Positions 1 through 64,000 of a stretch of 64,000 bases of DNA are shown here, piece after piece. A program made the translations under genes and the position numbers. Numbering within the stretch: position 1 is the stretch's first letter; every line of letters starts with the position of its first letter. Origin of the DNA: Trypanosoma brucei (lineage: Eukaryota). Under the pieces are notes generated by a model, which saw only the letters and a list, made by a program, of their open reading frames with translations, had not been told where the DNA came from and ran no database searches. The DNA is taken from contig CP000066.1 of the NCBI GenBank assembly GCA_000002445.1, forward strand, positions 128,001 to 192,000, given 5' to 3'.

Positions 1-708
1 AATGTGTTCCAAACCCTTTTTAATATTTTTACAACCCGATAGGGAGAGCTCCTCGAGTGTTTTTATCTCTGCTACAGGTGAAATGTCCGTGATATGATGG
101 CAATTATTGCAGCTCAGATGCAAGAGTATCCTATTACTGCTGATCTCAACGACGCACTCATCGTCCAACTCCGTGTTGTCCAAAGTCAATTTCCGTAAAT
201 TACTCAACGTCATAATATGCTCCAAATCAGTCTTCAACTTGCTATATCCGCTGAGATTGACTTCCTCCAAAGTTGGAACTCCAGAGAGTGCCCGAATTCT
301 TGACAGATCCACGCAATTTTCCAAATCCATCACAGTCCAATTACTCTCCTCTGCTTTAAGGACCTGCTCATATATTTTGGACGGCACCTTTCCTCCCATT
401 CGCTTCGTTAATTTCACAGGATCCACACTGCCGCTACAATCCTCACTCCCGATAAATGTTGTAGCGACTGAGCTTCTTCTTCTGCACCTCGCAAACCGGG
501 TGTTGTCCAACTCATAACGGAACGCAGGCCGACGGGAACATACGCTTATATCGCATAGAGGACACACTGATAAATCGCGATAGCACGTGCTACACAGAAC
601 GTGCTCACATGGCAACACTTCAATGGGAACCGCACACTTCATTAGGCACTGGGGACACCCTACTTCTTCCCTCACTGGGCATTCCGTCACCCAGGAAATC
701 TTCACCAT
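1..708 (-). CDS. RING (C3HC4) zinc finger + leucine-rich-repeat protein, ESAG8/LRRP-like; 3' part continues beyond the left window edge (partial)
   Basis: I translated the reverse complement of 1-1089 by hand and found one frame with no stop from 1089 down to position 1. It contains CPQCLMKCAVPIEVLPCEHVLCSTCYRDLSVCPLCD (C-x2-C-x12-C-x-H-x2-C-x2-C-x6-C-x2-C, a C3HC4 RING) followed by LRR units such as LSRIRALSGVPTLEEVNLSGYSKLKTDLEHIMTLSNLRKLTLDNTELDDECVV and LLHLSCNNCHHITDISPVAEIKTLEELSLSGCKNIKKG (the LxxLxLxxCxxITDxSPL pattern of ESAG8-type LRRs). It is missing from the ORF track because no stop codon lies inside the window. The likely start is the ATG at 708 (MVKISWVTEC...); the frame stays open up to the ATG at 1089, but that part is low-complexity. 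Confidence 0.6.
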   Translation of the reverse strand, partial: MVKISWVTECPVREEVGCPQCLMKCAVPIEVLPCEHVLCSTCYRDLSVCPLCDISVCSRRPAFRYELDNTRFARCRRRSSVATTFIGSEDCSGSVDPVKLTKRMGGKVPSKIYEQVLKAEESNWTVMDLENCVDLSRIRALSGVPTLEEVNLSGYSKLKTDLEHIMTLSNLRKLTLDNTELDDECVVEISSNRILLHLSCNNCHHITDISPVAEIKTLEELSLSGCKNIKKGLEHI

Positions 709-3700
709 TATGGGAGTGGGGTCAGCTAAACCGTTAACACACGCAAACGGAGAGAATGAGACAGTGTAAAAGCACAGCAATACTACTTTATTTGTTCGTC
801 TGCAGGCGCATGTGTAGGCGTATGTAAGTGTGGATGAATTTATATTGATACACGTGCCCGGATTAAATATGAAGTAAGGGTTGGCAACAAAGCATTTACA
901 TGTGTTGTCCGGTAAAAGCGTTGGTAGTAGGAGGAGTTGGTGTAGTTTTACTGCTTTGAACAGGGCATGACACGAATTGAAGGCTGGGAAGCCACTGCAC
1001 TTAGATGTGGTAAGTGTACACGGTGTCAAGGAACTTTTTGATAGCAGAGTAACTGTGACAGCGGTCAGAATTGCCCTGTAGACATACATTCACATATGCT
1101 TCCTCCAGACGTCGGTTTGGAAAATCAAGCCTCCTGTGGGTTTCTTTCTGATTTCCGAATCGACTTCGTTGGTGCATGCTTTTTACCCGAAGAGCGTCTG
1201 GTGTCTGGTTGCGAAGCGTTTTTATCTTTCCTGGCCCCTCAAAGTTTTTCAATCTACCCCTACATTTCTGATGAACGGCATCTCTTTTTATTGGACTGAC
1301 CCCAGCATGCTGTTGCACCAAAAGGTTACATCGTGTTTACAGTGTCAGTCTTTCCTGGGTGGACGATGCTTCACCAAATCTTCTTTGAAAATTCTCCCCT
1401 CCATATCCAGAGAGTTTTGATAAGAATATGATTACAAACTCTCTGGATGAACACTTCACTCCTGCGTTCCCTATTCTCAATTTTAATCGCATTTGCGACT
1501 GACCTCTCTAAATCTCCACTTTCGCTTTGACCCTCGTCAGCCGTCTCCTTCGTATTTATTGCCGAGTTTCTCCTTTACAGCAATATCCCTCCAGCAAATC
1601 TGGTTGTGCATGAGAGACAAGTGGCCCTTTTCAAGTTTTCCCTTTCTCTGCGGGTTTGGCCGGTTTTCTCACACGGCGCGTTTAAGTCTCCACTCCTTTC
1701 TTTTCTCTGACTCTCATTTACAGGACCTCTCCTCCCTTCGTGCATTATGAACTCTTATCGCCGTGGATCCTCCTCACCCATTGATTCGCTATCTCCCCGA
1801 TGGACGCCGAGGCAAGCTGGAATCAAATCCCAATCCTCCTTGTCCTGTTGGTAGCCTTACCCCAATCGAGCACACTTTCGAAGCACATAACACGACACAT
1901 TTGACCCCCTCAGGAGTCCTAAGTTAACCAAAATACGAACCCTTAGAAAGTTAATGCATTCATAAACCTTAAACCCCGCTGGCAGCATGAGCACACTTAC
2001 ATATCGAAACCACTTAACCTCTCGCAGCCATTGAGCCATTCCACCGTGGCTCAACATTACCGCAAACAACAAAGAGAAAAATCTCCCACTTCCTTGCTAC
2101 TTCCCCTTATTTTGTGTCACGTAACTATCACCTACAACGTCCACACTGCCAAGAAACCGCTTCCAAGCCCTCCTACATCTGCATGCGACTAATTACCCCT
2201 TTCTTACACGCATCTATATGGGTATAGTTCCTCCCACCAAATTAAGAGATCAAGAAAACCCCACACCCTCCACATCCGAACACCCTCGCATATACAAAAA
2301 ATAAACTGCCTGCAGTCCCTGCTCGACCCTTTTCTATGGTTCCAAACAATAATCCTGCTTAGTCTCCGCGATGTAACGAAGTTCCTCTCCTATCTCCCTT
2401 CTCCATCTTCCAGATCCTCCTCCCTTGACCCAAGCTATGCTTTACTCTCTGCCTTTCCTCGCACACATATTCTGAGGTGCGCACCACGACTATCAACCAC
2501 TGGTAACCCTGTCTCACAACCACATGTATGGCATTCCCAACTTCATACACAGGACAGAACGTACACCCCTAAAGTGAAAAAAAAACCTTGTGCACACAAT
2601 TCCTTCACAATGGTGATTGTGCTTACGCCCCTCAACCGCTTCTCTTGGCGGCCCTGCGTTGAAGTCCGCTCTCACCAAACTCTGCTCGCACGAGCCCTTC
2701 CTAACCAAAATTAAACTTCACAAACACGGGGAGTAGGATATGTTGCTTCTCATTGACCATTTCCTCCGCCTTCCGACTAACATCTGTCCCCATATCCCCA
2801 CCACACCTAACACTAAATACGAGGAATTTTGCATATGTTCTATGAGTCCGCACGCCTTGCATCTAATTGCTTATAATTCAACCCACTTCATCACGCTCAA
2901 TCCGAAAAGTCTAGGAATGCGACTCCAAAGTGTGGCACCACCTCCTTCCAGGTTATACACCCTCTTTTCACTTGAAGGAAGGAGCTGATGCCGCATAAAA
3001 ATAGTTTACTTTGGGAAATTCTAGACGACAGTATTGTGATCGTCGTCATTGCTGTTACCGTGTCTCCACTACTGTCTCAGCGCTTTGGACGTGAGCTCGT
3101 TTCACCTACCGGTCAGACGCATCTGGTAACGGCCATACTGGCGCTTGTAGCGTTGGGTGTTGCCCCATGCTCTTTATATCACACAAACCTGGCAGTGAGT
3201 AGTTTCTGCTAATATGCAATGAATCCTCGAGGCAGCTTCCGTTGCTGCTGTGCCTCAGCTGTTGTTGTATGCGTATATCTTCCGTGATTATTTTTACCGC
3301 CTGAGAAAGGAAATCTTTGCAGAAAAAATGTTTGGAAGCTTTGCTCATGCAAGCGACATCAGGTAGTAACGTCCGACTTGGCTACGACTACACCACGGTT
3401 AAAAGGCTATTGTCCCGATTCATGCCGGGTACGCAGAAGGTGCACCACGGGGCAACCGTCACCATTGGAAACCCTTAGAAAACTGCAGATGGGCGACCAC
3501 CTGGAGCTTATCATCTCCTTCCACACCCTCACTCGTGATGTCATCATTCCAAAAGCAGTGGAAAAGAAGGTATAGTCGGGAAGCGGAGCTAATGTAGAAT
3601 TCAAACTATCAAACATATAGTGTAAATTTTGGTCCAAACGCTTAACGACCCAGTGCACATACGCACAACGGCGCGTCACCTTCGCAACACCGGTCAAGAG

Positions 3701-6700
3701 AGAGAGATGTGCCTGCCGACTGCATCAAAGCAGTTGGCACAGTAGGCAACAAAAAGATAATACGCGGAAAGCGTAAACTAGATATTGAAGGTTTGCCCAC
3801 CCACTTCACAACCGCATTCCCCACGGAACAAGTGGCAGCGGCCCATTTAGACACATCGCCCGGTAAACGAGAATAACTAAGTTGAGAATAGGGACGAGCG
3901 ACAGCGCTCGATCCTCAGTTGCTAACAAATGCCCTGAGTCCCTTTCCCTTCCCTTACTAAGCGTCCCAGGACACGACCGCCGACCTCCAACACAGGTTCT
4001 CTACGGAAGGATAAACGATGAAGAGCAGGGACGCGGATGACACTGCAAAAAGGATTGGACACTGCGACTATGATGAGAATCCTCCAAGGCTTCGAGCAGC
4101 TCGTTGAAAACGAGACGTGGAGCATTTTGGAGGATGCTTTAAGGACACTCTGATACTGACGCCCAGCGACGCCCGCTTCGAAATGAACTTATATTCCTCC
4201 CGACAATTTATTGGTGATCCGTGTTTTGTGACACCCATGGAAAACATGGCGGATGTTGCGGGAAGAGGCGCTGGCAGCCGACACCACCGATCACACACCG
4301 CTTGAACATCCTAGCCCATTTCCACGCAGAAGTACTCCGTACTCAACTAACGAACAACCAGGTTCTCACTACCAACAGTTGACACCCTGACCTTCTCGCT
4401 AACATTGTTGGCTCATAACGGCGTTGTTGTCGAAGCACCCTCCCGACCACAGCTACTTCCTATTCTTTTTCTCCACAGATATGGAACACCAATAAAAATA
4501 AAGCTGATGCACAAATTATGAACACCGGTGACGAAGCGGTGAGAACACCGACGCAAACACCTTTTTAATGCACTAGATGTAAGCGCGCAAATAGGCATCT
4601 AGCAAACTCAAAGTGTTCATAACAACGCACTATTAGAGCGTATGTGCATGTTTGCATACATATGTTAAAGCAAAGAAAACAAAAGAGCAAACCATCTCTG
4701 TCGACGTACCAGTCCTTTCCTATGCGTTGTTGTTACTGGAAACTTTTTAATCCCGAGCGTCACCGATGCACTTCACCGACACGACGACTAACACTAATAC
4801 CATCGAAACGACTCCCATCCATGCCAGGAGCGCAGCACGAGTCGAGAGCTCCCCCTCTCCTGCTTCTGAACTTCCAAAAGTGGGGCACTCAATTCCACAA
4901 ATATATGTGTGATCGCCATACATTTCGTCGTCGTCTTTCGGGCAAACATCATTACTCGGATTTGCAGCTGTGACTGCATCCGTTGGTGCCGCAGCAGCGG
5001 AGCCGGGTGAGCCCGGTACGGCTGAAAAGGGGTTTGGGTTGACTTCATTCTCCGCCGTGGTGACAGCATTCGCCTCTTCCGGTTTGACGGCTGCGGCCAT
5101 CGTATGAACTTTCTAATGCCTTTGGGAATACGAATGTCCTATAACACGCGCAACTAACGGCAAAATGGAAGAGAACGATGTAGCAAGAAAGAAGCTTAAT
5201 ATCATGCTTTCCGAAAAAAAAAAATATGGTACTGTTTCCGACGTTATTGTAGAAGGATAACCGACCAAAGTATGTATCAATGTTGAAAAGACCCTCCACC
5301 TTTTTCAGTTGCGCCTATCGTACACGTTCGCTTGTCGTTTCCCCGAAGTGGTAACTGATTCAAACTTTTGTGTCTCAAAACCTCCAATTCCTTCAACTTA
5401 TACACGCACCGAAAACGATCTCCACGAGTTTGTTACCGACCTCAGGCCTCCCCATGATCTCTTTTTTCCCGTCAGTCAGATTCGATAGACGCGCTCGTGT
5501 TGGGTTAATAATAAAAAAAATCAGGTTTCAAAACAGTGGAGAACGAACGAGACCCGCGCGCGATAATTCCACAACACTATATGTACACCTTTTAGGTTTC
5601 CTCATTTGGGGTTAAAAAGCATCCTCATTTTCACGACCTCAGTACTTAACGCACTCAAATCCGGCACCACTAAACGTAAAAACAGGGCAAACCGCCATGT
5701 TACACCTTGCCCCCCACCCACACGCACTTTGAAGACGTCTCACTGCCATCGAGATATAATGCCTCCAACCTCATCTGCATTACATCGATCTTCCCAAACC
5801 TTCGCCCCTAACAGCCATCTCACTGGCTTTAAAAAAAAATTCCACATTCTCGCGAGCCCCTGCATATATCTTCTACTTTTTCGCACGCCCTCAAACCCGT
5901 CCATCGACATGCATTCCAACTTCGGTATTCCCTTCAAACCCTCCATATTTGCCAGGTACCAACGGACCAAGAAATTTACGGGACAAAAGACTTCGCTGCT
6001 ACGCTCAAGAACAAGATAAACACATTTCCCCCTCAGACAGATAAAATCCCCTGCGATTCCAAATCTCACTCGCAGCCTTTATGATATTTTTTGGAAAGCG
6101 CCTAGTTGCACCACCCCTACGACGCGCAGAAGCCGTATCATTCCTACACTGTCATTTACTCTGTCCTGATTTCTCAGCTACCCATTTCTTTTTCTTTTTT
6201 CGTTTAGCGTTAACACTAACCACAACTAAATTTGGTAGTACTCCCTTCCCTTCCACATATCCGTCACCTTTCATCAATCCTGCAACCATTGCTACTGCTT
6301 GTAGTTGGGTTCCCCCCCCTACCAAGGGTACAGTGACACAACGCAGCTACTTGGCTACACGAGCACCTATAGCATATCTGAGGCCAGTCAGTTCTTCTTT
6401 TGGATCGGTTGATCCTCAAAACAACCACCATCGTTCTTTCTCTTCTATCTGACCTGAATCCCCCTACGCACGAACAAACATCCGTGTGTGCAACTGAACA
6501 AACACATCGTATATGTCTAAAACAACCATACTCCCATTTCACCTCTTTTTGGCGACACAAACTGCCGTCCCTGGTGGCGAGCACAATCCCCTGAAGTGTT
6601 AAAAACAAAGACATCGATCTACTGTTCCCCTTTCCGAGAATCAGCATTTCAACATTGCTTCATAACATCCTCAAAACAACCACTCGCCTTATTATTATTT

Positions 6701-9700
6701 TCCTTTATCTCGCAGCTTGACAACGCAAACATTTCTTTCTATACTCTGCTCTACACCCTGCTTATACATAACGGGACTGAACGCCAACCCACCGAAGCGT
6801 TGACGCTTTCCAAGCAAAGGGGGCGTCTAAAACCATTATCCTTCACCTTCGTAAGGTTGGAAGGGTTATCACCGCACCGTTTCGCCAACGTTTACTCAAA
6901 TGCGTAACAGCAATAACCCAAGGAGCGCGAAGCACAGCCACTGCTGCGAATTGTCTCCACACACGTCGTGTCACTAAAGGGAGGGAGGGACCTCTCCTCG
7001 GTGTCAGCCTATATTAATCCATACCCTTAGAACTTGACACCCCATGTATGGGAAAAACGAGCCATCAATTCTTGTTCACTTCAAATCACCGTATTATCAA
7101 CAACAGCTGTCTGATGTTATGACGACAGAGAAGTTTGGAGTCTCGGTCATATTGCTGTTACAAAAACTTCCGCTACGATTGTGTCTCAAAATATTTTTCT
7201 AAGCATATTGGGTGATTTCCCACTTTGACATATAAACGATCAATGTGTCTGTGATCCAAACAGTGGAACAACATCATATCTCCGTAGAGAATGGGCTTCA
7301 CTACCCTCTCGAGGAGGTAAGCACTTACATTCCTCAGCAAGTAAGATCTTCATCGCATCCAAAGTCTGAATATAATTTGTTAGCCGCAGACGATTTCCTG
7401 TGTTTCCACTTGTTGGTTGTGCTCTTCCACGACTTCAGAAGGTGCAGGAACACGCCTTATTAAAGCAGAGACACAAGTTCCCTCTGTCTACAGGTCCCGC
7501 TTCTGGGTAAGGAAGTTCCAAGGAATATAACCAAGGGGATTTGATACATGCACCCATTATTCACATCATCCTGGTAATATTTAACTTTTCTCTCCACTTC
7601 TCAGCATGGGAAGTGAACTGGATACTATATCTCCTTTCATGAGCAAAGTAAAAAAAAAAAGATGTGTAAAACGTAAAATGATGACCTATGCAAGCTGCTC
7701 GCTCGTCCCACCCAGCATCACACTTACACTGTAAAATACTTATCCCTCCATGCAATAACACGTTTGATTCTTTTACCCAGGTAATAAGGTTTACCGTGCA
7801 GCAATAGCAGAGCGCACTGCTCCAGTGTAACACTAGCAGAACAGCGTGCCGATACAACTGCCGTTACCCACGCGACCTAAATGTTCCCCCCCAAATCATT
7901 TTGAGTGGGAGCTTCAGTAGAACGAGCAGCAGTCTGTCCAACTCTAATGGGACCCATCTCCCAAAAACGCTATTCCATTTCTATCATAAGCATCGCCGCT
8001 GTTCAAAATGCTCCATCAGTTGCTGGGTTGTGAATCCGATATTCATACGATTCCCTATGCTAGCTCGTGTTTTTTTATTTCTACTCGTGACGCTTAACTG
8101 CCCAGTTCTTGGGACAGTGCTAAGTTGCACAGACGGCTTCATCCAAACGTGTAGTCGGAACTAGAAGAGAATACACAGCAATGCCAAACAGTGGTTATAT
8201 ATCAAGGGGGAAAGGTGTTCCCTTTCGCACTCCACCTGCTTGAAAAATGGGCATGTCACTCTCGCCTGTATCGTTTCGGCACAACGGCCTTCCGCACATG
8301 ATCTCACAGTTTGCTAGCTAGTTTATACGTTTCATAATGCATCCAAGTTGTGTTTCTGTTCTCTACTTTTCTGTAGGACGGAATTAGGACAATGCTTTCG
8401 TCCTTCCAACTGTCACAGGGGGTTTTCTCCTTGCCTATTTCTTTTTTCTTTAACCTAAGCGCGTCACCGCCAGTGTCGGATTGTTTGTATCTAATGAACC
8501 TGTAAGTGACGATAAGTAAGTGCGCGGCGCCATATACCCCAATTCTGAGCTGCTACCGAGCTTTAAGCGTGGCGAAAAAGTGTTTATATGGGGAAGATGG
8601 GTTCTAAGCTTCGGTTTCAGCGCATAATAAAAGTCTTTCTGACACCCTGAAGATCAATTGCTTTTTAAAAGACGGTTCGTGAAATAAAACAAAATTGTGT
8701 GCTAAGCAGTGGACGAGTTATCATACGAACAAAACATAAGGAAGCTTCCTCGAACAACCATAACAAGCAATAGTTAGTGTATAATTTGCTTATGCCATCA
8801 TTTTTATTTTAAATATGATCATCCCCTTTGCCGCACAGATCATTTTAAATGTGTATCACTTAAAAAGAAAACCACTGCTCAAATAACGACGAAAAGAAAG
8901 TTTGTATAACGAGTTACGTCACGGTGATACAAACAAAAATTATGAATACCATTTCGATCAAAAGGCAGTTATGTTCACAGCTGCTGGAAGAGTGCCAGGC
9001 TGCGGCGAGAGTTGAAAGCTTTAAGACGGTCGCAAATCATTATAAAACCGTTTCCTCATTGGCACCTGAAAGCTCGGAATCCCCTTTTACTTCCTGCAAT
9101 GTTTCTCCCGTTTGTCATTAGGGGCGAAAAGTAAGGTATTAGTGCAGTACCAAATTTAATATGGTTTTGCTAAATAAAAAAAAATCTTTTGAAACGTTCA
9201 GAATGTTCCCCACATGGTTACAAGCGACCTTTTCTGGATGTACTAAAATACTCATCTTTCCAATTACCTTAACACGGGTGAGCAGCAACGCCATCACTTT
9301 CATCCATGTGCTGCAAATAAAGGTTCGTGTTTTCTACATGAGTGCACCCCTATTTTCCCCTTTTGTTCTCGTGCATCAAACTGGATTGCATATCTGAGTC
9401 AATATACCTCTTCTATTCCACAATTTGTCACAACACCCCCATATTTTGAGCTGATAAGTATTTAGCTATCTGCACCACTCTCTTTTTATTTCTAAGTACA
9501 GGTGATTATTCATCTGTGATATCCCCAAGTCTTTTGTCTTCTTAACCACCCCCAACAAATTTTAATAGTGTGCGCTAAGTTCGGCACATGCACGGCCTGT
9601 TCCCTCTCACGTCATTCCTTCCACTTCAAGTTATTCCCTTTGTGCGAAATCGTTCGTTAAGTACTTGCACTTTGAATACTTGAAAGGCAGGTGTACGAGC

Positions 9701-10288
9701 ATGGGAAGTGGCGATATTGGACCATCTGCCACTCAGTTCATCCTCTTAACAGTAGTTCCCATCATGCCACAAAACTAACGAAATGACTGTTCCCAGTAGC
9801 ACATTTTTTTTCTCCGTGTCGCCTGCTGCAAAAGGGGAAATGGTTTCAATACCTAAAAAAAAGTGCCACATGTTAACGTGTTGGAGGTAGACGTAAAACA
9901 AATCTCCCTACGACATCAACACTTAAAATAAAAAATTAATGCCCCCGTCCCCATATGCCGCCGAAACATCACTGCAGGATACTTGGCTTCCCAACCGTTG
10001 TGAGAAAAGTATGTTCAGTTCCCTTGCACTTTCGCTGCCAAACCGTGTCGCGAGCAGTCAGTTTCCCATAGAGGGATGCAAGGCCCATGATGCTGCTAAA
10101 TGCCGCGACACCGCCAGTGAAAGCTTCAACCGCCGGATGGCCCGTTTGGTTTTCTTTACCGCCTTTGGGCCCTGTCTTATGAATCCGTCACCAGCCTCAT
10201 ATTCGGAGCCGATGCGTGTCCCGGGCCCGACTCTGAGAGCCGGGTTCGTTTGAGTATCACATCATGCGGAACAATACCGCCTCCCCTC

Positions 10289-10294
10289 CACACA

Positions 10295-10335
<41 letters not shown>
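10289..10335. repeat. (CA)n dinucleotide microsatellite, about 23 units
   Basis: Direct reading: cacacaaacacacacacacacacacacacacacacacacacacc. Confidence 0.95.
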
Positions 10336-10336
<1 letters not shown>

Positions 10337-13300
10337 ATCATGTGATCCCCGCGACGAGGTTAGTGAACTTGAAAACGCTGCGGCCCAAAATCAGTCAGGC
10401 GCAGCACCTCTCCCTCTTTGAAGCGACCCCTTCCCTCAAGTGCGATCAGGGTGTGGGGAACACCCCCCTTTGCCACACTGAATGCAGAAAGTCGGCCAGG
10501 GTCCTCACCCTTGTGGAATTACCGTTGGGTCTGAAGCGTTCATAAAGGACTCTGCCGTAGGTAAGGGGAAGCGAAAACGCAAATGCGGTCCACTTTTCTG
10601 ACACGGCTGCCGATGAGGTGCGCATCGCCCGCCAGGCTCCCACTGAGAAACCAAGCGACGATGGCAACATGTCACATCTGGAGGCAGGCCGGCATCCGTT
10701 CTGGGTTGCGGCAACTCGCTGCTGTTCATTGGCAACTGCTGCGCCAAAGTCCGCTGAATGTTGCGCATTAAAATTTGGCTACACGGTTCCCCAGCTCGAG
10801 CTTTTCTGCGAAAGGGTATCCTCAATCCCGCCTCCTTGGTGCGACCCGCCACGACTCAACTTTTTCCGCGCTGTCGTGCACAGGGGCGGGTTACGCGCCA
10901 CCCACACTTTCAAGGGCTTTTTGTACGGCTTGGCGTAGCCAATCAGACGTGTTCGAGCTGGTAGAAGACGGCGGGACGTTTTTTTTTTTTGCAGATGAGT
11001 TGGAGAAATGGGCCAGAGATTGGTCACAGGGAACCCTGGTGGCGCTGGATGAAGGTTTTGTTTCGGCGAAGTCCCCGAATTCCAGCATTAGCGACGCTAG
11101 GTTAAAGAACCCATGATTCGGCGCCGTTGACAACTGCGTGATGGCTGTGTCCGTGCCCTATACTTCTCAGTTTTGCACTCCAGCGATTTTGTTTGGGTGA
11201 GGTTCGCATGCTGGCGACTCTTCTCCGATTGGAGTGGGGTTAGCGGCGCCTCAGTTATGGAAAGGGCATCAGGAAAGGGATTGTGCTACTCGTGGGGCAT
11301 CTGCCGATCCCTTTAACCTCCGTTATCTGCCACCACTGCCATGGGATTTGGCCCAGCAGAGGGCGGCCTTTTGTGTGCTTGTGTGCGAGTCGGTGCCTGT
11401 GTAAACTGACTTAACCCGCTGGCCGTCGTTGGTATTGAATTTAGCGGATGAATACTTCAAGTCTTCATTTGGTTACCTGTGCAACTTTTCTGTCAGGGAG
11501 CGATTTAGGATAATGTTTGTGGCTCTTTAAGACATGCGGATCCAAGGGGAGATAGATTGAGAGATGCTCACACGCGCGTTTTTGCTACACCACGAACATT
11601 AACTTTCGAAGCTATAAAGGTATTGTTAGAAATACAACCGCTCCAGATGTACACAGTCGTTTTTCTATTTGATTTACTTTCTTCAGTGACAGCACCTCTC
11701 GGTGCGTGCCATGACACTGAGTCTTTACTGCACAGCTTGTTTGACCACTGAACACTGGATCAATCAATCGAGCAAGATAGTGATATATGTGTTTTCGCCC
11801 GCTAATTGCTGATTTGTTTTTAATAAATAAAACATTCATGTTTTTTGTTGTGTTTGTGCAGTCATACTACTCATTGACAATCTTATGTTTGGGTATTCAC
11901 AGGATGTATGTATCGTCGTCAGTGACTCTCCTGGTATTGTTGTCCTTATCACTGCAAACCACAGACCAGGCAAGTACGATCATCAAAGTGTGCGTTCACA
12001 CTGTTACAGGTTTTTGACGGGAAATGTTGATGCTGGTGTCTTTATTAGTTATTGCGTTGTTACTCTCTCATGTGTATTATAAAGTAATCGTGAAAGTTGT
12101 GTACGAATCGGTTTTACCAACTTTGCGTTGCGCTGAATTACTATCTTCGCGCCCGACAGCACCATTGTCGATCCTGGATGTATTTTATGTACGCTTACGT
12201 GATACCGCAAATATGTGTGAGAAATCATTGTAAAAGGGTCGATAACATTTATTTAACGTCGTTGACAGTGCGATGCTCATGATTTTTTCGGACTGAGAAA
12301 CTAAACTTAGAAACAGTATTGTGACTCGTATATGCCAACGAGTGAAGTTGTTGCTTTATTGGCCCTCCTTCTGTCGTAATTGTTAGGTGCTTAGGCCACG
12401 CTCTGAAAGGCATGGATTATGACAGTGTTTAACGTAACTGATATTCCTCGTTCTGGTAGGACCGAGGATTACCTCCTTTGGCAAGTTACTGGCAGTTCGT
12501 GGATTACATTAAAGTGGGATATCCTTTCCCTTACGTTGAGGTTGGTTAAATGCAGAGAAGATTATCTTAGTACTTTTTGTCACGGTAGTCGGCAAAAGCA
12601 TCCGTTTTCATTTCAGGGGCATGCGCCTCTTTGCTTTCGTGGTTCCAACATTTCACATGTAATCTCGAGCGTGTCGGTTTAGCACGCTCTTTTCAGCATC
12701 GTGAGCCTTCAAACACGACACTTCTTTAAAGACTGAGCAACCCAATTTTAAAACCGTGGCGAGTGTGAGCTCTGTGCTCTATTTCTGTCATTTGGTTGTC
12801 ACATTAATGGAATGGAACATAGCAGGGTAACAGCAGTAAGCGGTACGAATTGGAACAATACTCATTCATCGGGATTGTGCCGCATCCGAGGGCATAACTT
12901 CACTCTACGAGCATTGCTCTGCAGTATTGGGTTACTGGCTGATTCAATACCATCAGCACTCTTGATCACACTGCTATGAAGCTGTATGGTTGTAAACGAT
13001 GAAGATGTTAGTCATTCCATCAAATCGAACGACATTTTGGCATCACCATCTATCGTAAATGAGTTCCGCCGCTTACCGTTTGTACCTTAGAACACTTCAA
13101 GTAGCGTGAATGTTGGTGCAACTGCAGGTTGACAGTTTATCATAAGGAAACATTTTATTAATGTGTACGGTGGTGCAATACCATTCTCTGTAAAAAAAAG
13201 GGGGGGAATGTATTACAGGAGATGTAGCAATGACAGAAGGAACGGCTGTAACTGGGTTGAACGAGCAGGAAATGGTCGATCAGCGCTGGTCTCCCTGCTG

Positions 13301-16300
13301 CCGCGAGGGGTTGAGGTTATTTGGGTTTCTACTTCCCAATGTGCGCATTTGCTGCTTGGAGTTAAATCAAAAAATACTGTGATGATACCAGCCCTGAATG
13401 ACCCCCTGTGTTCTGCCGCTTGTTCCAAGACAACCCCTTGTACGGGGGAGAGTAGCGGTAACGGCTGTTAAAGCGGATAAACCACACACAAAATAACGTA
13501 ACTTGGCATCCCGTTTACCATCCCTACTTTCCAGCGACTGATCGGGTAGGTTACGTGCATACTCTTGGGGGTCAACACTCTCCCATTAGATAATAAAGAG
13601 ATAACCTACTGTTTCACAAACCATCTGCGTTTTCTGGCTACAAAGGTTTATGTTGGGTAAACATCTGCACTATTGCAGTACAGACTTCACATTTTACAGG
13701 AGGCATATTCGCGGGACGAACAAGCGTAACGCAAGTCATACACTGGTAGAATGCCACTGCAACGGCACGGTCCTCCATAGGAAAAGTGTCGATACTGGTT
13801 CGCCACATCGCAAGGGAGAAGCAGACAGGAGCGAAAGACACTATTCTCATAGAAAAAGAGCGATTGAATAGCTTGCCAACAAACTCGGGTGCGCGAGGCA
13901 AAGAATGGCTCGAGCGTGCCCCAAAGAAACTAGGAATATAAAGGAGGTTACGCTATTGTCTCCGGTAAGAATGGAAACACAGACGACAACACCAAAAACA
14001 GATACACTGGCGCAACACTTCTTGAGCAAAGAGCTGAAAATCTTCTAAATGGAATGACGTTATGTGACAATGTAAGCGGAAAAGTAGCGGAGAAACATAA
14101 GGTGAAAAGTGCGATCAAAGGAAAGACACAGAGTGATGGAGAGGAAAAACATTTAAGGCAAGAACCACAGAAACAGCAGCCATCAACTCAACCAATCAGG
14201 AATTCCCACCGAGGTTACAAAACACGCAAGAAATAATTGTCACCAGGCCATTGCCGATAAAGGGACGGCTGCAGCTGTAATATCACCGGGGGCTGAGGAA
14301 GTAAGGACATATTATTTCCATGGAACAAGCAAACTAACGCGCAGTTACAGAGCATAAACTGTGCAATGAAAAGTGGATTCGAATCACTCGTAGGTGCCCC
14401 CAGGAATGCATCGAAAAAGTGGGAAAGTAATAGCATTTACCAACTCGTTGTCCCGGCCCGTTGTCTCTCACAAAACGGAGACCGCGAGTATCAATGAGGA
14501 AATCCCGTAGCTCAAATTAAGAAACTCCGTATAATTAACTGGAAGAATGGTAAACCCAACGTTTGAAACTGTATTATTACACCGTAGTGAAATACAAACT
14601 GGTGAACCGGCATGAAAAGACAACTTGGTGCCACAGCAGTGCTCATTGCGGAAGACGGGCGTTATTAAAGCTGTGATGGAGTGGAAACCAAAATGAAGGA
14701 AATCAATTTGAAAACACACAAAATTCCAAAGTGTGCCCCGACGAGGAATCGTATGAAACGCATCCGCCCCATGCTGAGGGGGATATCTCTCTTTGCACGA
14801 AAAAAGGTTAATACTGATCCGGTTTCGGAGAAGGACAACAAGGCATTTGTGTGGCACATGACAACAATATGGAAAAAAGAGAACGGACAACATCAAATAC
14901 AAACGGTGTTCTGTTGTGAACATTGACAGCCCTCTTCAAAAGTTTTTGTTGCAATGGACGGGTGACCGGCCCCAAAGCGCCATCGCGGCCAAGTGCAATG
15001 CGACAAAAACTTACTCATATGTCCAGTGCACTTTATTATACAAATGCGACGTGTTTTAGCAACTGACCGAGCGATAAACAAGCATCAATGGGAAAGGAAA
15101 AAGAACATGGAAAGGACTCCGAAAAGGAAACAAAACACAGATAACATACAGAGTGGACTCTAACTTCCATGCATCTATTGTATTTTATTTTATTTCGAAC
15201 AAATGCAATTGGTATGGGAATGCGTGCCACGACGCTTCTGAGGGAACCTTCCAGACGACCTTTTAGAAGCAAAAGGGAGACCTATCTGAAGAAACGGTGG
15301 AGAGCAAGGAAAGGAAAAAGGCTAAATTGACCCTTTCGTCCACCAAGCGTACCAACTGGGTGGGTGGTTGAGGAAGCGCAACGACACAGGTCATTCAAAC
15401 GGGGGCGAACAGAAGGCGCGGCCAAAAGCCCAAAGGACATATCACCAGGAAAATATGGCGGGGATGTGGAATTTCAAATGAGCCCAAGGAATTTTAAGCG
15501 AAAGGGGGAATTGGCATGTTGCAGGTGCAACAAACTGGATCACCGTGTCAAAAACCGATGGCACAGTCATGCAAACAAGTTGAAACCAAAGTTCCCCATT
15601 CGCCACAACAAATGCGGTTGACACTGGATAACGGGGCACTCGAAAAGCGACAACCCGAACGACCGAAGGAGTACCAGCGCCATGTTGTAAAAAAAGAAGC
15701 GCAGGCACAATTAAAAGGATGATTAAGAAAACGAAGCGCGAAAGGTAAAGGATGTGATCGCAGAAAGGAACGTGAAGGATGACAGCGAAAACACTGTATT
15801 CCTTGAAAAATTAGAGATGGTAATGCAAAAAAGGGCGGACTGAAGCGCAGAGTAGAGCACGGTACAAGATGTCGATGGTGCGATTATTAGCCTGTTCACT
15901 TGTCAGAATTGATTTTACACACCAGGAACAAACACTTCGATAAAAATGCAATGGGAAGAGATTGAGAAGCGGAGCGTTCCTAGTATTGAAGACGGTTCCA
16001 AAGGATCTCCAATGTACGCAACACCCGACAAAATGTATGGAACAAGGTACCCTCATCGAGCACTTGTAGCACTGGCGTGGGCACAAAATAGAGGGCTGCT
16101 GTGACGCTCTAAGAGTAGGGTGAGTGGAAACTCCCACACACTTACTACAATGAATAGCCCCTGAGCACTAAGTGGATAATGTGGCTTGATTAGACCCGAG
16201 AAAAGAGGTTAACGGCTTCGCGTAAATGTGGAAATTTTCTTGGTAAAGTTGTTTAGGCCCGACGATGTAGAGAAGGAAGCGCTACCTCCCTCCGATGCGG

Positions 16301-18994
16301 CACACAGAAATCCAAACAGCAAGGTTTAAAGGTATACGTTGGCTGAAACCATGGCACGTAACAATGCAACTAAATCGGAAGATGCCGGTGGCATCACTGT
16401 TGCCAGCGCGAACAGACCTAACGCCGCAGTGGGTGAAGTAGTAATGCAAAGTCGACCGCTAGCTAAAAGATGTCAAACAAAAAGTAAACATAGGGAAATG
16501 CTAGGTACTTAATCGATGGGTGGTAACAAACCCAAACAAAAAGTAGAAGATATCGTTGAAGCAGGCAGATACTGAACAGGCAACGAAGAACAAAGGGGCT
16601 ACCGGCTTGCAGAAATAACAGAAAGCAAAGTGTGGGGTAAGGTGTGGAAAAACAACGGGGAAACTGACTTTTTTGGTGTTAGTTGTGGTGATATTTTCAT
16701 ACACCTAAAGAGGGTGGTCGAGCCAAAGAAAAGGTGGCAAACGCGCAGAGGAACCGCGTAGCTGCATTGACCTGTGTGAAAAGAAAAAAAAATACTTTAC
16801 CAGCATCCGAGGGTTTGTATATTTTGTGTACAAACGAGGGTTGAATTGTGATTGTCACGGGAGTCCGCGGGAACTATAAGAACAAAGTAGAATTAGTAAT
16901 GCATTCAGCGGGCTGCGCGTTAGTGCCCTAGAACATGCTTGCACTCAATACTTTCATTCCCATCACCGTATCTATCGTCGTTTTCATTGCTCCCCCCCTA
17001 TATTCCCGTTATTCCAAGCTCCTCTCTGCGGATTTGCTTGCGATTTAACGCCTTGCTCCCGTCGCATGGCCTTACAAGTGAAACATCGATGAGAACACGC
17101 AACTTCCCCTACGATAAAAGTTGAAAATGCAAGGCATCACACAACCTGCCGACACTTGTGTATTCCATGGCTTCGAAGGGGAAAAACACGTTTCCCAACC
17201 AACGTGAAGAATATTTTTTCGAAACGACAGAGAAGCAAACAAAGCAGATTGTTTCCCCACTGAATGTGATATTCCCCGGAGTTTTCTTTGTGCAGGTTGT
17301 GGGTCGTGAGGGCCCACTTAGTTCGATTCAGGGCATCTTTTTCCTTCCCCGGGGCTGGAGATCGCGTGAAACAAAGGGCGCGGTCACTACCACCAAATCC
17401 GCTATTTAATCATCCCATTTATTAGGAGCATGTACGTACGATGAAAAGAAAAGAAAGTAAATTAGCACGTGCATTTATACATGTGCGTGCCTCTCCCCCA
17501 TATTCCCTACTGCGTTCCACGTGTTGCGTAATTGCCTTTTTTTGACCGTGTTTTATCCCCTCGCGTAGCCTCGTCGATTGCTACATTTTACCTGAAGGCG
17601 AGGGGTGAACCGCATCCCCGGGAACGTGTTTTGTAGGTTCGTCTGATGGTTTAGGTGTAAAATATCTCGCCTCCGGCCGCTCTCGTTGTGCGCTGCGTCT
17701 AATCGGGCGTTTTTCGAATTGGAAGGGCGTTAGCGCTCTTTTGGTGTTTTTCACTGATGTGCAAAAAAAAAGTGGGTGCTTTAGGAGGTTTGGTTTTTGT
17801 CGTTTGCCACCGTGCTTCGTCCAGTTGAGACGCTGGTTTGAATGATTTTACAACCTGAGTGGCCCTCGGTACCTCTTTTTCCGAACCCTAGCCACTTATT
17901 TTCCGCTGTTTTACCACGTATCGCACATCAGATTTTTGAATCCCTGATAAATGTGGATGTGAAACGTGGGACCCGAAAGCGCCTTGGAGGACATGAGCGT
18001 GATGATGAGACGAGCACAGCAACGACTGGTCGCGCATGAGGCAATGGAAATTACACGCACTTTTCCATCGCTCGTATTCCGAGTTAAGGGGCAGGTTGGG
18101 TGGGTGCTGCAGCGGCTCGTAGCCATCCTCTTTTCAGATATTAAAAAAGGGACACGAAAGTCGAGGCAACTGCAAATGGGCACGGAAACCCGGCGACAAA
18201 TTGTGCTTCGATGTCGCCCTACACAAGCCATATTATCTCACCTTGTGTGATTTCATCAGAGCGCTTCCACCGCAGAGTCCCAACCAATGATGTGTGCAGC
18301 TAAACCAAACACGCCAGAGTACAGAGCAGAATAGGTTGCAACACAATACAATGGTCGCGACACCGTAGCGCATGGCGATGGACAACGGCAGACGCACTTC
18401 ATTCGCAAACGAAGAAACTGGTCCGAAACTTGCTGCGGCCGATGCGTGTCAGCATCCAATATTACGGGACTTTATCAAGTTATCGATTGCTCGGAAAGGA
18501 AACGAGACCTCGTGGCGTCAAGAACGACATGCTGCGGTGTAATTTTGTGCTGTTTGTCCTGCTAATAAACTCAATGGCTCCATTCCGGGGACGCTTCATT
18601 TCAAAACCTTTTTCAGTCAATGTCAGAAAAAATGTGAAAACCCCGAACGCGATTTATTTTATTGTCCACGGAACCAAACACACAAATACCCCGTCAAGAG
18701 AGTTGGTGTTTTCAAGAGAGAGATTAACCTCAGTTTCGGGAAGAATATTGAACGAAAAGTCTTTTCCCTACGAAGTTGTTCAAAGATTTAACTCTTTTTT
18801 TTTCTTTCACCCTATCGCGTGCGTGGGGAATTGAATTAATCCCCCATACTTCGGAAGCTAAAAATGGGGAAGATGGGTACCACTGGCTCACCCTCGCTTT
18901 TCTTTTGATTCCCGACCCTACACGCTGAAGGTCGGTGTTCTTTTTGGTAGCGCACAAGAACGGCAGTCCACTCACGTGCGCAATCCTTGTTTTC

Positions 18995-19075
18995 GTCACA
19001 GAACTTTCCAGTCCCGTTTTAACTTCAAAATTTCCGTCTTTTTTCTTTACACTTTACTGTAAGCGCGGTATCAAA
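18995..19075 (+). promoter_or_regulatory. Polypyrimidine tract and AG dinucleotides upstream of the transporter ATG (candidate trans-splice acceptor region)
   Basis: Pyrimidine-rich run ttttcgtcac...cgtcttttttctttacactttactg 40-120 nt upstream of the ATG at 19115, with AG dinucleotides after it. This is the usual kinetoplastid arrangement for spliced-leader addition. The site itself is inferred, not mapped. Confidence 0.4.
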
Positions 19076-19114
19076 GGGACTAACCATCGGTTTAAGGCAG
19101 TCATAAAAGTAAGA

Positions 19115-20503
19115 ATGATGCTCGGGTTCGAATCGGTTTCTGAGTTTACAGTCTACATCACCTTTATATTCTTCGGAATGTCGGCGGTGGTGGTGACAAC
19201 TTCCATATTTTCGATTCCATTCTTTTTTATCGAGTACTACAAGTATGCGCAGGGGGATCCCAATGCAGAGGCGGAGGATCAAAGGTTTTGGAATAACGTC
19301 TTCACGTACTACAATGCCACGACGTTCCTTGTGGAGTTCCTTCTGACTTTATTCATGCTGACAAATCTTGGAAGGCGGATCCCTCTGGCTGTTCGACTCG
19401 GTGCCGGTCTCATCCTCTCAATTTTGGCAGTTTTCGTCGTGATAATGGTCACCATAATAAAAACAACAGAAACCGGCGCCAAGGTAACGATTATGCTCGT
19501 CGGTGTGATCAATGGTGTTGCGGCAACACTTTGTGACACCGGAAACGGTGCCCTTATTAGCCCGTTCCCTACAAAATTTTTCAGCGCCGTTGTGTGGGGT
19601 GTCGCAGTTTGTGGTATCATCACATCGTTCTTCTCTATCGTAATAAAAGCATCTATGGAGAGCAACTACGAAAGCATGTTGACACAGTCCCGAATTTTCT
19701 TTGGCTTGGTTGTCCTTCTTGAAGTGGTTTCCTGCATCCTCTTGGTGCTTCTGAGGAAGAACCCATACGCCATGAAGTATGCAGCAGAGTTTCGGTACGC
19801 CGCAAGGGAAAGGACCAATGCTTGTGAAAACAAAGAAAGTGGCGCATCAAATGGCCCAGCAGAACAAGATGAAGACTCCGTGGCGATTGATAATAACACC
19901 ACGAAAGGGAACGTGATGACGGTCACCGTGGACCCCGACACCATGAAGGACACGGACCAAGTGGAAGACATTACAAACTCGCAGCAAATGCTGAAGGCGA
20001 AGGTATCTGTGGTGCTGAAGCGCGTCTGGCCCATGCTGGCGGCGGGTTTCCTCGCCTTCTCCACCACATTTCTCGTCTACCCTGGTGTATTCTTCGCCGT
20101 CAAAACCGATGTGCCAAACGGTTGGTATATGACTATTACTGCGGCGATGTTTCATTTCGGTGACTTCCTATCGCGCCTCCTCCTTCAGTTCAAGCGGCTG
20201 CAGCCTTCACCACGTTATGTTGTGGTTGGGACATTTGCACGTGTCTTTCTTATAATTCCTCTTGTTTTCTGTGTGCGCGGTATCATTGGTGGCACTCTTC
20301 TCCCTTACATTCTTTCATTTCTTTGGGGCCTCACGTACGGATATTTTGGCGGGATGGCGCTAATACACACGCCACGCACCGGTTCACTGACAGCAGCTGG
20401 TGAACGCTCTCTTGCTGCCAATTGTGCCGTCATTGCGATTCTGTGCGGTCTTTTCTCCGGCTCCATGCTCGCGCTTGCCGTCAAGGAGGGACTTCCTCAA
20501 TAG
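19115..20503 (+). CDS. Equilibrative nucleoside transporter (ENT family; adenosine/nucleoside transporter-like), multi-pass membrane protein
   Basis: ORF 18935-20503. The N-terminus MMLGFESVSEFTVYITFIFFGMSAVVVTTSIFSIPFFFIEYYKYAQGD matches the start typical of trypanosomatid NT/AT nucleoside transporters, and about 10-11 hydrophobic segments are present. I trimmed the start to the ATG at 19115 (MMLGFES); the 60 codons upstream read like flank sequence. It is the only long plus-strand gene in the window. Confidence 0.7.
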   Translation: MMLGFESVSEFTVYITFIFFGMSAVVVTTSIFSIPFFFIEYYKYAQGDPNAEAEDQRFWNNVFTYYNATTFLVEFLLTLFMLTNLGRRIPLAVRLGAGLILSILAVFVVIMVTIIKTTETGAKVTIMLVGVINGVAATLCDTGNGALISPFPTKFFSAVVWGVAVCGIITSFFSIVIKASMESNYESMLTQSRIFFGLVVLLEVVSCILLVLLRKNPYAMKYAAEFRYAARERTNACENKESGASNGPAEQDEDSVAIDNNTTKGNVMTVTVDPDTMKDTDQVEDITNSQQMLKAKVSVVLKRVWPMLAAGFLAFSTTFLVYPGVFFAVKTDVPNGWYMTITAAMFHFGDFLSRLLLQFKRLQPSPRYVVVGTFARVFLIIPLVFCVRGIIGGTLLPYILSFLWGLTYGYFGGMALIHTPRTGSLTAAGERSLAANCAVIAILCGLFSGSMLALAVKEGLPQ

Positions 20504-23500
20504 CACCGCCCTTCATGGGAACCTCATTGGGCTTTTGGAGCCATATCCGTAAATGAGAAAAATTGCAAGCAAGTACACAAGAGGTGCTTGCTAGCGAATA
20601 TAAACTTGTGGTAACCGAATAAAAAAAAGAAAGAGTGTGTTTGGCACGACCGAACATACGTGAAAGCAAAAAAAAAAAAGCCGTGAGGTGACGTGGTCAA
20701 AGGCGAAGTGAGGCAAGGGGAAGCGCAACTAAAAGAAAGGTTGGGACTTGTAGTCCGGGTTTCAAGAAAAGTCGGGCCACAAGGGACGTGCGCGCGACCT
20801 CCAAAAAGTTATTCTTTGGCTAATTTCCCCCTTTGTTTGTTATTTTTTAAAGTTTATTTATTGTTATTATTATTACTATTATTATTTTTTCCGGTCCCTT
20901 CACAGACACATGCCCACCGTTCTTCACGATATGGATATCACCCGTGTAAACGGAGAGGTGTTTCTGTTTATTTTCATAAGATTTTATTACCCAAGCCCCC
21001 CTCCACTAACAAATTATTTTCTCATATTTTATGGCGGTGCTTTCACTCCACAATACCTGACGCCTTCCACTGGTTATACATCCCACAAGAACGTGTGGAA
21101 AGAAATGCCATTCAGTGTGGAGAATAGCCGAACATATTGGTAGGTTATATCTTTTTTTTTTTTACTCAACTTCATTCTTACGAAAAATTTTTTACTCTGT
21201 GTCCTAAAAACGGGGAAGTGGGGTGAGGAAAGAATATGGGATGGCACTTAAATATACTACTCCATTCTCCTAACTTTCGTTCGTGCTCCACACTCACAAA
21301 AACCAAACCGCGGAACCTTTCAAGGAGTTTTTGTGGTCCATATCGAGCCTTCAAACCATGCAAACCCATTTTTTTTTTTACCTTTTCAATGTTCATTTAT
21401 GTATGAAAAGGAAACCTAGAGTTTGAATAAGCAGCGAAGGAATAGCACCCGTCGCACTGGCTACGCATCTTTTGGTGCAAGTTATGGAACTTACGGCATG
21501 AATTAGAAGGGGCCCAACCCGAAGTGTTGATCATCAACTGATACTCAATGCACGCAAAGTTTTGTTTTTCTAATGATGAGGGTTCACATGCCGCATGTTG
21601 GCGGTGCAGTCGACTGATTGAGATGTCAATGGAACAAACCTCGTTTCGACGCCCAATGGACGGGGGAACTATGCAGTCCGGAATTCGAAATCGTCGACTT
21701 CATGGTGAAGCTGCATCCGTTTTACTCCCACGTCGTCGCAGTCATTGGTGATGCGCGGGGGCACTTAATCTTCACCCACAAACCCCGAAAGCTCAGAGCC
21801 AAAAACGGAAGGATTGAAATTGACGTATCTTGCCAGGTTAGTGGAATCAATGAGCATACTACTTCCGTACTGCAGTTAGCGTAAATAATGTTTTTATTAT
21901 CATGAAGGGAGGAAAGAACATACACGTGAACCTCGTACCGTACACGAAAAGGCGTTGCTGGCGAAATAACGGCACAATCGAATCGGCACCAGCACCACAG
22001 CAGGAAATAAAGCGGGGAATGCAGATGGGACCGGGTATCAGAAGCAAGATGTGACGCACACTTTAGCTGGGTGTGGTCGCGAAAGCAAATCACATGTAAT
22101 TGCAATTGCGGAACTCACCGCAAGCAATACGGAAAACTTAAGCCCGAGACGCACCGATGGAACTTCGTGAGCTCACCTTTTTGGGAAGGTTGAGCTCATC
22201 ACGAAAGCAAGGGCAGGCGACCCATGACAGCTGGTTGTCTTCAGGCAGTTGGAAAAGTTTAAAACCGGAAGCGCCGAGTGAACTGTTTAATACGGCTCCG
22301 CAGGAGGAACTGACTTTACTTTTTTTTAAAAATCCTACACAAACGATACCAGCACCGACAACAATGTTGCCAGGGAAACACGTTCCAACGAGTTCCCACG
22401 GGAGTTGGGGCCTCTCGAGTGGAAGAAAGGGTCCACGTGCGCTGAATCAAGAAAACTCCTTCCTTTATTGAGGTTATTGAGTCTAAAAACCCAAATCTCT
22501 CGAAGTCAGCCTTATGTGGGAGATATGTGCGTGCACCGGGGTGGCAGAACTGAACCTTCCCCCACTGCGCAGGCGTACTAAACAATATCGATTCAATTGG
22601 AATGCTTCTGCGCCTTCGAATTTTGGCTTTGTCATCAATATGCCGCGCCAACGCCTCGGACGCGGCGTAGCCTGATATTAGTAGTTGCTCTCAATCAACT
22701 AACATTAGCCACCTTGAGAGTATGGAGGAATTAAACTAAACATTTCAAACCTCAACGAGGCCACGAATTCTAGTCGCTGGACATGACGAACACGCAAATT
22801 TCAGATACGTTACTTTGAGATCAGCAGCGGGTGTTTAAATTGGAGGCGGGGAGGTTCAATGGGTGTTATAAGAAATCACAGGCATTACGGTGTTGGGTAA
22901 AGTCATGACAATTCGGAGGGAGGCATCACGACACCTTTTTTGTTTTGCCGCAAAAAGTGGTTTTGGATGACCTTTTCAGCCATCAAAGTTCTGATGGATC
23001 AACACCTCAGGAACGCGAAACTTTGCACGTGGGGACTCTGCCGTATTGAAATGGCTGCACGGAGGGTGCCATATGTTATTTTACCCTCTTTAGCTCCTCC
23101 TCTGTTGGAGGGACTTAAAAAAGAAAAAAAGGGAGTTTTCGCAGCGAGCGCGTGTTGAAACACTCACTTGACGCGACCACAAGGGATAACTTAAATTGGT
23201 TTCAATTCACATTTTTTCCGGAGTATTTCTGAGAAATGGGGAGAAGCCAAACTCGCCACCAGCCCTCACTCGTTCGGGGAGAGGCATTTGGCCGCTTTCT
23301 TAACGGTCACTTGCCGCCACTCCGCCATTGCGCACAAAAATCCACCAGGCAGTGGCGTCGGGTTAAGTTATAATGCGGTGCGTGATGAAGACCGATAGTC
23401 CGCCATCCTTTAACGGGAGGCGTTATTTTTTTTTTTAAGTTTTATTTGTTCAGCTACAACTCACTCATTCGGTTGCAAGTGAATCTCAACAATCCAATAT

Positions 23501-24523
23501 CGCGCAATTCGTCACAGCACTCATTTCCATGAACTATACGGAGCGCTGCCTCCCACAGCAATGGGCGGAGAATAAAATCCAAATGTTTTTCCCATCATCC
23601 GTTACATAATGTCCTTCGGGCGAATAAACTCCTGACCGTTTATGTTCAAAATCAATTAATGATGGTGCTGAATAAGTTCCGCCCAATTCCGTTCATTTCC
23701 AAAGACGCCATTTACAAGTGCCCACCGCACGCAGCCGAATTTTACCGGCAGCTAAACTTCACCTCTTTGTTAAAATACGAAAAACTTTAAACAGTAGTAA
23801 TGGAATAATGCCTCCAGCCTCTACAAACGACAGCCGATGCTAAGGCCTTTTCTACTTGTTTTATGCGTGAGAATTTATGGAGAGAGCAAATAACCGAAGT
23901 TGTGAAATAGCGTAGATGGCAGTCGTAACGCAACATCACGGGAATATGAAACGAAATAGCGAGTCACAGCTATCACTTTCTTTATTAAAGCAAAAGGAAA
24001 AAAATCAAACCAGGAGCAAATGCAAGTTGAAAATAAACCTGGTGGTAGAGTGGTATAACTGCCCTCTCCCACTTTTGAGATTGAGAAACAAAAAAAGCAG
24101 CAACAACATATAGTCATTCCCAATTTCTTTAGTAAACTTGCGTGCCACTGTACGTTTCGCAAATATTAAAATCTATTCACTACTGACTCAGGTCGAATGT
24201 TAAATATCATCGTAAAACGCCATTCGGGGCAAATGGCGTGTTTAAAGCTCGTTCAAAATATCCTACAGGACATTCTCCCCCTATGGTTCATATAATTCAC
24301 AGCCCCGTAACGATTTGAAGACGGTTATACCATTATTAGGAAATAACATACTGTAGGAATTAGAAGCCCGTTGAAAGTGCAGGTGCCACGGATACTGCGG
24401 GGATATATTCGCACACATAATCAAGGGTGGATTAATTCACATAAGTGAAAAAGACATAATATTAACGTTGTCGAAAAGCATATATTGATTGCGGATGGAG
24501 GGACCAAATGACGCCTCATGCAC

Positions 24524-25222
24524 CTACAGGGAGAATAACAATACTGAATATATTGTGTTGTAAATCGATCGTAGTGGCTGTTCAGAAATACTTCCCTGTT
24601 GCTCAGCCGGCCGGGATGGACCCTCAGATTCAGTTGGAGCGTTCACTTTCTTATTGGAACCTGCAACTTGTTTTGCGGGTGCGTAATTACCATCACTTTG
24701 CGAAACCTTTTGGCTGGGTTTATTTTCTGTCGAATCATCACGTTTTCCCGCTGGACTGCCAATCCGTTTCTTCTCTCCTGGTGGTGATGGGGCCGAGTCG
24801 GGACTGTCAACAATGTTGTCTCGAGCCTCTGGACCTGATGGAACCCTCGGCTCCGGATTCGTGTCACCATTTTCTTTCACTTCTGAACCCTCCGGATTTG
24901 CGACATTTAGTCCGAAATAAACGGCAAGGAGGGCCCGGTTGCAAGTGTATGTCCACGGACAGCCCAAGCCGCCGATGCAGACGGTGCAGTTTCCTGGTCG
25001 ATCTCTTATTCGCCACTCTTTTTTCACTTCTGTGCAGTTGGCCCTTGCATACTGAGCTAGCTGCCGCTTTCCCTCGGAAGTGGACAGGAAGTTACTTCCG
25101 CCAAAGCTTGGGCAATCAGACACGTGAGCTGTTAAAAGCGGTAAGTTGGATGTAGAAGCGTGCACTAAACAAAATGTCAAGACAAACAAAATTAGCACGC
25201 ACCAAGCCCCAAACCTTGACAT
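24524..25222 (-). CDS. Candidate secreted/GPI-anchored cysteine-containing surface protein (hypothetical)
   Basis: ORF 24524-25297 minus, trimmed to the ATG at 25222. MSRFGAWCVLILFVLTFCLVHAS looks like a signal peptide. A 6-Cys module follows (CPSFGG...CTEVKK...CTVCIGGLGCPWTYTC), then an acidic Ser/Pro/Glu/Gly-rich extended region, then a short hydrophobic C-terminus YSVLLFSL consistent with a GPI signal. It has the same orientation as the downstream minus-strand array. The overlapping plus ORF 24508-25155 looks less protein-like. Confidence 0.5.
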   Translation of the reverse strand: MSRFGAWCVLILFVLTFCLVHASTSNLPLLTAHVSDCPSFGGSNFLSTSEGKRQLAQYARANCTEVKKEWRIRDRPGNCTVCIGGLGCPWTYTCNRALLAVYFGLNVANPEGSEVKENGDTNPEPRVPSGPEARDNIVDSPDSAPSPPGEKKRIGSPAGKRDDSTENKPSQKVSQSDGNYAPAKQVAGSNKKVNAPTESEGPSRPAEQQGSISEQPLRSIYNTIYSVLLFSL

Positions 25223-28133
25223 CGCTTTATGATGTATTACCTTAAAAGAAGATAAGCAAACATTGAAAAAGATTATTTTCGATGCAAAGCAACTCAATTT
25301 TTATCCAAAGATGCCTCCTTAACAACTCCCTCTATATTAAAGAGTCACGCTCACACCTGTGTCATTCCAGCAATTCCACAGAATATGAGAGTGGCAAACG
25401 GTATTTGTTTAGATTGAAATCTCATCCATTTGCACCCGCTTGACAACTCCAATCTTACGGTATTTACGATGAGAATCCTTTGGGAAATGGCGAGGTGCAA
25501 TAATGTTACGTCCTTCAGTGCTGTTGAACACAGTTGGAGCTCTAACCACAAAAACATAACATTCAAATAAAATCAACAGCCCTCTGATGCTTGCGGAATA
25601 TGTATGTAGAAAAAATAACTTAAAAATTTAAACAAATTAATACCTCAGTAATTGTTTTCCTTTTAATTTTTATTCATGACAAAAATGAAATGTGCTTCTC
25701 CTGAGGATCGCAAAACGCCGCCTTGTCATTCGAGTGCATATCCGATGAGATTAACCTCTTCAGAAACGGGAAGTTACTCATATTTACACTGAGCTCTCCG
25801 TATGAATGCGCCCCCACATGCATCGGGATGCCTTGACATGAACTCAAGTGATGAACCCTAAAAATTATTTATCAGCAAAGTCGTCTCAGTTTCATAATTG
25901 AGATGCCAACGTGAGCAGGACGAAGTGGTCCCACTCAAAATGAGAATTCAGTTGAAATAAATAATAGTGACGAATTTCGTCTCGCGATAATTATCCCCAG
26001 GCGGAAATCCTCACATAAAACTCCACCCCCAAAAGAAAACCAAAAAAATTTTAAACATATTTCCCTGTTCTTCCTTCACGAACATCTTTTCGCATCCGAG
26101 CCGTTGAGATGTTTCATTTTAGTTGCATTCACATCCGACGCATTCATTTCTACCATTTCTATTTGCACTTGGGCTGCTTAAAAAGAAAAAAAGAATTTCA
26201 ATGCAAATTTTCCCAACCTTGTCTATAATAATAATCATAATAATTACATTGGTTTTCCACCGACCAAATTGTCAACCTCCAATAGCGCTAGTTTTATTTC
26301 AAAGGCAAAACAACGCACTGAATTAAATTATGTACTGAAAATATATAACTCTGTGGTGACATTTTTTAAAATTGTTTTTATTGCATTCCTCCACATTTCC
26401 ACCTGAAAAGGCACAACTCCGCTTTCTGGATTCAGTTCTGCTCAGTGCTTGGGAGTTCCGCAAACATGAAACAATTGCTCCCTCCATTCAGTAACGCAAA
26501 CATAACGGGGAGGTTCAGTGATAAAATCCTTGAGCCCATGCATCAAACAGGAAAGAATTTACAACATAAAAGATGATTCGCACGAAATTACAAACGTTTA
26601 ACTGTCAAGGTGCAGTGACATTAACTGGTGTCGACTCAACGTAAGCTTTCAACAATGCCCCTCTTTTTCCTCTTTTTTTTTTGTTAATTCAGGGAAATCA
26701 TAACATAAAAGTGGCCGCTGCGAGTCACTTTGCAACGGAAAAACATTACTATTAAATAAATTTCTCAACATAACTCACAGATGCCGCTACCAAAAGCGAT
26801 GGGAATTGTGCTGAAACGTCACATCTTGTGGTATAAATTCGTGAGATATTCCCTCCTGACGTATAAAAACGGATATTTGTGCATTCAACAAACTCGTAAT
26901 GGTTCCTCATGAATAGTTTTCGAAAAGGTTCAAATAATCACCAACGTGAGCACAACGCCTGCAGTGATGCGAGTATTTATAAACGTCCCATGCAAAATTT
27001 AAGTTAACTGTGTTGAACTGTAATAAAGTTAAATTCAACCGAATGAGTTGAGGTTATTGTGTGGAGGTATTCATCACTCGTAACATCATGAGGAATTCGC
27101 CACACCTCCAACGTAATCATTTAAACTCCGCATGTAATTTGATAGAGAGTTATGTATGCAATTTAAAGTTGCTTCAACTGCCTTTTCTTTTCCCCCCCTC
27201 TCTCCTTTGAAATTGACTGATTCGTATATATTTTATTAACCCTCTCGCCCCATGAGGAACTCGGGCACTTCCGATAACAACAAATCAAACACCATTGGCG
27301 TAACGCTCAGGTGGTTTCAATGCGAAAAGTTTCTCAACCGGGGAGTATTCGGTATTGTAAACTCCGTTTCTTTCGTCCTTAACGTTAATTAATGGAGTTA
27401 TAATTCACAGGTCAAAACAAACAACATAACCAACGCCATTAACACCATTTGACTTTTTATTCCTTTCTTTCTTATTTAGCCTGCAAGGGAGAATTCAAGT
27501 GAGTAAAGGCATGATGATATCAATAGCCCAGAAACCAAAACAAATAAATGTGTGTTATTTGTGTACCTGAGGTTTCAGTTTGTTTTTAGCTTATAAAAGG
27601 AGAGAGAGAGGGAGGAAAAAATATTAAAATGGCACAACTCACACCAAATATGGTGCGTAGGAACATAAAGAAAAACATCTTCTAAAAAGGGCTGCTTAAA
27701 TAACTTAACTGTTGAAGGTTAATATCACCAATCACAGTGTTCATTTTCCCGCTGATAAACATGAAGTGAAAAAACAACAATCCAACTGAATATCAGCTTA
27801 ATTTTAGTCAGTGTACCTCAAGCGGATGCACACGTAACATTCCCCTCGGAACCCCAATATTACAAACGCTTCTTTTTGTTTTTACCCCCCAAGTTAACGC
27901 AACTTTCCATGAGGAAAAAAAAAATCCCTCAACTCATCTTAACAATCATCATCTTTTCACCGAATTTACTGCAAGCGAACAACTGGATAAAACCCCGTTG
28001 ACACCAATTCATTGACCCAACACACACGTAAACCCAAACAAACATCAACTAACACATCATATCTGCGTGAATGAACCTGAATCAAAAAAAAAACGAAGAG
28101 GAAACTTCACATGGCCAATATTTAATTTCTTTT

Positions 28134-28694
28134 TTAATTCCACTCCAATTCATCAGGACGCACCGGTGTGGAAAGGGGAATGACACTACTTTTCGTCCTT
28201 TCCTTATCTCTGGGCATTGCCTTTCGCATGTCAAGTGCATCTTCATTTTCCTTAAAAGGACCTTTTGAGCCACTGCCGTGATAATAATCCAATACGCGTC
28301 TATACACCACATATCCAAGTCCTCGATACATATCTTGTGCAACTTTATTACTTTGTCTTACAAAAAGATCTACAAAATACGCATTGTGAATATATTCAGT
28401 GGTTGCCTCAAGTTCTTTCATGAGTGTTACACCCAACCCAAGTCGTCGGAAGGTTGGCGCTACCGTAACTGCTGATACGTGTCCATGGAAATCTTCAGCT
28501 TCACCTTCCGCTTTTCCGAGTGTATAAGCCATCGTAACACCTGTAGTCGGATGAATGCAAATGCGTTGATACTCGGGCCAATGCGTTACATATTCTCCAT
28601 AAAAAGAGGAATTATATGTTTCAGTTAACTGGTCCATGTTGACAAAGTTAAAAGACATAATGTCCACTAAGTTGAAATCCCTAAAAGTGGTCAT
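28134..28694 (-). CDS. NAA20: N-alpha-acetyltransferase 20 (NatB catalytic subunit, NAT3/NAA20 homolog), GNAT fold
   Basis: MTTFRDFNLVDIMSFNFVNMDQLTETYNSSFYGEYVTHWPEYQRI...GHVSAVTVAPTFRRLGLGVTLMKELE...YFVDLFVRQSNKVAQDMYRGLGYVVYRRVLDYY aligns along its full length with human NAA20 as I remember it (MTTLRAF..DDLF.FNN.NLD.LTETY...FY..Y...WPEY). The start is set at the ATG at 28694, which I checked by reverse complement to read MTTFR. The 37 upstream codons of the ORF are flank. Confidence 0.85.
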   Translation of the reverse strand: MTTFRDFNLVDIMSFNFVNMDQLTETYNSSFYGEYVTHWPEYQRICIHPTTGVTMAYTLGKAEGEAEDFHGHVSAVTVAPTFRRLGLGVTLMKELEATTEYIHNAYFVDLFVRQSNKVAQDMYRGLGYVVYRRVLDYYHGSGSKGPFKENEDALDMRKAMPRDKERTKSSVIPLSTPVRPDELEWN

Positions 28695-29054
28695 GGCAAT
28701 ACGGACTGTTTCTCTCTTCCTACCAGTTGTTGTTGTTGTTGGTAGTTGTTTTGCGTGAGAATTGTAAAAAAAGAAAAGAAAGCGAAGAGACGTCACAAAC
28801 AACAAAAAAAAGTGTGTGTGTGTATGTGTGTGTATGGAGGGTTATTGTGCGACAATAATCATGCTACCGATAGCATTTACTCATGTTCAAGCGATTAGGT
28901 GGGGAAGTTACGGAACCGTGGAAAAACAAATGTGCCCAACCAGTATGCACATCGGTTTACCGCCAACGGCGCCTTTTCTTTATATTCGACTCGTCACTTC
29001 CATTTAAACGGTTACAGAAAGAAGATGTTTCTCCTCATCATCATTTTCCATGAT

Positions 29055-31481
29055 TTAGGCATCGAATTCAGTAAATTGCTGGTGTTTATATGTTGGACCC
29101 TCCAGTTTCTTTTTGTTTTCATACCAATCCCTCGTAACTTTGCGTTGCTTTTGAACCACTGTGCTCCTATAGCGGTCATCATGTGGCACCTCCGTGCGTA
29201 GCACTTTTCGAGGCCGCTCACTGCCATCATCCAACACAACTGATGTTGTTTCTCTTGCCACTTTTCTATCTTCCTTAATGAGTCCTTGCAACTGTGAGCG
29301 AACTTCGCTGGGTCTTTTGTCAATACCAAAGTTTTGAGCGACATGACCCAAATGAAGGGCATCGGAATTGAAGAAAAGACGCTTAAGTTCCCTGGAATGA
29401 CCGGCGTATGCTCTTATGTATGACTGATAGGCGAATAATGCAAGTCTGGTGATGTCATCAGTTCTGCCGGTGCTTTCATCATTCACATTTTCTTCGTTTG
29501 AATGCCGCTTCATAACTAGTCGGCATATGGCGCGCTCCAAAGTTGCAGTGCTCTGAGCCCACATGTGATTGGCTTTGGGATCCAATTTAGTTAAATAAAA
29601 GAGGAATGACTCATATTTCCTTTCCTCTATGATTCCTGATTCGGCATTGGCACCTTTCGCCATGGAACCTAATTTGGTTTCCTTTGCTAAGAAGTTACTC
29701 AAATAAGATGCATACCCCTCCTCGTGTGGCATGAGAAATAACATGGAATCCCCCGTGTTACCAATACGTGCTGTGCGGCCAATGCGATGAATGTAACACG
29801 GCGCATCAGTAGGCGGATCATAATGCACAATCCAATCAACATTAGGCATGTCAAGCCCCCGCGCGGCAACGTCTGTGCAAAAGAGAATTCCCTTTTTGGA
29901 AGGTTGAACGCTGCTGTCCATATGTTTGAAGGCATGGAAAACAGAGGCTCGATCAACTTGTGACATATTACCGTGCAGTTTAAATATGTTAACGTCAAGA
30001 ACAGCATTTTTCTCGGATAATTCACTTACTTCAGTCGGATCCTCATCATCCGAGTCATCATCAAAAGTGACAACGTCCTCATCTCGACCCTCGTGAATGT
30101 GCCTATTGGCTTCCCCAATACGCTTTTTTAAGCTGTAGCGATTTGAGTTTTTTTGAGGTGCGCCAGCGCTTCTGCCACTGTTTGTCTTGCCACGAAAAGG
30201 TGACTTCAATCTGGACAACAAATAATAATGAAATTCAGCACTGTCTGCAGTTGAAACAAAAACGATAAGTCTTTGAGCTCCAGCGTCCAACTGCGACCGA
30301 AGAAAGCTTATGAGTGTTGCCAGGCGGTGCTTTGTTGGTACCAATACATAGTGTTGCCGCAACGATGAAGGAATAGAAAAAGTGTCCTCCGTCTCACCAA
30401 CGCGAACAATATTATCCCGTAGCGCAAAATGAGAGAGTCGTTCAACAGCCGCCGTTATGGTGGCCGAAACGAGAACTCGTTTAAACGAGGATTGCGCGTC
30501 CCCGCCGCCTGTTTGGTGTGCGTCCCGTTTCTTCGCTACTAACAAATCCATAACCTCACGAATAGTCTTTTCGAACCCCATATCGAGTAACCGATCAGCC
30601 TCATCCAACACAATAGTTTGCAACTCCTCTACTCGAAAGGATGATGTGGCCTTGAGATGATCCAAAAGCCTTCCAGGCGTCGTTGCCAAAATTGTTATTC
30701 CTTTTCGTAGTCTCGCCTTTTCCTTGTGCCTATTCTCACCTCCATGAATCCCGCCTACCGTAAGGAAGAGGGCACAACGCGTAAGAATAGTGAGTACATC
30801 CGACACCTGTACTACCAACTCTCGAACTGGACACAAAACAATAATGACAGAACCGACGTCACGCTTCAGTGGCCGGGTGTCGCAATCGCAGAGCAATTGA
30901 TGAAGCAGAGGAAGCGCATACGCTAAAGTTTTACCGCTTCCCGTCTCGCTTCTGACGAGAACATCACGTGTTTTATCAACCATGGGCATCCAACTAAGTT
31001 TTTGTATGCGCGTCAACGAGTTAATGCACAAAACTTCTGTTAAGGGCCGAATCAACTTCTTGTGCACAAGTTCTGCTATGGGAGGAAGTGATTCGGCTTC
31101 ATGGCTTACACTATCTGCTTGAAACGCCACGGACTCCGCCTCAACTTCTTTCGGCACCGGCACTACTTTTGAGGCTGTTCGTTTTACGGGAACGTCACTT
31201 GATTTTTTCACACGTCCCACCGTTCCACCGTCGGGTTTCTGCTGCTGAACTTCCGAAGAACGTTGAGTCTTTTTGTCTTTTATAGATTCGCTAGAATTTG
31301 CACATTGCGTTGCCGCTTGGTTTTTCCTTTTGGCAGCACCCTTCACAACCACTTCGTCACTAATATCAGTTAACTGAGATGAACCGGTAGCAGAGAGTAA
31401 ATGCCGAAGTGCGTCTTGTTCGTCATTTTCCGTAAGGCCGTGAACACAGAGATGAGCCCTCTCGGAACCCGCTAGTGACAT
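29055..31481 (-). CDS. ATP-dependent DEAD-box RNA helicase with long N- and C-terminal extensions (nucleolar DDX10/DDX31-like class)
   Basis: Helicase motifs are present: ETGSGKTLAYALPLL (motif I), VLDEADRLLDMGF (motif II, DEAD), SAT, and HRIGRTARIGNTG (motif VI). I trimmed the start to the ATG at 31481 (MSLAGSER...). The 84 ORF codons upstream encode poly-Leu/poly-Pro from a low-complexity tract. Confidence 0.85.
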   Translation of the reverse strand: MSLAGSERAHLCVHGLTENDEQDALRHLLSATGSSQLTDISDEVVVKGAAKRKNQAATQCANSSESIKDKKTQRSSEVQQQKPDGGTVGRVKKSSDVPVKRTASKVVPVPKEVEAESVAFQADSVSHEAESLPPIAELVHKKLIRPLTEVLCINSLTRIQKLSWMPMVDKTRDVLVRSETGSGKTLAYALPLLHQLLCDCDTRPLKRDVGSVIIVLCPVRELVVQVSDVLTILTRCALFLTVGGIHGGENRHKEKARLRKGITILATTPGRLLDHLKATSSFRVEELQTIVLDEADRLLDMGFEKTIREVMDLLVAKKRDAHQTGGGDAQSSFKRVLVSATITAAVERLSHFALRDNIVRVGETEDTFSIPSSLRQHYVLVPTKHRLATLISFLRSQLDAGAQRLIVFVSTADSAEFHYYLLSRLKSPFRGKTNSGRSAGAPQKNSNRYSLKKRIGEANRHIHEGRDEDVVTFDDDSDDEDPTEVSELSEKNAVLDVNIFKLHGNMSQVDRASVFHAFKHMDSSVQPSKKGILFCTDVAARGLDMPNVDWIVHYDPPTDAPCYIHRIGRTARIGNTGDSMLFLMPHEEGYASYLSNFLAKETKLGSMAKGANAESGIIEERKYESFLFYLTKLDPKANHMWAQSTATLERAICRLVMKRHSNEENVNDESTGRTDDITRLALFAYQSYIRAYAGHSRELKRLFFNSDALHLGHVAQNFGIDKRPSEVRSQLQGLIKEDRKVARETTSVVLDDGSERPRKVLRTEVPHDDRYRSTVVQKQRKVTRDWYENKKKLEGPTYKHQQFTEFDA

Positions 31482-31560
31482 AAATATTTTCTTTTCCGCT
31501 TTAACAGTTTCCTTTTCCTTAACTTTTCCCCGACAAACCCCTTTGGTTCCCTCTGTTTTT

Positions 31561-31620
31561 AGGATGGTGAAGAGAGGAGGAGGAGGAGGAGGAGGGGGGA
31601 TAAAAAATAAAAAAAAAAGA
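31561..31620 (-). promoter_or_regulatory. Polypyrimidine tract (on the minus strand) upstream of the helicase gene, candidate trans-splicing signal
   Basis: The plus strand reads aggatggtgaagagaggaggaggaggaggagggggga taaaaaataaaaaaaaaaga, which is a long C/T run on the minus strand about 80-140 nt upstream of the ATG at 31481. Confidence 0.4.
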
Positions 31621-31922
31621 AGGCCAGTAGATGGTGAAATGTAATAAATTGCACGATAATGGGCAATCGCATGTTCGGAAACACTGACGGGTTTCAACAA
31701 CAACAACAACAATAGCACCAACAGCAGTAACAAAGATTATGTATAGATGTGCGGAATAAGCATTTGAGCTTACAAAAATGACAAAACACAAAACCCGTTC
31801 TTTACTTTTGTCATCGTCTCATCTTTCCTTTTTTTTTTTGTAATTGCACTTGTTTCCCCCTCGCCCAATTCCCATCATCGCCGTTACCACTATTTTCTGC
31901 CTCACCGTAACATGTGGTTCCC

Positions 31923-32153
31923 CTACGCATCCTTTTTTCCCCGCTCACTCTGGGCTTTACTGCGTCGGATTTGTTGGCAAAGAAGCTCTAACTTCACCGC
32001 TTCAGTTAAAAGTTTGCGTCCTTCTTCTCGCTGTCGCATGTTATAAATTTTTATACCGACTAAAAATACACCCAAAATGACAAATGCAACCCAACTCTGA
32101 TCGAGAAGGAATGAGAACCAGTCGTTCTCTGCGGGTGAAATCGACATTTGCAC
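31923..32153 (-). CDS. Candidate small single-pass membrane protein (76 aa), hypothetical
   Basis: MQMSISPAENDWFSFLLDQSWVAFVILGVFLVGIKIYNMRQREEGRKLLTEAVKLELLCQQIRRSK has one clear transmembrane helix and a charged C-tail. It is co-oriented with the array and lies in the helicase upstream spacer. It could be a chance ORF. Confidence 0.3.
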   Translation of the reverse strand: MQMSISPAENDWFSFLLDQSWVAFVILGVFLVGIKIYNMRQREEGRKLLTEAVKLELLCQQIRRSKAQSERGKKDA

Positions 32154-32523
32154 GTCCTATAGAGCCAACTTGTGAAGTTGCTTGTAATTAAATGGGCAAA
32201 AGTTGTTGCACCACTTACTATGCCGGTTGTGTCTCCTTCACAAACTCGAACACGCAGGAAAGCGGCAACGCGTGAAGAGAAACAGTAAAGAAAAAAAAAT
32301 TGGGAACGAATAAGTGCTACCTGAAAATTACAAATACAAAAGGTAGAGAGTATCCAAGGCGATTACACGTGAAGTTAAGATGATGGGACAAACAAAGGTT
32401 TTAGAGACAACCATTTGACACACCTACGGAGAGCTTAAGCCAACGATCCTGGCGGTTTAGTTGTTGTGTAATTCGGTACGTGTGGGCTGATGTGGGAGAA
32501 GAGCATGGAGAGATGACTCTCCT

Positions 32524-33423
32524 TCACCTCGCTGCACTTGACTCTCTGCGGTAAGATTTGAAGGCTTGGACGATACGGAACACGAACATGGCAACACCAA
32601 AAAAGATACTCATGCTGTACTGTTCATAAAACCCCTTCTCCGGTGGTTTCCTCCGTGTTAATCCAATAATAATACTTCCTTCATACGCCCTCTGATCTGT
32701 TGCACCTTGTGGATTATTTCCTGCACCTACACCGCGACTGACACGATGTCCCCTCCTCCTCCTTCCTGCATTACGCCGGTTGGTTGAGCCTTGTGAACCC
32801 TCATCCTCAGTGACGTCTTTCTTATGTACACACGAAGCCGTTAAACTGTTAGCAACGAACTCAAGTTCGACGTACTGAAGCGTTTGCTTCGCCCTCCAGC
32901 TGTCACTTTTCAGGCCTCGTGCATCGCTTCCAATTGCACGAATAAATACGCTTGGTTGAATTGTACCGCACTCACTTGCTGCATTTCCGGGTTTCGAGAA
33001 GTGCCCCACATATTCCACCAGCTGCGTCATTCGCATTTCTCCTTCAAAACCTGGACGGTATTCTGTTGGAAGCGCATTGAGCCGCTCACCACAAATGATG
33101 TAATGTTTCACCGCCTCCTCATCCGCTCCGGCAGCAAATGCCCTGAGACCACTCGCATCATGTTCAACAGTTCCTTCGAGGGCTCCTGTGAAGTTAACAT
33201 TTACGGATTGCATATAAGCGGTACCGTCAGTGAAGGTCACCGTTTCACCAATAATAAATGGGCGACATGGAGTTTGTACCACAATACCCCATTCCCCACT
33301 CATACGCGAGGTAATTTGATGAGGAAGTTGCACATTCACTGCTCTGCCACCAGTGGTGAAGAAGGCGTAAAAGAGCAGTGGGACTAAGAGAAACCCCCTC
33401 ATCATCGTTAGCATCTCATTCAC
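32524..33423 (-). CDS. Hypothetical type-I membrane protein (signal peptide + C-terminal TM)
   Basis: 299 aa. The N-terminus MNEMLTMMRGFLLVPLLFYAFFTTGGRA is a signal peptide, and a C-terminal transmembrane helix (SMSIFFGVAMFVFRIV) is followed by a basic tail. The amino-acid composition is normal for a real protein. I do not recognise a domain. Confidence 0.6.
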   Translation of the reverse strand: MNEMLTMMRGFLLVPLLFYAFFTTGGRAVNVQLPHQITSRMSGEWGIVVQTPCRPFIIGETVTFTDGTAYMQSVNVNFTGALEGTVEHDASGLRAFAAGADEEAVKHYIICGERLNALPTEYRPGFEGEMRMTQLVEYVGHFSKPGNAASECGTIQPSVFIRAIGSDARGLKSDSWRAKQTLQYVELEFVANSLTASCVHKKDVTEDEGSQGSTNRRNAGRRRRGHRVSRGVGAGNNPQGATDQRAYEGSIIIGLTRRKPPEKGFYEQYSMSIFFGVAMFVFRIVQAFKSYRRESSAAR

Positions 33424-33753
33424 AAGACGAAAGGGAAGAAAAATATTGGTGATAACGAAGCTGCTTGCGTGCTCACATAATGATGTTAGTTCGCCACAAA
33501 CAAAGGGGAGAGGAAAAGTAAAAATAAAAATAAATGTGACTGATGTATATTAAACGGATGAATTGAAATAACATGTCGATGAAACGCAAGCAAGCAAAGA
33601 AGAAAGTGTGTGGAGAAGTGTAATGAAAAGGCTAAGCGACGCCTCATATCCTCACAGTACTGTGGCATATACACACACACATAATCATTCCACATCACAC
33701 ATAACTTGTGTGGCACTGAATGAAAAGAAGAAAAAACAAAGCCATGTCGACTG

Positions 33754-34023
33754 TTACAAGTCGTCATCGTAGTTGGGTCGTAGGAAGTCGTTCCAGGCCA
33801 TACTAAACAGATCAACACCATGATTCGATTTGACAACAATATAAACTGCTGTAAACGCGGCAAGTAACAGAGCGATGTTTAACACGCCGGAGACCATCGT
33901 ACCGACGGGGTTCACCATTTCGGGCCGCTGGTGGTTCATCATCTCCCCTTTCCCTTTTGTTTTTGTTTTGTTATCGCCTTTTCTTTTTTCGTAAGGGGTG
34001 CGACTATTCATGTGACAGTGCAA
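33754..34023 (-). CDS. Candidate small membrane protein (62-89 aa), hypothetical
   Basis: A transmembrane segment VSGVLNIALLLAAFTAVYIVV is followed by an acidic tail NDFLRPNYDDDL. An internal start MMNHQRPEM gives a 62 aa product. Orientation matches the array. Confidence 0.3.
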   Translation of the reverse strand: MHCHMNSRTPYEKRKGDNKTKTKGKGEMMNHQRPEMVNPVGTMVSGVLNIALLLAAFTAVYIVVKSNHGVDLFSMAWNDFLRPNYDDDL

Positions 34024-34236
34024 TCAAGAAAAAAAAGGGGGAAAAGAAGTTGTTGGTGCTGGAAAAATGAGTCCTGTCACAGAAGATCACATGTGTATCT
34101 GGTTAGGTTATCCTAGACAGAATTTCAACAAGAAAATAATAATAATAATAATAAACACACTATGGAATGTAACGCTGGCTGTTTTACGTGTAATAACGAA
34201 GGGATGTAAGGAAGAGAAATAGTACAAGGGTTAAGT

Positions 34237-35421
34237 TTACTCGTCAGGTTTGTGGTTGTACAAACCCTTCTCCATCATCTCAACAGATACGGCAAAAAAC
34301 GCTTCTTCATCCATTTTGGCGTTTCTGGCGGGACCGCTGTCGCGCGGAGCCGAACCCTCCATTGGTTCCTTGACAAAAGCGGCATTCGTGAAACTGGGCA
34401 TTAACGCAGCGAAATAAGAGCGCTTGACGTTATTGCGGAAGTTCCGCCTCCCGGTACCCTTCTCTGCACCACCTGCACGTCTGGAGGGTCGAAGTCGGTG
34501 CTCCACAGCAGCCGGATACTCTGCAACTTTCCTGCAACCTAAACAATATATATATTCCCCATCCACACAACGCCTCGATACCTGAAAGCCCCAGGTTAGA
34601 CATTTCATGAGTCTCAGGAAACTTCCTTTTTCTCGGGACACCATGCAGAGAGGAAACCTTAACAACAAGGCACCTGACGGTTTAAGAAGATACGAACTTA
34701 GCGTCATCGCATCTCTGACATCCTGCAGTACGCTTACGGTAGAAACCGAGTTTTGTGGAAACATCCCCATTTCATGAGGCCCACTGAAGTCAAGTGCCAC
34801 AACGTCTGCCGCGCAGCTGTGAAATAACTCCCGCAAAAAAACGACAGGAGTACACACGACAGCACTTTTGTCAGATAAACCGCCTTCCAACAGATGCGGC
34901 TCAACGGATGAGGGAAAACGATCCGACATGGACTGGTGTGCGGTGTGCCGCCTGACATGCGCAGCCGCCTCATTTACTGTAAGAGGAAGTTCGCAAGCTT
35001 TTGAAAAATTATTACCAACTGGCTCTTGGACCCCAATGTTGCAGCAGGAGCCAGAGAATAAATAAAAAAGGGGATCAGCCGAAACATTGAAATCCGCTTC
35101 ATCGAACAGCGACTGGAGAAAACGCTCCTTGCGACTGTACTCATCCTCTAATCGAAGGGGATGCAGAACATTTCCCACATGTTCATGTTGCACCAGCGGT
35201 CGCTTCAGCTCCCGACAGCGTGACAAGTGTTCCACTATCAACGATTGCACTGTGCCATGCCACTGGCCACCAATGTAAAAAAGACGAGCATCATTTATGA
35301 GCCACTGATGCTTTCTTTGCAATGTATTCAATACTTTTCTCACTCCACCGACGCTTACCACCGCTTCATTCATCAGGTGAAACAGCGTAAAAACATGTAC
35401 CAAACGAAAACAAACAAACAA
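34237..35421 (-). CDS. Hypothetical protein (394 aa), no confidently recognised domain
   Basis: Long minus-strand ORF with protein-like composition. An alternative start MNEAVVS lies 16 codons in. I looked for phosphoesterase, methyltransferase and KxDG signatures and none was convincing. Confidence 0.55.
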   Translation of the reverse strand: MFVCFRLVHVFTLFHLMNEAVVSVGGVRKVLNTLQRKHQWLINDARLFYIGGQWHGTVQSLIVEHLSRCRELKRPLVQHEHVGNVLHPLRLEDEYSRKERFLQSLFDEADFNVSADPLFYLFSGSCCNIGVQEPVGNNFSKACELPLTVNEAAAHVRRHTAHQSMSDRFPSSVEPHLLEGGLSDKSAVVCTPVVFLRELFHSCAADVVALDFSGPHEMGMFPQNSVSTVSVLQDVRDAMTLSSYLLKPSGALLLRFPLCMVSREKGSFLRLMKCLTWGFQVSRRCVDGEYIYCLGCRKVAEYPAAVEHRLRPSRRAGGAEKGTGRRNFRNNVKRSYFAALMPSFTNAAFVKEPMEGSAPRDSGPARNAKMDEEAFFAVSVEMMEKGLYNHKPDE

Positions 35422-35699
35422 ACAAACACAGCTGAAACGGTTATGTTTGATAATCCTTTATACGCAAATGGGATAGAGACACATACAAAGAGAAGTAAAA
35501 GGAGAGGAGCGGAGTACTGGGAAATGTCAGCGGAGATGAAAGCAAAGCAAATGATCCGATTTTACAGAAAAAAAAATGAAAAATATCCACCAGTGGGAAG
35601 GAGTGCATGTCACAAAATTAACTACTCCAGCGCAAGACATTACTTCAAATCAACAGAGACTGTGATGTGCAACGAAAATTATACAGCAGGGAAACATCG

Positions 35700-37148
35700 T
35701 TAGGTGATGGGAACACCACAACTACGGGTGGTCGGAGTTGTAGGCGCCTGCGTGAAGCAGCTTCCAAGGAGCCGATCCTTTTTGAAAAGATAATCCTGCT
35801 CCAAAAGACTACAGACCCTTATAAAATTTTCCATTTCTTTTTGCATCAGCATCATGCGCAATTCATTGGCTGCAGTGCATTGGTTGCCAAGTTGGGAAAT
35901 GAAAAGTGTCTGGCGCCTTGATCGTAGCAATTCATTCGCCAGTTCATGCAACGGCACCTGCGCGATCAAGTTGCAAACGCAGTCTTGAGTTTGGGACTCT
36001 CTGGAGGCGATTGACGAATTAAGTGAACTTTCAGGAGTTGAACGACCACCACTACGATACACAACGGGGGGCAAATAAGGATCAGACGCGTTGCTGCTGC
36101 CAGAAGTTTTGGTGCCTTTTTGAACCTCCCCAAATATTTTGGCTGGCTGCTCAGCAACAGCCACTGCAGCGGAATCGCTCCCATTCCCAGACGGACCGAC
36201 TTCCGTGGAAGTTATTTGGGAAGTTAAACTTGAATCGGCACAGCAATTTGATTGCAGGAGAATGTTTTTTAGTGCCGCCCGCTCATTTCTGAGTTGCCTT
36301 GCGGCGTCAGCCAACGCCTCACGCTTCGCGTCGACACAAACCTCAACTTCTTCTGTAAGTTGTTTAACGCGTATTTCATGAAGTTGAGCTCTCGACACCA
36401 TCGCGTCCGATACCGTGTTGTAGGCGTCCAAGTTTGTCTCAGAATCATATGCAGCTATGCAAATCTTCGATACAGTCCCGCCAATGTTGCGCAAGACGTC
36501 AGCAATTTCTATCCGTTCGTTGTCATCAAAAATAGCACCATCATCATCTAACAAGGCGCGGCATAGTTTATCGTAATTTTTTGCCATTTCTCTCGCAAAC
36601 ATTTTCATGCTAACGGGAAAAGTAACGCGAGAAGGTGGTGAACTAATTCCATCACTAACTAGAGTTTTGTTTTCGGAAAGTGTACCGGCCTCACTGCCAC
36701 TACGCCGTTGTTGGGGACCCCTTTCATCAACTTCAACTCCCTCAGTTTCCCTCAATGCAGAATTTGTTAAATACTGTAAGAAGGAAGACCCAGGAAGGCG
36801 AGGCATGGGAGAACTTTTACATGCCTTTTGTTGTCCAATACACCCTTTTTCACTATCAGAGTTATGTTCTCTATCATATGGTTTAGGGGGTGGCCGACGT
36901 GGCCGAGTTACGGACTCTCGAGTATTGGAAAAAGAGGGACTATTATTTTTTATCAAAGGTTCACCCGGTTTCAACCCTTCAGGATTCCGCGGAAAAAGAG
37001 ATGGCCACGACATACCCCATGAATTATCACCAGATACTCCTTGTGTTGAACCATTAACCGCTTCAGCGCATTTGCGCGCTCGCGACTCGGGTTTCACTAC
37101 ATTACATGTATCGCTCTTCTCCCTAAAAGGACAGGGCGTTGATAGCAT
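35700..37148 (-). CDS. Hypothetical protein (482 aa) with a central predicted coiled-coil and Ser/Pro-rich flanks
   Basis: Long ORF co-oriented with its neighbours. A central segment (EIRVKQLTEEVEVCVDAKREALADAARQLRNERAALKNILLQ) shows a heptad-like pattern. The antisense ORF 36607-37173 is judged spurious. Confidence 0.55.
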   Translation of the reverse strand: MLSTPCPFREKSDTCNVVKPESRARKCAEAVNGSTQGVSGDNSWGMSWPSLFPRNPEGLKPGEPLIKNNSPSFSNTRESVTRPRRPPPKPYDREHNSDSEKGCIGQQKACKSSPMPRLPGSSFLQYLTNSALRETEGVEVDERGPQQRRSGSEAGTLSENKTLVSDGISSPPSRVTFPVSMKMFAREMAKNYDKLCRALLDDDGAIFDDNERIEIADVLRNIGGTVSKICIAAYDSETNLDAYNTVSDAMVSRAQLHEIRVKQLTEEVEVCVDAKREALADAARQLRNERAALKNILLQSNCCADSSLTSQITSTEVGPSGNGSDSAAVAVAEQPAKIFGEVQKGTKTSGSSNASDPYLPPVVYRSGGRSTPESSLNSSIASRESQTQDCVCNLIAQVPLHELANELLRSRRQTLFISQLGNQCTAANELRMMLMQKEMENFIRVCSLLEQDYLFKKDRLLGSCFTQAPTTPTTRSCGVPIT

Positions 37149-37493
37149 AATCCTCCTACCTACTTTTGAGTAGTGAAAAATAATAATAATTATTATTATT
37201 ATAAGGAAAGGTAGTGCAACAGAGCACGCAATTAAATCATGATTTTATTTGTGTTTATCTCCCCCTCCGCAATCAACGGTAAAAAAAGGGCCCAGCACCA
37301 CCGTACGTACCGTCAAGTAGCAGAGTTAGTAACTTCAATGAAAATTGCTGCATCGCTGCTGCTCCCACAAACAACGTAATGCCAAGAAACAAATAAAGGA
37401 GGCAACCCTTCGAGTGGTCTTCGTGAGGCATCAAAATGTGAAGCTTCATGCAACCAAACCAAAATTATAGACACGCATATGTACATGTACATG

Positions 37494-37530
37494 TATATAT
37501 TATATTATATATATATATATATATATATAC
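37494..37530. repeat. (TA)n microsatellite
   Basis: atgtatatattatattatatatatatatatatatatatac read directly. Confidence 0.9.
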
Positions 37531-37708
37531 TTATTTGCTTATGTGCAAAAGCAGCACCTAATAATGATACAGCTTACTCGCACTACTCCACCCCCCCTCC
37601 TCCTCGAAAGAACTTTGAAAATTGCTTACCGGCAGCACGTTTCAATTGCGGTATCGCCACCACTCGGACGCAACGGTTGGGTCATACAAAAGGGTTTCAA
37701 TGGAAATG

Positions 37709-39481
37709 TTAATAACGAGGTCGCGGATGGCCCACCACCTTTAGACCATTACCAGGTACAATCGGTATAAGAAACTTATGCGGCCGTCCCACTTCCTGCT
37801 GAAGTTCCTTGTTGATTTCGGTATCACTTTGAGAGACGGCGCCATGCAACTGCAGATCCCAGTTGAGAAATAAATAAGCCAGGGCAACTTGGGTTTCCAT
37901 CATGGAAAGATGCTGCCCGAGGCAGTTACGGGGACCGTTGATGAAAGGAATAAACGCATACGGGTCGATGCGTTTCTCGTACTTTTCACCAGTTGGTGGT
38001 GAATTTGTGTCATTCGGTATGGCGACATCGAGAAATCGTTCTGGATTGAATGATCCAGGATCTTCCCAGATATCTGGCCGCTGATGAACGCCCTCAATTC
38101 CCACGGCTACCGAACAGCCGGCAGGAATAACAACATCTTTATCGAGGCCTGTTTCAGAAGCAGGCCACTTATCGTTATTGACAGCCACCCGCATTACCAA
38201 CGGAACAACGCTATGTTTACGCAATGTTTCACGCAGAACAGCAGGCGTCCAGCGCAGTGAGCTCCGTACAGCAGATGCGGATGGAATGCCCCACACACCT
38301 TCTGGTGTTTCCATAGTTCTGTCGCAATGCGCCGGATCAAAAAGTGCCTTCGCCTCCTCCACCACCTTGTCCCGTATTTCTGGATGGCATATAACTTCGT
38401 AAGTGGCCCATGTGAGCAACGCTGCAGATGTCTCATGACCAGCAAGAAGTAACGTCTTCACATCGTCTCGAAGCTGGAGGAGCATATTATTATCGAGAGC
38501 ATCAACTTGCGACAAACAAAGGGACATGACATCTTTCTGAGAACCTTCATTTCGTTGCCTCCAGCGCTCCTGAATGATGTCGCAGATGACTGCATTAAGT
38601 CGCTTCAAACACCTGCGCCGCTCTCGAAAGCCATCGGAAAAGAACATGAAGGCGCGCCACGGCTCCCAAACTCGGCGGTTACACTCGTGTACAATTGGCA
38701 AATAGAGGGTTGGAAAAATGCGATCCGTTTCCTCAGCGCTCAGGGACAACACCGTCTCTCCAATCACCTGTAACGTCAGGTGCCGAAATTCTTCGTTAAG
38801 GTCTAAAAACGGAACCCCACTGCCGACAGTTCGCAATTTCTCCATTATTCTTCCAACAGCCCTCATAGTCATTTCAGGCATATCCTCAAGAATATCAATT
38901 CGCAGTGAATGTGAAAGCATGAGTCGTCCCTTTCTCCATTTATGCCCCTCAGCTGTAACTAGACCATTCCCAAGGAGACACATGAAGTGTTTGTATGACG
39001 ATGCGATATCTTTCGTATAATTCCGCTGGTTGCTGAGCAGCACACGCTTGATGAGAGCTGGTTCATTAATGTACACCACGCGCTGACTAAAAACAGTAAA
39101 TGCCACGATTCGATTAGTTCCTGCTTTGGTTACTGCCACCGTATTTTCTCTCTTTGCCTTCCATGGCCTAAGACTCCATGAGGCCATTTTAGAAGACGGA
39201 GAACCTTCCAAAAGTTCTAAAGCGTGACCCAACACCGGAAGCCCGCCAGGAGCGCGTGGAATATTCGCCAAGTAACGGTCCATACGAATAGCCGGCACCA
39301 CAACGTTGGACAACCACAACATTATAATGAACATCAACATTGACATGAAACCCACCCAAATAAGGTCACTCGTTGAATAGTATAAAAAAATATCGTTAAG
39401 AAACATAAATGACCCCGAAACGAACCCTCCATTAAGACTTGAGGTATTCGTTATTACAGCCATCGACTGCAATTGCTTCAC
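37709..39481 (-). CDS. Cytochrome P450 monooxygenase (membrane-anchored)
   Basis: Three P450 signatures are present: heme-thiolate FINGPRNCLGQHL (FxxGxRxCxG), I-helix LLAGHETSA (AGxxT), and K-helix ETLRKHS (ExxR), plus an N-terminal transmembrane anchor. 590 aa. Confidence 0.85.
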   Translation of the reverse strand: MKQLQSMAVITNTSSLNGGFVSGSFMFLNDIFLYYSTSDLIWVGFMSMLMFIIMLWLSNVVVPAIRMDRYLANIPRAPGGLPVLGHALELLEGSPSSKMASWSLRPWKAKRENTVAVTKAGTNRIVAFTVFSQRVVYINEPALIKRVLLSNQRNYTKDIASSYKHFMCLLGNGLVTAEGHKWRKGRLMLSHSLRIDILEDMPEMTMRAVGRIMEKLRTVGSGVPFLDLNEEFRHLTLQVIGETVLSLSAEETDRIFPTLYLPIVHECNRRVWEPWRAFMFFSDGFRERRRCLKRLNAVICDIIQERWRQRNEGSQKDVMSLCLSQVDALDNNMLLQLRDDVKTLLLAGHETSAALLTWATYEVICHPEIRDKVVEEAKALFDPAHCDRTMETPEGVWGIPSASAVRSSLRWTPAVLRETLRKHSVVPLVMRVAVNNDKWPASETGLDKDVVIPAGCSVAVGIEGVHQRPDIWEDPGSFNPERFLDVAIPNDTNSPPTGEKYEKRIDPYAFIPFINGPRNCLGQHLSMMETQVALAYLFLNWDLQLHGAVSQSDTEINKELQQEVGRPHKFLIPIVPGNGLKVVGHPRPRY

Positions 39482-39971
39482 TATATATAAATAAATAAAT
39501 ATTTATATTAATATTTATATTTAAAAAAATTTTACTGCTCCACCGATGCTGAAGGCACAGACAGACAGACAGACACACACACACCAACTGATATAAGACG
39601 AGAAAAAACAAACAAAAAACAAACTAACAAACTAACAAATATAATTTTTAACGGTAAATGTAACTTACAGACTAAACTACCAGTCACTTGGCGATGTAAC
39701 GTCCTACCTTGATAACTCTCTCTCTCTCTCTCGAAAAAAAAAGGCTCGTCAAACGGTAGAGGGGAAGACAAAAAAAAAAGATAAACGCTAAAATAATAAT
39801 GATAATGATTGAACTTGCTTGATTTTTTTAAAAAAAAATGCAGAAAGAAAGAAAAGGTAAGTATAAAAATACAAATAAATGCACAGACAAAAAAAATAAT
39901 AAACAAACAAATGTATATTTAGTTAAGCAAAGAAGGTGCAGATACTGGATAAATTTTGCAACTCCTGTAGA

Positions 39972-40251
39972 ATACAGTCTCCACTCCACTCATCACCACA
40001 AGGGGAGGAGAAAAAAAAATGGAGAAGAAAACACGCACTCGCATGCCGAATGACTCACAACATACACACATACTTTGCAACCCAATGTCTACTGGCCTTA
40101 ATAAGCACATTCACATCAGAAATATATCGGCACATCAGGAGGCAACAAATGTTTTGGATGGTGTAAAAGAAATATTTCCGCATGTTTGTCTAGTGGAATC
40201 ATCCACTTGTCAGCTCAGTCATATTATAAGTTTATTATTGCGTGTAACTTC
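39972..40251. repeat. Copy 1 of a ~270 bp dispersed direct repeat (second copy at 61857-62122), intergenic between the kinase and P450 genes
   Basis: Lining up by eye, atacagtctccactccactcatcaccaca...ggagaagaaaacacgcactcgcatgccgaatgactcacaacatacacaca...gcgtgtaacttc is about 95% identical to 61857-62122, with a few substitutions and two small indels. Both copies have the same orientation. It produces the spurious matching ORF N-termini MEKKTRTRMPNDSQHTH at 40019 and 61890. Confidence 0.85.
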
Positions 40252-40910
40252 TTCACACATTCATATTTTTTCCCCTTTCCTTTTAGAGTTGCCCTTTCGA
40301 AGGTGTTTTTTTTTTTTCACGATATCCGGTCAGTGCACGTTAGTGGTGTTGAAAGGTAAAATAAAAAGCATAAAACGCTTTCTTGTACGCAATCAACGCA
40401 ACAGCTATCATGATGATAACACGTGTTTCCACCGTAACTTGAACCTAAAGAGTTGCGAAAACCAAAAAAAAAAAAAGAAGGAGGAGGAACAATTAAAAAG
40501 CGGGAGTTGCAGTCTTTCACAGCGTAGACAAACGAATATGCACAAAAACAAACATTGTGCTAAACGTAAAAGGCAGTCAGTCACATTTAGGTGGAACACA
40601 AATATCGAAGCATATAAATAGATACTTAATGAACATCGTACAACCCCGAACAACGGTTGCAGTATTCTATGTCAGCTGCGCTAATCATGACAATAGCCTC
40701 CACGTACCAAAGAAGGAGCAAAGGTAAAAACAACAGAGAAAAGGGAGAAAGAAACAAATGAAGAAAGAAGAGGAAGACAAAAAAAGAAAAAGAAAAGAAA
40801 AGAAGAACGATGCCTCTGCGTGGGTGCCATCGCCTTACGAAAGTTCATGCAGCATTGCATATGTAAATATATGTATCTGTATATCAATTTATTTCTTGTG
40901 TGTTCTTTCT

Positions 40911-42662
40911 CTAACTGTTGGAACCTTGGTTGTGCTCCCGGTGCTTCGCTAACAATGCTTTGATAGATGGGGAAACCGCTTGGGACCCGACGGAAGGTCC
41001 TACGCTGGCGAGTGTAGCGGGTGAGTTGCCCTGCGGGTGTGCCTTACCGAGAGAATTGGTATAAGTTTTATTCTCCGACGACTGAAAAGACGAAAGTTTA
41101 TATCGTGTTGAGTTGAGAAGTGTTGCCACCATGCCACCTTCCATTGGTGGGGGTTTGGCAAAATCGACCCCGCTCTTGCGTTGACTACCGGATGATCCAC
41201 AATTGGTAATATCTTTCCCCGGAGTCGCATTGCTTTGAAGTGAAGTGGAGCCGTGCTGCTTCTGCTGAGGATGGAGGCCCAACGTCTTCAACTCCCCGGC
41301 AAAATCGTCTATAAGTCCGTCTAAGTCTAACTCATCATTGTTAGAAGCGGGAGGAGGTTGCGCAACCGTCCTAGAAGGGATTTCTTTGTTATTTGAAGGA
41401 GAAAACTTTCCTGGCTTTGCCTCCGGTGGGAGAGGAGACGTCTTCATATTTGCAAGGGTCGTTTTTACATTTGAACCAAACTTCGGCTGAACGTCGGGTT
41501 TTCGATCGGAGGATTCGTTACTGGGACTGTACGAGTTCTGCTGCGGTACCACCGGTGGACTATTCGATGGACCTCCCGCCTTCGGTACCGCAGTTGTGGC
41601 CCCAACAGGTGGGCGATCCCCTTTTGTATCGGAATTCGGAACAACTGCACCTGACGGGGCGCTTTGCGGTCCGCTAGTGTGTTTCTTCAGTGCCTCTGCC
41701 ATCTGTTTTGGAACATTCGTTGGAGCGAAATTCTCTTCATCAACCCCAACATTAAAGTACGGATGTTGTAAACACTGCTGAGCAGTCGGCCGCCTCTTTG
41801 GGTCGTAATTCAACATTTGCTTCATCAAGTCCATGGCATGCGGTGGTACATGGGGCGGCATGACACGCTCTAAGCCCACACCATTGATGGAAGGAAAATT
41901 GTAACGAATCTTCTTTGCAAGAACCATACCATTGGGCCACACGCTTTCATTGGGTGATCCCAAAACGGCCATTATTTTATGCAGTTGGTCCACCTCGTTG
42001 CTACCCGCAAAGAGCGGGCGGGTGGTTATCATTTCCGCTATTATACAACCCACCGCCCATATGTCTACGGGGGAGCTGTAACATCTGTCTTGCAAAAGTA
42101 ATTCCGGTGCTCGATACCACCGTGTTGAAACATAATCCGTGTAGGGCGGCCGCGCTCGTATTTCCTTAACGAGACCAAAGTCAGCAAGCTTAACTATTTC
42201 CTGTGCGCTAGTGGATGGGTCCTTTCGTACCAGTAAATTTTCCGGTTTCATGTCTCTATGAAAGTACCCAGCGCGGTGTAAATACGCGAGCGACTGCAAA
42301 ATTTGAAATGTATAACTTTTGATTTTGGGGTATGCTAACGCAGGACCACTGGTTCCGGAGCCATAGCTCTGCATCTGTTTGGCTCTCCGAATAACACCCA
42401 GCAAATCCCCATCCATGAATTCAAAAACAAAAAACAATTCATTTTTCTCCCGAATCACCTCCCTCATTTTCACAATGTTGGGGTGGCCGTGCACACGACG
42501 CACAACAACAACCTCCGGGAGTTTCATGCATTCATCCCAGCTGTAATACTTTTGTTTCATTTTTTTAATAGCAACGAACTGACCTGATGACTTGTGCAAT
42601 GCCTTCACTACACACCCGAAGGTTCCATCTCCTAACTGATTGAGAAGTTGGTAGTTCTCCAT
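40911..42662 (-). CDS. Serine/threonine protein kinase of the MAK/ICK/MOK (RCK, LF4-like) family with TDY activation loop and long low-complexity C-terminal tail
   Basis: GDGTFGCV (glycine loop), VAIKKMK, HRDMKPENLL, and DFGLVKEIRARPPYTDYVSTRWYRAPE (TDY motif + APE) are all present. This is the CDK/MAPK-like fold with the TDY loop characteristic of MAK/ICK/LF4 kinases. The roughly 280 aa tail is Ser/Pro/Gln-rich. Confidence 0.9.
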   Translation of the reverse strand: MENYQLLNQLGDGTFGCVVKALHKSSGQFVAIKKMKQKYYSWDECMKLPEVVVVRRVHGHPNIVKMREVIREKNELFFVFEFMDGDLLGVIRRAKQMQSYGSGTSGPALAYPKIKSYTFQILQSLAYLHRAGYFHRDMKPENLLVRKDPSTSAQEIVKLADFGLVKEIRARPPYTDYVSTRWYRAPELLLQDRCYSSPVDIWAVGCIIAEMITTRPLFAGSNEVDQLHKIMAVLGSPNESVWPNGMVLAKKIRYNFPSINGVGLERVMPPHVPPHAMDLMKQMLNYDPKRRPTAQQCLQHPYFNVGVDEENFAPTNVPKQMAEALKKHTSGPQSAPSGAVVPNSDTKGDRPPVGATTAVPKAGGPSNSPPVVPQQNSYSPSNESSDRKPDVQPKFGSNVKTTLANMKTSPLPPEAKPGKFSPSNNKEIPSRTVAQPPPASNNDELDLDGLIDDFAGELKTLGLHPQQKQHGSTSLQSNATPGKDITNCGSSGSQRKSGVDFAKPPPMEGGMVATLLNSTRYKLSSFQSSENKTYTNSLGKAHPQGNSPATLASVGPSVGSQAVSPSIKALLAKHREHNQGSNS

Positions 42663-43014
42663 GCTATTTATTTATGTGTATGGAAAAGTGAGGTGAGTTA
42701 TTTTTGCTTTTGTTCTTTTTGTTCCTTCCCTACTTCCTTCTCCTCCCTCTCTCTCTTTCTTCTCTTTGTTTTTTTTGTTTCTCTCCCTCACACACTTTCT
42801 ATTATTACTTTTTTCTTCCCCCTTCTTTTCTGGTATTCCTCTCCGTATGTGTATGAATAATATAAAGATATAATTATATCGGCGTTTCAAAAGAATTCCT
42901 TTTGCCACACCTTCTTTTTGGCGTCACGGAATGCTATGAAACACACGGCAAATAATATAATTGGCAACCCCCAGTTAATTTTCGCTCCAAGCGATTGTTT
43001 GAGGGATTCCTTAG

Positions 43015-43060
43015 AGAAAAAAAAAGAAAAAGGAAAAAAGAAAATAAAAATCAGTGCAGG
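43015..43060 (-). promoter_or_regulatory. Polypyrimidine tract (minus strand) upstream of the kinase gene
   Basis: The plus strand reads agagaaaaaaaaagaaaaaggaaaaaagaaaataaaaatc, which is a C/T run on the minus strand about 350-400 nt upstream of the kinase ATG, with AG dinucleotides downstream on that strand. Confidence 0.35.
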
Positions 43061-43423
43061 AATATGTATCAGTTGTAAAAAAAAAGTAGAAAATGCATGA
43101 ACGTCACTATCACACAAAACAATAGGTTCTCAACCATATACATAATTATATATGTATATTTTGTTAGCATTTATATGTTTGTTTATGTTTTGAATTAATT
43201 TTTTTTCCACTATATTCTGTTTGGCTCTAAAAATAAAACATTTCCTCATGAATACGCCACACAGAAAAGATAAGAATTTCACCCAAGTAGAAACAAAGAA
43301 GAGAAGAGAAAAGAGGAAAGAGGAGGAGGGACACACACACACACACACAATCATTCCTATAGATGTACATGCAACCCTGTAGCTTAATAAATGTTTCTGA
43401 AACTAAACACACTTGCACATACG

Positions 43424-43427
<4 letters not shown>

Positions 43428-43455
<28 letters not shown>
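43428..43455. repeat. (TA)n microsatellite
   Basis: atatatatatatatatatatatatatatgtatg read directly. Confidence 0.9.
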
Positions 43456-43460
<5 letters not shown>

Positions 43461-43634
43461 AGAATTGGAAAAAAATAACCAGGTAAATAAAGATAATAAT
43501 AATAATAATCATCATCATCGTCACTGAAAAAACAAACAAACAAACAACAAACAACACCGAATTCAACCACCTACGTATCGATCCTCCTACTAATCTAAAT
43601 AATAATAATAATAAATCAAATGCACTCCATAGTT

Positions 43635-43892
43635 TTATGGATGAAGCGAATGCGGATCCGGGGGCCATGCGCCTGCCAAACCTCCATGAGCGCCTGCAAT
43701 CAGTAAAGCACCAAATATAAAATTAGGAATCATATTGCTGATAGTCCACATCCCAAGTACATTAAATTGTGTTACAAAACTCTTTGGTTGATACACGGGT
43801 TTGGGGCCACTGAAATTCAAGGGGACAACACGTCCTTTTCCAATAGGTGCCACAATAGTGGAATATAAAGACGGTACGCTACGGCGTAACAT
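43635..43892 (-). CDS. Candidate small mitochondrial membrane protein (85 aa), hypothetical
   Basis: MLRRSVPSLYSTIVAPIGKGRVVPLNFSGPKPVYQPKSFVTQFNVLGMWTISNMIPNFIFGALLIAGAHGGLAGAWPP starts with an Arg/Ser-rich presequence-like N-terminus and has a Gly-rich transmembrane helix. Composition is not low-complexity. It is co-oriented with the array. Confidence 0.4.
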   Translation of the reverse strand: MLRRSVPSLYSTIVAPIGKGRVVPLNFSGPKPVYQPKSFVTQFNVLGMWTISNMIPNFIFGALLIAGAHGGLAGAWPPDPHSLHP

Positions 43893-44361
43893 ATCACGCA
43901 GCAGAGAGTAGTTCCTTAGAGATTATATTATAATAATATATATTTTTCTTCTCTTTTTTTTTGCTTCTTTTCTTATGCCAACAGATGCATTGCAAAACAA
44001 TAAACAAATAAATAAATGGACAGAAGATAGAAATAGATAAAAATAAAAATAAAAGTAACAAAAAAAAGAGGGGAAAGAAGGAAAAGAAAAGAGATGTAAA
44101 AGTAGTAGAAGCAGCAGAAGGGAGGGAAACTGACTAAGGTGAGTAATTTCTATCACCAATTAACAAATTTTATGTATATTATTGCGAGCGGACCGATCAC
44201 TACCAAATTTGCACATGCATACAGAAAGAGTTCAACCAACAAAGAAAAAAGAACCAAAATGAAAAAAAAATGAAAAAAAAAGAAGAAGAGATGTCAAACT
44301 ATGCGTAACGGAGTTATATGTAAACCCACGCATAATAATTTTCATATCTTTACACAATATA

Positions 44362-46425
44362 CTACACGATGTCGGCGTTACGTGGAGCTACGACTTCTCT
44401 CACTCCCAAAAGTGACTCCATGCCTTCATAAACTGAAGGAAGCACTTGGGAGTAAAATAATGATGCCGTAAGAATCCCAACACCATATGAAACCTCCAAC
44501 TGTACATCCGTACTGCAGAGCATCAATACGAAGAATTGACCCACATAATTTAGCGGTATCTCCACTACACCGACAGAAATGAGAAGAATCAACAACTGCT
44601 GCCAAGCTTTAGGAAAGTCTCGAAGGACATATTCCAAACCAATTAAATTAACACAGAAGGCAATAACAAAATAAAGTCCAAGTACCCAATGATAGAAATG
44701 ATGGAAACTCCACAGAATACCTCCATCAAAGCCTGTAGCAATATACATACAAACTTTGAGGTAATATCCACCAAGACAAAACACAACTAAAATTAAAAAT
44801 AGGCGCATCACGTAAGAAAGAAGAATGCAACAAGTGGGTACGCAAACGGGGTGACGCGCACTGCCATACGGCGACAAGGGAACACACTCAAGTACTAAAG
44901 TATATGGAGTTTTGCACTCAGCGCAAACTCGTCTATGTTCCACATTCGTTGTGGTGTTTCTCCACTTTTCTAAGCATTGCCTGTGGACATACTTTGATGT
45001 GCCATCGCAAGCGCAAGGAGAAAACAAATCCTCAACAGGATCGGTGCACCGGCATATTCGGCACAAATCACCGCTCTCACCATCATCACCATCATCATCA
45101 TCGTCATCAACACTATTATTATTATTATTATTGTTATTCCCATCAGTCCCTTGCGCCAAAGTGCCGCGCGTTCCTCCCTCACGTGTATTACCAGCGCCAA
45201 GTGTTTCCTCATCAGCAGAAATCAAAATAACACCTTCATCTTCTCGAGATCTACGGAACAAACGACGGATACGTTCAAGAAGCGTGCGTAATGTCGGTAA
45301 CAACAACTCAGTCCAAACTTCAACACCGGCTCGACGCAACGCTGCAAGAATTCGAAGAATTGGGAAACACGGGAGGTCATCACCTTCAACTTCCTCAAAA
45401 AGAACGGTACGTTGCCGTCCCTCCAATGGTACAGCCCGCCAAAGTCGCACACCCAACTCTTTTGTACCAATAACAAATGAAAAAAATATACATAAACATC
45501 CACCAAGCAGAAACAGAGATCCGGTAACTGACCCCGTCAACCACATGCGGAAATGAAACGCATCGGCAGGCGTACGTAACACAACCAAAATATCAACTTC
45601 ACATGCCGAGTCGGGTGGTAATGCAGCGGAAATCCGCAGGAGCCATGGCGTATTCCATGAAAGTGGATTATGCGGGTGATGAATAATCCTTCCACTAAAA
45701 CTTTCCAGCGGTATGTTTTTATAACTATCCGTATAGCGGAAACTGCTGGCCTGGACGCATTCATCAATTAATTCATTACAACTTTGAACAGCGTCGTGGC
45801 GCGGTCCTCCACCAAAAAAGGGCAAGTTTGATGATGCCGTACCTTCAATTGGAAATGGAAAGGTTAAATTGCTATTATTACCACCACTACCACCAGTTAC
45901 TGAAATGAAGCGTCGCACAGCTTCTTTATTTGTTGGCCCCAAAACGGAGTCTTTCCGCAATAAAGAAACGAAATGACTTTCCCATCCGCCACGAAATCGT
46001 AGCAGAATCGTGCCACCAAAATGAAGTAAAGAACACGAATCCACTTTGGGTGCTGCATCAGAGGAACTATTAAAAGGTGTGCAGAAGGGAATAAGAAATA
46101 GAAACTTTTTCACCTTCAAAACACGTTTCTCCTCAGTCCCGTAGTTGCTAAAATTAACAATTGCATGCAACGCAAATAAGCGCGCAGGATTCGGTCCCGC
46201 ATAAATGGTGCTACGCAAACCCAAATCTACATTACGCCACGTCGTAATGGAGAGAGTTTCGTTAAGTTTCGCATCGAAAAGAGCTAAAGACGGTTGAAAA
46301 GCAGCATCCGCAACACCTGCAACCGCACATACGGCAACAACAATAAAATATAAGAGCATTTCCCACAGGATGGGAGGGAGGAGAAAAAAAAAAACGATTG
46401 TTGAAATCCTTGCGAATTCGTACAC
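44362..46425 (-). CDS. Multi-pass membrane protein with RING-CH (MARCH-type) zinc finger; putative E3 ubiquitin ligase
   Basis: CRICRCTDPVEDLFSPCACDGTSKYVHRQCLEKWRN...CAECKTPY has the C4HC3 RING-variant spacing of MARCH/RING-CH proteins. A poly-Asn/poly-Asp acidic linker (NNNNNNNNSVDDDDDDGDDGESGD) precedes it, and at least four C-terminal transmembrane helices follow. An N-terminal signal/TM (MLLYFIVVAVCAVAGVADA) plus a large luminal domain comes before the RING. 687 aa from the first ATG; the true start may be the internal MLLYF. Confidence 0.75.
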   Translation of the reverse strand: MYEFARISTIVFFFLLPPILWEMLLYFIVVAVCAVAGVADAAFQPSLALFDAKLNETLSITTWRNVDLGLRSTIYAGPNPARLFALHAIVNFSNYGTEEKRVLKVKKFLFLIPFCTPFNSSSDAAPKVDSCSLLHFGGTILLRFRGGWESHFVSLLRKDSVLGPTNKEAVRRFISVTGGSGGNNSNLTFPFPIEGTASSNLPFFGGGPRHDAVQSCNELIDECVQASSFRYTDSYKNIPLESFSGRIIHHPHNPLSWNTPWLLRISAALPPDSACEVDILVVLRTPADAFHFRMWLTGSVTGSLFLLGGCLCIFFSFVIGTKELGVRLWRAVPLEGRQRTVLFEEVEGDDLPCFPILRILAALRRAGVEVWTELLLPTLRTLLERIRRLFRRSREDEGVILISADEETLGAGNTREGGTRGTLAQGTDGNNNNNNNNSVDDDDDDGDDGESGDLCRICRCTDPVEDLFSPCACDGTSKYVHRQCLEKWRNTTTNVEHRRVCAECKTPYTLVLECVPLSPYGSARHPVCVPTCCILLSYVMRLFLILVVFCLGGYYLKVCMYIATGFDGGILWSFHHFYHWVLGLYFVIAFCVNLIGLEYVLRDFPKAWQQLLILLISVGVVEIPLNYVGQFFVLMLCSTDVQLEVSYGVGILTASLFYSQVLPSVYEGMESLLGVREVVAPRNADIV

Positions 46426-46514
46426 AAATTTGTAAATGTAGAGATATGAGAAGTTTGAAGGAGAGAAAAAATAAAATAGAGAAAATAAAATGCACGAGAT
46501 ATGTAATCCAAAGC

Positions 46515-46545
46515 ACAGACACAGACAGACAGACAGACAGACACA

Positions 46546-46578
<33 letters not shown>

Positions 46579-46580
46579 GT
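46515..46580. repeat. Compound (CAGA)n-(TA)n microsatellite
   Basis: cacagacacagacagacagacagacagacacatatatgtatatatatatatatatatatatatat read directly. A similar (CAGA)n(CA)n occurs at 39553-39582. Confidence 0.9.
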
Positions 46581-48665
46581 TTGAGGGTATAAATATATAT
46601 ATTATTTTCCTTAAAGAAAAAGAAAAGAAAAATGCAAGTCAGCTGCACCCAACACGGGAGTTTACGCAGAAGCCACAAAAAAAAAATTGTTTGATTCACC
46701 TCCAGAAGAGAAAGGAAGAGAGACAAATAAAATTAAAATAAAGAAGAACTGCAGCGCGCATCCCTCCTATGGGTTTCAAACACATGAAATAACTAATAAA
46801 ATCAACACCCATGACCGCAATTTCCATCCTTTTGAGAATAAATACCGCCATGAGTTGATGTAAAGTCGCATTTGCCCGCCAGATTCAACAGGAAGTCGCA
46901 AAATATTGGGGGAAAAAGGCAAAAAAAAAGAGAAGAAACCTGCGCCAAAAAGTCGCGTCAACATCTTCAACTTTTTTTTTTGACATCATCTTCTCCCACA
47001 TTTCCTCCCTTTCCTTTTGGTTTTTTTTTTTCAGGCACACAAATGCGTGAGGTACGCGGCGTCACCGTGTGAGCGGGAGTAATAAAAATAAAAATAAATT
47101 CATTTCCCTTTAATTTTGACATGCAAATGTAAATAATACCTTCAGTACTGTATGAGAGATATTCCCAGCTACCAATTCATCATGTTCTACCAATACGGTA
47201 GTTGATGATAATTAATATCCATTTCATAAACTAAAGCTTGAAATAATTAAGAGGAGGGCCAAATTCTCCCTTCCTTCCTTCCTTCCTTCCCCACCCTCTT
47301 ATTCTTATTATTCTTCTTCTTCTCATCCTCCTCCCCCTTCTTCATTAATCAAAAAAAAAGAAAAAGGTAGGAAAAAAAGAAGAAAAAAAGAAAAGAAGAA
47401 AAATAAAACCAGAAATGCTGCAGAAGTTATGGTACAAGAAGTGCAAACAAACACAAATTGTATGAAGACAAGGGAGAGAGAGAGAGGGGGGGGGAGGGGG
47501 GTGATAATTAGAAAAAAAAGAGGGGAAGAAGAAGAAGAAAAAAAAAAGCAACAGAAGGAGTGAAATAGGAACACTCATCAGCATGCATTCATCGACATGT
47601 TCTTCAGTACGAACCACCAGGGAAATCTTGCTTTTTTTCTTTTTTTTTTGTGTTCGTGTTCGTGTTCGTGTTTGTGTGTGTTTGTTTTTTTTTTAAATCT
47701 TTTTTTGTTTTTTTTGTCTTCTTTTTCTTGTTGATTATGGTCCCTAAATATATATATGAAAATATATACTAATAATAATAATGATGGTGATAATGATAAT
47801 AATAATAATAGTAACAAAAACAAATATACGACAAAAAGAGGGGGGAAATAAAAAGAAAAGAAAAAAAACATGAAACTGTTCTCCTGCAGGCACACTCACA
47901 TACACAAACACACTAACAAACTTTTTTTATTCTTTTTTTTTTTTTAAAAGTCGTTTCAGTCGTTTCATCCTTTCTCCCTTTTTTTCCCCTTAAAACAAAA
48001 AACAAAAAATTTAACATTGTTTAATTCTTTTTCTTTTTCTTGTGATTTTCTTGTGAATTTGTTTTGTTTTTTTTGTGTGTTTTCCCTCATTTTATATTTT
48101 AAGTAACATTTCATTGAATTTGGAAAAAAAAAAATTCCCTTTTCCCCATCATCTCCGTTTCCTCACCTCTCATTATTATTATTATTATTTTCTTTTTTTT
48201 TTTCCTTCCCTCCCTCCCTCCTTCCCTCCCTTTTTCTTCCTCTTCCTCTTCTTTTTTTTTAAAAAAAATTTCTCTCTTTTGTTTTCATGTTTCGAGGGGC
48301 ATACGTGCCCACACTTTTCTCCTCTTTTTTTTTTCCACTTAACTTTCCTCTCCCATTTTTTTTTCTTTTTTTTTCTTTCCTTTTTTTTTCACTTTTTTCT
48401 CCCTGTACTTTTTTCTTTTCTTCTTTTTTTTTTCTTCTCAAAATCGTATATCTTTGTTGTTGTTGATGAAAGAAGGAGGAAGCATCACACAAAAAACAAA
48501 AAAAAAACAAAAAAATTTCAAGAATGAAAGAGGAAAAAAAAAGTAAAAGTAAAAGTAAAAGTAAAAAAAACAAAGAAAAGAAAGAACAACTTTCGGTGTT
48601 TCTAAAACTGAACTTCCCACAACGACAACCCGCCATTTATTTTTCTCTTTTTTTTTTTTTGCTTC

Positions 48666-48712
48666 TCTCTTTCTTTCTTTCTTTCTTTCTTTCTTTTCTT
48701 TCTTTCTTTTTT
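48666..48712. repeat. (TTTC)n tetranucleotide repeat inside a 2.3 kb low-complexity spacer (46426-48778)
   Basis: ctttctttctttctttctttctttcttttctttctttc read directly. The surrounding 2.3 kb is almost entirely homopolymer and simple-repeat sequence. Confidence 0.9.
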
Positions 48713-48778
48713 TTCCTTCAAGTGTATTTCTTCCCAAGTCGTACGGAACAGTTGTAAGAGCTCAAAAATAACGTTGCA

Positions 48779-49171
48779 TTATGCCATGGGCGGAACATCA
48801 TGTCCCACCTGTTGCATTTGCGAAGAATCCGGTCCGACAGAAGCCCGTAATTCACCAGGCCCATGCGCAAAAGCACATCTGTCACCCCAACTGCATTCTC
48901 CATTCTTTTCCCAATAAATACACATTTTAGTTTTGCGTTTCCCCTGATCAATACCATTACGACCACCACGGCCACCACGACCGCCACGATTCCCACCAGC
49001 TACCATCACCGGATCATAATATCCGCCAAACGAATAGCCGACAGTTTCTGGTAAATTCCAATGCGTTGTCTTAGTATTATGATCCAAATAATAAGGCTGT
49101 CCATTTGCGGTGTATGCTATTTGCCAACCTGCTGGAAGAAGAGGCGGATTTACTGCAAAATAGCCCTGCAT
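48779..49171 (-). CDS. ZFP3: Small WW-domain + CCCH zinc-finger RNA-binding protein (TbZFP2/ZFP3-like), with RGG box
   Basis: 130 aa. LPAGWQIAYTANGQPYYLDHNTKTTHWNLP is a WW domain with both conserved W residues and the YY/HNT core. GGRGGRGGRNG is an RGG box. CIYWEKNGECSWGDRCAFAH fits C-x8-C-x5-C-x3-H. This size and architecture match the ZFP2/ZFP3 pair of T. brucei. The symbol is assigned from memory of ZFP3 being about 130 aa and lying near a P450 on chromosome 3; it is not verified. Confidence 0.8.
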   Translation of the reverse strand: MQGYFAVNPPLLPAGWQIAYTANGQPYYLDHNTKTTHWNLPETVGYSFGGYYDPVMVAGGNRGGRGGRGGRNGIDQGKRKTKMCIYWEKNGECSWGDRCAFAHGPGELRASVGPDSSQMQQVGHDVPPMA

Positions 49172-50110
49172 GTCTTATTATTATTATTATTGTTGTTGTT
49201 GTTGTTGTTGTTTTTTGTTTTGTTTTGTTTTTTGTTTTCCTCCGATGTGGTTTTATATATCGTGTGCGTGTGGTGCGTTTTCGTGTATTACAAGTGGCGT
49301 GGCGGGCTCCGTGCTGTTAATGAATAGAACAACAAAAAAAAAAAAGAGAGACAAAACAAACCAAAACAAAAACAAAATGAAAACTAAACAAAAAAATCCC
49401 TAGTGTTTAACACTTTTTCCCTTCACCCTTTATAGCTTATAATTTAGTAGTTAGTTCTTATATTAAAGAGGCGAGAGGAGCTCTAAAAATAAAATAAAAT
49501 GTTAACGGCAGCAGAGCAAAAGACAAAAGAAGAGAGAATAAAATAAAAGAAAAAAAACAGTAAGCGTAGAAATAGCACAAATTTACACATAAATGAGGGA
49601 AAAGGAAAGGAAAGGAAAGGAAATGCAAGAAAGAAAGAAAGAAATCAAAACAACAAAGTAATTTTTTTTAAAAAAAGCAAAGAAAAAAAAAAAAGAAAGG
49701 TCAATGAAAGGAAAAGAGAGGAAAGGAAAGAAATCTACAGGCCGAGTAAAGCAAATCCATAAAAATTACATACATCCACAAGAAGGAATATGTATCACAA
49801 CTTCACTCCCCCCCCTCCCTAAATGCACATGCACACAAACATACACAACTTATGTATACATCAAGTTCAACACTCCAACAAAACCGCTCAATAGACAAAC
49901 ATCTGAGGTTTATTAAACTTCTTAGATATCTTCTTCTTTTTATTTTTTGTTTTTGTTTTTGATGTTGATGTCGCTGTTGATGTTGTTTTCGCTTTCCCCC
50001 TTCATTCACTTACTCAGGCTACCAATACAAACACACACATAACCTCCTCCTCCCTCCCTCCCCTGTAAACATATACGAGCCGCGGATGCGTAACGTACGC
50101 ATCTCATCAA

Positions 50111-51022
50111 TTAAACTTGAAAAGAGTAGATGCCCAGCGCGGGACGTTGGTATCGCATCGTTTCTACAAAAACTAATAAAGGATCTTGCGTTAATGCAGA
50201 TTGCGGCATCGAGAGATCTTTCTTCCCTGGTCTGAGTCGCCGCCTCTTATGTGCATTAATGTCACCAAGCACATAAGGTTTCACCGTACCAACAGTAGCA
50301 TCGAAAAGCAGTTTTTTTTCCATTATTTTATAAGGAACGGGAACCTCCGCCTGTATTGCCTGTTTAGCTTTATCCGCCACTTCCCTCGGATCCTCCTCCA
50401 ATGCTCGCACTACCAAAGGCAAATTTGTCGGCCCTCGTGTTGGCAGTGCAATTTTTGTTGGACGGTAAGCTTTTGAATCATTGGCCCGCCTTCTTGCCAT
50501 TTCCTCCAAAGTATTGAAACGGTGTTCCTCATTTGGATCACGCGGTGGCATCATTCTGGAAGCCACATTATACCGATGCACAGCACCATTTGCATAAGGC
50601 CTCCAACGACTAGAAAGTGTTACTTTTCCTTTACGTCTGCATTGCTCCTGTACTGTGGGTGAAGGAGTATATGGCATTGCACATCGCAAATAAGGACGAT
50701 CTGGGCTACTGGCTTGAGATACGGGTTGTTGTTCCTCCATTCCAACTTGCATTAAAGAATTTACAGGAAGACGTCTCTCGGATTGCGGTTCCTTATCTTT
50801 ACATGACGACTCACAACGAAGAGGTGATGCTTTATTGTACTCATTGTAAGTTGTCGTTGTTGTTGTTGCTGCTGCTGCGCCATAAACAGTAGGAATACAA
50901 CTGCGTTGTGTGGTATTTGTTATGCAATTAATAATAGTGCTTCGTGGGAAAGGAGCCGCATATAAACTGTCCCCTGCACTGCTCGATCTACTGCTCACAC
51001 GTGTTTCCTCTTCCTCTTCCAT
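50111..51022 (-). CDS. Hypothetical protein (303 aa), acidic N-terminus
   Basis: Long co-oriented ORF with ordinary protein composition (MEEEEETRVSSRSSS...PPRDPNEEHRFNTLEEMARRRANDSKAYRP...). No domain recognised. Confidence 0.55.
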   Translation of the reverse strand: MEEEEETRVSSRSSSAGDSLYAAPFPRSTIINCITNTTQRSCIPTVYGAAAATTTTTTYNEYNKASPLRCESSCKDKEPQSERRLPVNSLMQVGMEEQQPVSQASSPDRPYLRCAMPYTPSPTVQEQCRRKGKVTLSSRWRPYANGAVHRYNVASRMMPPRDPNEEHRFNTLEEMARRRANDSKAYRPTKIALPTRGPTNLPLVVRALEEDPREVADKAKQAIQAEVPVPYKIMEKKLLFDATVGTVKPYVLGDINAHKRRRLRPGKKDLSMPQSALTQDPLLVFVETMRYQRPALGIYSFQV

Positions 51023-52736
51023 ATGTATATATATATATATATATATTTATATATTTATATATATATATGTGGATAAAACTACGTATCGTTCTCTAGTGTT
51101 CTACTACCTTATGCAAGGAGAAGCAGATAAATTAAGCAAAACAAAAGTTTCATTTTTTGATGTTTTTTTTTGGGGGGGGTGAAAAGGAGAAGAAAAACAA
51201 CAAAAAAAAAGAAGGGAAAGGAAATAAAAGAGAAAAAGATCCAATTCTTCTTTTTCTTTTTTTAGGAAAGAGACACACGGGAGCGTGTGTCGCAGGATCA
51301 ATAAATCGGTGCTTTTCGTAGTAGTGAAAAACAGAAAAAGTAAAAGAAGGAAAAAAAAAGTTTTTTTCACTCGAAAGGGTAAAGTGTAAATAACAGAAGA
51401 AAGGGAAACTGTGAATTGGTGCGGAGGAGAGGAAGGTAGTCGCAATAATAAAGAGGATGCCAAAGGGAAATCAATGGTTAACATGGAAAGAAGAAGGAAG
51501 ATCATATGAAAAAGGAAAATACAGGACAAAAACAAACAAACAAACGAACAAAGAAAAATGGTGGAAAGTAGATAACGGAAACAAAAACAACAACAACAAC
51601 ATGGAAATGAGTTAAGCAAACATAACAATAACCCAACAAACGCAAAAGTATAATTATAATGATAATTATATGTCCGCCAACCTTTTGCCTCCTTATCATT
51701 CTTCCTAGAGGCACAGATACGCACACACGCATGCAAATATACATATAAATATTAACTGCCCTCTTTTTCTTACTATTTACCCTCATTTTATCTTTTTGCA
51801 AGCGGAACGATCCGGCAACGGCATATAATTTATTTGGTAGCCGATATTTCTTCCTTTTAACAAAATTCTATTTTGTTTTGTTAGCTTATTATTATTATTA
51901 TTTTCCTTTTCAAGTTTTCCTGCTGCATCTCCTCCCCTCCTCCTCCACCTCTCCATCCTCTGACGTGACTACTTCTGCCCTCCACACCAATTCGTTCTGC
52001 TAATGTTAGGTGATGATTGATTGTTTTTTGTTTTTTTTAAATCTTCTTCTTCCTCCTCCTCCTCCCTCCATCTTTTTCTTTTTTTAAAAAAAAAGTTAAG
52101 TGAAATAAAGAAATGCGCCCGCCTTTACGTGGTGAAATTAATTGAAGGTGGGCAACGCGTCTCCTCTTTCTCATACCAGCTTATAACTCATCATTACCGC
52201 TTGTTTACTTGTTTGCCCCTGACTCTCTCTCTCTCCCTTTCTCTCTCTTTTTTTTTTCCTTTCCCCTCCCCCACCCTTTGGTATTTTGCATGACTTTTTT
52301 TTTTAAAAAAACTTTCTTTGCTTGCTTGTCACATATTTTACTTCACTTTTCTTTTTCTTTTTTTTAATTTGGTGGTGTCTTTTGCGTTTTGCTTTTTTTT
52401 TTTCTTTCTTTCCTCTCTTTTATTTGTAAACCCCTCCCCCTGCTCTCCCCTCTCCTCTCCTCTTTGTTTTCATTTCCCTCCTTTCAATTTATATCTTCTT
52501 CACGTCTCGTCTCTCGAGTGACGGAAGCTTTCATTAAGGCGAAATGTTAAATTTACCTTCACGACACATGCATCAGACGCCCCCCTCCCCTCCCCTCCCC
52601 CACACTTCATTTCATTTTCTTTGCTCTCTCATTTCATTTCATTTTAATTATATTTCCTCTCAGTTCCCTCACACCTGTAGATGCGACTGCGTGCATAGGT
52701 ACATTTATGCATACAAATAAATAAAAATATAAATAT

Positions 52737-52770
52737 ATCATATCATATCATATCATATCATATCATATAT
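52737..52770. repeat. (TCATA)n pentanucleotide repeat, about 7 units
   Basis: atcatatcatatcatatcatatcatatcatatat read directly. Confidence 0.9.
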
Positions 52771-52969
52771 ACACGACATTTAAATACGAGGATATGAAAA
52801 TTCACCTTTCTCTCCTCCCCACACCCTCCATTCTCCTCTCCTTCTCCCTTCCGGTATGTATTGGGGAGGGGAGAGGAGAGAAAGGTGATATATTTTCCCC
52901 GTCACTAAAAATAAAATAAAATGAAATAAGAAAGCTGCACAAAGCGAATTTACTTTCTTATTCCTACAT

Positions 52970-53710
52970 TCAATGTAACCCAGTTTGTAGAATGGCACAT
53001 GTGAGTTGACGGGCCACATCCTCCGGTGAGGTTTTCAATGGAAGCGCTAATGTCGGTGGCAAGTTATACTCTAAAAACGGTTCCGGTGGCCTGTACTTTG
53101 GTGGTGAGGCTTTCGCAGTTGTCGTGGGAATTTGGTACGGCACACCCACCATAAGATGAGCTTGTGTTTTGCCCTTCGAACTAATTATTTGCCTATTACC
53201 TCCTGGTGTGAGGCCTACCAGTAGCGAAGATGTTGTGGTTGCCGCCCCACCATTCACCTGCACTGTTCCTGTTGTATTGTTGCTCGCTGCTAGAGGTATT
53301 GTTTTCTGGGCATTATGTACGTTGGGATTGAGGATGTAGCCGTAGCCATTTACATCTAAGTGGCGTTCGTCGGGTAACTCATGGAGATATTGGCACTGCG
53401 CCCCGCGGAGACACCCACCATTAACATAATATTTGCATAGTTCTTGCGACCGCTCATGCGTAGAAGCGGTGGTTGGCATTGGTACGGTAGTTGCACCGCC
53501 CATACCATTTGTGCTGCCTGAAAGCAACACTGAAGGTGATCCAGAAGCCAAATAAGGGTAGCTATTAGTACCTGCAGTTGCAGTTGCAGGTGAAGCGCCT
53601 CCAGTAAGTGTGGCAGCACCGCGCCCATTAGGATTTGTGCTACCTGTTTGTGTTCCCCCGCCGGGAGTAAGTACATTGGGACTCCACAAGGCGGTATCCC
53701 GTTGCATCAT
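52970..53710 (-). CDS. CCCH-type zinc finger protein (single C-x7-C-x5-C-x3-H finger) with Thr/Gly/Ala-rich low-complexity flanks
   Basis: CKYYVNGGCLRGAQCQYLH fits the CCCH spacing. The rest is Gly/Thr/Ala/Ser/Pro/Asn-rich, as is typical of kinetoplastid ZC3H RNA-binding proteins. 246 aa. Confidence 0.7.
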   Translation of the reverse strand: MMQRDTALWSPNVLTPGGGTQTGSTNPNGRGAATLTGGASPATATAGTNSYPYLASGSPSVLLSGSTNGMGGATTVPMPTTASTHERSQELCKYYVNGGCLRGAQCQYLHELPDERHLDVNGYGYILNPNVHNAQKTIPLAASNNTTGTVQVNGGAATTTSSLLVGLTPGGNRQIISSKGKTQAHLMVGVPYQIPTTTAKASPPKYRPPEPFLEYNLPPTLALPLKTSPEDVARQLTCAILQTGLH

Positions 53711-54418
53711 TGCGTACTAGTCCCGCAGTATACTTTTTATGTTCCCACTTCTTACTTATATCCCTTCCTCCAACAACACCAACAAAAAAAAATATCTCGT
53801 CTCCTCCTCCCCCTCTTTTTCCACACTCCTTTTATTCCCTTCCCTTCCCTTTTGGTCTTGTTTTTTTTTTATTTCCTCTTCTTCCTCCTCTGCACTCTGA
53901 CTGCGTTCGCACTCCCCCGTCCCTTCCACTGCAAACTCCAGCCGAGTGCAATTCCGTCAATTCAATCCAACCTATTTTTAATTCCTCCTCTTCACTTTAC
54001 TTCCCCTCTTTACACGCCTATCAAAGGCACACGTCACCTTCGACCTAATTCGGCTCACTTTTTTTTGTTTTCAGAATTAAAAAAGGAAAAAGAAAGGAAG
54101 GAACCAAAGGCGAATACCAGATTTTAAAATAACGCAACTCAAATAAGGCGCGGTGTGCGAACCTGGACAGTCTGTGGGAGAAATAAAAGAAGGGAGGGGG
54201 GAAATAACCCGGAAACGGTGTCGGGTGTCCAAAGCATCAATTGAGGCGATATCCAAATGGCCAACAACAACAGCAGCACATACACACGACCCGTTAGAGA
54301 CAGATAGACAAATTATAAGAAAAGAAAAAAAACAAAGAAGGGGATCACGAAACGATAACTGAACATATGTGTAACAGAACCCACAAGAAGCAGGGAGATA
54401 ATGAAAGTAAGCGGCATC

Positions 54419-55423
54419 TCATACGCCACGCTGCTTGTTCTGCACGCGACGCACATTGACAGAGCGGAGGTACGCCACCATTGGTATCAGTACTACAACG
54501 AAAAGAAACATCACAGCGCCGATCCCCCGACTCTTGCATCTAACGCAAGTGCACTCAAAACCCCACCGCTTTTTCATAGCTAACGCCAACCGCGAGAGTG
54601 GCATTGTATTACCCGGCATATAGTCGATAAAAAGTTCCTCACCTTCACGTACTGGTCTAATTGTACGGGCGCTCAAGTAAAAGTTAGACTTTAGGTTATT
54701 ATACGTGATGGTGACCTCCACATTGGGTTGACACTGATGATTGAAATACTGTGCCTCTGGGAACAGACAAATGCCACGACGCCCTCTGTACTCCACATCG
54801 TACCTATTGAACTCAACTATCAGAGGTAACTTCTGTAAATCATAAGAGGAGAATTCACCACTGAGAAGGTAACTCGCTCCATTTTTCAACACGCCCTCAG
54901 GCCCAGGCACACGAACCTCTTCAGCGAATTCAAACACATCCCTCTCACGTGTAAAATATGAATAACCCCCCGACATGAGTGTTGCTACTCGGTGCTTAAT
55001 GTAATGCTGCTCCTCCGGCGTCCCCAGCACAAGCTTGGAAAAAATCTGTTTAGTAACGACAAGTACTTGATCTCGAAGGGACTGATTGCTGCTGTCGGAA
55101 ATGTACATGACAAATGCGGGGATATTCATAATTTCGCGACCATACCCAATTTCACGGCGAGCAAATACGCCTCGTGCATAGGCACCACCAATGTTGGGAT
55201 TGATGTCAATTTTAACATCCTTCGTCACAAAACCGTCATTGGGGGAGTCAATTGTTCCTTGAATGGGCGAGACCCGCGCAAAGAAACGCGCCGCCGTGGA
55301 AAGAGGCGATGTGACTAATGGAACCTTCGGAGAGAATGTTACATGTACGCAGCGAAGCGCAGCCGAGCATTGCCCGCCCACAGCAGGGGAAAAGAGGAAC
55401 TGTTGTTGACCCCGCAGCCGCAT
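54419..55423 (-). CDS. SET-domain protein (putative lysine methyltransferase) with C-terminal transmembrane segment
   Basis: FNHQCQPNVEVT (the NHxCxPN motif), EGEELFIDY (the GEELxxxY motif), and post-SET-like cysteines GFECTCVRC are present, followed by a hydrophobic C-terminus MFLFVVVLIPMVAYL. 334 aa from the first ATG. Confidence 0.75.
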   Translation of the reverse strand: MRLRGQQQFLFSPAVGGQCSAALRCVHVTFSPKVPLVTSPLSTAARFFARVSPIQGTIDSPNDGFVTKDVKIDINPNIGGAYARGVFARREIGYGREIMNIPAFVMYISDSSNQSLRDQVLVVTKQIFSKLVLGTPEEQHYIKHRVATLMSGGYSYFTRERDVFEFAEEVRVPGPEGVLKNGASYLLSGEFSSYDLQKLPLIVEFNRYDVEYRGRRGICLFPEAQYFNHQCQPNVEVTITYNNLKSNFYLSARTIRPVREGEELFIDYMPGNTMPLSRLALAMKKRWGFECTCVRCKSRGIGAVMFLFVVVLIPMVAYLRSVNVRRVQNKQRGV

Positions 55424-55810
55424 GCTTTATGAAAAACAGCCAGTTCTTACTAGTTTATACACGCCCAAATACACGCACGCACATACGCAAAGAGAGATAT
55501 ATAGAGGAAGAAAATAAGTGGAGACCATAATTGCAATAGAGGAAAAAGGTAATGCCACGAAGCAGTAATAAAAACAGAGCAGTTTTGATGCATGACCAAC
55601 AGTCAGCTATATCATCTTAGTGTCTGACTGGATGAACAGAGCCAGTCACACCGGTTAAGTAGTTGAGTGGTCGAAGTTTAGTACTTTTAATCAGCAATTC
55701 ACAGGCATTGAAATTTTATCGTCGAAGGGTCGCGCCCCCGTAAGCCCCCCCCCCAAAAGAAAAGGTTGGAGCATCTCTTCCCTCTTTTCCCCTATGGGTT
55801 GTGTACGAAC

Positions 55811-57463
55811 TTAAGAGGCTCGGAGAATGACAGCAGTATTGTGCTCCAGTATGCACATTGTAAGGGGTCTATCCTTCGGCCTAAGAAGAAAACTGCATTC
55901 TCTGGAATTTCCGCTCCGTTTGTCATTGCTGCCACCATCTGCACCACTCGTAGCCCTCCTTGTTACCTTGGATGGAAAGAGTCTACTGAGCTGCCGCTGG
56001 TACAGTATTTCCACAGTAGTACCATCTAGTATAAGCAGTGCGCCGCTCTCCAGAAGCACGCATAGTGTGTGAGGAAGAAGACAATCAAATATGGCAATGT
56101 CACCAATAGGAATGTCCTCACTGCAGTGTGTTTGAGGCCCGGGTTCCAGCGTTAACGTTGGAGAGTCCATTTCACCTTGGGATGGAGATTCAACCTTCTG
56201 TGTCTTCAGTGGTGGTTCCTCAGAACTCGTTGGTTCGTTCTTATGCAGCGATGAGTGCACGGCGAATTGCACAATAATGTTCTCATCCACAACCACGGCA
56301 AGAAGACCTGTTGGGCGTGAACAGTTTGACGTCCCCGATGTGACAGTTGCAGAAACGGCGGAAGGAGTCGAAGTGGAAGTTCGCGACGCGGGAGCTCCCT
56401 GGAAAGAAGGAGGAGATGCAACCGCTTTCACCACTCGTCCTGGACGCAGGTCTTCAGCACTACTAAACATAACCGATTGAGCAATAGTTGACAGCGCTAC
56501 ATCCATTAAACACACAGTACCGTCCGACCACACGACAAGAATAACACTTTCTTCATCATCCCACCAAGTTACACATAATAACTCCGTTGTTGTATCGCCA
56601 TTTGGGGGTAGTACTTTGGTCCATTGCTTCTCAACAGCATAAACACCGTTTGCGTCGTTCTCTTGACGCTTCAGCACGCACAGGAACGTGGTGTATATCA
56701 ACCCCGCTCTCGAGCCAGCTGTGTTGCTGAACGCTGTCGGGTTGCGAGTGGGGGGACCTGTTGAAGTTGCTAACACGATGATGCGTGAACCCTGTTGGCT
56801 GAACCTTATGCTGAAGGTTTTCCACGAGCCTCTGTCAGACAGGTCCGTATCTGCGGGAAGTTTGATGGCCCGGCATACATTAGAAGCCTTCAAACTGTGG
56901 GAACGTGCACGACTTATTGTGACAGCGTCTATGGTAAATGTACACACAAAGCCATCCACCACAGTACACAGTAACGAAATCACCTCACTGTCTGCCACAG
57001 TTGGTTGCCCCGCCACCTGTTTTGTTGCCGTAACCTCCCTCTTTGGTTTTTGTTGCAGAGGAAAACAGTCGATAGCAACCAACCTGTCCCGCTGCGTGTC
57101 ATGCTGCGGTGTAGTTTCCTTCCGGCCTGCCCTCTCCTTCTCGCGGCGATGCAAAGAGTCATCTTCGAATAAGTATGTTTTTGCGAAATTCGATGTATTG
57201 ATAACACAAACAACACCATCTTCTAGCGCGCAAAAAAGATACGGTGCCAGTGCGGTGGTGACGGAAGGCGTTGTATCGCACGGGCACTGGCCCCGTGACC
57301 AACAGCAATCTACAACCGCAATGCTTGAAGAGACAGACGACGAAGTCACACGGCGCTGGACGTCCTCACGCAGGTTACGTTGAAGAGCGTTTTTTGTTAG
57401 GCGCTGCCGGTGTGCATGAGCTTCTGTGGTCCACTCCCGCCTCCATTCGCTTAAAACTGACAT
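55811..57463 (-). CDS. Hypothetical protein (550 aa)
   Basis: Long co-oriented ORF with complex composition. WD/beta-propeller-like motifs (SDGTVCLMDV) are possible but not confirmed. The antisense ORF 56688-57383 is judged spurious. Confidence 0.6.
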   Translation of the reverse strand: MSVLSEWRREWTTEAHAHRQRLTKNALQRNLREDVQRRVTSSSVSSSIAVVDCCWSRGQCPCDTTPSVTTALAPYLFCALEDGVVCVINTSNFAKTYLFEDDSLHRREKERAGRKETTPQHDTQRDRLVAIDCFPLQQKPKREVTATKQVAGQPTVADSEVISLLCTVVDGFVCTFTIDAVTISRARSHSLKASNVCRAIKLPADTDLSDRGSWKTFSIRFSQQGSRIIVLATSTGPPTRNPTAFSNTAGSRAGLIYTTFLCVLKRQENDANGVYAVEKQWTKVLPPNGDTTTELLCVTWWDDEESVILVVWSDGTVCLMDVALSTIAQSVMFSSAEDLRPGRVVKAVASPPSFQGAPASRTSTSTPSAVSATVTSGTSNCSRPTGLLAVVVDENIIVQFAVHSSLHKNEPTSSEEPPLKTQKVESPSQGEMDSPTLTLEPGPQTHCSEDIPIGDIAIFDCLLPHTLCVLLESGALLILDGTTVEILYQRQLSRLFPSKVTRRATSGADGGSNDKRSGNSRECSFLLRPKDRPLTMCILEHNTAVILRAS

Positions 57464-57885
57464 GACGTGTTCCGACAGAAAAATACCCTCCTAAAGAAAG
57501 ATAACCACGTGGCAAGAAAGTGAAGTTGAAAAAGCCGTGACAACCTCGTTACATGGGATGTGTGTGTGGGGGGGGGGGAGGAAGGAGAGAAAAGGGATAC
57601 CGACTGTCCGGTCCAAGGGAAGACTTTGCGAGGTGCAACACAAAATTTGAGTAGCACAAGACATACCCAAAAGATAGGGAGGCGACGAAATGGGCAAACG
57701 ATCGCAGCACCACTGAAGTTACCCCAACTCTGAGTTGCAGGGCACTTTTCCACACAACAAACTTTTGTAAAGCCCCTCCCCCCCCAGAAATTTCGTACAT
57801 TTCAAGCATCGGAGAGGCATAAACACACAACCAACATATAATTTCTCTCAGACACACCAACGCACACCACAGCGGACCGTTCCTA

Positions 57886-58431
57886 CTAATCCTCCTCCTC
57901 CTCCGTTGCATCGGGAATAGGCTCCCATCCAGACGGTGGGTTCTTTGCTCCAGAGGAACACAACACCTTAAAACGGTTGCCCGATAGCTTTCTGTCGTTA
58001 CGCTGAGCCTTGTTGATATCCTTATGCATCCTGTAGGTAGACGGTAGTGATGTCCCATGCACAGTCATATCGTAGAGATATTTTCCATACATAGCATTGT
58101 CCTCGTTGGGAATGTCACGACGGGCAAACAGTTCATAGTGAGTGTTATTAGGAAGCCGCTTTTTCATGATATAATCCGGAAGGTTCTGCCCATATCCCGG
58201 CCGCATGTCCCTCATCGGGTACCCTGTGAAGGTTTTAAACTCTGGCGACATGGAGCGTTCATCCTCTAACTGCCACGCGCCGGGTGCCTTCTCCTCAATA
58301 TATTCCTGAAAGATACGGGCGCGTGCGAGCCGCAGATCCCATCGTTGCGCACATGGGACAGGAAGCGTACTCGGGTGAGTATAGCCAACACGGTGCACGC
58401 CAAGTAGCGGGAACCACCTGCGCAACACCAT
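57886..58431 (-). CDS. Hypothetical protein (181 aa) with presequence-like N-terminus, possibly mitochondrial
   Basis: The N-terminus MVLRRWFPLLGVHRVGY is amphipathic and Arg-rich. The C-terminus ends in an acidic EEEED tail. The mitochondrial assignment is inference only. Confidence 0.5.
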   Translation of the reverse strand: MVLRRWFPLLGVHRVGYTHPSTLPVPCAQRWDLRLARARIFQEYIEEKAPGAWQLEDERSMSPEFKTFTGYPMRDMRPGYGQNLPDYIMKKRLPNNTHYELFARRDIPNEDNAMYGKYLYDMTVHGTSLPSTYRMHKDINKAQRNDRKLSGNRFKVLCSSGAKNPPSGWEPIPDATEEEED

Positions 58432-59244
58432 CTATATCTACTCTGCTAGCCTCCGCTGACTGCAACGGAGGTGCAGGTACGCTTACTGCTCCACGTGCAG
58501 CACCAATACGACAAAAAAGAAAAGAAATGCATGTGAAAAGAGGGGAAAACGACGGCGGCATCCACCGCGACAAACGGAAAGAAGGGAGAATGGCAAGTTC
58601 CTTGTACAGGTGCGGGATTGCAGGGTTCAACTCAAATCTACATCTTTCTACTCGGTCATGAAACAGCAGTTTACACACTCACACCGCAAGGATGGGGGCC
58701 AAGAGACCGAACGTTTGTCGCTGTATCAGATTTGATAAACTTAACAAATGGCTAGTAATCTCACGACAATCCGTGACATATCCCGTGCCCTTAGTTGTCG
58801 AACCTCTAAGAAACCCCCGTCAATTCAGGCGGGGTCTCCAGTAAGACCCAACAAGTTTGAAACCAGGGAAAACTTCATCTCACCACTACCACTGAACTTG
58901 TGTAAAAACATATATCTTCCTGAAAGTAAACAAAATGAAGCGAAAGCTGTTTCAGGAACACAATTGACGACTGTGGTACTACAATAGTGTCAAATGAGAT
59001 TAAAGTAGAAACAGACCAACGTTGCTCTCACGTATGTCAACTGCATGACGTGCAGGTAACAAAAAATAGTAAGAAAAATATACCTCCCTTAACACAAACA
59101 TAAACACACAAAACGCGAATGGGCGGAAAGAAGAAAAACGAGCAATGTCCTGACTAAATTCCGTGCAAGAGCATGGAGTCATTCACAACCCTCTGCACGC
59201 GATTTCCTTTACCATTTCACAGTTGCATTTCTCACCTTTCCACA

Positions 59245-59958
59245 CTATGATGCGGGGGTTGGATGCGGTACCATTTCCTTCGGCACATGCACGAAGGTGC
59301 GATCGGACTTGTCGCACACCCATGCCACCTCCACCTCATAAATTTTATCTTTCGACTTGTCATGCACCTCATGGAGGATGTTGGTTAGCTTTTCCACCGC
59401 CTCACTGCATGTCAGAGTCGCAAAGTCCAGCTTCTCCAACTCGGTTTTGGCCACCGTTTTGCCCTTCCCCAACGCTATTCCATAGTACCCCGCAACTGCC
59501 CCGCTCGGGTCGGCGACATAAAGCTGCGGGCCATCGTCAGCATAAGAGGCAATGATGACCGAACAGCCGAAGGGGCGATAGGCGTAGTGAGTCGTGTAAA
59601 CATGCATAAACTCGCCGATTCGAGACGCAAGCAAGGAGCCTAGTATCGGTGTGGAAAAAATATCTCGACTGTTCTCTGCTTCACCACGAGCGCGTGAAAC
59701 AACAGCAAGACCATCGGGGAGCACTCCACAAACACAAATTCCGGCCTGCCGATCTACCGCATGAATACGGTTATTGGACCCTTCCTCCAGCATGCGGCTT
59801 GTGAGGATTTTCTCCACAGCAACGACAACACCGTCCTTGCAACAGGCAGCAACGGCGGTGCTGCCATTGTCGACAGCCTTGCAGGCGTACTCTACCTGAA
59901 ACACACGCCCGTCAGCAGAAAATATATCTGTTGACTGGTCATGACCAGAGCCAGACAT
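59245..59958 (-). CDS. PSMA3: 20S proteasome alpha-type subunit, PSMA3/alpha-7 (PRE10) type
   Basis: [38 protein letters not shown]...[51 protein letters not shown] aligns closely with human PSMA3 as I remember it ([38 protein letters not shown]...RPFGCSFMLGSY...GAQLYMIDPSG...GCAIGKARQAAKTEIEKL). Confidence 0.9.
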   Translation of the reverse strand: [237 protein letters not shown]

Positions 59959-60228
59959 TGTCCTCCCTTATATCTCCTCTTGCCTTGATTTACTTTCTCC
60001 TTTTCTTGTGGATGACCTCGATACCTATATCGTCCTTTCCTTCAGTATTTTTCTTCTAAGCAACGAAAGTTAGGCGTTTCGAAATTACATACGAAAGGAA
60101 GGGGATACAGGCAATGAAGTAGGGACGCTACACAGCTTTGCGTGGGAAAAGAAAAGTAGATATCAGTCGCCCTCAGCCTCCTTGGCACACGTACAGGCTA
60201 CAAACCATCACATTATACTGTCGAGCCG

Positions 60229-61299
60229 CTAGCGCTTCCATAACCGCAGAGCGCACACGCTCGCCGCAACTAATGCTACAGGAATCACGGTAATCATGAG
60301 TGACTTACGCAACATCCCACCATCATCACTGACCTCCTTCCTCGACGCTTTCCCCGGCCGGCACTTCTCTAGGTTCAAACGCAGTGTGTGTTCCCCCAGC
60401 TCCTCAGGGTTCTTCCACGACGCACCAGCTTTTGGAGGCGCCGGTAACTTGTTTAAACCTCCCCCTACGGCAAACACGTCCACAATTCGCTCATGGAGGT
60501 TGGCATTGGTATCAGGAGCCCCAGATGTCATCGGGGTGTGCGAAAACATGCACATATCACCATCAGGACACGTCCCCAAAACATGTGGAACACAGTAGAT
60601 AATCTTCTTGTGTTTAGCCCTAATTATGCTTCGAATTCTATGTCTAATACGCGCAACTTCAGCGGTCCCCCCTGGATCAACCACGCCTCCGTTGGCTTCA
60701 AAGTTACTCTGATTGAACTGACATGCTACATCAATCTCGTCTAATACCTCTTCAGCAACAAGTGTATCGTCCAAAATGATCGTCCGCACGTACGGGTTTA
60801 CATGTGCAAGTGCTGCAAGTGAGTGACCGGCTTCACTCTCTAAGGGAGTGTTGGAAAGGTCAATGAAACTAACCCGGGACTTGGTCAGCGCTTCGCAAAG
60901 CATAGAAACGGCATCATCACTCACATTCACAGCATTTATCGTTATTGCCTCCAATGACATATTGTATTGCACAACAACAGAGATTAGGTACATCTCAACA
61001 TCACCAAAGCTAGAGCCAAACTCACCAAACACCATGACCGCACGGGTATTGTTATTTAAAATTTCCGACGCAAGAATGTGCAAGTCATCCACACCAGCCC
61101 TGATGTACCCGCTGTTATGCCGCGCAAAATAAGAAAGAACACGCTCCAGCTCCCCCAACGTGGGTGTACTGTCAACTGCTCCGCCTACGCAGCGATCGAT
61201 TAGCAGGCGAATGTCTGATATGTCAACTGGCTTGGGGCCAAGCACTTCCGACACCGTCCGCTGAGCGCCAAGCACCCGGGGCTGCCGCCGCTCGGCCAT
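60229..61299 (-). CDS. Leucine-rich-repeat (RNI-like) protein with embedded CCCH zinc finger and C-terminal TM
   Basis: LRR-like segments (LSNTPLESEAGHSLAALAHVNPYVRTIILDDT...) are followed by CVPHVLGTCPDGDMCMFSH, which fits C-x7-C-x5-C-x3-H. The protein ends in a hydrophobic helix VIPVALVAASVCALRLW. 356 aa. Confidence 0.7.
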   Translation of the reverse strand: MAERRQPRVLGAQRTVSEVLGPKPVDISDIRLLIDRCVGGAVDSTPTLGELERVLSYFARHNSGYIRAGVDDLHILASEILNNNTRAVMVFGEFGSSFGDVEMYLISVVVQYNMSLEAITINAVNVSDDAVSMLCEALTKSRVSFIDLSNTPLESEAGHSLAALAHVNPYVRTIILDDTLVAEEVLDEIDVACQFNQSNFEANGGVVDPGGTAEVARIRHRIRSIIRAKHKKIIYCVPHVLGTCPDGDMCMFSHTPMTSGAPDTNANLHERIVDVFAVGGGLNKLPAPPKAGASWKNPEELGEHTLRLNLEKCRPGKASRKEVSDDGGMLRKSLMITVIPVALVAASVCALRLWKR

Positions 61300-61856
61300 C
61301 CTGGCAGCAAATACACAAATCCCCTAATCCTTCCAGTTACTTACCGGAAGGGATATCAGAAGGTGCGAAATGGAAACAAAAATGTAAAGGAAAGTGAGGC
61401 ATGGAAAGACAAGGACGTTTAAACGAGGATCCAACGGGTGCAGCTTTCTCCTCACACCATACGCGGTTAGCGCCTCCTCCCCTTCCCCGTACAAAATCGA
61501 AAGAGATATGGGAAGACAACCAAACCGGTACGACCAAATGCCCAAAACATACGGACTCACAAGCACCCACTCAACAAAGATGTGCAACGGCCAACGCGCA
61601 AAGAACACCAAACAAACAGGAAAGAGAAGAATGATCATATCTCAAATGCACTCTCAGAAGAACAACACAGTCATTCTACTTGAGAGAAATTTGCAGTTTG
61701 GCGAATTGTGACGGCAAACGCCCGTAGAAACTGAAGTGGCACAAGTAACCTGCCTCGTGATCCGCCAAAACCGGAACGCATTTTGGGGTAATAAGTTACA
61801 CTTCATCCACACACACACACACACACACCAAAACAGTTTGTCCACCATACAGTCTC

Positions 61857-62122
61857 CACTCCACTCATCACCACAAGAGGAGGGAAAAAATGGAGAAGAA
61901 AACACGCACTCGCATGCCGAATGACTCACAACATACACACACACTTTGCAACCCAATGTCTACTAGCCTTAATAAGCACATTCACATCAGAAATATATCG
62001 GCACATCAGGAGGCAACAAATGTTTTGGATGGTGTAAAAGGAATATTTCCGCATGTTTGTCTAGCGGGATCATCCACTTGTCAGCTCAGTCATATTATAA
62101 GTTTATTATTGCGTGTAACTTC
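61857..62122. repeat. Copy 2 of the ~270 bp dispersed direct repeat (copy 1 at 39972-40251), intergenic between the VIT and LRR-CCCH genes, immediately after a (CA)n run
   Basis: See copy 1. Same orientation, about 95% identity. Preceded by acacacacacacacacc. Confidence 0.85.
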
Positions 62123-62448
62123 CCGTCCACGTGGTGCCGCTTTGGTGGAGCAAGAAATTTTGTAAAAGGTATGTGTGGTCGAAGGGCGTATAAATTTTAA
62201 AAGAACAAAGGGAATACGCGGTACAGGGAAGAGGTCCATCCATCAACCCCCTCATCCCCTTTGCGGTGCCGCGCTTGGAAGAATCTCGCTTCTAGCGTTG
62301 GATAACGCTTTAAAGTTCTGTCGATGAGTAAAAGAACAATTACGTACTATGAGCAGGCTATATCGCTCCGGGAGCAAACATGCTGCTATACATCCCTGGA
62401 GAACGACCTTTCCGCTGGGGAAACTCCCGCCGTCCAAGTTTTCTACGT

Positions 62449-63303
62449 TCACACTTCGATGCTAGATCGCAGCGCGTGCTCCACAAGTGATCCCACCGTG
62501 AAGCTGAACAGGCCGCTTACAACTCCATTAAAAACCATTAGAGCTGCGGAACGTAACATGCTTACACCCGACAGATACCCCCTTAACATCCCAAGTACGA
62601 TGAGCGCACAAGTGGCCAGGAAGCAGGACAACGCAAAAACGCCATCAATCCCTTTTCCCTTCCCGGGAAGGTACGCCAACAGTGGGACGGCACCGAAGAA
62701 CATAAAGGACAAGAACATGACCAGGCCTTGCTTTTTGGGCCCGTGCGTGTCTTCTGTATCAATAATAATCCCCAGTTCTTCGGTCATCATAAAGTCCACA
62801 AAAAGTTTTGGGTCTTTCGATATGATGTTCACTATGGTTGTGGCATCTTCGTGGGAGAGACCCTTCATCTCATAAATTTGCACCATTTCGTCCACCTCCA
62901 TATCAAAAGCATTTTCGACTTCCCATTCCTCGCGTCGCCTCTCACTTAGAGCATTATCTCGTTCAGCTTCACCCGAAACATATTCACCGAATCCCATGGC
63001 AAAACCATCTGCAATGACATTCGAGAAACCAAATATCAGGACGGAGGCAACGCTGCTGTTGCTACCAACAGCAGCGGAAACGACTGTAAAACTCGTTATA
63101 ATTCCGTCCAGTCCCCCAAATACCACGGACTTCACGTAATCCGATGCAGAGGGGTTGTGGACCTCTTTGTAAATGTGCTTTTGATGTTCCATTCGGGACA
63201 TTTCGATGTCACCGGTTTCAAAGGCCTTTCGGGCGGCCGATATGCTCTTATAATTCCTTGCCCCACTTACATCAATTTTTTCTGATTCGGACATGTCAGT
63301 CAA
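62449..63303 (-). CDS. VIT1/CCC1-family vacuolar iron/manganese transporter homolog
   Basis: FGGLDGIITSFTVVSAAVG matches the GxxDGxxTxxxxVxG signature of the CCC1/VIT family. An N-terminal soluble domain, a cytosolic acidic loop (EEWEVENAFDMEVDEMVQIYE, the metal-binding region) and 5 transmembrane helices are present. 284 aa. Confidence 0.8.
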   Translation of the reverse strand: MTDMSESEKIDVSGARNYKSISAARKAFETGDIEMSRMEHQKHIYKEVHNPSASDYVKSVVFGGLDGIITSFTVVSAAVGSNSSVASVLIFGFSNVIADGFAMGFGEYVSGEAERDNALSERRREEWEVENAFDMEVDEMVQIYEMKGLSHEDATTIVNIISKDPKLFVDFMMTEELGIIIDTEDTHGPKKQGLVMFLSFMFFGAVPLLAYLPGKGKGIDGVFALSCFLATCALIVLGMLRGYLSGVSMLRSAALMVFNGVVSGLFSFTVGSLVEHALRSSIEV

Positions 63304-63583
63304 GAAGATGTTTCACTGGACCAAAATTAATGCAAGGGGCTTTATTTCCCTATTTCACGTTGTTACAAGAAAAAAAAGGGTGGGTTCAATAAGACCAAGG
63401 TGAAGCAACAAAAAAGGTCGGCATCCTTTCCCCTCTCCAATGGACGCGAACAGCTGCAACGATGTGTATTACCTCACGTATTTTCTATTCTCTCGCTTCG
63501 GTCTTTCAACCAATCAACAGTACGCAAGAAAGAAAAAGTACATGACAACGTGTGACAGTGTTCTCCCTATCCGATTCATCGTA

Positions 63584-64000
63584 TCAAGAACCGTAGCTGA
63601 GAAACAGCTCCTCACCAACCTTTATCTCCTTTGTGGAGCAAACCACAACGCGTCGATTTGACAACGGCTCTGTTTCGAGCAACACGCGTCGCCGCGTTCC
63701 CGGTGAAATGAAGTCAGACTGTACACAAGTGTGCAATGAACAGTTAGCCGCGTTAGATTCATCGCCCGCGATGGGTGTGCCTGAAGAATTTCCAGCCACA
63801 CTCGTAACTGGTGGATAACCAGTGGGGCTCCGAATAATGTCAATACCCGGCACTAGTGAGGGGAGAACATCGATACCTTGTTTTTCCTCCAACAGGTCAG
63901 CCAAATCTCCAGGAGAGGATGGCACACAGTCAACAGGTAACATGACACTGCGTTGGAGAACTGTACGATACGCCGCGCATAATTCGTCAACAGTGGGCAA
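63584..64000 (-). CDS. C-terminal part of a protein whose 5' end lies beyond the right window edge; ends with a SET-domain-like GEELFLSYG motif (possible second SET-domain protein)
   Basis: The frame is open to the window edge; the leading M in the ORF track is an edge artefact, since the first codon there is TTG. The C-terminus ...NRRVVVCSTKEIKVGEELFLSYGS resembles the EELxxxY end of SET domains. Only 138 aa are visible. Confidence 0.45.
   Translation of the reverse strand: MPTVDELCAAYRTVLQRSVMLPVDCVPSSPGDLADLLEEKQGIDVLPSLVPGIDIIRSPTGYPPVTSVAGNSSGTPIAGDESNAANCSLHTCVQSDFISPGTRRRVLLETEPLSNRRVVVCSTKEIKVGEELFLSYGS

Follow-up and report, generated by a model that had tools for sequence, protein, structure and literature searches.

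An 18 kb hole in the gene map of Trypanosoma brucei chromosome 3 is very likely an ordinary divergent transcription-start region with flanking spliced, mostly non-coding RNAs

The 18 kb stretch described here very probably consists of an ordinary 3.6 kb divergent transcription-start region and six flanking spliced, mostly non-coding RNAs. The interval is genuine, yet ordinary and already known, its RNAs having been catalogued by RNA-seq in 2010. It seems oversized because the first three RNAs of each diverging unit are not annotated protein genes.

The window (the whole 64,000 nt analysed) was identified as T. b. brucei TREU927 chromosome 3, 128,001-192,000. The encoded transporter is 100% identical to XP_843655.1 of TREU927, the offset between window and chromosome is exactly 128,000, and ATGs derived at this offset give the annotated protein lengths. 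The interval is flanked by the LRRP gene Tb927.3.580 (ATG at 1089, extending beyond the window edge; Pfam LRR_4 match, E=1.9e-7) and the adenosine transporter gene Tb927.3.590. The name Tb927.3.580 was taken from the gene-ID order in PMC2837033, plus the offset to TREU927.

Six "novel transcripts", described as trans-spliced and polyadenylated, tile the interval (Kolev et al., 2010; Tables S7, S12 and S14). Table S7 assigns Tb3.NT.1-3 to the minus strand and Tb3.NT.4-6 to the plus strand, with abundances from 0.48 to 2.89 RNAs per cell. The minus-strand trio runs in the order Tb3.NT.3, NT.2, NT.1 from window position 8660 to 842, and the plus-strand trio in the order NT.4, NT.5, NT.6 from 12298 to 18964, leading into the Tb927.3.590 mRNA, the final RNA of that unit. 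The RNA-seq was from procyclic T. b. rhodesiense only, and the RNAs are of low abundance. Features of the region are listed below, with Table S7 chromosome coordinates in brackets.

1-1089, minus: LRRP gene Tb927.3.580, 5' part; open frame with RING-like Cys motif and leucine-rich repeats
842-3531, minus: Tb3.NT.1, trans-spliced and polyadenylated, 2689 nt, 0.57 RNAs/cell (131531 to 128842)
3631-5153, minus: Tb3.NT.2, trans-spliced, 1522 nt, 2.89 RNAs/cell (133153 to 131631)
4747-5100, minus: 117-aa ORF carried by Tb3.NT.2 (Tb3.NT.2_2 [54-404] in Ericson 2014)
5249-8660, minus: Tb3.NT.3, first processed RNA of the minus-strand unit, 3411 nt, 1.59 RNAs/cell (136660 to 133249)
8661-12297, no strand: divergent strand-switch core, 3.6 kb, the gap between Tb3.NT.3 and Tb3.NT.4
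10000-11500, no strand: GC-rich island in mid-core, 53-56% GC vs about 45% around it
10289-10335, minus: dinucleotide repeat upstream of the minus-strand unit, reading (GT)23 on the minus strand and (CA)23 on the plus
10912-12297, plus: most GT-rich plus-strand stretch of all 64 kb (GT 0.573; percentile 1.0, equal-size windows)
12298-13600, plus: Tb3.NT.4, first processed RNA of the plus-strand unit, 1302 nt, 1.59 RNAs/cell (140298 to 141600)
13646-17448, plus: Tb3.NT.5, 3802 nt, 0.48 RNAs/cell (141646 to 145448)
17569-18964, plus: Tb3.NT.6, 1395 nt, 1.26 RNAs/cell (145569 to 146964)
19064-21297, plus: Tb927.3.590 adenosine/nucleoside transporter mRNA, CDS 19115-20503 (Pfam Nucleoside_tran)
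21298-24523, no strand: convergent strand-switch region between Tb927.3.590 and a long minus-strand unit (Table S14)

Twelve published sites (Table S7 5' ends and Table S12 predominant splice sites of Tb3.NT.1-6, Tb3.NT.8 and Tb927.3.590, 600 and 610) were checked, and all 12 lie directly after an AG in the window, mostly behind pyrimidine tracts. On the minus strand, an AG lies immediately upstream of 3531 for Tb3.NT.1, whose 3' end is within the LRRP coding sequence; Tb3.NT.2 has a polypyrimidine tract and AG at 5153 (predominant splice site 133153), and Tb3.NT.3 an AG at both of its sites (136560 and 136660). On the plus strand, AGs were located at 12298 and 12387 for Tb3.NT.4 (predominant splice site 140387), at 13646 for Tb3.NT.5, at 17569 behind a polypyrimidine tract for Tb3.NT.6, and at 19064 for Tb927.3.590 (splice site 147064, poly(A) sites 149232-149297). 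The convergent partner, a minus-strand unit from Tb927.3.860 to Tb927.3.600 (Table S14), ends with Tb927.3.600 (24524-25222, minus; splice site at window 25240). Neighbouring RNAs are spaced by 45-120 nt, as expected for coupled processing in one polycistron. ORF peptides printed for Tb3.NT.1, 2, 4 and 5 (Ericson 2014) occur verbatim in the window. The long unannotated transcripts proposed in the initial annotation exist, as Tb3.NT.1 to Tb3.NT.6, and most look non-coding.

The base-perfect mapping of published splice sites also argues against misassembly (a collapsed or chimeric repeat), a reading favoured by the absence of annotated genes and nothing further. Three independent assemblies from the T. 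brucei group carry the interval in colinear form: T. equiperdum OVI contigs span 1-13966 and 16489-30497, T. b. gambiense DAL972 chr3 spans 9060-27882, and all alignments to the window are colinear at 95.5-97.6% identity. A chromosome-scale contig of T. b. equiperdum also encodes the 117-aa ORF. The sequence is complex, as first described, with (CA)23 as its sole tandem repeat, no internal repeats of at least 30 bp, and no similarity found to the rest of the 64-kb window. An artefact is almost certainly not the explanation: the earlier suggestion of a collapsed repeat is excluded by the OVI and DAL972 coverage, and the artefact reading as a whole is already refuted by the colinear assemblies and the splice-site mapping.

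In Kolev Table S14, Tb927.3.590 forms a plus-strand Pol II unit with one ORF, classed as 'Divergent', in agreement with the divergent strand switch that had been presumed. The same table gives no minus-strand partner unit for this switch because LRRP is its sole annotated ORF. From first processed RNA to first processed RNA the switch measures 3.6 kb, within the normal 1-10 kb, and the abnormal size of about 18 kb attributed to it falls away. The core holds the GC-skew minimum (10911), the GC-rich island, which includes a T12 run (10979-10990), and the sense-strand stretch with the highest GT content in the window. That stretch lies directly upstream of the first plus-strand RNA and, by analogy with the GT-rich promoter concept (Wedel 2017, PMC5579346), is a candidate promoter region. 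GT-richness on the minus-strand side is modest, reaching 0.57-0.58 only around (GT)23. The (CA)23 length differs between strains, and the DAL972 and OVI alignments both break at 10296-10327. At 96.3-96.6% identity to DAL972 and OVI, the core has no special conservation. We infer that 8661-12297 is a bidirectional Pol II initiation site.

The strand skews noted earlier were recovered: at 1-3 kb pyrimidines make up 59% of the plus strand, and at 14-17 kb purines make up 58-62% of it (A 32-36%). Cumulative G-C declines from 1 kb to its minimum at 10911 and then climbs to 17 kb; on the plus strand, C therefore outnumbers G along the arm whose sense strand is minus, and G outnumbers C along the opposite arm. 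The skew of the long minus-strand unit at 28-64 kb has the sign seen in the minus-strand arm. These compositional patterns are independent evidence for the divergent start region. Tb3.NT.5 is the A-/purine-rich segment pointed out in the initial annotation (A=0.338); its sense strand is rich in A, whereas untranslated T. brucei sequence is usually rich in T, a point against the preferred reading.

A different arrangement would give each gene its own promoter (a GT-rich tract at 17.5-17.8 kb for the transporter, an AC-rich one at 2.0-2.3 kb for LRRP), separated by a silent 15 kb spacer, with the switch truly oversized. In its favour, no 300-bp plus-strand window of the region is richer in GT than the tract at 17521-17820 (GT 0.637, top 0.08% of 300-bp windows), and 2007-2329 ranks with the GT-richest segments of the minus strand. 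Directional Pol II transcription can be driven by GT-rich elements (PMC5579346), and the transporter responds to bromodomain inhibition. The supposed spacer is, however, transcribed, with spliced, polyadenylated RNAs of the right polarity over 842-8660 (minus) and 12298-18964 (plus), and the GC skew switches at 10.9 kb, away from the genes. The 17.5 kb tract itself comprises the pyrimidine tract, splice acceptor and 5' part of Tb3.NT.6. The GT-rich tract at 17.5-17.9 kb that the initial annotation likened to a Pol II start region is real; it is not the plus-strand start, because it spans the NT.5/NT.6 processing site and spliced plus-strand RNA is present from 12298, and at kb scale 10912-12297 is more GT-rich. 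Separate promoters with a silent spacer are therefore highly improbable; additional internal start sites at the 17.5-17.8 kb and 2.0-2.3 kb tracts are possible.

The description of about 18 kb with no ORF above 151 aa was accurate: no start-to-stop ORF exceeds the 151 aa of the one at 14468-14923 (minus). The longest stop-to-stop frame in 1090-18934 is 176 codons (18304-18834); block-shuffled copies gave 165±27 codons, and 30% of them attained 176, so that ORF lengths in the interval are at chance level for non-coding DNA. No tRNA or Rfam matches were found in 1090-18934, and eight of its longest ORFs had no protein homologue. Sense ORFs of the novel transcripts are disrupted in other strains. 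All Tb3.NT.1 ORFs of at least 40 aa are altered in OVI, except one of 56 aa (2 synonymous changes); those of Tb3.NT.3 (95.9% identity to OVI) carry indels or lose the ATG in OVI; those of Tb3.NT.4 acquire stops or indels in OVI or DAL972; and those of Tb3.NT.5 show indels or mostly non-synonymous changes. Judged by conservation, Tb3.NT.3, Tb3.NT.4 and Tb3.NT.5 each look non-coding. Transcripts are 95.7-98.1% identical to other strains; by comparison, the coding sequences of the transporter, GNAT and DEAD helicase reach 98.9-99.8%, and the LRRP part 98.7%. By this measure, five of the six RNAs appear to behave as non-coding, fast-evolving, lncRNA-like sequence.

Tb3.NT.2 carries the 117-aa ORF, which has a hydrophobic, membrane-anchor-like segment at its C-terminus. 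The annotation of T. equiperdum OVI includes exactly this protein, and that of T. b. equiperdum a version differing by 1 aa. All 3 nucleotide differences from OVI are synonymous (11.3 differences expected, P=0.004), and the ORF is one of two stretches in the region that score positive for codon usage. No homologue was found among 1.84 billion representative proteins. The ORF appears to be under purifying selection and probably encodes a genuine small protein confined to the T. brucei group. It was one of two best candidates proposed at the outset, and probably a real gene; the other, 2988-3212 (plus), is antisense to Tb3.NT.1 and unsupported.

Alternatively, the interval might be an array of ingi/DIRE, RHS, VSG/ESAG, LRRP or transporter pseudogenes or retroelements, too decayed for annotation and transcribed incidentally. 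Its sequence is complex and poor in the pyrimidine/purine tracts typical of T. brucei intergenic DNA, the sense strand is purine-rich on both arms, like coding sequence, and synteny breaks here: past the GNAT orthologue comes, in T. vivax, an ORF encoding a retroelement endonuclease domain and, in T. grayi, an RHS gene. Against this, six-frame comparison with Pfam-A (E<=1) returned noise only (best 0.04-0.7, unrelated families). No match was obtained by tblastn with every window gene and 30 transporter homologues, or with all T. vivax and T. grayi ORFs of the syntenic retroelement/RHS regions. The interval shares no repeat with the rest of the window, and searches with its longest ORFs gave no protein homologues. 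The decayed pseudogenes once suggested were thus not found by these scans; such an array is highly improbable, and an ancient pseudogene or retroelement origin may have decayed past detection.

In the preferred reading, a divergent start region with flanking RNAs, RNA polymerase II would start both ways in the 3.6 kb core, GC-rich at its centre and GT-rich on the sense strands. Leftward, trans-splicing and polyadenylation yield Tb3.NT.3, Tb3.NT.2 and Tb3.NT.1, with transcription continuing into the LRRP gene; rightward, the transcript is cut into Tb3.NT.4, Tb3.NT.5 and Tb3.NT.6, then the Tb927.3.590 mRNA. Published RNA-seq shows this processing in both directions, as do the splice-signal and peptide matches obtained here. 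Tb3.NT.2 contains the 117-aa ORF with its C-terminal membrane anchor, and the other five RNAs would be lncRNA-like.

Like the centromeric strand-switch domains of T. cruzi and T. brucei (Obado 2007), the interval is long, gene-free and beside an LRRP gene; unlike those domains, with their degenerate retroelements, it lacks an AT-rich tandem array, and no remnant of a retroelement could be detected in it. The chromosome 3 centromere is at Tb927.3.3410-3430, about 0.7 Mb away. T. brucei novel transcripts and lncRNAs number 1,114 (Kolev 2010) and 1,428 lncRNA genes (Guegan 2022). The six RNAs are catalogue entries of this kind (Tb3.NT.1-6), with AG acceptors behind pyrimidine tracts; they are polyadenylated and scarce, have no conserved ORF and evolve at the surrounding non-coding rate. 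One of them, Tb3.NT.2, would not be a lncRNA, as it probably codes for a small membrane protein. Tb3.NT.1-6 are absent from the Kolev 'putative non-coding' Table S11 because each has ORFs of at least 25 aa. Unlike other T. brucei lncRNAs, they stand six in a row, flanking a single start region on either side and covering about 14 kb. The locus resembles T. brucei divergent strand-switch/Pol II start regions (Siegel 2009; Kolev 2010; Wedel 2017), in which units diverge from a few-kb core, in its GT-rich sense strand, central flip of GC skew and 'Divergent' type in Table S14. It differs from typical start regions in that the plus-strand unit has one annotated ORF only, and in that three unannotated first RNAs per side leave an 18 kb hole in gene maps.

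Flanking genes were matched to published gene IDs. The transporter protein (coding sequence 19115-20503, plus strand) gave as its best database match an 'adenosine transporter, putative' of T. b. gambiense (98%), whose 90% cluster includes TREU927 XP_843655.1, and it was 100% identical to the latter. In the literature it is Tb927.3.590, a differentiation-induced and bromodomain-sensitive adenosine transporter. The minus-strand RING+LRR gene (LRRP), an open frame at 1-1089 with its ATG at 1089 that continues beyond the window edge, is Tb927.3.580, which is bloodstream-enriched and extremely low in procyclic-form libraries (PMC2837033). Splice sites from procyclic-form RNA-seq mapped to TREU927 v4 (Kolev et al., 2010; PLoS Pathog 6:e1001090, PMC2936537) fit the window when shifted by exactly 128,000, which places it at positions 128,001-192,000 of TREU927 chromosome 3. 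Published 5' ends or predominant splice-acceptor sites were checked for Tb3.NT.1, 2, 3 (two), 4 (two), 5, 6 and 8 and for Tb927.3.590,.600 and.610; all 12 lay directly 3' of an AG, mostly after a pyrimidine tract, the eight of Tb3.NT.1-6 (5' ends and predominant splice sites) among them. The ATGs implied by published 5'UTR lengths gave the annotated sizes of GNAT (186 aa), Tb927.3.600 (232 aa) and the DEAD helicase (808 aa).

[quoted passage not shown]

Published transcripts of the interval and of the transporter gene (abundances from Table S7)
Tb3.NT.1: chr3 131531 to 128842, window 3531 to 842, minus strand, 0.57 RNAs/cell
Tb3.NT.2: chr3 133153 to 131631, window 5153 to 3631, minus strand, 2.89 RNAs/cell
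Tb3.NT.3: chr3 136660 to 133249, window 8660 to 5249, minus strand, 1.59 RNAs/cell
Tb3.NT.4: chr3 140298 to 141600, window 12298 to 13600, plus strand, 1.59 RNAs/cell
Tb3.NT.5: chr3 141646 to 145448, window 13646 to 17448, plus strand, 0.48 RNAs/cell
Tb3.NT.6: chr3 145569 to 146964, window 17569 to 18964, plus strand, 1.26 RNAs/cell
Tb927.3.590 transporter mRNA: published splice site 19064, published poly(A) sites 21232-21297, plus strand

Only 45-120 nt lie between adjacent RNAs, as is typical where polyadenylation and trans-splicing are coupled in one polycistron. ORFs of these transcripts were printed by Ericson et al. (2014; PMC3942054, additional file 1), and the peptides were found verbatim in the window: Tb3.NT.2_2 [54-404] is the ORF at 4750-5100 (minus), Tb3.NT.4_5 lies within 13133-13471 (plus) and Tb3.NT.5_3 within 13934-14236 (plus). 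Tb3.NT.5 is very A-rich on its sense strand. A literature search found no mention of gene IDs Tb927.3.581-586 or of the Tb3.NT names in the main text of papers. Tb3.NT.1 reaches 247 nt into the LRRP coding sequence, with its published 3' end at window 842 (minus); this RNA may be a long 5' UTR of Tb927.3.580 shortened by low coverage, or may reflect premature polyadenylation within this gene in procyclic cells.

The opposed RNAs leave a common core, with Tb3.NT.3, 2 and 1 on the minus strand left of 8660 and Tb3.NT.4, 5 and 6 followed by Tb927.3.590 on the plus strand right of 12298; the transcript coordinates around it were confirmed by AG dinucleotides and peptide identity. Table S14 of the Kolev study has a plus-strand Pol II unit, classed as 'Divergent', in which Tb927.3.590 is both the first annotated ORF and the last (PMC2936537). 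The divergent strand switch proposed in the initial annotation is therefore borne out, as RNAs of opposite strands point away from the core, but its abnormal size of ~18 kb is not. The stretch free of processed RNA, 8661-12297, measures 3637 bp and falls inside the normal 1-10 kb range; 18 kb was obtained because the distance was taken between annotated ORFs.

Base composition was recalculated along the window, and the strand skews noted in the initial annotation proved real. Cumulative G-C drops steadily from ~1 kb to a minimum at 10911 and then climbs to ~17 kb, with slopes of about -89 per kb to the left and +43 per kb to the right, so that on the left arm, whose sense strand is minus, the plus strand has more C than G, and on the right arm more G than C. 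The long minus-strand unit at 28-64 kb shares the G-C sign of the minus-sense arm. The minimum lies inside a GC-rich island (53-56% GC, 10.0-11.5 kb) and adjoins a T12 run. Just upstream of Tb3.NT.4, the segment 10912-12297 has a GT content of 0.573, the highest plus-strand value among windows of equal size in the 64 kb. Minus-strand GT is modest and reaches 0.57-0.58 only at 10000-10750, which includes the (GT)23 (the (CA)23 of the plus strand) upstream of Tb3.NT.3. The G-C skew minimum and the GT maximum, from sequence alone, mark the 3.6 kb core that the RNA-seq also delimits, and we infer that Pol II initiates within it.

The GT-rich tract just upstream of the transporter, which had been likened to a Pol II start region, is real (17521-17820, GT 0.637, top 0.08% of 300-bp windows); it comprises the pyrimidine tract, splice acceptor and 5' part of Tb3.NT.6. 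Spliced plus-strand RNA is already present 5 kb upstream of it, and therefore the plus-strand unit does not begin there. It is unlikely that the flanking genes are each served only by a gene-proximal promoter of their own; there may be an extra internal start at this tract.

The interval (1090-18934) has the ORF profile of non-coding DNA. Its longest ORF with an ATG, GTG or TTG start is 151 aa (14468-14923, minus), in agreement with the initial annotation. The longest stop-to-stop frame, 176 codons at 18304-18834, matches copies of the interval shuffled in 500-bp blocks (longest frame 165±27 codons; 30% reach 176) and hence indicates no depletion. Eight of the longest ORFs, concatenated, had no match among 5.8 billion proteins. 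A codon-usage signal at 10.45-11.55 kb was rejected as a gene, being positive on both strands and tracking high GC content. No tRNAs were found in the interval by ARAGORN, and an Rfam scan at the gathering threshold and at E<=1 gave no credible match there. A bacterial promoter/terminator scan, which is built for bacteria and irrelevant to T. brucei, returned chance numbers only.

Nucleotide identities were taken from alignments to two comparison assemblies, T. equiperdum OVI and T. b. gambiense DAL972.

Nucleotide identity to OVI or DAL972
Six transcripts: 95.7-98.1%
Core, 8661-12297: 96.3-96.6%
Convergent region, 21.3-24.5 kb: 97.6-97.8%
Transporter CDS: 98.9-99.1%
LRRP CDS (part in window): 98.7%
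GNAT and DEAD-helicase CDS: 99.5-99.8%

The six transcripts thus change at the pace of the non-coding DNA around them, and not at that of coding sequence. Across 1090-24523, TREU927 differs from DAL972 or OVI by 2-4% in non-coding DNA; neighbouring housekeeping CDS differ by 0.2-0.5%. All sense-strand ATG ORFs of at least 40 aa in the transcripts were then compared with OVI and DAL972. In those of Tb3.NT.1, 3, 4, 5 and 6, the frame is shifted by indels or cut short by a stop, the ATG is lost, or the changes are mostly non-synonymous, so that these RNAs are without a conserved ORF, as lncRNAs are, but Tb3.NT.2 is not. On these comparisons, five of the six RNAs appear to evolve like neutral non-coding DNA. 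The suggestion that the interval may hold long non-coding transcripts thus agrees with six published spliced RNAs, five of them of this kind.

The exception is the 117-aa ORF of Tb3.NT.2 at 4747-5100 (minus), one of only two stretches of the interval with a positive codon-usage score. It differs from OVI at 3 positions, a threefold deficit against the 11.3 substitutions that the flanking rate predicts (Poisson P=0.004), and none of the three is non-synonymous. An identical protein is annotated in OVI (TEOVI_000838000, 'hypothetical protein, conserved') and a one-residue variant in T. b. equiperdum (DPX39_030007000). HMMER, run in full against 1.84 billion representative proteins, gave no other credible homologue. 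One match in the representative search at 36% identity, to an unnamed, repetitive protein of 841 aa (P0154), was judged to be due to chance. The protein has a hydrophobic C-terminal segment (…AALLAWMGVVSMVLVLVVVSV…) and no N-terminal signal-like segment. The ORF thus bears what looks like a signature of purifying selection, has no apparent homologue outside the T. brucei group, and is probably a real small membrane protein of that group only. Two ORFs had been singled out as the best coding candidates; the second, 2988-3212 (plus), is antisense to Tb3.NT.1 and unsupported.

Decayed pseudogenes had been put forward as another possible content of the interval. Six frames of 1090-18934 were translated with stops converted to X and scanned against Pfam-A at E<=1. 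No remnant of a reverse transcriptase, endonuclease, RHS, VSG, ESAG, LRR or nucleoside transporter was found in the interval; the best E-values (0.04-0.7) fell to unrelated families and were judged noise. Searching the interval by tblastn with every window protein and 30 transporter homologues gave chance matches only, and with ORFs of the syntenic T. vivax and T. grayi retroelement/RHS regions no match. Decayed pseudogenes were thus not detected, and a degenerate retroelement, RHS or VSG-ESAG pseudogene array was rejected because the Pfam and tblastn searches showed no recognisable domain remnant in any frame.

The sole Tandem Repeats Finder report in the interval was (CA)23 at 10289-10335, in keeping with the earlier description of the sequence as complex rather than simple-repeat. 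The interval has no direct or inverted repeats of at least 30 bp and no dispersed copies in the remaining 46 kb of the window or the comparison loci; a sensitive self-BLAST of the 64 kb found nothing common to 1-24 kb and the remainder. A centromere was also rejected. T. brucei centromeres are AT-rich tandem arrays with units of ~30 bp to 147 bp and a mapped topoisomerase-II cleavage site, whereas the interval has no tandem arrays, and the centromeric array of chromosome 3 has been mapped elsewhere, between Tb927.3.3410 and Tb927.3.3430 (Obado et al., 2007, Table 1).

An assembly artefact, also raised initially, was ruled out by the colinearity of three independent assemblies with the window. 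DAL972 chr3 covers 9060-27882 (96-97.6% identity), one OVI contig 16489-30497 (97.3%) and a second OVI contig 1-13966 (97.0% and 95.5%). The sole alignment break within the interval is the (CA)n microsatellite, whose length varies by strain; DAL972 and OVI alignments both break at 10296-10327.

Beyond the GNAT orthologue, which ends the conserved gene cluster, each species compared has different lineage-specific content. In T. vivax it is an ORF encoding a weak retroelement endonuclease domain (Exo_endo_phos_2; locus L004, 14230-15105), and in T. grayi an RHS gene (RHS_N, RHSP; locus L006, 14892-16658). The block of LRRP, non-coding RNAs and transporter therefore sits at a synteny break.

Other features were observed in the remainder of the window. 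Two long ORFs overlap on opposite strands at 24507-25297. In TREU927 and OVI the annotated gene is on the minus strand (Tb927.3.600, 232 aa), with its splice site mapped at 25240, and the DAL972 gene list has a 245-aa plus-strand ORF at this position; the minus strand is favoured by both that splice site and the codon-usage score. At 25001-25500, identity to DAL972 (locus L002, 15374-18387) falls to 81%. The BLAST segments share window positions and are not in sequential order (23856-26865 and 25451-27882 each have a match). This pattern suggests that, compared with TREU927, DAL972 has a local duplication or rearrangement. The only sizeable dispersed repeat is a 280-bp direct repeat (39972-40251 and 61847-62122, 96% identity), intergenic in the long minus-strand cluster. 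Inside this cluster, ~3.5 kb at 46600-50100 have no ORF of at least 200 aa and, unlike the studied interval, are very rich in long pyrimidine/purine tracts (up to 309 bp of pyrimidine tracts per kb).

The locus is already known: its transcripts carry catalogue names and the map has been public since 2010. Modest additions made here are the sequence-derived core, the neutral-like evolution of five of six RNAs, the apparent purifying selection on the 117-aa ORF, its lack of a homologue outside the T. brucei group and the absence of detectable pseudogene remnants; current understanding of trypanosome transcription is unchanged by them. For genome scans, a kinetoplastid strand switch measured between annotated ORFs can exceed the real one several-fold, because spliced non-coding RNAs and small-ORF transcripts occupy its flanks. 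We give little credence to a wider reading in which the six RNAs would form a T. brucei-specific module, the lncRNA-like ones tuning the stage-regulated LRRP and transporter and the 117-aa ORF encoding a new lineage-specific membrane protein. The locus belongs to two well-described classes, divergent Pol II strand-switch/start regions and SL-spliced, polyadenylated novel transcripts/lncRNAs, of which 1,428 lncRNA genes (~11% of genes) have been reported in T. brucei (Guegan et al., 2022). Although its minus side is only modestly GT-rich, the core fits the directional GT-rich promoter elements described by Wedel et al. (2017; PMC5579346).

What the first reader, a model, noticed from the sequence alone, without database searches (positions are those of the whole stretch)
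24524..25222. Terminal gene of the minus-strand array encodes a candidate small Cys-rich, acidic, GPI-anchored surface protein
The protein has a signal peptide, a compact 6-Cys module and an extended Ser/Pro/Glu/Gly-rich acidic stalk. The stalk is compatible with O-glycosylation or phosphorylation. A short hydrophobic C-terminus fits a GPI signal. This is the architecture of trypanosome stage-specific surface coat components (procyclin/BARP/mucin-like), but it shares no repeat motif with any of those that I recognise. Its position at the very end of a polycistron next to a convergent strand-switch would also fit position-dependent silencing or regulation.
Basis: inference. Interest (0 to 1): 0.5.

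Follow-up and report, generated by a model that had tools for sequence, protein, structure and literature searches.

The report
Known trypanosome surface-protein gene, hypervariable head
The ORF is Tb927.3.600, the published type gene of a Trypanosoma brucei-only family of small, predicted GPI-anchored bloodstream-stage surface proteins, so it is already known; what seems undescribed is that its cysteine-rich head differs drastically between strains while the DNA around it is nearly identical.

Summary
Window 24524-25222 (-) encodes a 232-aa protein with a signal peptide, six invariant cysteines, a non-repetitive disordered stalk and a short hydrophobic C-terminus. It is the last gene of the minus-strand unit and faces a convergent nucleoside-transporter gene. 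It is not acidic: the mature protein has pI 7.5 and the stalk pI 9.5.

The gene is 100% identical to Tb927.3.600, the example gene of 'Fam5' in the African-trypanosome cell-surface phylome (Jackson 2013). That paper lists it as T. brucei-specific, with a signal peptide, a GPI signal, a position next to a strand-switch region and bloodstream-enriched expression. Gadelha 2015 found its peptides 1165-fold enriched in the bloodstream surface-labelled proteome, with SignalP 0.996 and PredGPI 0.996. Reynolds 2016 lists Tb427.03.600 as going from RPKM 0 to 41-53 after base J loss. That change is not statistically significant, but the paralogue Tb427.03.2580 is significantly de-repressed.

The antisense ORF is broken in 3 of 5 copies, so it is rejected.

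New here: at the same syntenic locus in four T. brucei-group genomes, codons 1-145 are only 31-57% identical between head types and synonymous sites are saturated. The flanks and the stalk are 94-99% identical. T. b. gambiense carries at least two tandem copies with different heads.

Function remains unknown. The head model matches no solved fold.

The parts
24524..25222 (-). CDS of Tb927.3.600 (232 aa plus TAG stop), the Fam5 example gene
   Evidence: 100% identity to Tb927.3.600. The ORF is intact in 5 of 5 syntenic copies. It is listed in Jackson 2013 Table S1 and in the Gadelha 2015 surfeome.
25241..25270 (-). Polypyrimidine tract (25270-25244) and AG (25242-25241): inferred trans-splice acceptor, giving an 18-nt 5'UTR (25240-25223)
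   Evidence: Read directly from the sequence. A polyY tract plus AG is present upstream of the ATG in all five copies. There is no RNA evidence here, so this is an inference.
25154..25222 (-). Signal peptide, residues 1-23, with predicted cleavage VHA|ST
   Evidence: Hydropathy and the -3/-1 rule. Published SignalP 0.996.
24893..25153 (-). Head domain, residues 24-110. It has 6 invariant Cys, the motifs YAxxNCT and GNCT(V/L)C, and an invariant N78 sequon (N-C-T/S).
   Evidence: Alignments A1, A2 and A3. AF2 gives an alpha/beta domain with pLDDT about 70-86. It matches no PDB fold and no Pfam family.
24590..24892 (-). Disordered hydrophilic stalk, residues 111-211. It is non-repetitive with mixed charge; its conserved part, residues 147-211, has pI 9.5.
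   Evidence: pLDDT below 50. Composition. No tandem repeat.
24527..24589 (-). Predicted GPI-addition signal, residues 212-232, following the candidate omega site S211 (S-I-S)
   Evidence: S211 is invariant across all four subfamilies, with S or N at omega+2, a polar spacer and a 9-13-residue hydrophobic end. Published PredGPI 0.996. Not shown chemically.
24788..25222 (-). Divergence island (codons 1-145): 31-57% nucleotide identity between head types, against 94-99% in both flanks
   Evidence: Sliding-window and segment identities across four genomes and five copies. dS exceeds 1 between types and is 0.02-0.09 in the C-terminal part.
24508..25155 (+). Antisense 'shadow' ORF (215 aa), not a gene
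   Evidence: Its stop-free run is cut to 140-185 aa in 3 of 5 copies, while the sense frame stays open in all. It has no Pfam hit.
20504..24523 (.). Convergent strand-switch region between Tb927.3.590 (+) and Tb927.3.600 (-)
   Evidence: ORF map. No tRNA genes, no Rfam families and no repeats were found there. Reynolds 2016 flags Tb427.03.600 as within 10 kb of base J and H3.V.
18935..20503 (+). Converging neighbour: a nucleoside transporter (the adenosine transporter Tb927.3.590 / Tb427.03.590)
   Evidence: Pfam Nucleoside_tran, E 6.8e-23. Named in the Reynolds S4 table passage.
23856..27882 (-). About 4-kb unit (gene plus 2.66 kb upstream and 0.67 kb downstream). It is single in this window and tandemly repeated three times in T. 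b. gambiense DAL972.
   Evidence: blastn of the window region against L001. A second intact gene copy lies at L001:14017-14715. The third unit is interrupted by a 100-N gap at L001:17797-17896.
28134..28805 (-). Upstream neighbour in the same transcription unit: a GNAT acetyltransferase, with a DEAD-box helicase at 29055-31733 further upstream. Both serve as synteny anchors.
   Evidence: Pfam. The same gene order is seen in L001, L002 and L003.

Best explanation
Window 24524-25222 (-) is Tb927.3.600, the type member of Fam5. Fam5 is a family of eight genes found only in the T. brucei group.

Inferred mechanism:
- The pre-protein enters the ER through a cleaved 23-residue signal peptide.
- The roughly 85-residue head folds around three disulfides and probably carries an N-glycan at the invariant N78 (N-C-T).
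- The C-terminal 21 residues are exchanged for a GPI anchor at S211.
- The mature protein of about 20 kDa then sits at low abundance on the bloodstream-form surface, flagellar pocket or endosomal system. Its head is held away from the membrane by a disordered stalk of about 100 residues.

Expression appears to be set partly by position. The gene is the last in its polycistron, in front of a convergent termination region marked by base J and H3.V. Premature termination there can silence it.

The head is the functional, host-facing part. It exists as several ancient sequence types that share only the cysteine and sequon scaffold. The stalk, GPI signal, UTRs and flanks are kept nearly identical by recombination. 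The likeliest history is a tandem array of divergent paralogues with copy loss and gain by unequal crossing-over, with head diversity kept by balancing or diversifying selection from the host.

Shown: gene identity, architecture, synteny, the divergence island, copy-number difference, and published mass-spectrometry and transcript data. Inferred: GPI attachment, glycosylation, disulfides, surface exposure, and selection as the cause of the diversity. The biochemical function of the head is unknown.
For: Identity and family:
- 100% match to Tb927.3.600.
- It is the Fam5 example gene: T. brucei-specific, SP yes, GPI yes, 8 copies, bloodstream signals about 14,000 against procyclic 2,400-3,600.
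- Fam4-7 are described as lying next to strand-switch regions and expressed preferentially in bloodstream forms.
- The orthogroup has 8 T. brucei members and none in T. congolense, T. vivax or T. cruzi.
- A profile search of 1.84 billion representatives finds only T. brucei-group proteins.

Protein evidence:
- 19 PSMs and 2 peptides, 1165-fold enrichment in the surface-labelled fraction, SignalP 0.996, PredGPI 0.996.

Architecture:
- Described.
- S211 is invariant, with a small residue at omega+2.
- The paralogues Tb927.10.5700/5710 are positive in both BigPI and FragAnchor.

Synteny and hypervariability:
- Shown: - The same pattern holds in two other subfamilies: pS is 0.23-0.37 in the head against 0.03-0.07 elsewhere.

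Positional regulation:
-.
- Tb927.10.5710 is also the last gene before a convergent SSR.
Against: - GPI anchoring has not been shown chemically for any Fam5 member.
- GFP-tagged ESP3 (Tb927.10.5700) localised 'elsewhere'. The authors allowed that it could be a contaminant or mislocalised by the tag.
- No directly fluoresceinated peptide was seen for Tb927.3.600 (flag F), and only 2 peptides were found.
- Expression data conflict. The microarray shows strong bloodstream signal, whereas wild-type Lister 427 bloodstream RNA-seq gives RPKM 0. Savage 2012 found the chromosome 10 paralogues barely expressed and possibly salivary-gland specific.
- The J-dependent change for Tb427.03.600 has Cuffdiff P values of 1, 1 and 0.41.
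- pN/pS in the head is 0.35-0.98, never clearly above 1. Positive selection is therefore not demonstrated, and old paralogy with relaxed constraint would give similar numbers.
- The AF2 head model has only moderate confidence (mean pLDDT 69), so 'no known fold' is a weak conclusion.
Confidence: 0.72

Rival explanations
1. The protein enters the secretory pathway but is not a GPI-anchored plasma-membrane protein. It would be soluble and secreted, or resident in the ER or endosomes. On this view its enrichment in the surface-labelled fraction reflects pocket or endosome content or carry-over.
For: The tagged paralogue ESP3 localised to 'other' compartments, not the flagellar pocket, cell body or flagellum. 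The C-terminal hydrophobic stretch is weak (KD 1.46 over 13 residues). No fluoresceinated peptide was seen.
Against: PredGPI gives 0.996 for this protein, and BigPI plus FragAnchor are positive for the paralogues. S211 and the tail layout are conserved across all subfamilies even though their stalks cannot be aligned. The tail's last 9 residues are as hydrophobic as those of VSG signals recalled from memory. The ESP3 tagging vector replaces or flanks the native signals and may mislocalise the protein, as the authors themselves caution.
Confidence: 0.17
2. The gene is a decaying or functionless species-specific ORF at the silent end of a transcription unit. On this view the head 'hypervariability' is neutral drift of old duplicates that are shuffled by unequal crossing-over.
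For: RPKM is 0 in wild-type Lister 427 bloodstream forms. pN/pS in the head is 0.35-0.98. Copy number varies between strains. No homologues exist outside T. brucei.
Against: The reading frame is intact in 5 of 5 copies although synonymous sites are saturated. All six cysteines, the YA..NCT and GNCTxC motifs, the N78 sequon, the signal peptide and the omega-site Ser are invariant or nearly invariant (at least 90%) in the family alignments, whose heads are 20-31% identical across subfamilies. All indels are in frame. Peptides were detected and the microarray shows bloodstream signal.
Confidence: 0.09
3. The real gene is the antisense ORF 24508-25155 (+), as annotated for the second copy in the T. 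b. gambiense DAL972 record.
For: A 215-aa ATG-initiated ORF exists in this window. In L001 a 245-aa minus-strand gene (13994-14731) is called over the second copy.
Against: The antisense frame is interrupted in 3 of 5 copies, with longest open runs of 140, 149 and 185 aa, while the sense frame is open in all. It would run against the direction of its transcription unit. It has no signal or domain features and no Pfam hit. The mass-spectrometry peptides were assigned to the annotated Tb927.3.600 protein, which is the sense-strand product.
Confidence: 0.01

Closest known systems
Fam5 of the African-trypanosome cell-surface phylome (Jackson et al. 2013). Members: Tb927.3.600, Tb927.3.5670, Tb927.3.2550-2580, Tb927.10.5700/5710.
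   Same: It is the family's example gene. Like the rest of the family it has a signal peptide, a predicted GPI signal and a T. brucei-only distribution, lies next to strand-switch regions and is bloodstream-biased in expression.
   Different: Nothing differs, because this is membership by identity. I did not find described in the papers read here either the extreme between-strain divergence of the head at the syntenic locus or the extra copies in T. b. gambiense. The locus is absent from Table 1 of the T. b. gambiense genome paper.
ESP3 (Tb927.10.5700), Gadelha et al. 2015
   Same: It is a paralogue with the same head scaffold, stalk and tail. It is also highly enriched (2842-fold) in the surface-labelled proteome and is also one of the last genes before a convergent SSR.
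   Different: The heads are only about 25-30% identical and the stalks cannot be aligned. ESP3 was tagged and localised 'elsewhere'. Tb927.3.600 itself was not among the 25 candidates tagged in that study.
VSG and VSG-related proteins
   Same: Both have a signal peptide, a GPI signal and a variable N-terminal part joined to a conserved C-terminal part. Both evolve by recombination among copies and are de-repressed with loss of J/H3.V. Fam5 genes sit beside VSG-related genes at other loci.
   Different: There is no Pfam Trypan_glycop, VSG_B or VSG C-terminal-domain hit. The head is about 85 residues and alpha/beta, not a long helical bundle. No VSG-related relic lies in this window. There are a handful of genes rather than hundreds.
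Procyclins (EP/GPEET), BARP and trypanosomatid mucins
   Same: All are small secretory proteins with a predicted GPI anchor and an extended, low-complexity region.
   Different: This protein has no tandem repeats, is not acidic, has a Cys-rich folded head, and has bloodstream-biased rather than insect-stage expression. It also shows no sequence similarity to these proteins.
Small GPI-anchored disulfide-rich ectodomains such as Ly6/uPAR/CD59 (analogy only, recalled from general knowledge)
   Same: Both consist of a single disulfide-rich domain of about 70-90 residues tethered by GPI.

Membership tests
Fam5 (T. brucei cell-surface phylome) | Sequence homology to Fam5 members | tested here: met
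   100% identical to the family's example gene. The profile finds Tb927.3.5670 (E 3.6e-19), the chromosome 10 pair (E 7e-8) and TEOVI_000696500 (E 5e-13). The published orthogroup has 8 members.
Fam5 (T. brucei cell-surface phylome) | N-terminal signal peptide | tested here: met
   Hydrophobic core at residues 4-22 and a VHA|ST cleavage motif. Published SignalP 0.996.
Fam5 (T. brucei cell-surface phylome) | Restricted to the T. brucei group | tested here: met
   Only T. b. brucei, T. b. gambiense, T. equiperdum and T. b. equiperdum proteins were found among 5.8 billion and 1.84 billion sequences. Other trypanosomes have none in the orthogroup.
Fam5 (T. brucei cell-surface phylome) | Located next to a strand-switch region, often in tandem | tested here: met
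   It is the last minus-strand gene before a convergent SSR. It is a single copy here and tandem in T. b. gambiense.
Fam5 (T. brucei cell-surface phylome) | Preferential expression in bloodstream forms | not testable with these tools
   Literature only: bloodstream signal about 14,000 against procyclic 2,400-3,600. This conflicts with RPKM 0 in wild-type Lister 427.
GPI-anchored proteins | C-terminal signal: small omega and omega+2 residues, a polar spacer and a terminal hydrophobic stretch with no cytoplasmic tail | tested here: met
   S211-I-S213, spacer EQPLRS, tail IYNTIYSVLLFSL at the extreme C-terminus. S211 is invariant in the family. Published PredGPI 0.996.
GPI-anchored proteins | Covalent GPI shown chemically (PI-PLC release, CRD epitope, lipid labelling) | not testable with these tools
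   No experiment was found for any Fam5 member. The ESP3 fusion did not reach the surface.
Procyclin / BARP / mucin-like coat proteins | Tandem amino-acid repeats (EP, GPEET or Thr-rich) or an Ala-rich helical bundle, acidic character, and insect-stage expression | tested here: not met
   No repeats. Mature pI 7.5 and stalk pI 9.5. No Pfam hit. Published expression is bloodstream-biased.
VSG superfamily (VSG, VSG-related, ESAG2/6/7, PAG) | Trypan_glycop or VSG_B N-terminal domain, or the VSG C-terminal domain | tested here: not met
   No Pfam family at E up to 1. No PDB sequence match. No fold match.

The most novel reading that the evidence does not exclude
Tb927.3.600 may be a strain-variable, host-facing determinant rather than an 'invariant' minor surface protein. 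On this reading, several ancient head types are kept in the T. brucei population by balancing selection, as a trans-subspecies polymorphism older than the brucei/gambiense/equiperdum split. They would be shuffled as cassettes between near-identical flanks. Expression would switch on or off through base-J-dependent termination at the end of the transcription unit. That would amount to a second, small-scale layer of surface variation outside the VSG system, possibly linked to host range or immune recognition.
Probability: 0.12. Interest if true: 0.7.

Novelty: already known. Interest (0 to 1): 0.3.

Why it matters
It does show that the architecture can be recognised from raw sequence.

What could matter is the sharply bounded divergence island of about 435 bp. 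Head identity between types is 31-57%, inside DNA that is 94-99% identical between subspecies, and copy number differs between strains. Non-VSG surface proteins of bloodstream T. brucei are sought as vaccine and diagnostic targets and as host-interaction receptors. A family whose exposed domain is polymorphic between strains would be a poor invariant antigen. It could, however, be a good marker of host-driven selection, and it offers a tractable case of regulation by termination at the end of a transcription unit.

Tried and rejected
- Pfam scan of the sense and antisense products: nothing at E up to 1.
- PDB sequence-profile search: nothing.
- The AFDB50 library was unavailable.
- A head-only profile search of the 5.8-billion-sequence database returned no hit at all, not even the family itself. 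I treat this as a tool limitation and not as evidence.
It was re-run without that row.
- TREU927 loci for Tb927.3.5670 and Tb927.10.57xx were not on record, so T. b. gambiense, IVM-t1 and OVI loci were used instead.
- Gene conversion from paralogues at other loci as the source of the head types is not supported. In the head alignment, sequences from the other three subfamilies are only 23-29% identical to this head. I did not have the four Tb927.3.2550-2580 sequences themselves.
- A VSG-related relic in the 2.9-kb upstream spacer: none found by tblastn.
- tRNA genes, Rfam families and long repeats in the strand-switch region: none.
Ten of its longest ORFs gave no Pfam hit.
- The supplements of the ribosome-profiling paper do not mention the gene.
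- No paper in the library names Tb927.3.600 in its main text.

Full report
**What is at the coordinates**

On the minus strand an ORF runs from ATG 25222 to the TAG stop at 24526-24524 and encodes 232 aa. Upstream there is no in-frame ATG. A pyrimidine-rich tract (25270-25244) followed by an AG (25242-25241) lies 18 nt before the start codon. That is the layout expected for a trypanosome trans-splice acceptor, and it is present in all five related copies examined. This is an inference, since no RNA data were examined.

The protein starts with a typical signal peptide, MSRFGAWCVLILFVLTFCLVHA|ST. A segment of about 85 residues with six cysteines follows. After that come about 100 hydrophilic residues that AlphaFold2 leaves disordered, with pLDDT below 50 for residues 111-215. 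The protein ends in ...SISEQPLRSIYNTIYSVLLFSL. The terminal hydrophobic stretch is only 9-13 residues and has no tail after it. It cannot span a membrane, but it resembles the GPI-addition signals of VSGs (the VSG signals were recalled from memory).

No tandem repeat is present at the DNA level.

The word 'acidic' is wrong. The mature protein has pI 7.5, the conserved stalk has pI 9.5 (11 K/R against 8 D/E), and only the head is mildly acidic at pI 5.3.

**Context**

All ORFs from about 63.3 kb down to this gene lie on the minus strand. They include a protein kinase, a cytochrome P450, a DEAD-box helicase and a GNAT acetyltransferase. The next ORF is a plus-strand nucleoside transporter at 18935-20503. 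The gene is therefore the last of its polycistron, in front of a 4-kb convergent strand-switch region. That region contains no tRNA genes, Rfam families or long repeats.

**Identity**

The protein is 100% identical to Tb927.3.600 of T. brucei brucei TREU927 chromosome 3. It is the example gene of family 'Fam5' in the published cell-surface phylome of African trypanosomes. Table S1 of that paper gives the following (PMC3605285):
- T. brucei-specific, with 8 copies.
- Signal peptide yes, GPI yes.
- Transcript signals of 13,864, 14,725 and 14,113 in three bloodstream conditions, against 3,602 and 2,381 in procyclic forms.

The text of that paper states that Fam4-7 genes are next to strand-switch regions, typically tandem, and preferentially expressed in bloodstream forms.

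A later orthogroup table lists the eight members as Tb927.3.600, Tb927.3.5670, Tb927.3.2550-2580 and Tb927.10.5700/5710. It lists none in T. congolense, T. vivax or T. cruzi (PMC10361982).

My own searches agree. A profile of the four closest sequences, run against 1.84 billion cluster representatives, found only three further clusters, all from the T. brucei group. Pfam, PDB sequence and fold searches gave nothing.

**Published protein and regulation evidence**

In the bloodstream-form surface-labelled proteome of Gadelha et al. (PMC4587319), Tb927.3.600 has:
- 19 PSMs and 2 peptides, covering 7.8% of the protein.
- 1165-fold enrichment.
- SignalP 0.996 and PredGPI (1-FP) 0.996.
- The label Fam05.

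The paralogue Tb927.10.5700 (ESP3) is enriched 2842-fold. When it was GFP-tagged, however, it localised 'elsewhere'. The authors regard this as possible contamination or tag-induced mislocalisation.

Savage et al. predicted GPI anchors for Tb927.10.5700/5710 with BigPI and FragAnchor. They found very low, possibly salivary-gland-specific, expression.

Reynolds et al. [quoted passage not shown] Their S1 table lists Tb427.03.600 as within 10 kb of both marks. Its RPKM values are 0 (wild type), 40.9 (+DMOG), 0 (H3.V knockout) and 52.6 (H3.V knockout +DMOG), but the Cuffdiff P values are 1, 1 and 0.41. The Fam5 paralogue Tb427.03.2580 rises from 0.73 to 5.5 and 14.6 with P = 0.001.

The RPKM of 0 in wild-type Lister 427 conflicts with the microarray and mass-spectrometry signals, and I could not resolve the conflict.

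**The antisense ORF**

Across five copies the sense frame is open throughout (233-261 stop-free codons). The antisense frame is cut to 140, 149 and 185 codons in three of them. The antisense ORF is a shadow of the coding strand. The T. b. gambiense record does annotate that antisense ORF over its second copy (L001:13994-14731), which I regard as a mis-annotation.

**What I found beyond the literature read here**

The three other database homologues come from T. equiperdum OVI, T. b. gambiense DAL972 and T. b. equiperdum IVM-t1. All lie at the same place, about 2.9 kb downstream of the same helicase and acetyltransferase genes. Yet they are only 77%, 58% and 48% identical in protein sequence.

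The difference is confined to a sharply bounded island:
- Upstream of about -60, and from codon 146 onwards, including the 3' flank, nucleotide identity is 94-99%.
- From the ATG to codon 145 (window 24788-25222), it falls to 31-57% between head types.
- Within the type represented here, codons 24-77 still differ by 43-44% from the closest relatives.

Synonymous divergence is saturated between types (dS from 1.3 up to undefined) but is only 0.02-0.09 in the C-terminal part. dN/dS in the head is 0.35-0.98. The heads are therefore old lineages rather than the product of a recent burst of positive selection. Everything around them has been homogenised.

Segment-by-segment relationships are mosaic. 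For example, the gambiense copy 1 and IVM signal peptides are 70% identical to each other and 41-52% identical to the other three copies, while their heads are only 31% identical.

T. b. gambiense carries three tandem 4-kb units:
- Copy 1 has a 'B' head.
- Copy 2 has an intact 'A' head, 79% identical in protein to this window's.
- In the third unit the gene falls in a 100-N assembly gap.

This locus is not in the published list of T. b. gambiense-specific duplications.

The same pattern of a variable head inside a near-identical gene recurs in two other subfamilies. For the chromosome 10 pair, pS is 0.37 in the head against 0.03 elsewhere. For the Tb927.3.5670 group, it is 0.23 against 0.07.

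Across the 11 aligned family heads, from all four subfamilies (heads 20-31% identical across subfamilies), the following are invariant or nearly so:
- The six cysteines.
- The motifs Y-A-x-x-N-C-T and G-N-C-T-x-C, including the N78 sequon.
- An F/L-G after the last cysteine.
- Ser211 in front of the C-terminal signal.

That is the signature of a constrained scaffold with variable surfaces.

**Most likely mechanism**

The protein is a secretory glycoprotein of about 20 kDa. A three-disulfide head is carried on a disordered spacer and is probably GPI-anchored at S211. It is present at low abundance at the bloodstream-form surface, flagellar pocket or endosomes. Its expression is modulated by termination at the end of the transcription unit.

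The head diversity is best explained by an ancestral tandem array of divergent paralogues. Unequal crossing-over between near-identical units would add and remove copies, and host-imposed selection would maintain different heads.

**Verdict**

The gene is already known as the type member of Fam5, so novelty is low. The strain-level hypervariability of the head, the extra gambiense copies and the mis-annotated antisense gene are modest additions that merit population-level follow-up.

Noticed in passing
window 1-18900: This 18.9 kb upstream of the nucleoside transporter has no ORF longer than 151 aa on either strand. GC skew is strongly negative in the first 8 kb (-0.14 to -0.24). Eleven of its longest ORFs gave no Pfam hit, and there are no tRNA genes, Rfam families or long repeats. 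It may be degenerate retroelement or pseudogene sequence, but its identity was not determined.
   Followed up: partly
L001:13994-14731 (T. b. gambiense DAL972, FN554966.1): The public record calls a 245-aa gene on the antisense strand of the second Fam5 copy. The sense ORF (L001:14017-14715, 232 aa, 79% identical to Tb927.3.600) is intact and has all family hallmarks, so the annotation appears to be on the wrong strand.
   Followed up: yes
L001:15376-20708, gap at 17797-17896: T. b. gambiense has a third copy of the 4-kb unit. A 100-N assembly gap sits exactly where the Fam5 gene would be, so the true copy number and the third head type are unknown.
   Followed up: partly
window 18878-21204, compared with L002 (T. 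b. equiperdum IVM-t1): IVM-t1 lacks a 2.3-kb segment that contains the whole nucleoside (adenosine) transporter gene Tb927.3.590. tblastn finds the transporter in the OVI locus but not in the IVM-t1 locus, which suggests a strain-specific deletion at the convergent strand-switch region.
   Followed up: partly
L005:4646-10693 and L004:773-5335: At other loci Fam5 genes sit directly beside VSG-related genes. On T. b. gambiense chromosome 10, two Trypan_glycop genes are followed by two Fam5 genes and then a convergent SSR. On a T. equiperdum contig, a Fam5 gene is followed by a VSG_B gene. No VSG-related sequence is present next to Tb927.3.600 in this window.
   Followed up: partly
window 10289-10335: A (CA)n dinucleotide microsatellite with 23.5 copies.
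   Followed up: no
window 24992-25153 (codons 24-77): Even within the head type represented here, this sub-segment is only 56-57% identical at the nucleotide level to T. equiperdum OVI and T. b. gambiense copy 2. Those two are 88% identical to each other. Codons 78-145 are 89-99% identical among all three. This points to a nested recombination breakpoint near the GNCTVC motif.
   Followed up: partly

Follow-up and report, generated by a model that had tools for sequence, protein, structure and literature searches.

RIME of Trypanosoma brucei is a repeated non-coding sequence of a few hundred base pairs with low divergence, and RIME/ingi insertions carry 12-bp target-site duplications. SIDERs are short non-coding dispersed repeats, found mainly in the 3'UTRs and intergenic regions of polycistronic units, and modulate mRNA fate in Leishmania; TbSIDER copies have diverged by about 16% from their consensus, and retroelements are the only mobile elements known in trypanosomatids (PMC3820030). 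Transcripts internal to UTRs are described in the text of Kolev et al. 2010 (PMC2936537). The repeat presented here, located in untranslated RNA of one polycistronic unit of T. brucei, looks like a young passenger duplication in mRNA tails, neither a hidden small-RNA gene nor a known mobile element.

Copies of the repeat and their gene neighbourhood

The window, i.e. the whole 64-kb stretch of TREU927 DNA analysed (chromosome 3 coordinate = window coordinate + 128,000, an offset set from the CDS coordinates of Tb927.3.690 and Tb927.3.780), contains two copies of a core on the minus strand. Copy A (39972..40251) comprises the 280-nt core common to all copies, and copy B (61847..62122) consists of the core only, with 276 nt in TREU927. 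They are direct repeats of about 96-97% identity (alignment, blastn E = 1e-130) and differ by 7 substitutions and 2 indels, one of 1 nt and one of 5 nt in a T-run, which amounts to about 97.5% identity over aligned bases and 96% with gaps counted. Both ends are sharp, with background identity reached within a few bases. The pair is the sole direct repeat of at least 60 nt in the 64-kb window, and a profile built from the copies detects no degenerate copies there.

Copy C lies in the same orientation between Tb927.3.840 and FEN1, 5.3 kb past the end of the window; its sequence was taken from gambiense and equiperdum, not from TREU927, the strain of the window. A and C have 422 nt in common: the 280-nt core is extended by 36 purine-rich nt at its 5' end and by 106 T-rich nt at its 3' end. 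The extended copy A (39866..40287, minus strand) is 98.6% identical to positions 3855-4273 of locus L002 and 97.9% identical to positions 3854-4272 of locus L003. Orthologues of copy B occupy positions 9175-9454 (L002) and 9175-9455 (L003), and both T. b. equiperdum IVM-t1 (L009) and T. b. gambiense (L010) carry copy A at the corresponding position. The whole transcription unit, from the window through L007 to the strand switch, contains exactly three copies and no degenerate ones, and these span 27.5 kb of the chromosome 3 polycistron of roughly 52 kb. A sequence-only reading of the window had proposed two same-orientation copies of ~270 bp with about 95% identity. The direct repeat is borne out, with B beginning at 61847 instead of 61857 and so 10 nt longer, with three or more copies instead of two, and with 422 nt instead of 280 nt shared by A and C.

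All genes around A and B are on the minus strand. Copy A is flanked by the stop codon of a protein kinase gene (40911-42662) and by a cytochrome P450 gene (ATG at 39463), copy B by the stop codon of a VIT-family gene (62449-63303) and by the LRR/CCCH gene ZC3H6 (60229-61299). This context matches the stop-to-start spacers recognised earlier, and the repeat is real, has one orientation throughout and lies in no retroposon ORF. Copy B is not part of the 5'UTR of ZC3H6 (Tb927.3.790), since this 5'UTR is only 40 nt long and the copy is situated 508 nt upstream of the splice-acceptor site (61339, minus strand; Table S12, PMC2936537, and sequence inspection). The motif GTGGAC (sense) occurs 2 nt upstream (62125..62130, minus strand) and 1 nt downstream (61840..61845, minus strand) of copy B, and a 6-bp flanking repeat of this kind has a chance frequency of about 1% in this window.

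Transcripts carrying the copies

Tb3.NT.9 (39860..40444, minus strand; chr3 168444-167860) is a spliced-leader trans-spliced and polyadenylated "novel transcript" of 584 nt with published end-mapping (Kolev et al. 2010, PMC2936537, Tables S7, S12 and S13). Its first 157 nt are unique, and the entire extended copy A comes after them; the 422-nt unit forms its 3'-terminal 72%, and the transcript ends 6 nt beyond the repeat. Its splice acceptor is preceded by a polypyrimidine tract and AG (40445..40500, minus strand; …CTTCTTTTTTTTTTTTTGGTTTTCGCAACTCTTTAG and then G, with 40444 as first transcribed base), and Table S12 gives a dispersion of 0 for this splice site (chr3 168444). The transcript originates downstream of the kinase Tb927.3.690, for which an alternative 3'UTR is listed and whose short-form 3'UTR (40578..40910, minus strand) reaches the mRNA end at chr3 168578 (Table S3). 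The last-column value of Tb3.NT.9 in Table S7, taken as RNAs per cell, is 1.72, and the transcript is absent from the lists of conserved ORFs, of peptide matches and of transcripts with no ORF of at least 25 aa (PMC2936537). A copy-specific spacer (39817..39865, minus strand) connects the 3' end of the repeat and of Tb3.NT.9 with the major splice-acceptor site of the P450 gene Tb927.3.680 at 39817 (chr3 167817, 5'UTR of 354 nt; Table S12, PMC2936537).

Copy C occupies nearly the whole 3'UTR of Tb927.3.840 and, given the mRNA length of 1595 nt, is entirely contained in it; the core of copy B would fall within the 3'UTR of VIT (Tb927.3.800). The copies are transcribed within the polycistron and finish in untranslated RNA, and the UTR location suggested beforehand agrees with the published end-mapping for both C and A. 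In the literature searched, no paper contains the sequence, and there appears to be no earlier mention that most of Tb3.NT.9 consists of a repeat found again in two further UTRs of this transcription unit. The 3' extension terminates 6 nt before the RNA end at A (mapped poly(A) site) and an estimated 4-43 nt before it at C; owing to this proximity, the T-rich sequence is probably passive poly(A)-site or polypyrimidine-tract context. The same coincidence of repeat end and RNA 3' end is also compatible with copying via RNA or with selection acting on mature RNA, counter to the reading preferred below.

Mobile-element and non-coding RNA features

An undescribed or degenerate mobile element, be it a non-autonomous retroposon or the 3' end of an mRNA copied by way of RNA, would have many genomic copies and is quite improbable. 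It would be consistent with the sharp edges, the 6-bp direct repeat around B, the end of the A/C unit shortly before the RNA end, and the short-read contigs of T. equiperdum OVI, which stop inside copies A and B, as is expected of a collapsed repeat. However, similarity to four TbSIDER1 plus TvSIDER1 sequences bearing the Pr77 hallmark at their 5' ends is lacking (best E = 0.28, A/T runs only), and a SIDER1 profile finds no match in the window or the loci. An A-rich or poly(A) tail on either strand, a 12-bp target-site duplication and terminal inverted repeats are all absent from the element. All three known copies are confined to 27.5 kb, and the divergence of TbSIDER copies as well as the restriction of known trypanosomatid mobile elements to retroelements (PMC3820030) also speak against this origin. 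The edge of a retroelement family (RIME, ingi or SIDER) had been named earlier as the outcome that would overturn a functional interpretation; the repeat is not an edge of SIDER1, the family compared.

A family of non-coding RNA genes is very improbable, whether as a small, snoRNA-like RNA cut from the core or as Tb3.NT.9 acting in trans as a lncRNA, its repeat portion affecting the two mRNAs that share its sequence. Copy A makes up the body of an RNA that is trans-spliced and polyadenylated in its own right, with a Table S7 value of 1.72, no coding signal was found in the element, and the UGAUGA-like and CUGA boxes pointed out previously are indeed present on the sense strand. A C/D arrangement is nevertheless absent: the order of C box then D box occurs on neither strand, and the single RUGAUGA box lies downstream of every CUGA box. 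Rfam yields nothing at gathering score in the window, and within the element all matches have E > 1. Folding z-scores (-1.5, -0.8 and -1.4) are unremarkable, and none of the 83 predicted pairs shows a compensatory change; together with the Rfam result and box order, this argues against the snoRNA-like gene put forward from the sequence. Furthermore, Leishmania-conserved fRNA predictions on chromosome 3 include none in this region, no separate transcript at B or C is among those listed in the Kolev tables (PMC2936537), and Tb3.NT.9 can be placed in the common class of by-products that alternative processing generates within UTRs.

Age, constraint and comparison with known systems

Between paralogous copies there are 3-10 substitutions per 280 nt, and their divergence is 1-2.5%. 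B-specific substitutions are common to all three strains (TREU927, equiperdum, gambiense) and C-specific substitutions to both strains compared (equiperdum, gambiense), in keeping with the recent origin claimed earlier. The syntenic sites of T. theileri (Tb927.3.840-FEN1 and VIT-ZC3H6) are without a copy, and none is present in the partial loci of T. vivax, with a contig reaching 563 nt upstream of ZC3H6, and T. grayi. Selective constraint, the other explanation offered for the high identity, is not supported, since strain-to-strain conservation of the element does not exceed that of its flanks, at a divergence of about 1% that leaves little test power: locus B has 3 substitutions in 276 nt (flank: 1-2 in 872 nt) and locus A has 1-3 in 420 nt (flank: 2-4 in 617 nt). 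At three sites A equals B within equiperdum and within gambiense, and A of TREU927 equals C. This mosaic suggests possible gene conversion between A and B, although all three sites are located in slippage-prone runs, where recurrent mutation could mimic it.

A shared cis-regulatory 3'UTR module is unlikely; its core would bind an RNA-binding protein and impose one and the same profile of stability, translation or stage on the RNAs of Tb927.3.840, VIT and the long-form kinase / Tb3.NT.9, duplication having spread a useful segment. Every copy is sense-oriented within untranslated RNA, 72 consecutive core positions are identical in all eight sequences, at A and C the repeat stops near the 3' end of the mature RNA, and the 3' extension of these two copies contains UAUUUUUU, which we take to be an RBP10-type motif. 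On the other hand, conservation between strains is not higher than in the flanking spacer, copy-specific substitutions of both B and C fall in a putative hairpin (core positions 45-60), the extension with the U-rich motif is missing from B, and the T. theileri sites lack the element. Identical orientation of three copies would arise by chance in as many as 1 in 4 cases. The functions of the host genes are unrelated, and the literature searched shows no link among them.

The repeat is probably a segment of 3'UTR/intergenic sequence duplicated to dispersed sites in low copy number, young and, as far as testable, specific to the T. brucei lineage. The contig breaks of T. equiperdum OVI inside A and B speak for this reading too. 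Copying would have occurred at the DNA level, e.g. by ectopic recombination or templated repair, and not by retroposition; B would resemble an insertion with a 6-bp duplication or microhomology at its flanks. The high identity of such a duplication may reflect recency and occasional conversion between copies instead of purifying selection, and the element presumably has no dedicated function.

Among known systems, trypanosomatid C/D box snoRNA genes share the UGAUGA-like/CUGA motifs on the transcribed strand and the intergenic position in a polycistron, but the element differs in its wrong box order, missing terminal stem, negative Rfam result, location outside a snoRNA cluster and lack of cross-species conservation at the T. 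theileri and partial T. vivax and T. grayi loci. RIME resembles it in size, non-coding nature and low divergence; in a comparison by hallmarks, the 5' signature, A-rich 3' tail and 12-bp target-site duplications of RIME/ingi are missing here. SIDERs (Leishmania SIDER1/2; TbSIDER1/2, TSIDER1) are likewise short non-coding repeats in 3'UTRs and intergenic regions of polycistronic units. In contrast to the element (280-422 nt, clustered known copies, about 1-2.5% from each other), they are about 570 nt long and dispersed, TbSIDER1 being about 16% from its consensus, and the element lacks TbSIDER1/TvSIDER1 similarity, the Pr77-type 5' hallmark and the A-rich tail. The UTR-internal or 'novel' transcripts of Kolev et al. 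(PMC2936537) are matched by copy A, which lies wholly within Tb3.NT.9 below a gene with an alternative 3'UTR, whereas the word 'repeat' does not occur in the main text of that paper. Segmental duplication with ectopic gene conversion differs in that the unit here is gene-free, lies between unrelated genes without a tandem gene array, and includes B as a partial, core-only copy with a flanking 6-bp repeat; the likeness consists in few, nearby copies on the same chromosome, in direct orientation, with sharp edges and variants that are mosaic within strains.

Copies, boundaries and gene neighbours

The best-supported reading of the element is that of a young, low-copy duplication, made at the level of DNA, of a 3'UTR/intergenic segment that is carried passively in untranslated RNA. 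The direct repeat picked out by the sequence-only reading is real, as MAFFT alignment of both intervals with their flanks returns a near-identical block with an abrupt start and an abrupt end. By blastn, copy A occupies positions 39972-40251 of the window, exactly as first described, and copy B positions 61847-62122, its lower boundary lying 10 nt beyond the 61857 originally assigned. The two copies are 96% identical counting gaps (E = 1e-130) and differ by 7 substitutions and two indels, both within one T-run. They form the sole direct repeat of at least 60 nt that a repeat finder detects in the 64-kb window.

Every long ORF between 24.5 kb and 64 kb of the window lies on the minus strand. 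The gene neighbours named by the sequence-only reading were recovered with Pfam: copy A is located between a protein kinase upstream (Tb927.3.690, 40911-42662, minus strand) and a cytochrome P450 downstream (Tb927.3.680, 37709-39481, minus strand), copy B between a VIT-family gene upstream (Tb927.3.800, 62449-63303, minus strand) and ZC3H6 downstream (Tb927.3.790, 60229-61299, minus strand). The latter encodes a 356-aa LRR/CCCH protein with 99% identity to ZC3H6 of T. equiperdum, and the proteins of T. b. brucei TREU927 and T. b. gambiense fall into the same cluster. The offset of 128,000 between window and chromosome 3 coordinates is fixed by the CDS of Tb927.3.690 (170662-168911 on Tb927_03_v4, equal to the ORF 42662-40911), and the same offset results from Tb927.3.780 (CDS 187958-187245, window ORF 59958-59245), both CDS being given in supplementary tables of Kolev et al. 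2010 (PMC2936537); the window accordingly spans 128,001-192,000 of this chromosome. Upstream of the kinase, a RING-variant gene (44362-46425, minus strand) has an ORF of 687 aa in the window, 665 aa in T. equiperdum OVI (locus L004, 2827-4824), 730 aa in gambiense (locus L010, 7332-9524) and 191 aa in equiperdum IVM-t1 (locus L009, 8352-8927), a spread in length which suggests that the start codon was chosen differently or that one assembly contains a frameshift.

A third copy, C, sits 5.3 kb past the high end of the window (corresponding to 67,028-67,446 in window coordinates) in the same orientation as A and B. It was located by locus reading at 3855-4273 of the equiperdum and gambiense loci L002 and L003 and at 11211-11629 of L007, the locus upstream of Tb927.3.840; its sequence was read in gambiense and equiperdum, that is, in strains other than that of the window. 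Copy C begins 43 nt beyond the stop codon of Tb927.3.840, which encodes 388 aa, and stops ~115 nt short of the FEN1/XPG (Tb927.3.830) start, and the intergenic region of these two genes is nearly all copy C. Copies A and C have 422 nt in common at 98-99% identity (window 39866-40287), in which the 280-nt core is preceded by 36 nt of purine-rich sequence, the 5' extension, and followed by a T-rich 3' extension of 106 nt. Copy B consists of the core alone and possesses neither extension.

Copy B is present at the expected position in the ZC3H6 loci, read with 10-kb flanks, of T. b. gambiense DAL972 (L003) and T. brucei equiperdum GCA_003543875.1 (L002), and copy A is full-length in equiperdum (L009) and gambiense (L010). 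Two contigs of T. equiperdum GCA_001457755.2 terminate inside the repeat, one in copy B (L001, 1-32) and one in copy A (L004, 8894-9046), as expected of a repeat collapsed in assembly. A profile of the copies detects no further or degenerate copy in the window, in L007, which takes in the 10 kb ahead of Tb927.3.840 as far as the strand switch where transcription diverges, or in the other T. brucei loci. The ~52-kb transcription unit therefore has exactly three copies, all within 27.5 kb, a count that rests on ~79 kb of T. brucei chromosome 3. An exact 41-mer of the element has 0 matches in the JGI metagenomes, no occurrence of six of its 23-25-mers was found in the full text of the searched literature, and 5.8 billion predicted proteins disclose no other genomic copies by way of spuriously called ORFs.

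In T. theileri (L008), the syntenic Tb927.3.840-FEN1 and VIT-ZC3H6 regions contain no similar sequence, nor do the partial loci of T. vivax and T. grayi. Within the reach of these comparisons, the element is specific to the T. brucei lineage. Between VIT and ZC3H6, T. theileri (L008, 16836-18299) and T. grayi (L006, 8407-9804) possess a gene of 465-487 aa with 46% mutual identity that T. brucei lacks and of which tblastn detects no trace in the 1149-nt T. brucei spacer (61300-62448) or in the rest of the window. A remnant of this lost gene is rejected as the source of the element on that ground, and for the same reason the spacer provides no empty-site evidence for copy B.

Mobile elements, RNA genes and coding sequence

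According to Bringaud et al. 2011 (PMC3820030), only retroelements are known from trypanosomatids, and T. brucei contains 10 TbSIDER1 and 12 TbSIDER2 copies of ~570 bp that are ~16% from consensus. For the present tests, the ingi clade (SIDER1, RIME, ingi, DIRE) was recognised by its conserved 77-79-nt 5' signature (the Pr77 hallmark), and furthermore by an A-rich 3' tail, a ~12-bp target-site duplication and tens to hundreds of chromosome-wide copies. Membership of the element in the SIDER/RIME families is rejected: four TbSIDER1 and one TvSIDER1 sequence with the 5' hallmark (from the supplement of PMC4035085), compared by blastn and as an nhmmer profile with the element, the window and loci L001-L006, yield only A/T-run matches (best E = 0.28), and the SIDER1 profile finds nothing in L007-L008. 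For RIME and ingi this comparison is an indirect one, made via the TbSIDER1/TvSIDER1 sequences. Neither the core nor the 422-nt unit has an A-run at either end on either strand, and no copy has a 12-bp target-site duplication, A and C being free of any flanking direct repeat.

Copy B is flanked on both sides by the 6-bp motif GTGGAC, 2 nt and 1 nt from the edges of homology. Flank repeats of 6 bp placed in this way occur at ~1% of random positions in the window, and the motif, noticed post hoc, hints at insertion of copy B into an existing spacer by short duplication or microhomology. A MITE or other DNA transposon is rejected, as neither the core nor the 422-nt unit has terminal inverted repeats; one long inverted pair was detected, a purine/pyrimidine match of low complexity that lies wholly within copy A. 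The copying probably took place at the DNA level.

A snoRNA-like gene, which had been proposed for the element, finds no support, given the wrong order of the boxes on the sense strand and the lack of any Rfam match at gathering score. C/D box genes were sought as a 5'-proximal RUGAUGA followed at 50-140 nt by a 3'-proximal CUGA, the whole being closed by a terminal stem. The single sense-strand RUGAUGA, at position 292 of the 422-nt unit, is located downstream of all CUGA boxes (70, 75, 150 and 169), an explicit scan of this strand returns no C-to-D pair within range, and the antisense strand of the unit contains neither RUGAUGA nor CUGA. Nowhere in the window does an Rfam covariance model reach its gathering score (0 matches). 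At a permissive threshold, all matches in the interval 39800-40480 have E >= 1.5 and score 12-17 bits, compared with gathering scores of 40-200. ARAGORN predicts no tRNA, and the Leishmania-conserved structured-RNA predictions of Mao et al. 2009 for chromosome 3 include none between 128 and 196 kb.

Compared with dinucleotide-shuffled controls, the minimum folding energy of copy A has a z-score of -1.5 on the sense and -0.76 on the antisense strand, and that of copy B a z-score of -1.4 on the sense strand. RNAalifold on eight sequences, a weak test with only ~12 variable columns, finds compensatory changes in 0 of 83 pairs and a covariation term of +0.52. A hairpin at core positions 45-60 is struck by B-specific as well as by C-specific substitutions. 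The purine-rich 5' extension (40262-40291) shows 73% complementarity with a polypyrimidine tract located where the core ends on its 3' side (39991-40021); both stretches are of low complexity and lie ~245 nt apart. The same tract is also predicted to pair with a downstream GAGUGGAGUGGAGA within the core, a modelled pairing that could keep the tract from being recognised in splicing.

Opposite to the genes, a 200-aa, ATG-initiated ORF of the plus strand (40019-40621) overlaps copy A, and its frame is without stops across the element in all copies. The copy-to-copy changes in the frame are all amino-acid-changing, with five replacements between A and B, and its repeat-encoded part has 0 matches among the 5.8 billion predicted proteins. 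Hidden coding sequence is rejected on these two grounds, and the ORF appears spurious. A 42-aa ORF on the sense strand has two non-synonymous differences in copy B and a stop in the gambiense copy C.

Transcripts carrying the copies

Kolev et al. 2010 (PMC2936537) mapped the sites of spliced-leader (SL) addition and polyadenylation across the genome of procyclic cells; the statements on RNA ends here draw on that paper and its tables. The transcript maps come from one procyclic data set, and reads over the repeat may map to more than one place. Copy A is contained in the novel transcript Tb3.NT.9 (chr3 168444-167860, minus strand, 584 nt; Table S7), for which the last column of the table, taken as RNAs per cell, is 1.72. 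In window coordinates (40444-39860) it encloses all of 39866-40287, beginning with 157 nt of unique sequence, continuing through the entire 422-nt unit and ending 6 nt beyond the repeat. Its splice site has a dispersion of 0, and a strong polypyrimidine tract with an AG is readable ahead of it. Mapped SL and poly(A) sites outside annotated ORFs, by which the novel-transcript class is defined, are found for copy A only, and the accessible tables hold no novel-transcript entry for B or C.

The mRNA of the kinase Tb927.3.690 ends at 168578 and has a listed alternative 3'UTR (PMC2936537). According to that paper, genes of this kind yield three RNAs, namely the full-length mRNA, a shorter mRNA that retains the ORF, and a putatively non-coding RNA from within the UTR, and Tb3.NT.9 fits the last of these. 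It does not appear in those lists of the paper that comprise transcripts with conserved ORFs, with peptide matches or with no ORF of at least 25 aa. Copy A is possibly also part of a long 3'UTR isoform of the kinase mRNA. The major P450 splice site is at window position 39817, 49 nt past the repeat.

The Tb927.3.840 mRNA measures 1595 nt from its splice site at 196578, which places copy C wholly within the 3'UTR of this gene, with the mRNA end estimated at 4-43 nt past the copy. The FEN1 splice site at chr3 194942 lies ~190 nt past the core of copy C. ZC3H6 is spliced at window position 61339, resulting in a 40-nt 5'UTR. Copy B, 508 nt upstream of this site, is accordingly outside the ZC3H6 5'UTR, and since the accessible tables list no separate transcript for the VIT-ZC3H6 interval it is most likely internal to the VIT 3'UTR. 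That the core's 3'-terminal polypyrimidine tract and AGs serve as splice acceptor of the downstream gene is rejected, as the mapped sites are elsewhere (P450 39817, ZC3H6 61339, FEN1 ~190 nt past the core).

The main rival reading is a putative shared regulatory role of the element. A single feature of these positions is explained poorly by passive carriage, namely that the 3' boundary of the repeat is near RNA 3' ends at both A and C. A much stronger version is conceivable, as Tb3.NT.9 has the same 280-420 nt as the tails of the Tb927.3.840 and VIT mRNAs and could act as a competitor for, or a carrier of, an RNA-binding factor common to them. The core would then be a functional RNA module peculiar to T. 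brucei, spreading as DNA with no retroposon machinery involved, and Tb3.NT.9 would be an lncRNA and not a by-product. If true, expression would be coupled among an acidocalcisome iron transporter, the kinase locus and an unknown protein; we regard this version as very improbable.

Long novel transcripts also occur at the other end of the window. Its first ~19 kb (1-18,900) have no ORF of at least 200 aa on either strand and nine ORFs of 110-151 aa, none of which reaches the curated Pfam cut-off. Nevertheless, PMC2936537 records six novel transcripts there, all of them long, trans-spliced and polyadenylated, Tb3.NT.1-3 on the minus strand (842-8660) and Tb3.NT.4-6 on the plus strand (12298-18964). 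The divergent strand-switch region between the two groups includes a (CA)23 run at 10289-10335.

Age, probable exchange and meaning of the copies

Within the core, 3-4 substitutions separate A from C, and A from B of strains other than TREU927; B and C are separated by 6-10. In the eight-sequence alignment the B-specific columns 91 and 94 are common to three strains and the C-specific column 83 to both strains read. Copy-specific sites common to strains indicate that the copies predate the split of these T. brucei subspecies, though not by much.

Selective constraint, offered at first as one possible cause of the high identity, finds no support in the comparison between strains, which has low power. 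The element has 3 substitutions in 276 nt at locus B, with 1-2 in 872 nt of flanks, and 1-3 in 420 nt at locus A, with 2-4 in 617 nt of 5' flank. It is no better conserved than its flanks at either locus, hence its high identity is not evidence of purifying selection. The 3' flank of A only seems richer in differences, an effect of microsatellite misalignment. In the P450 5'UTR spacer below copy A (39440-39865) strains differ almost solely in microsatellite and T-run length, and its 8-nt GTTAGTTT unit occurs twice in TREU927. A (GT)n microsatellite is located ~20 nt downstream of copy B (61808-61830, minus strand).

Three columns of the alignment (118, 217 and 269) are mosaic: the state of A equals that of B in equiperdum and gambiense and that of C in TREU927, and at column 118 the state common to A and B is strain-specific. 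The simplest account of this pattern is ectopic gene conversion in which A and B, 21.9 kb apart, take part. Recurrent mutation is a live alternative, since all three sites lie within slippage-prone runs. Under the duplication reading the copies would stay alike through recency and probably through gene conversion, and the element would presumably serve no dedicated function.

If the duplication reading holds, its value is mostly that of housekeeping, yet useful. It would explain the origin of Tb3.NT.9, one of 1,114 T. brucei "novel transcripts", and the breaks in short-read assembly contigs. Reads on 72% of Tb3.NT.9 and on the whole 3'UTR of Tb927.3.840 can map to more than one place, and reporter, RNAi or CRISPR designs on these 3'UTRs should reckon with two other near-identical copies. 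The element would gain greater importance only if the shared sequence conferred common regulation. Nearly all gene-specific regulation of polycistronic units resides in 3'UTRs, and within such a unit the three copies would represent a small, clean case of UTR duplication of the non-retroposon kind, probably accompanied by gene conversion.
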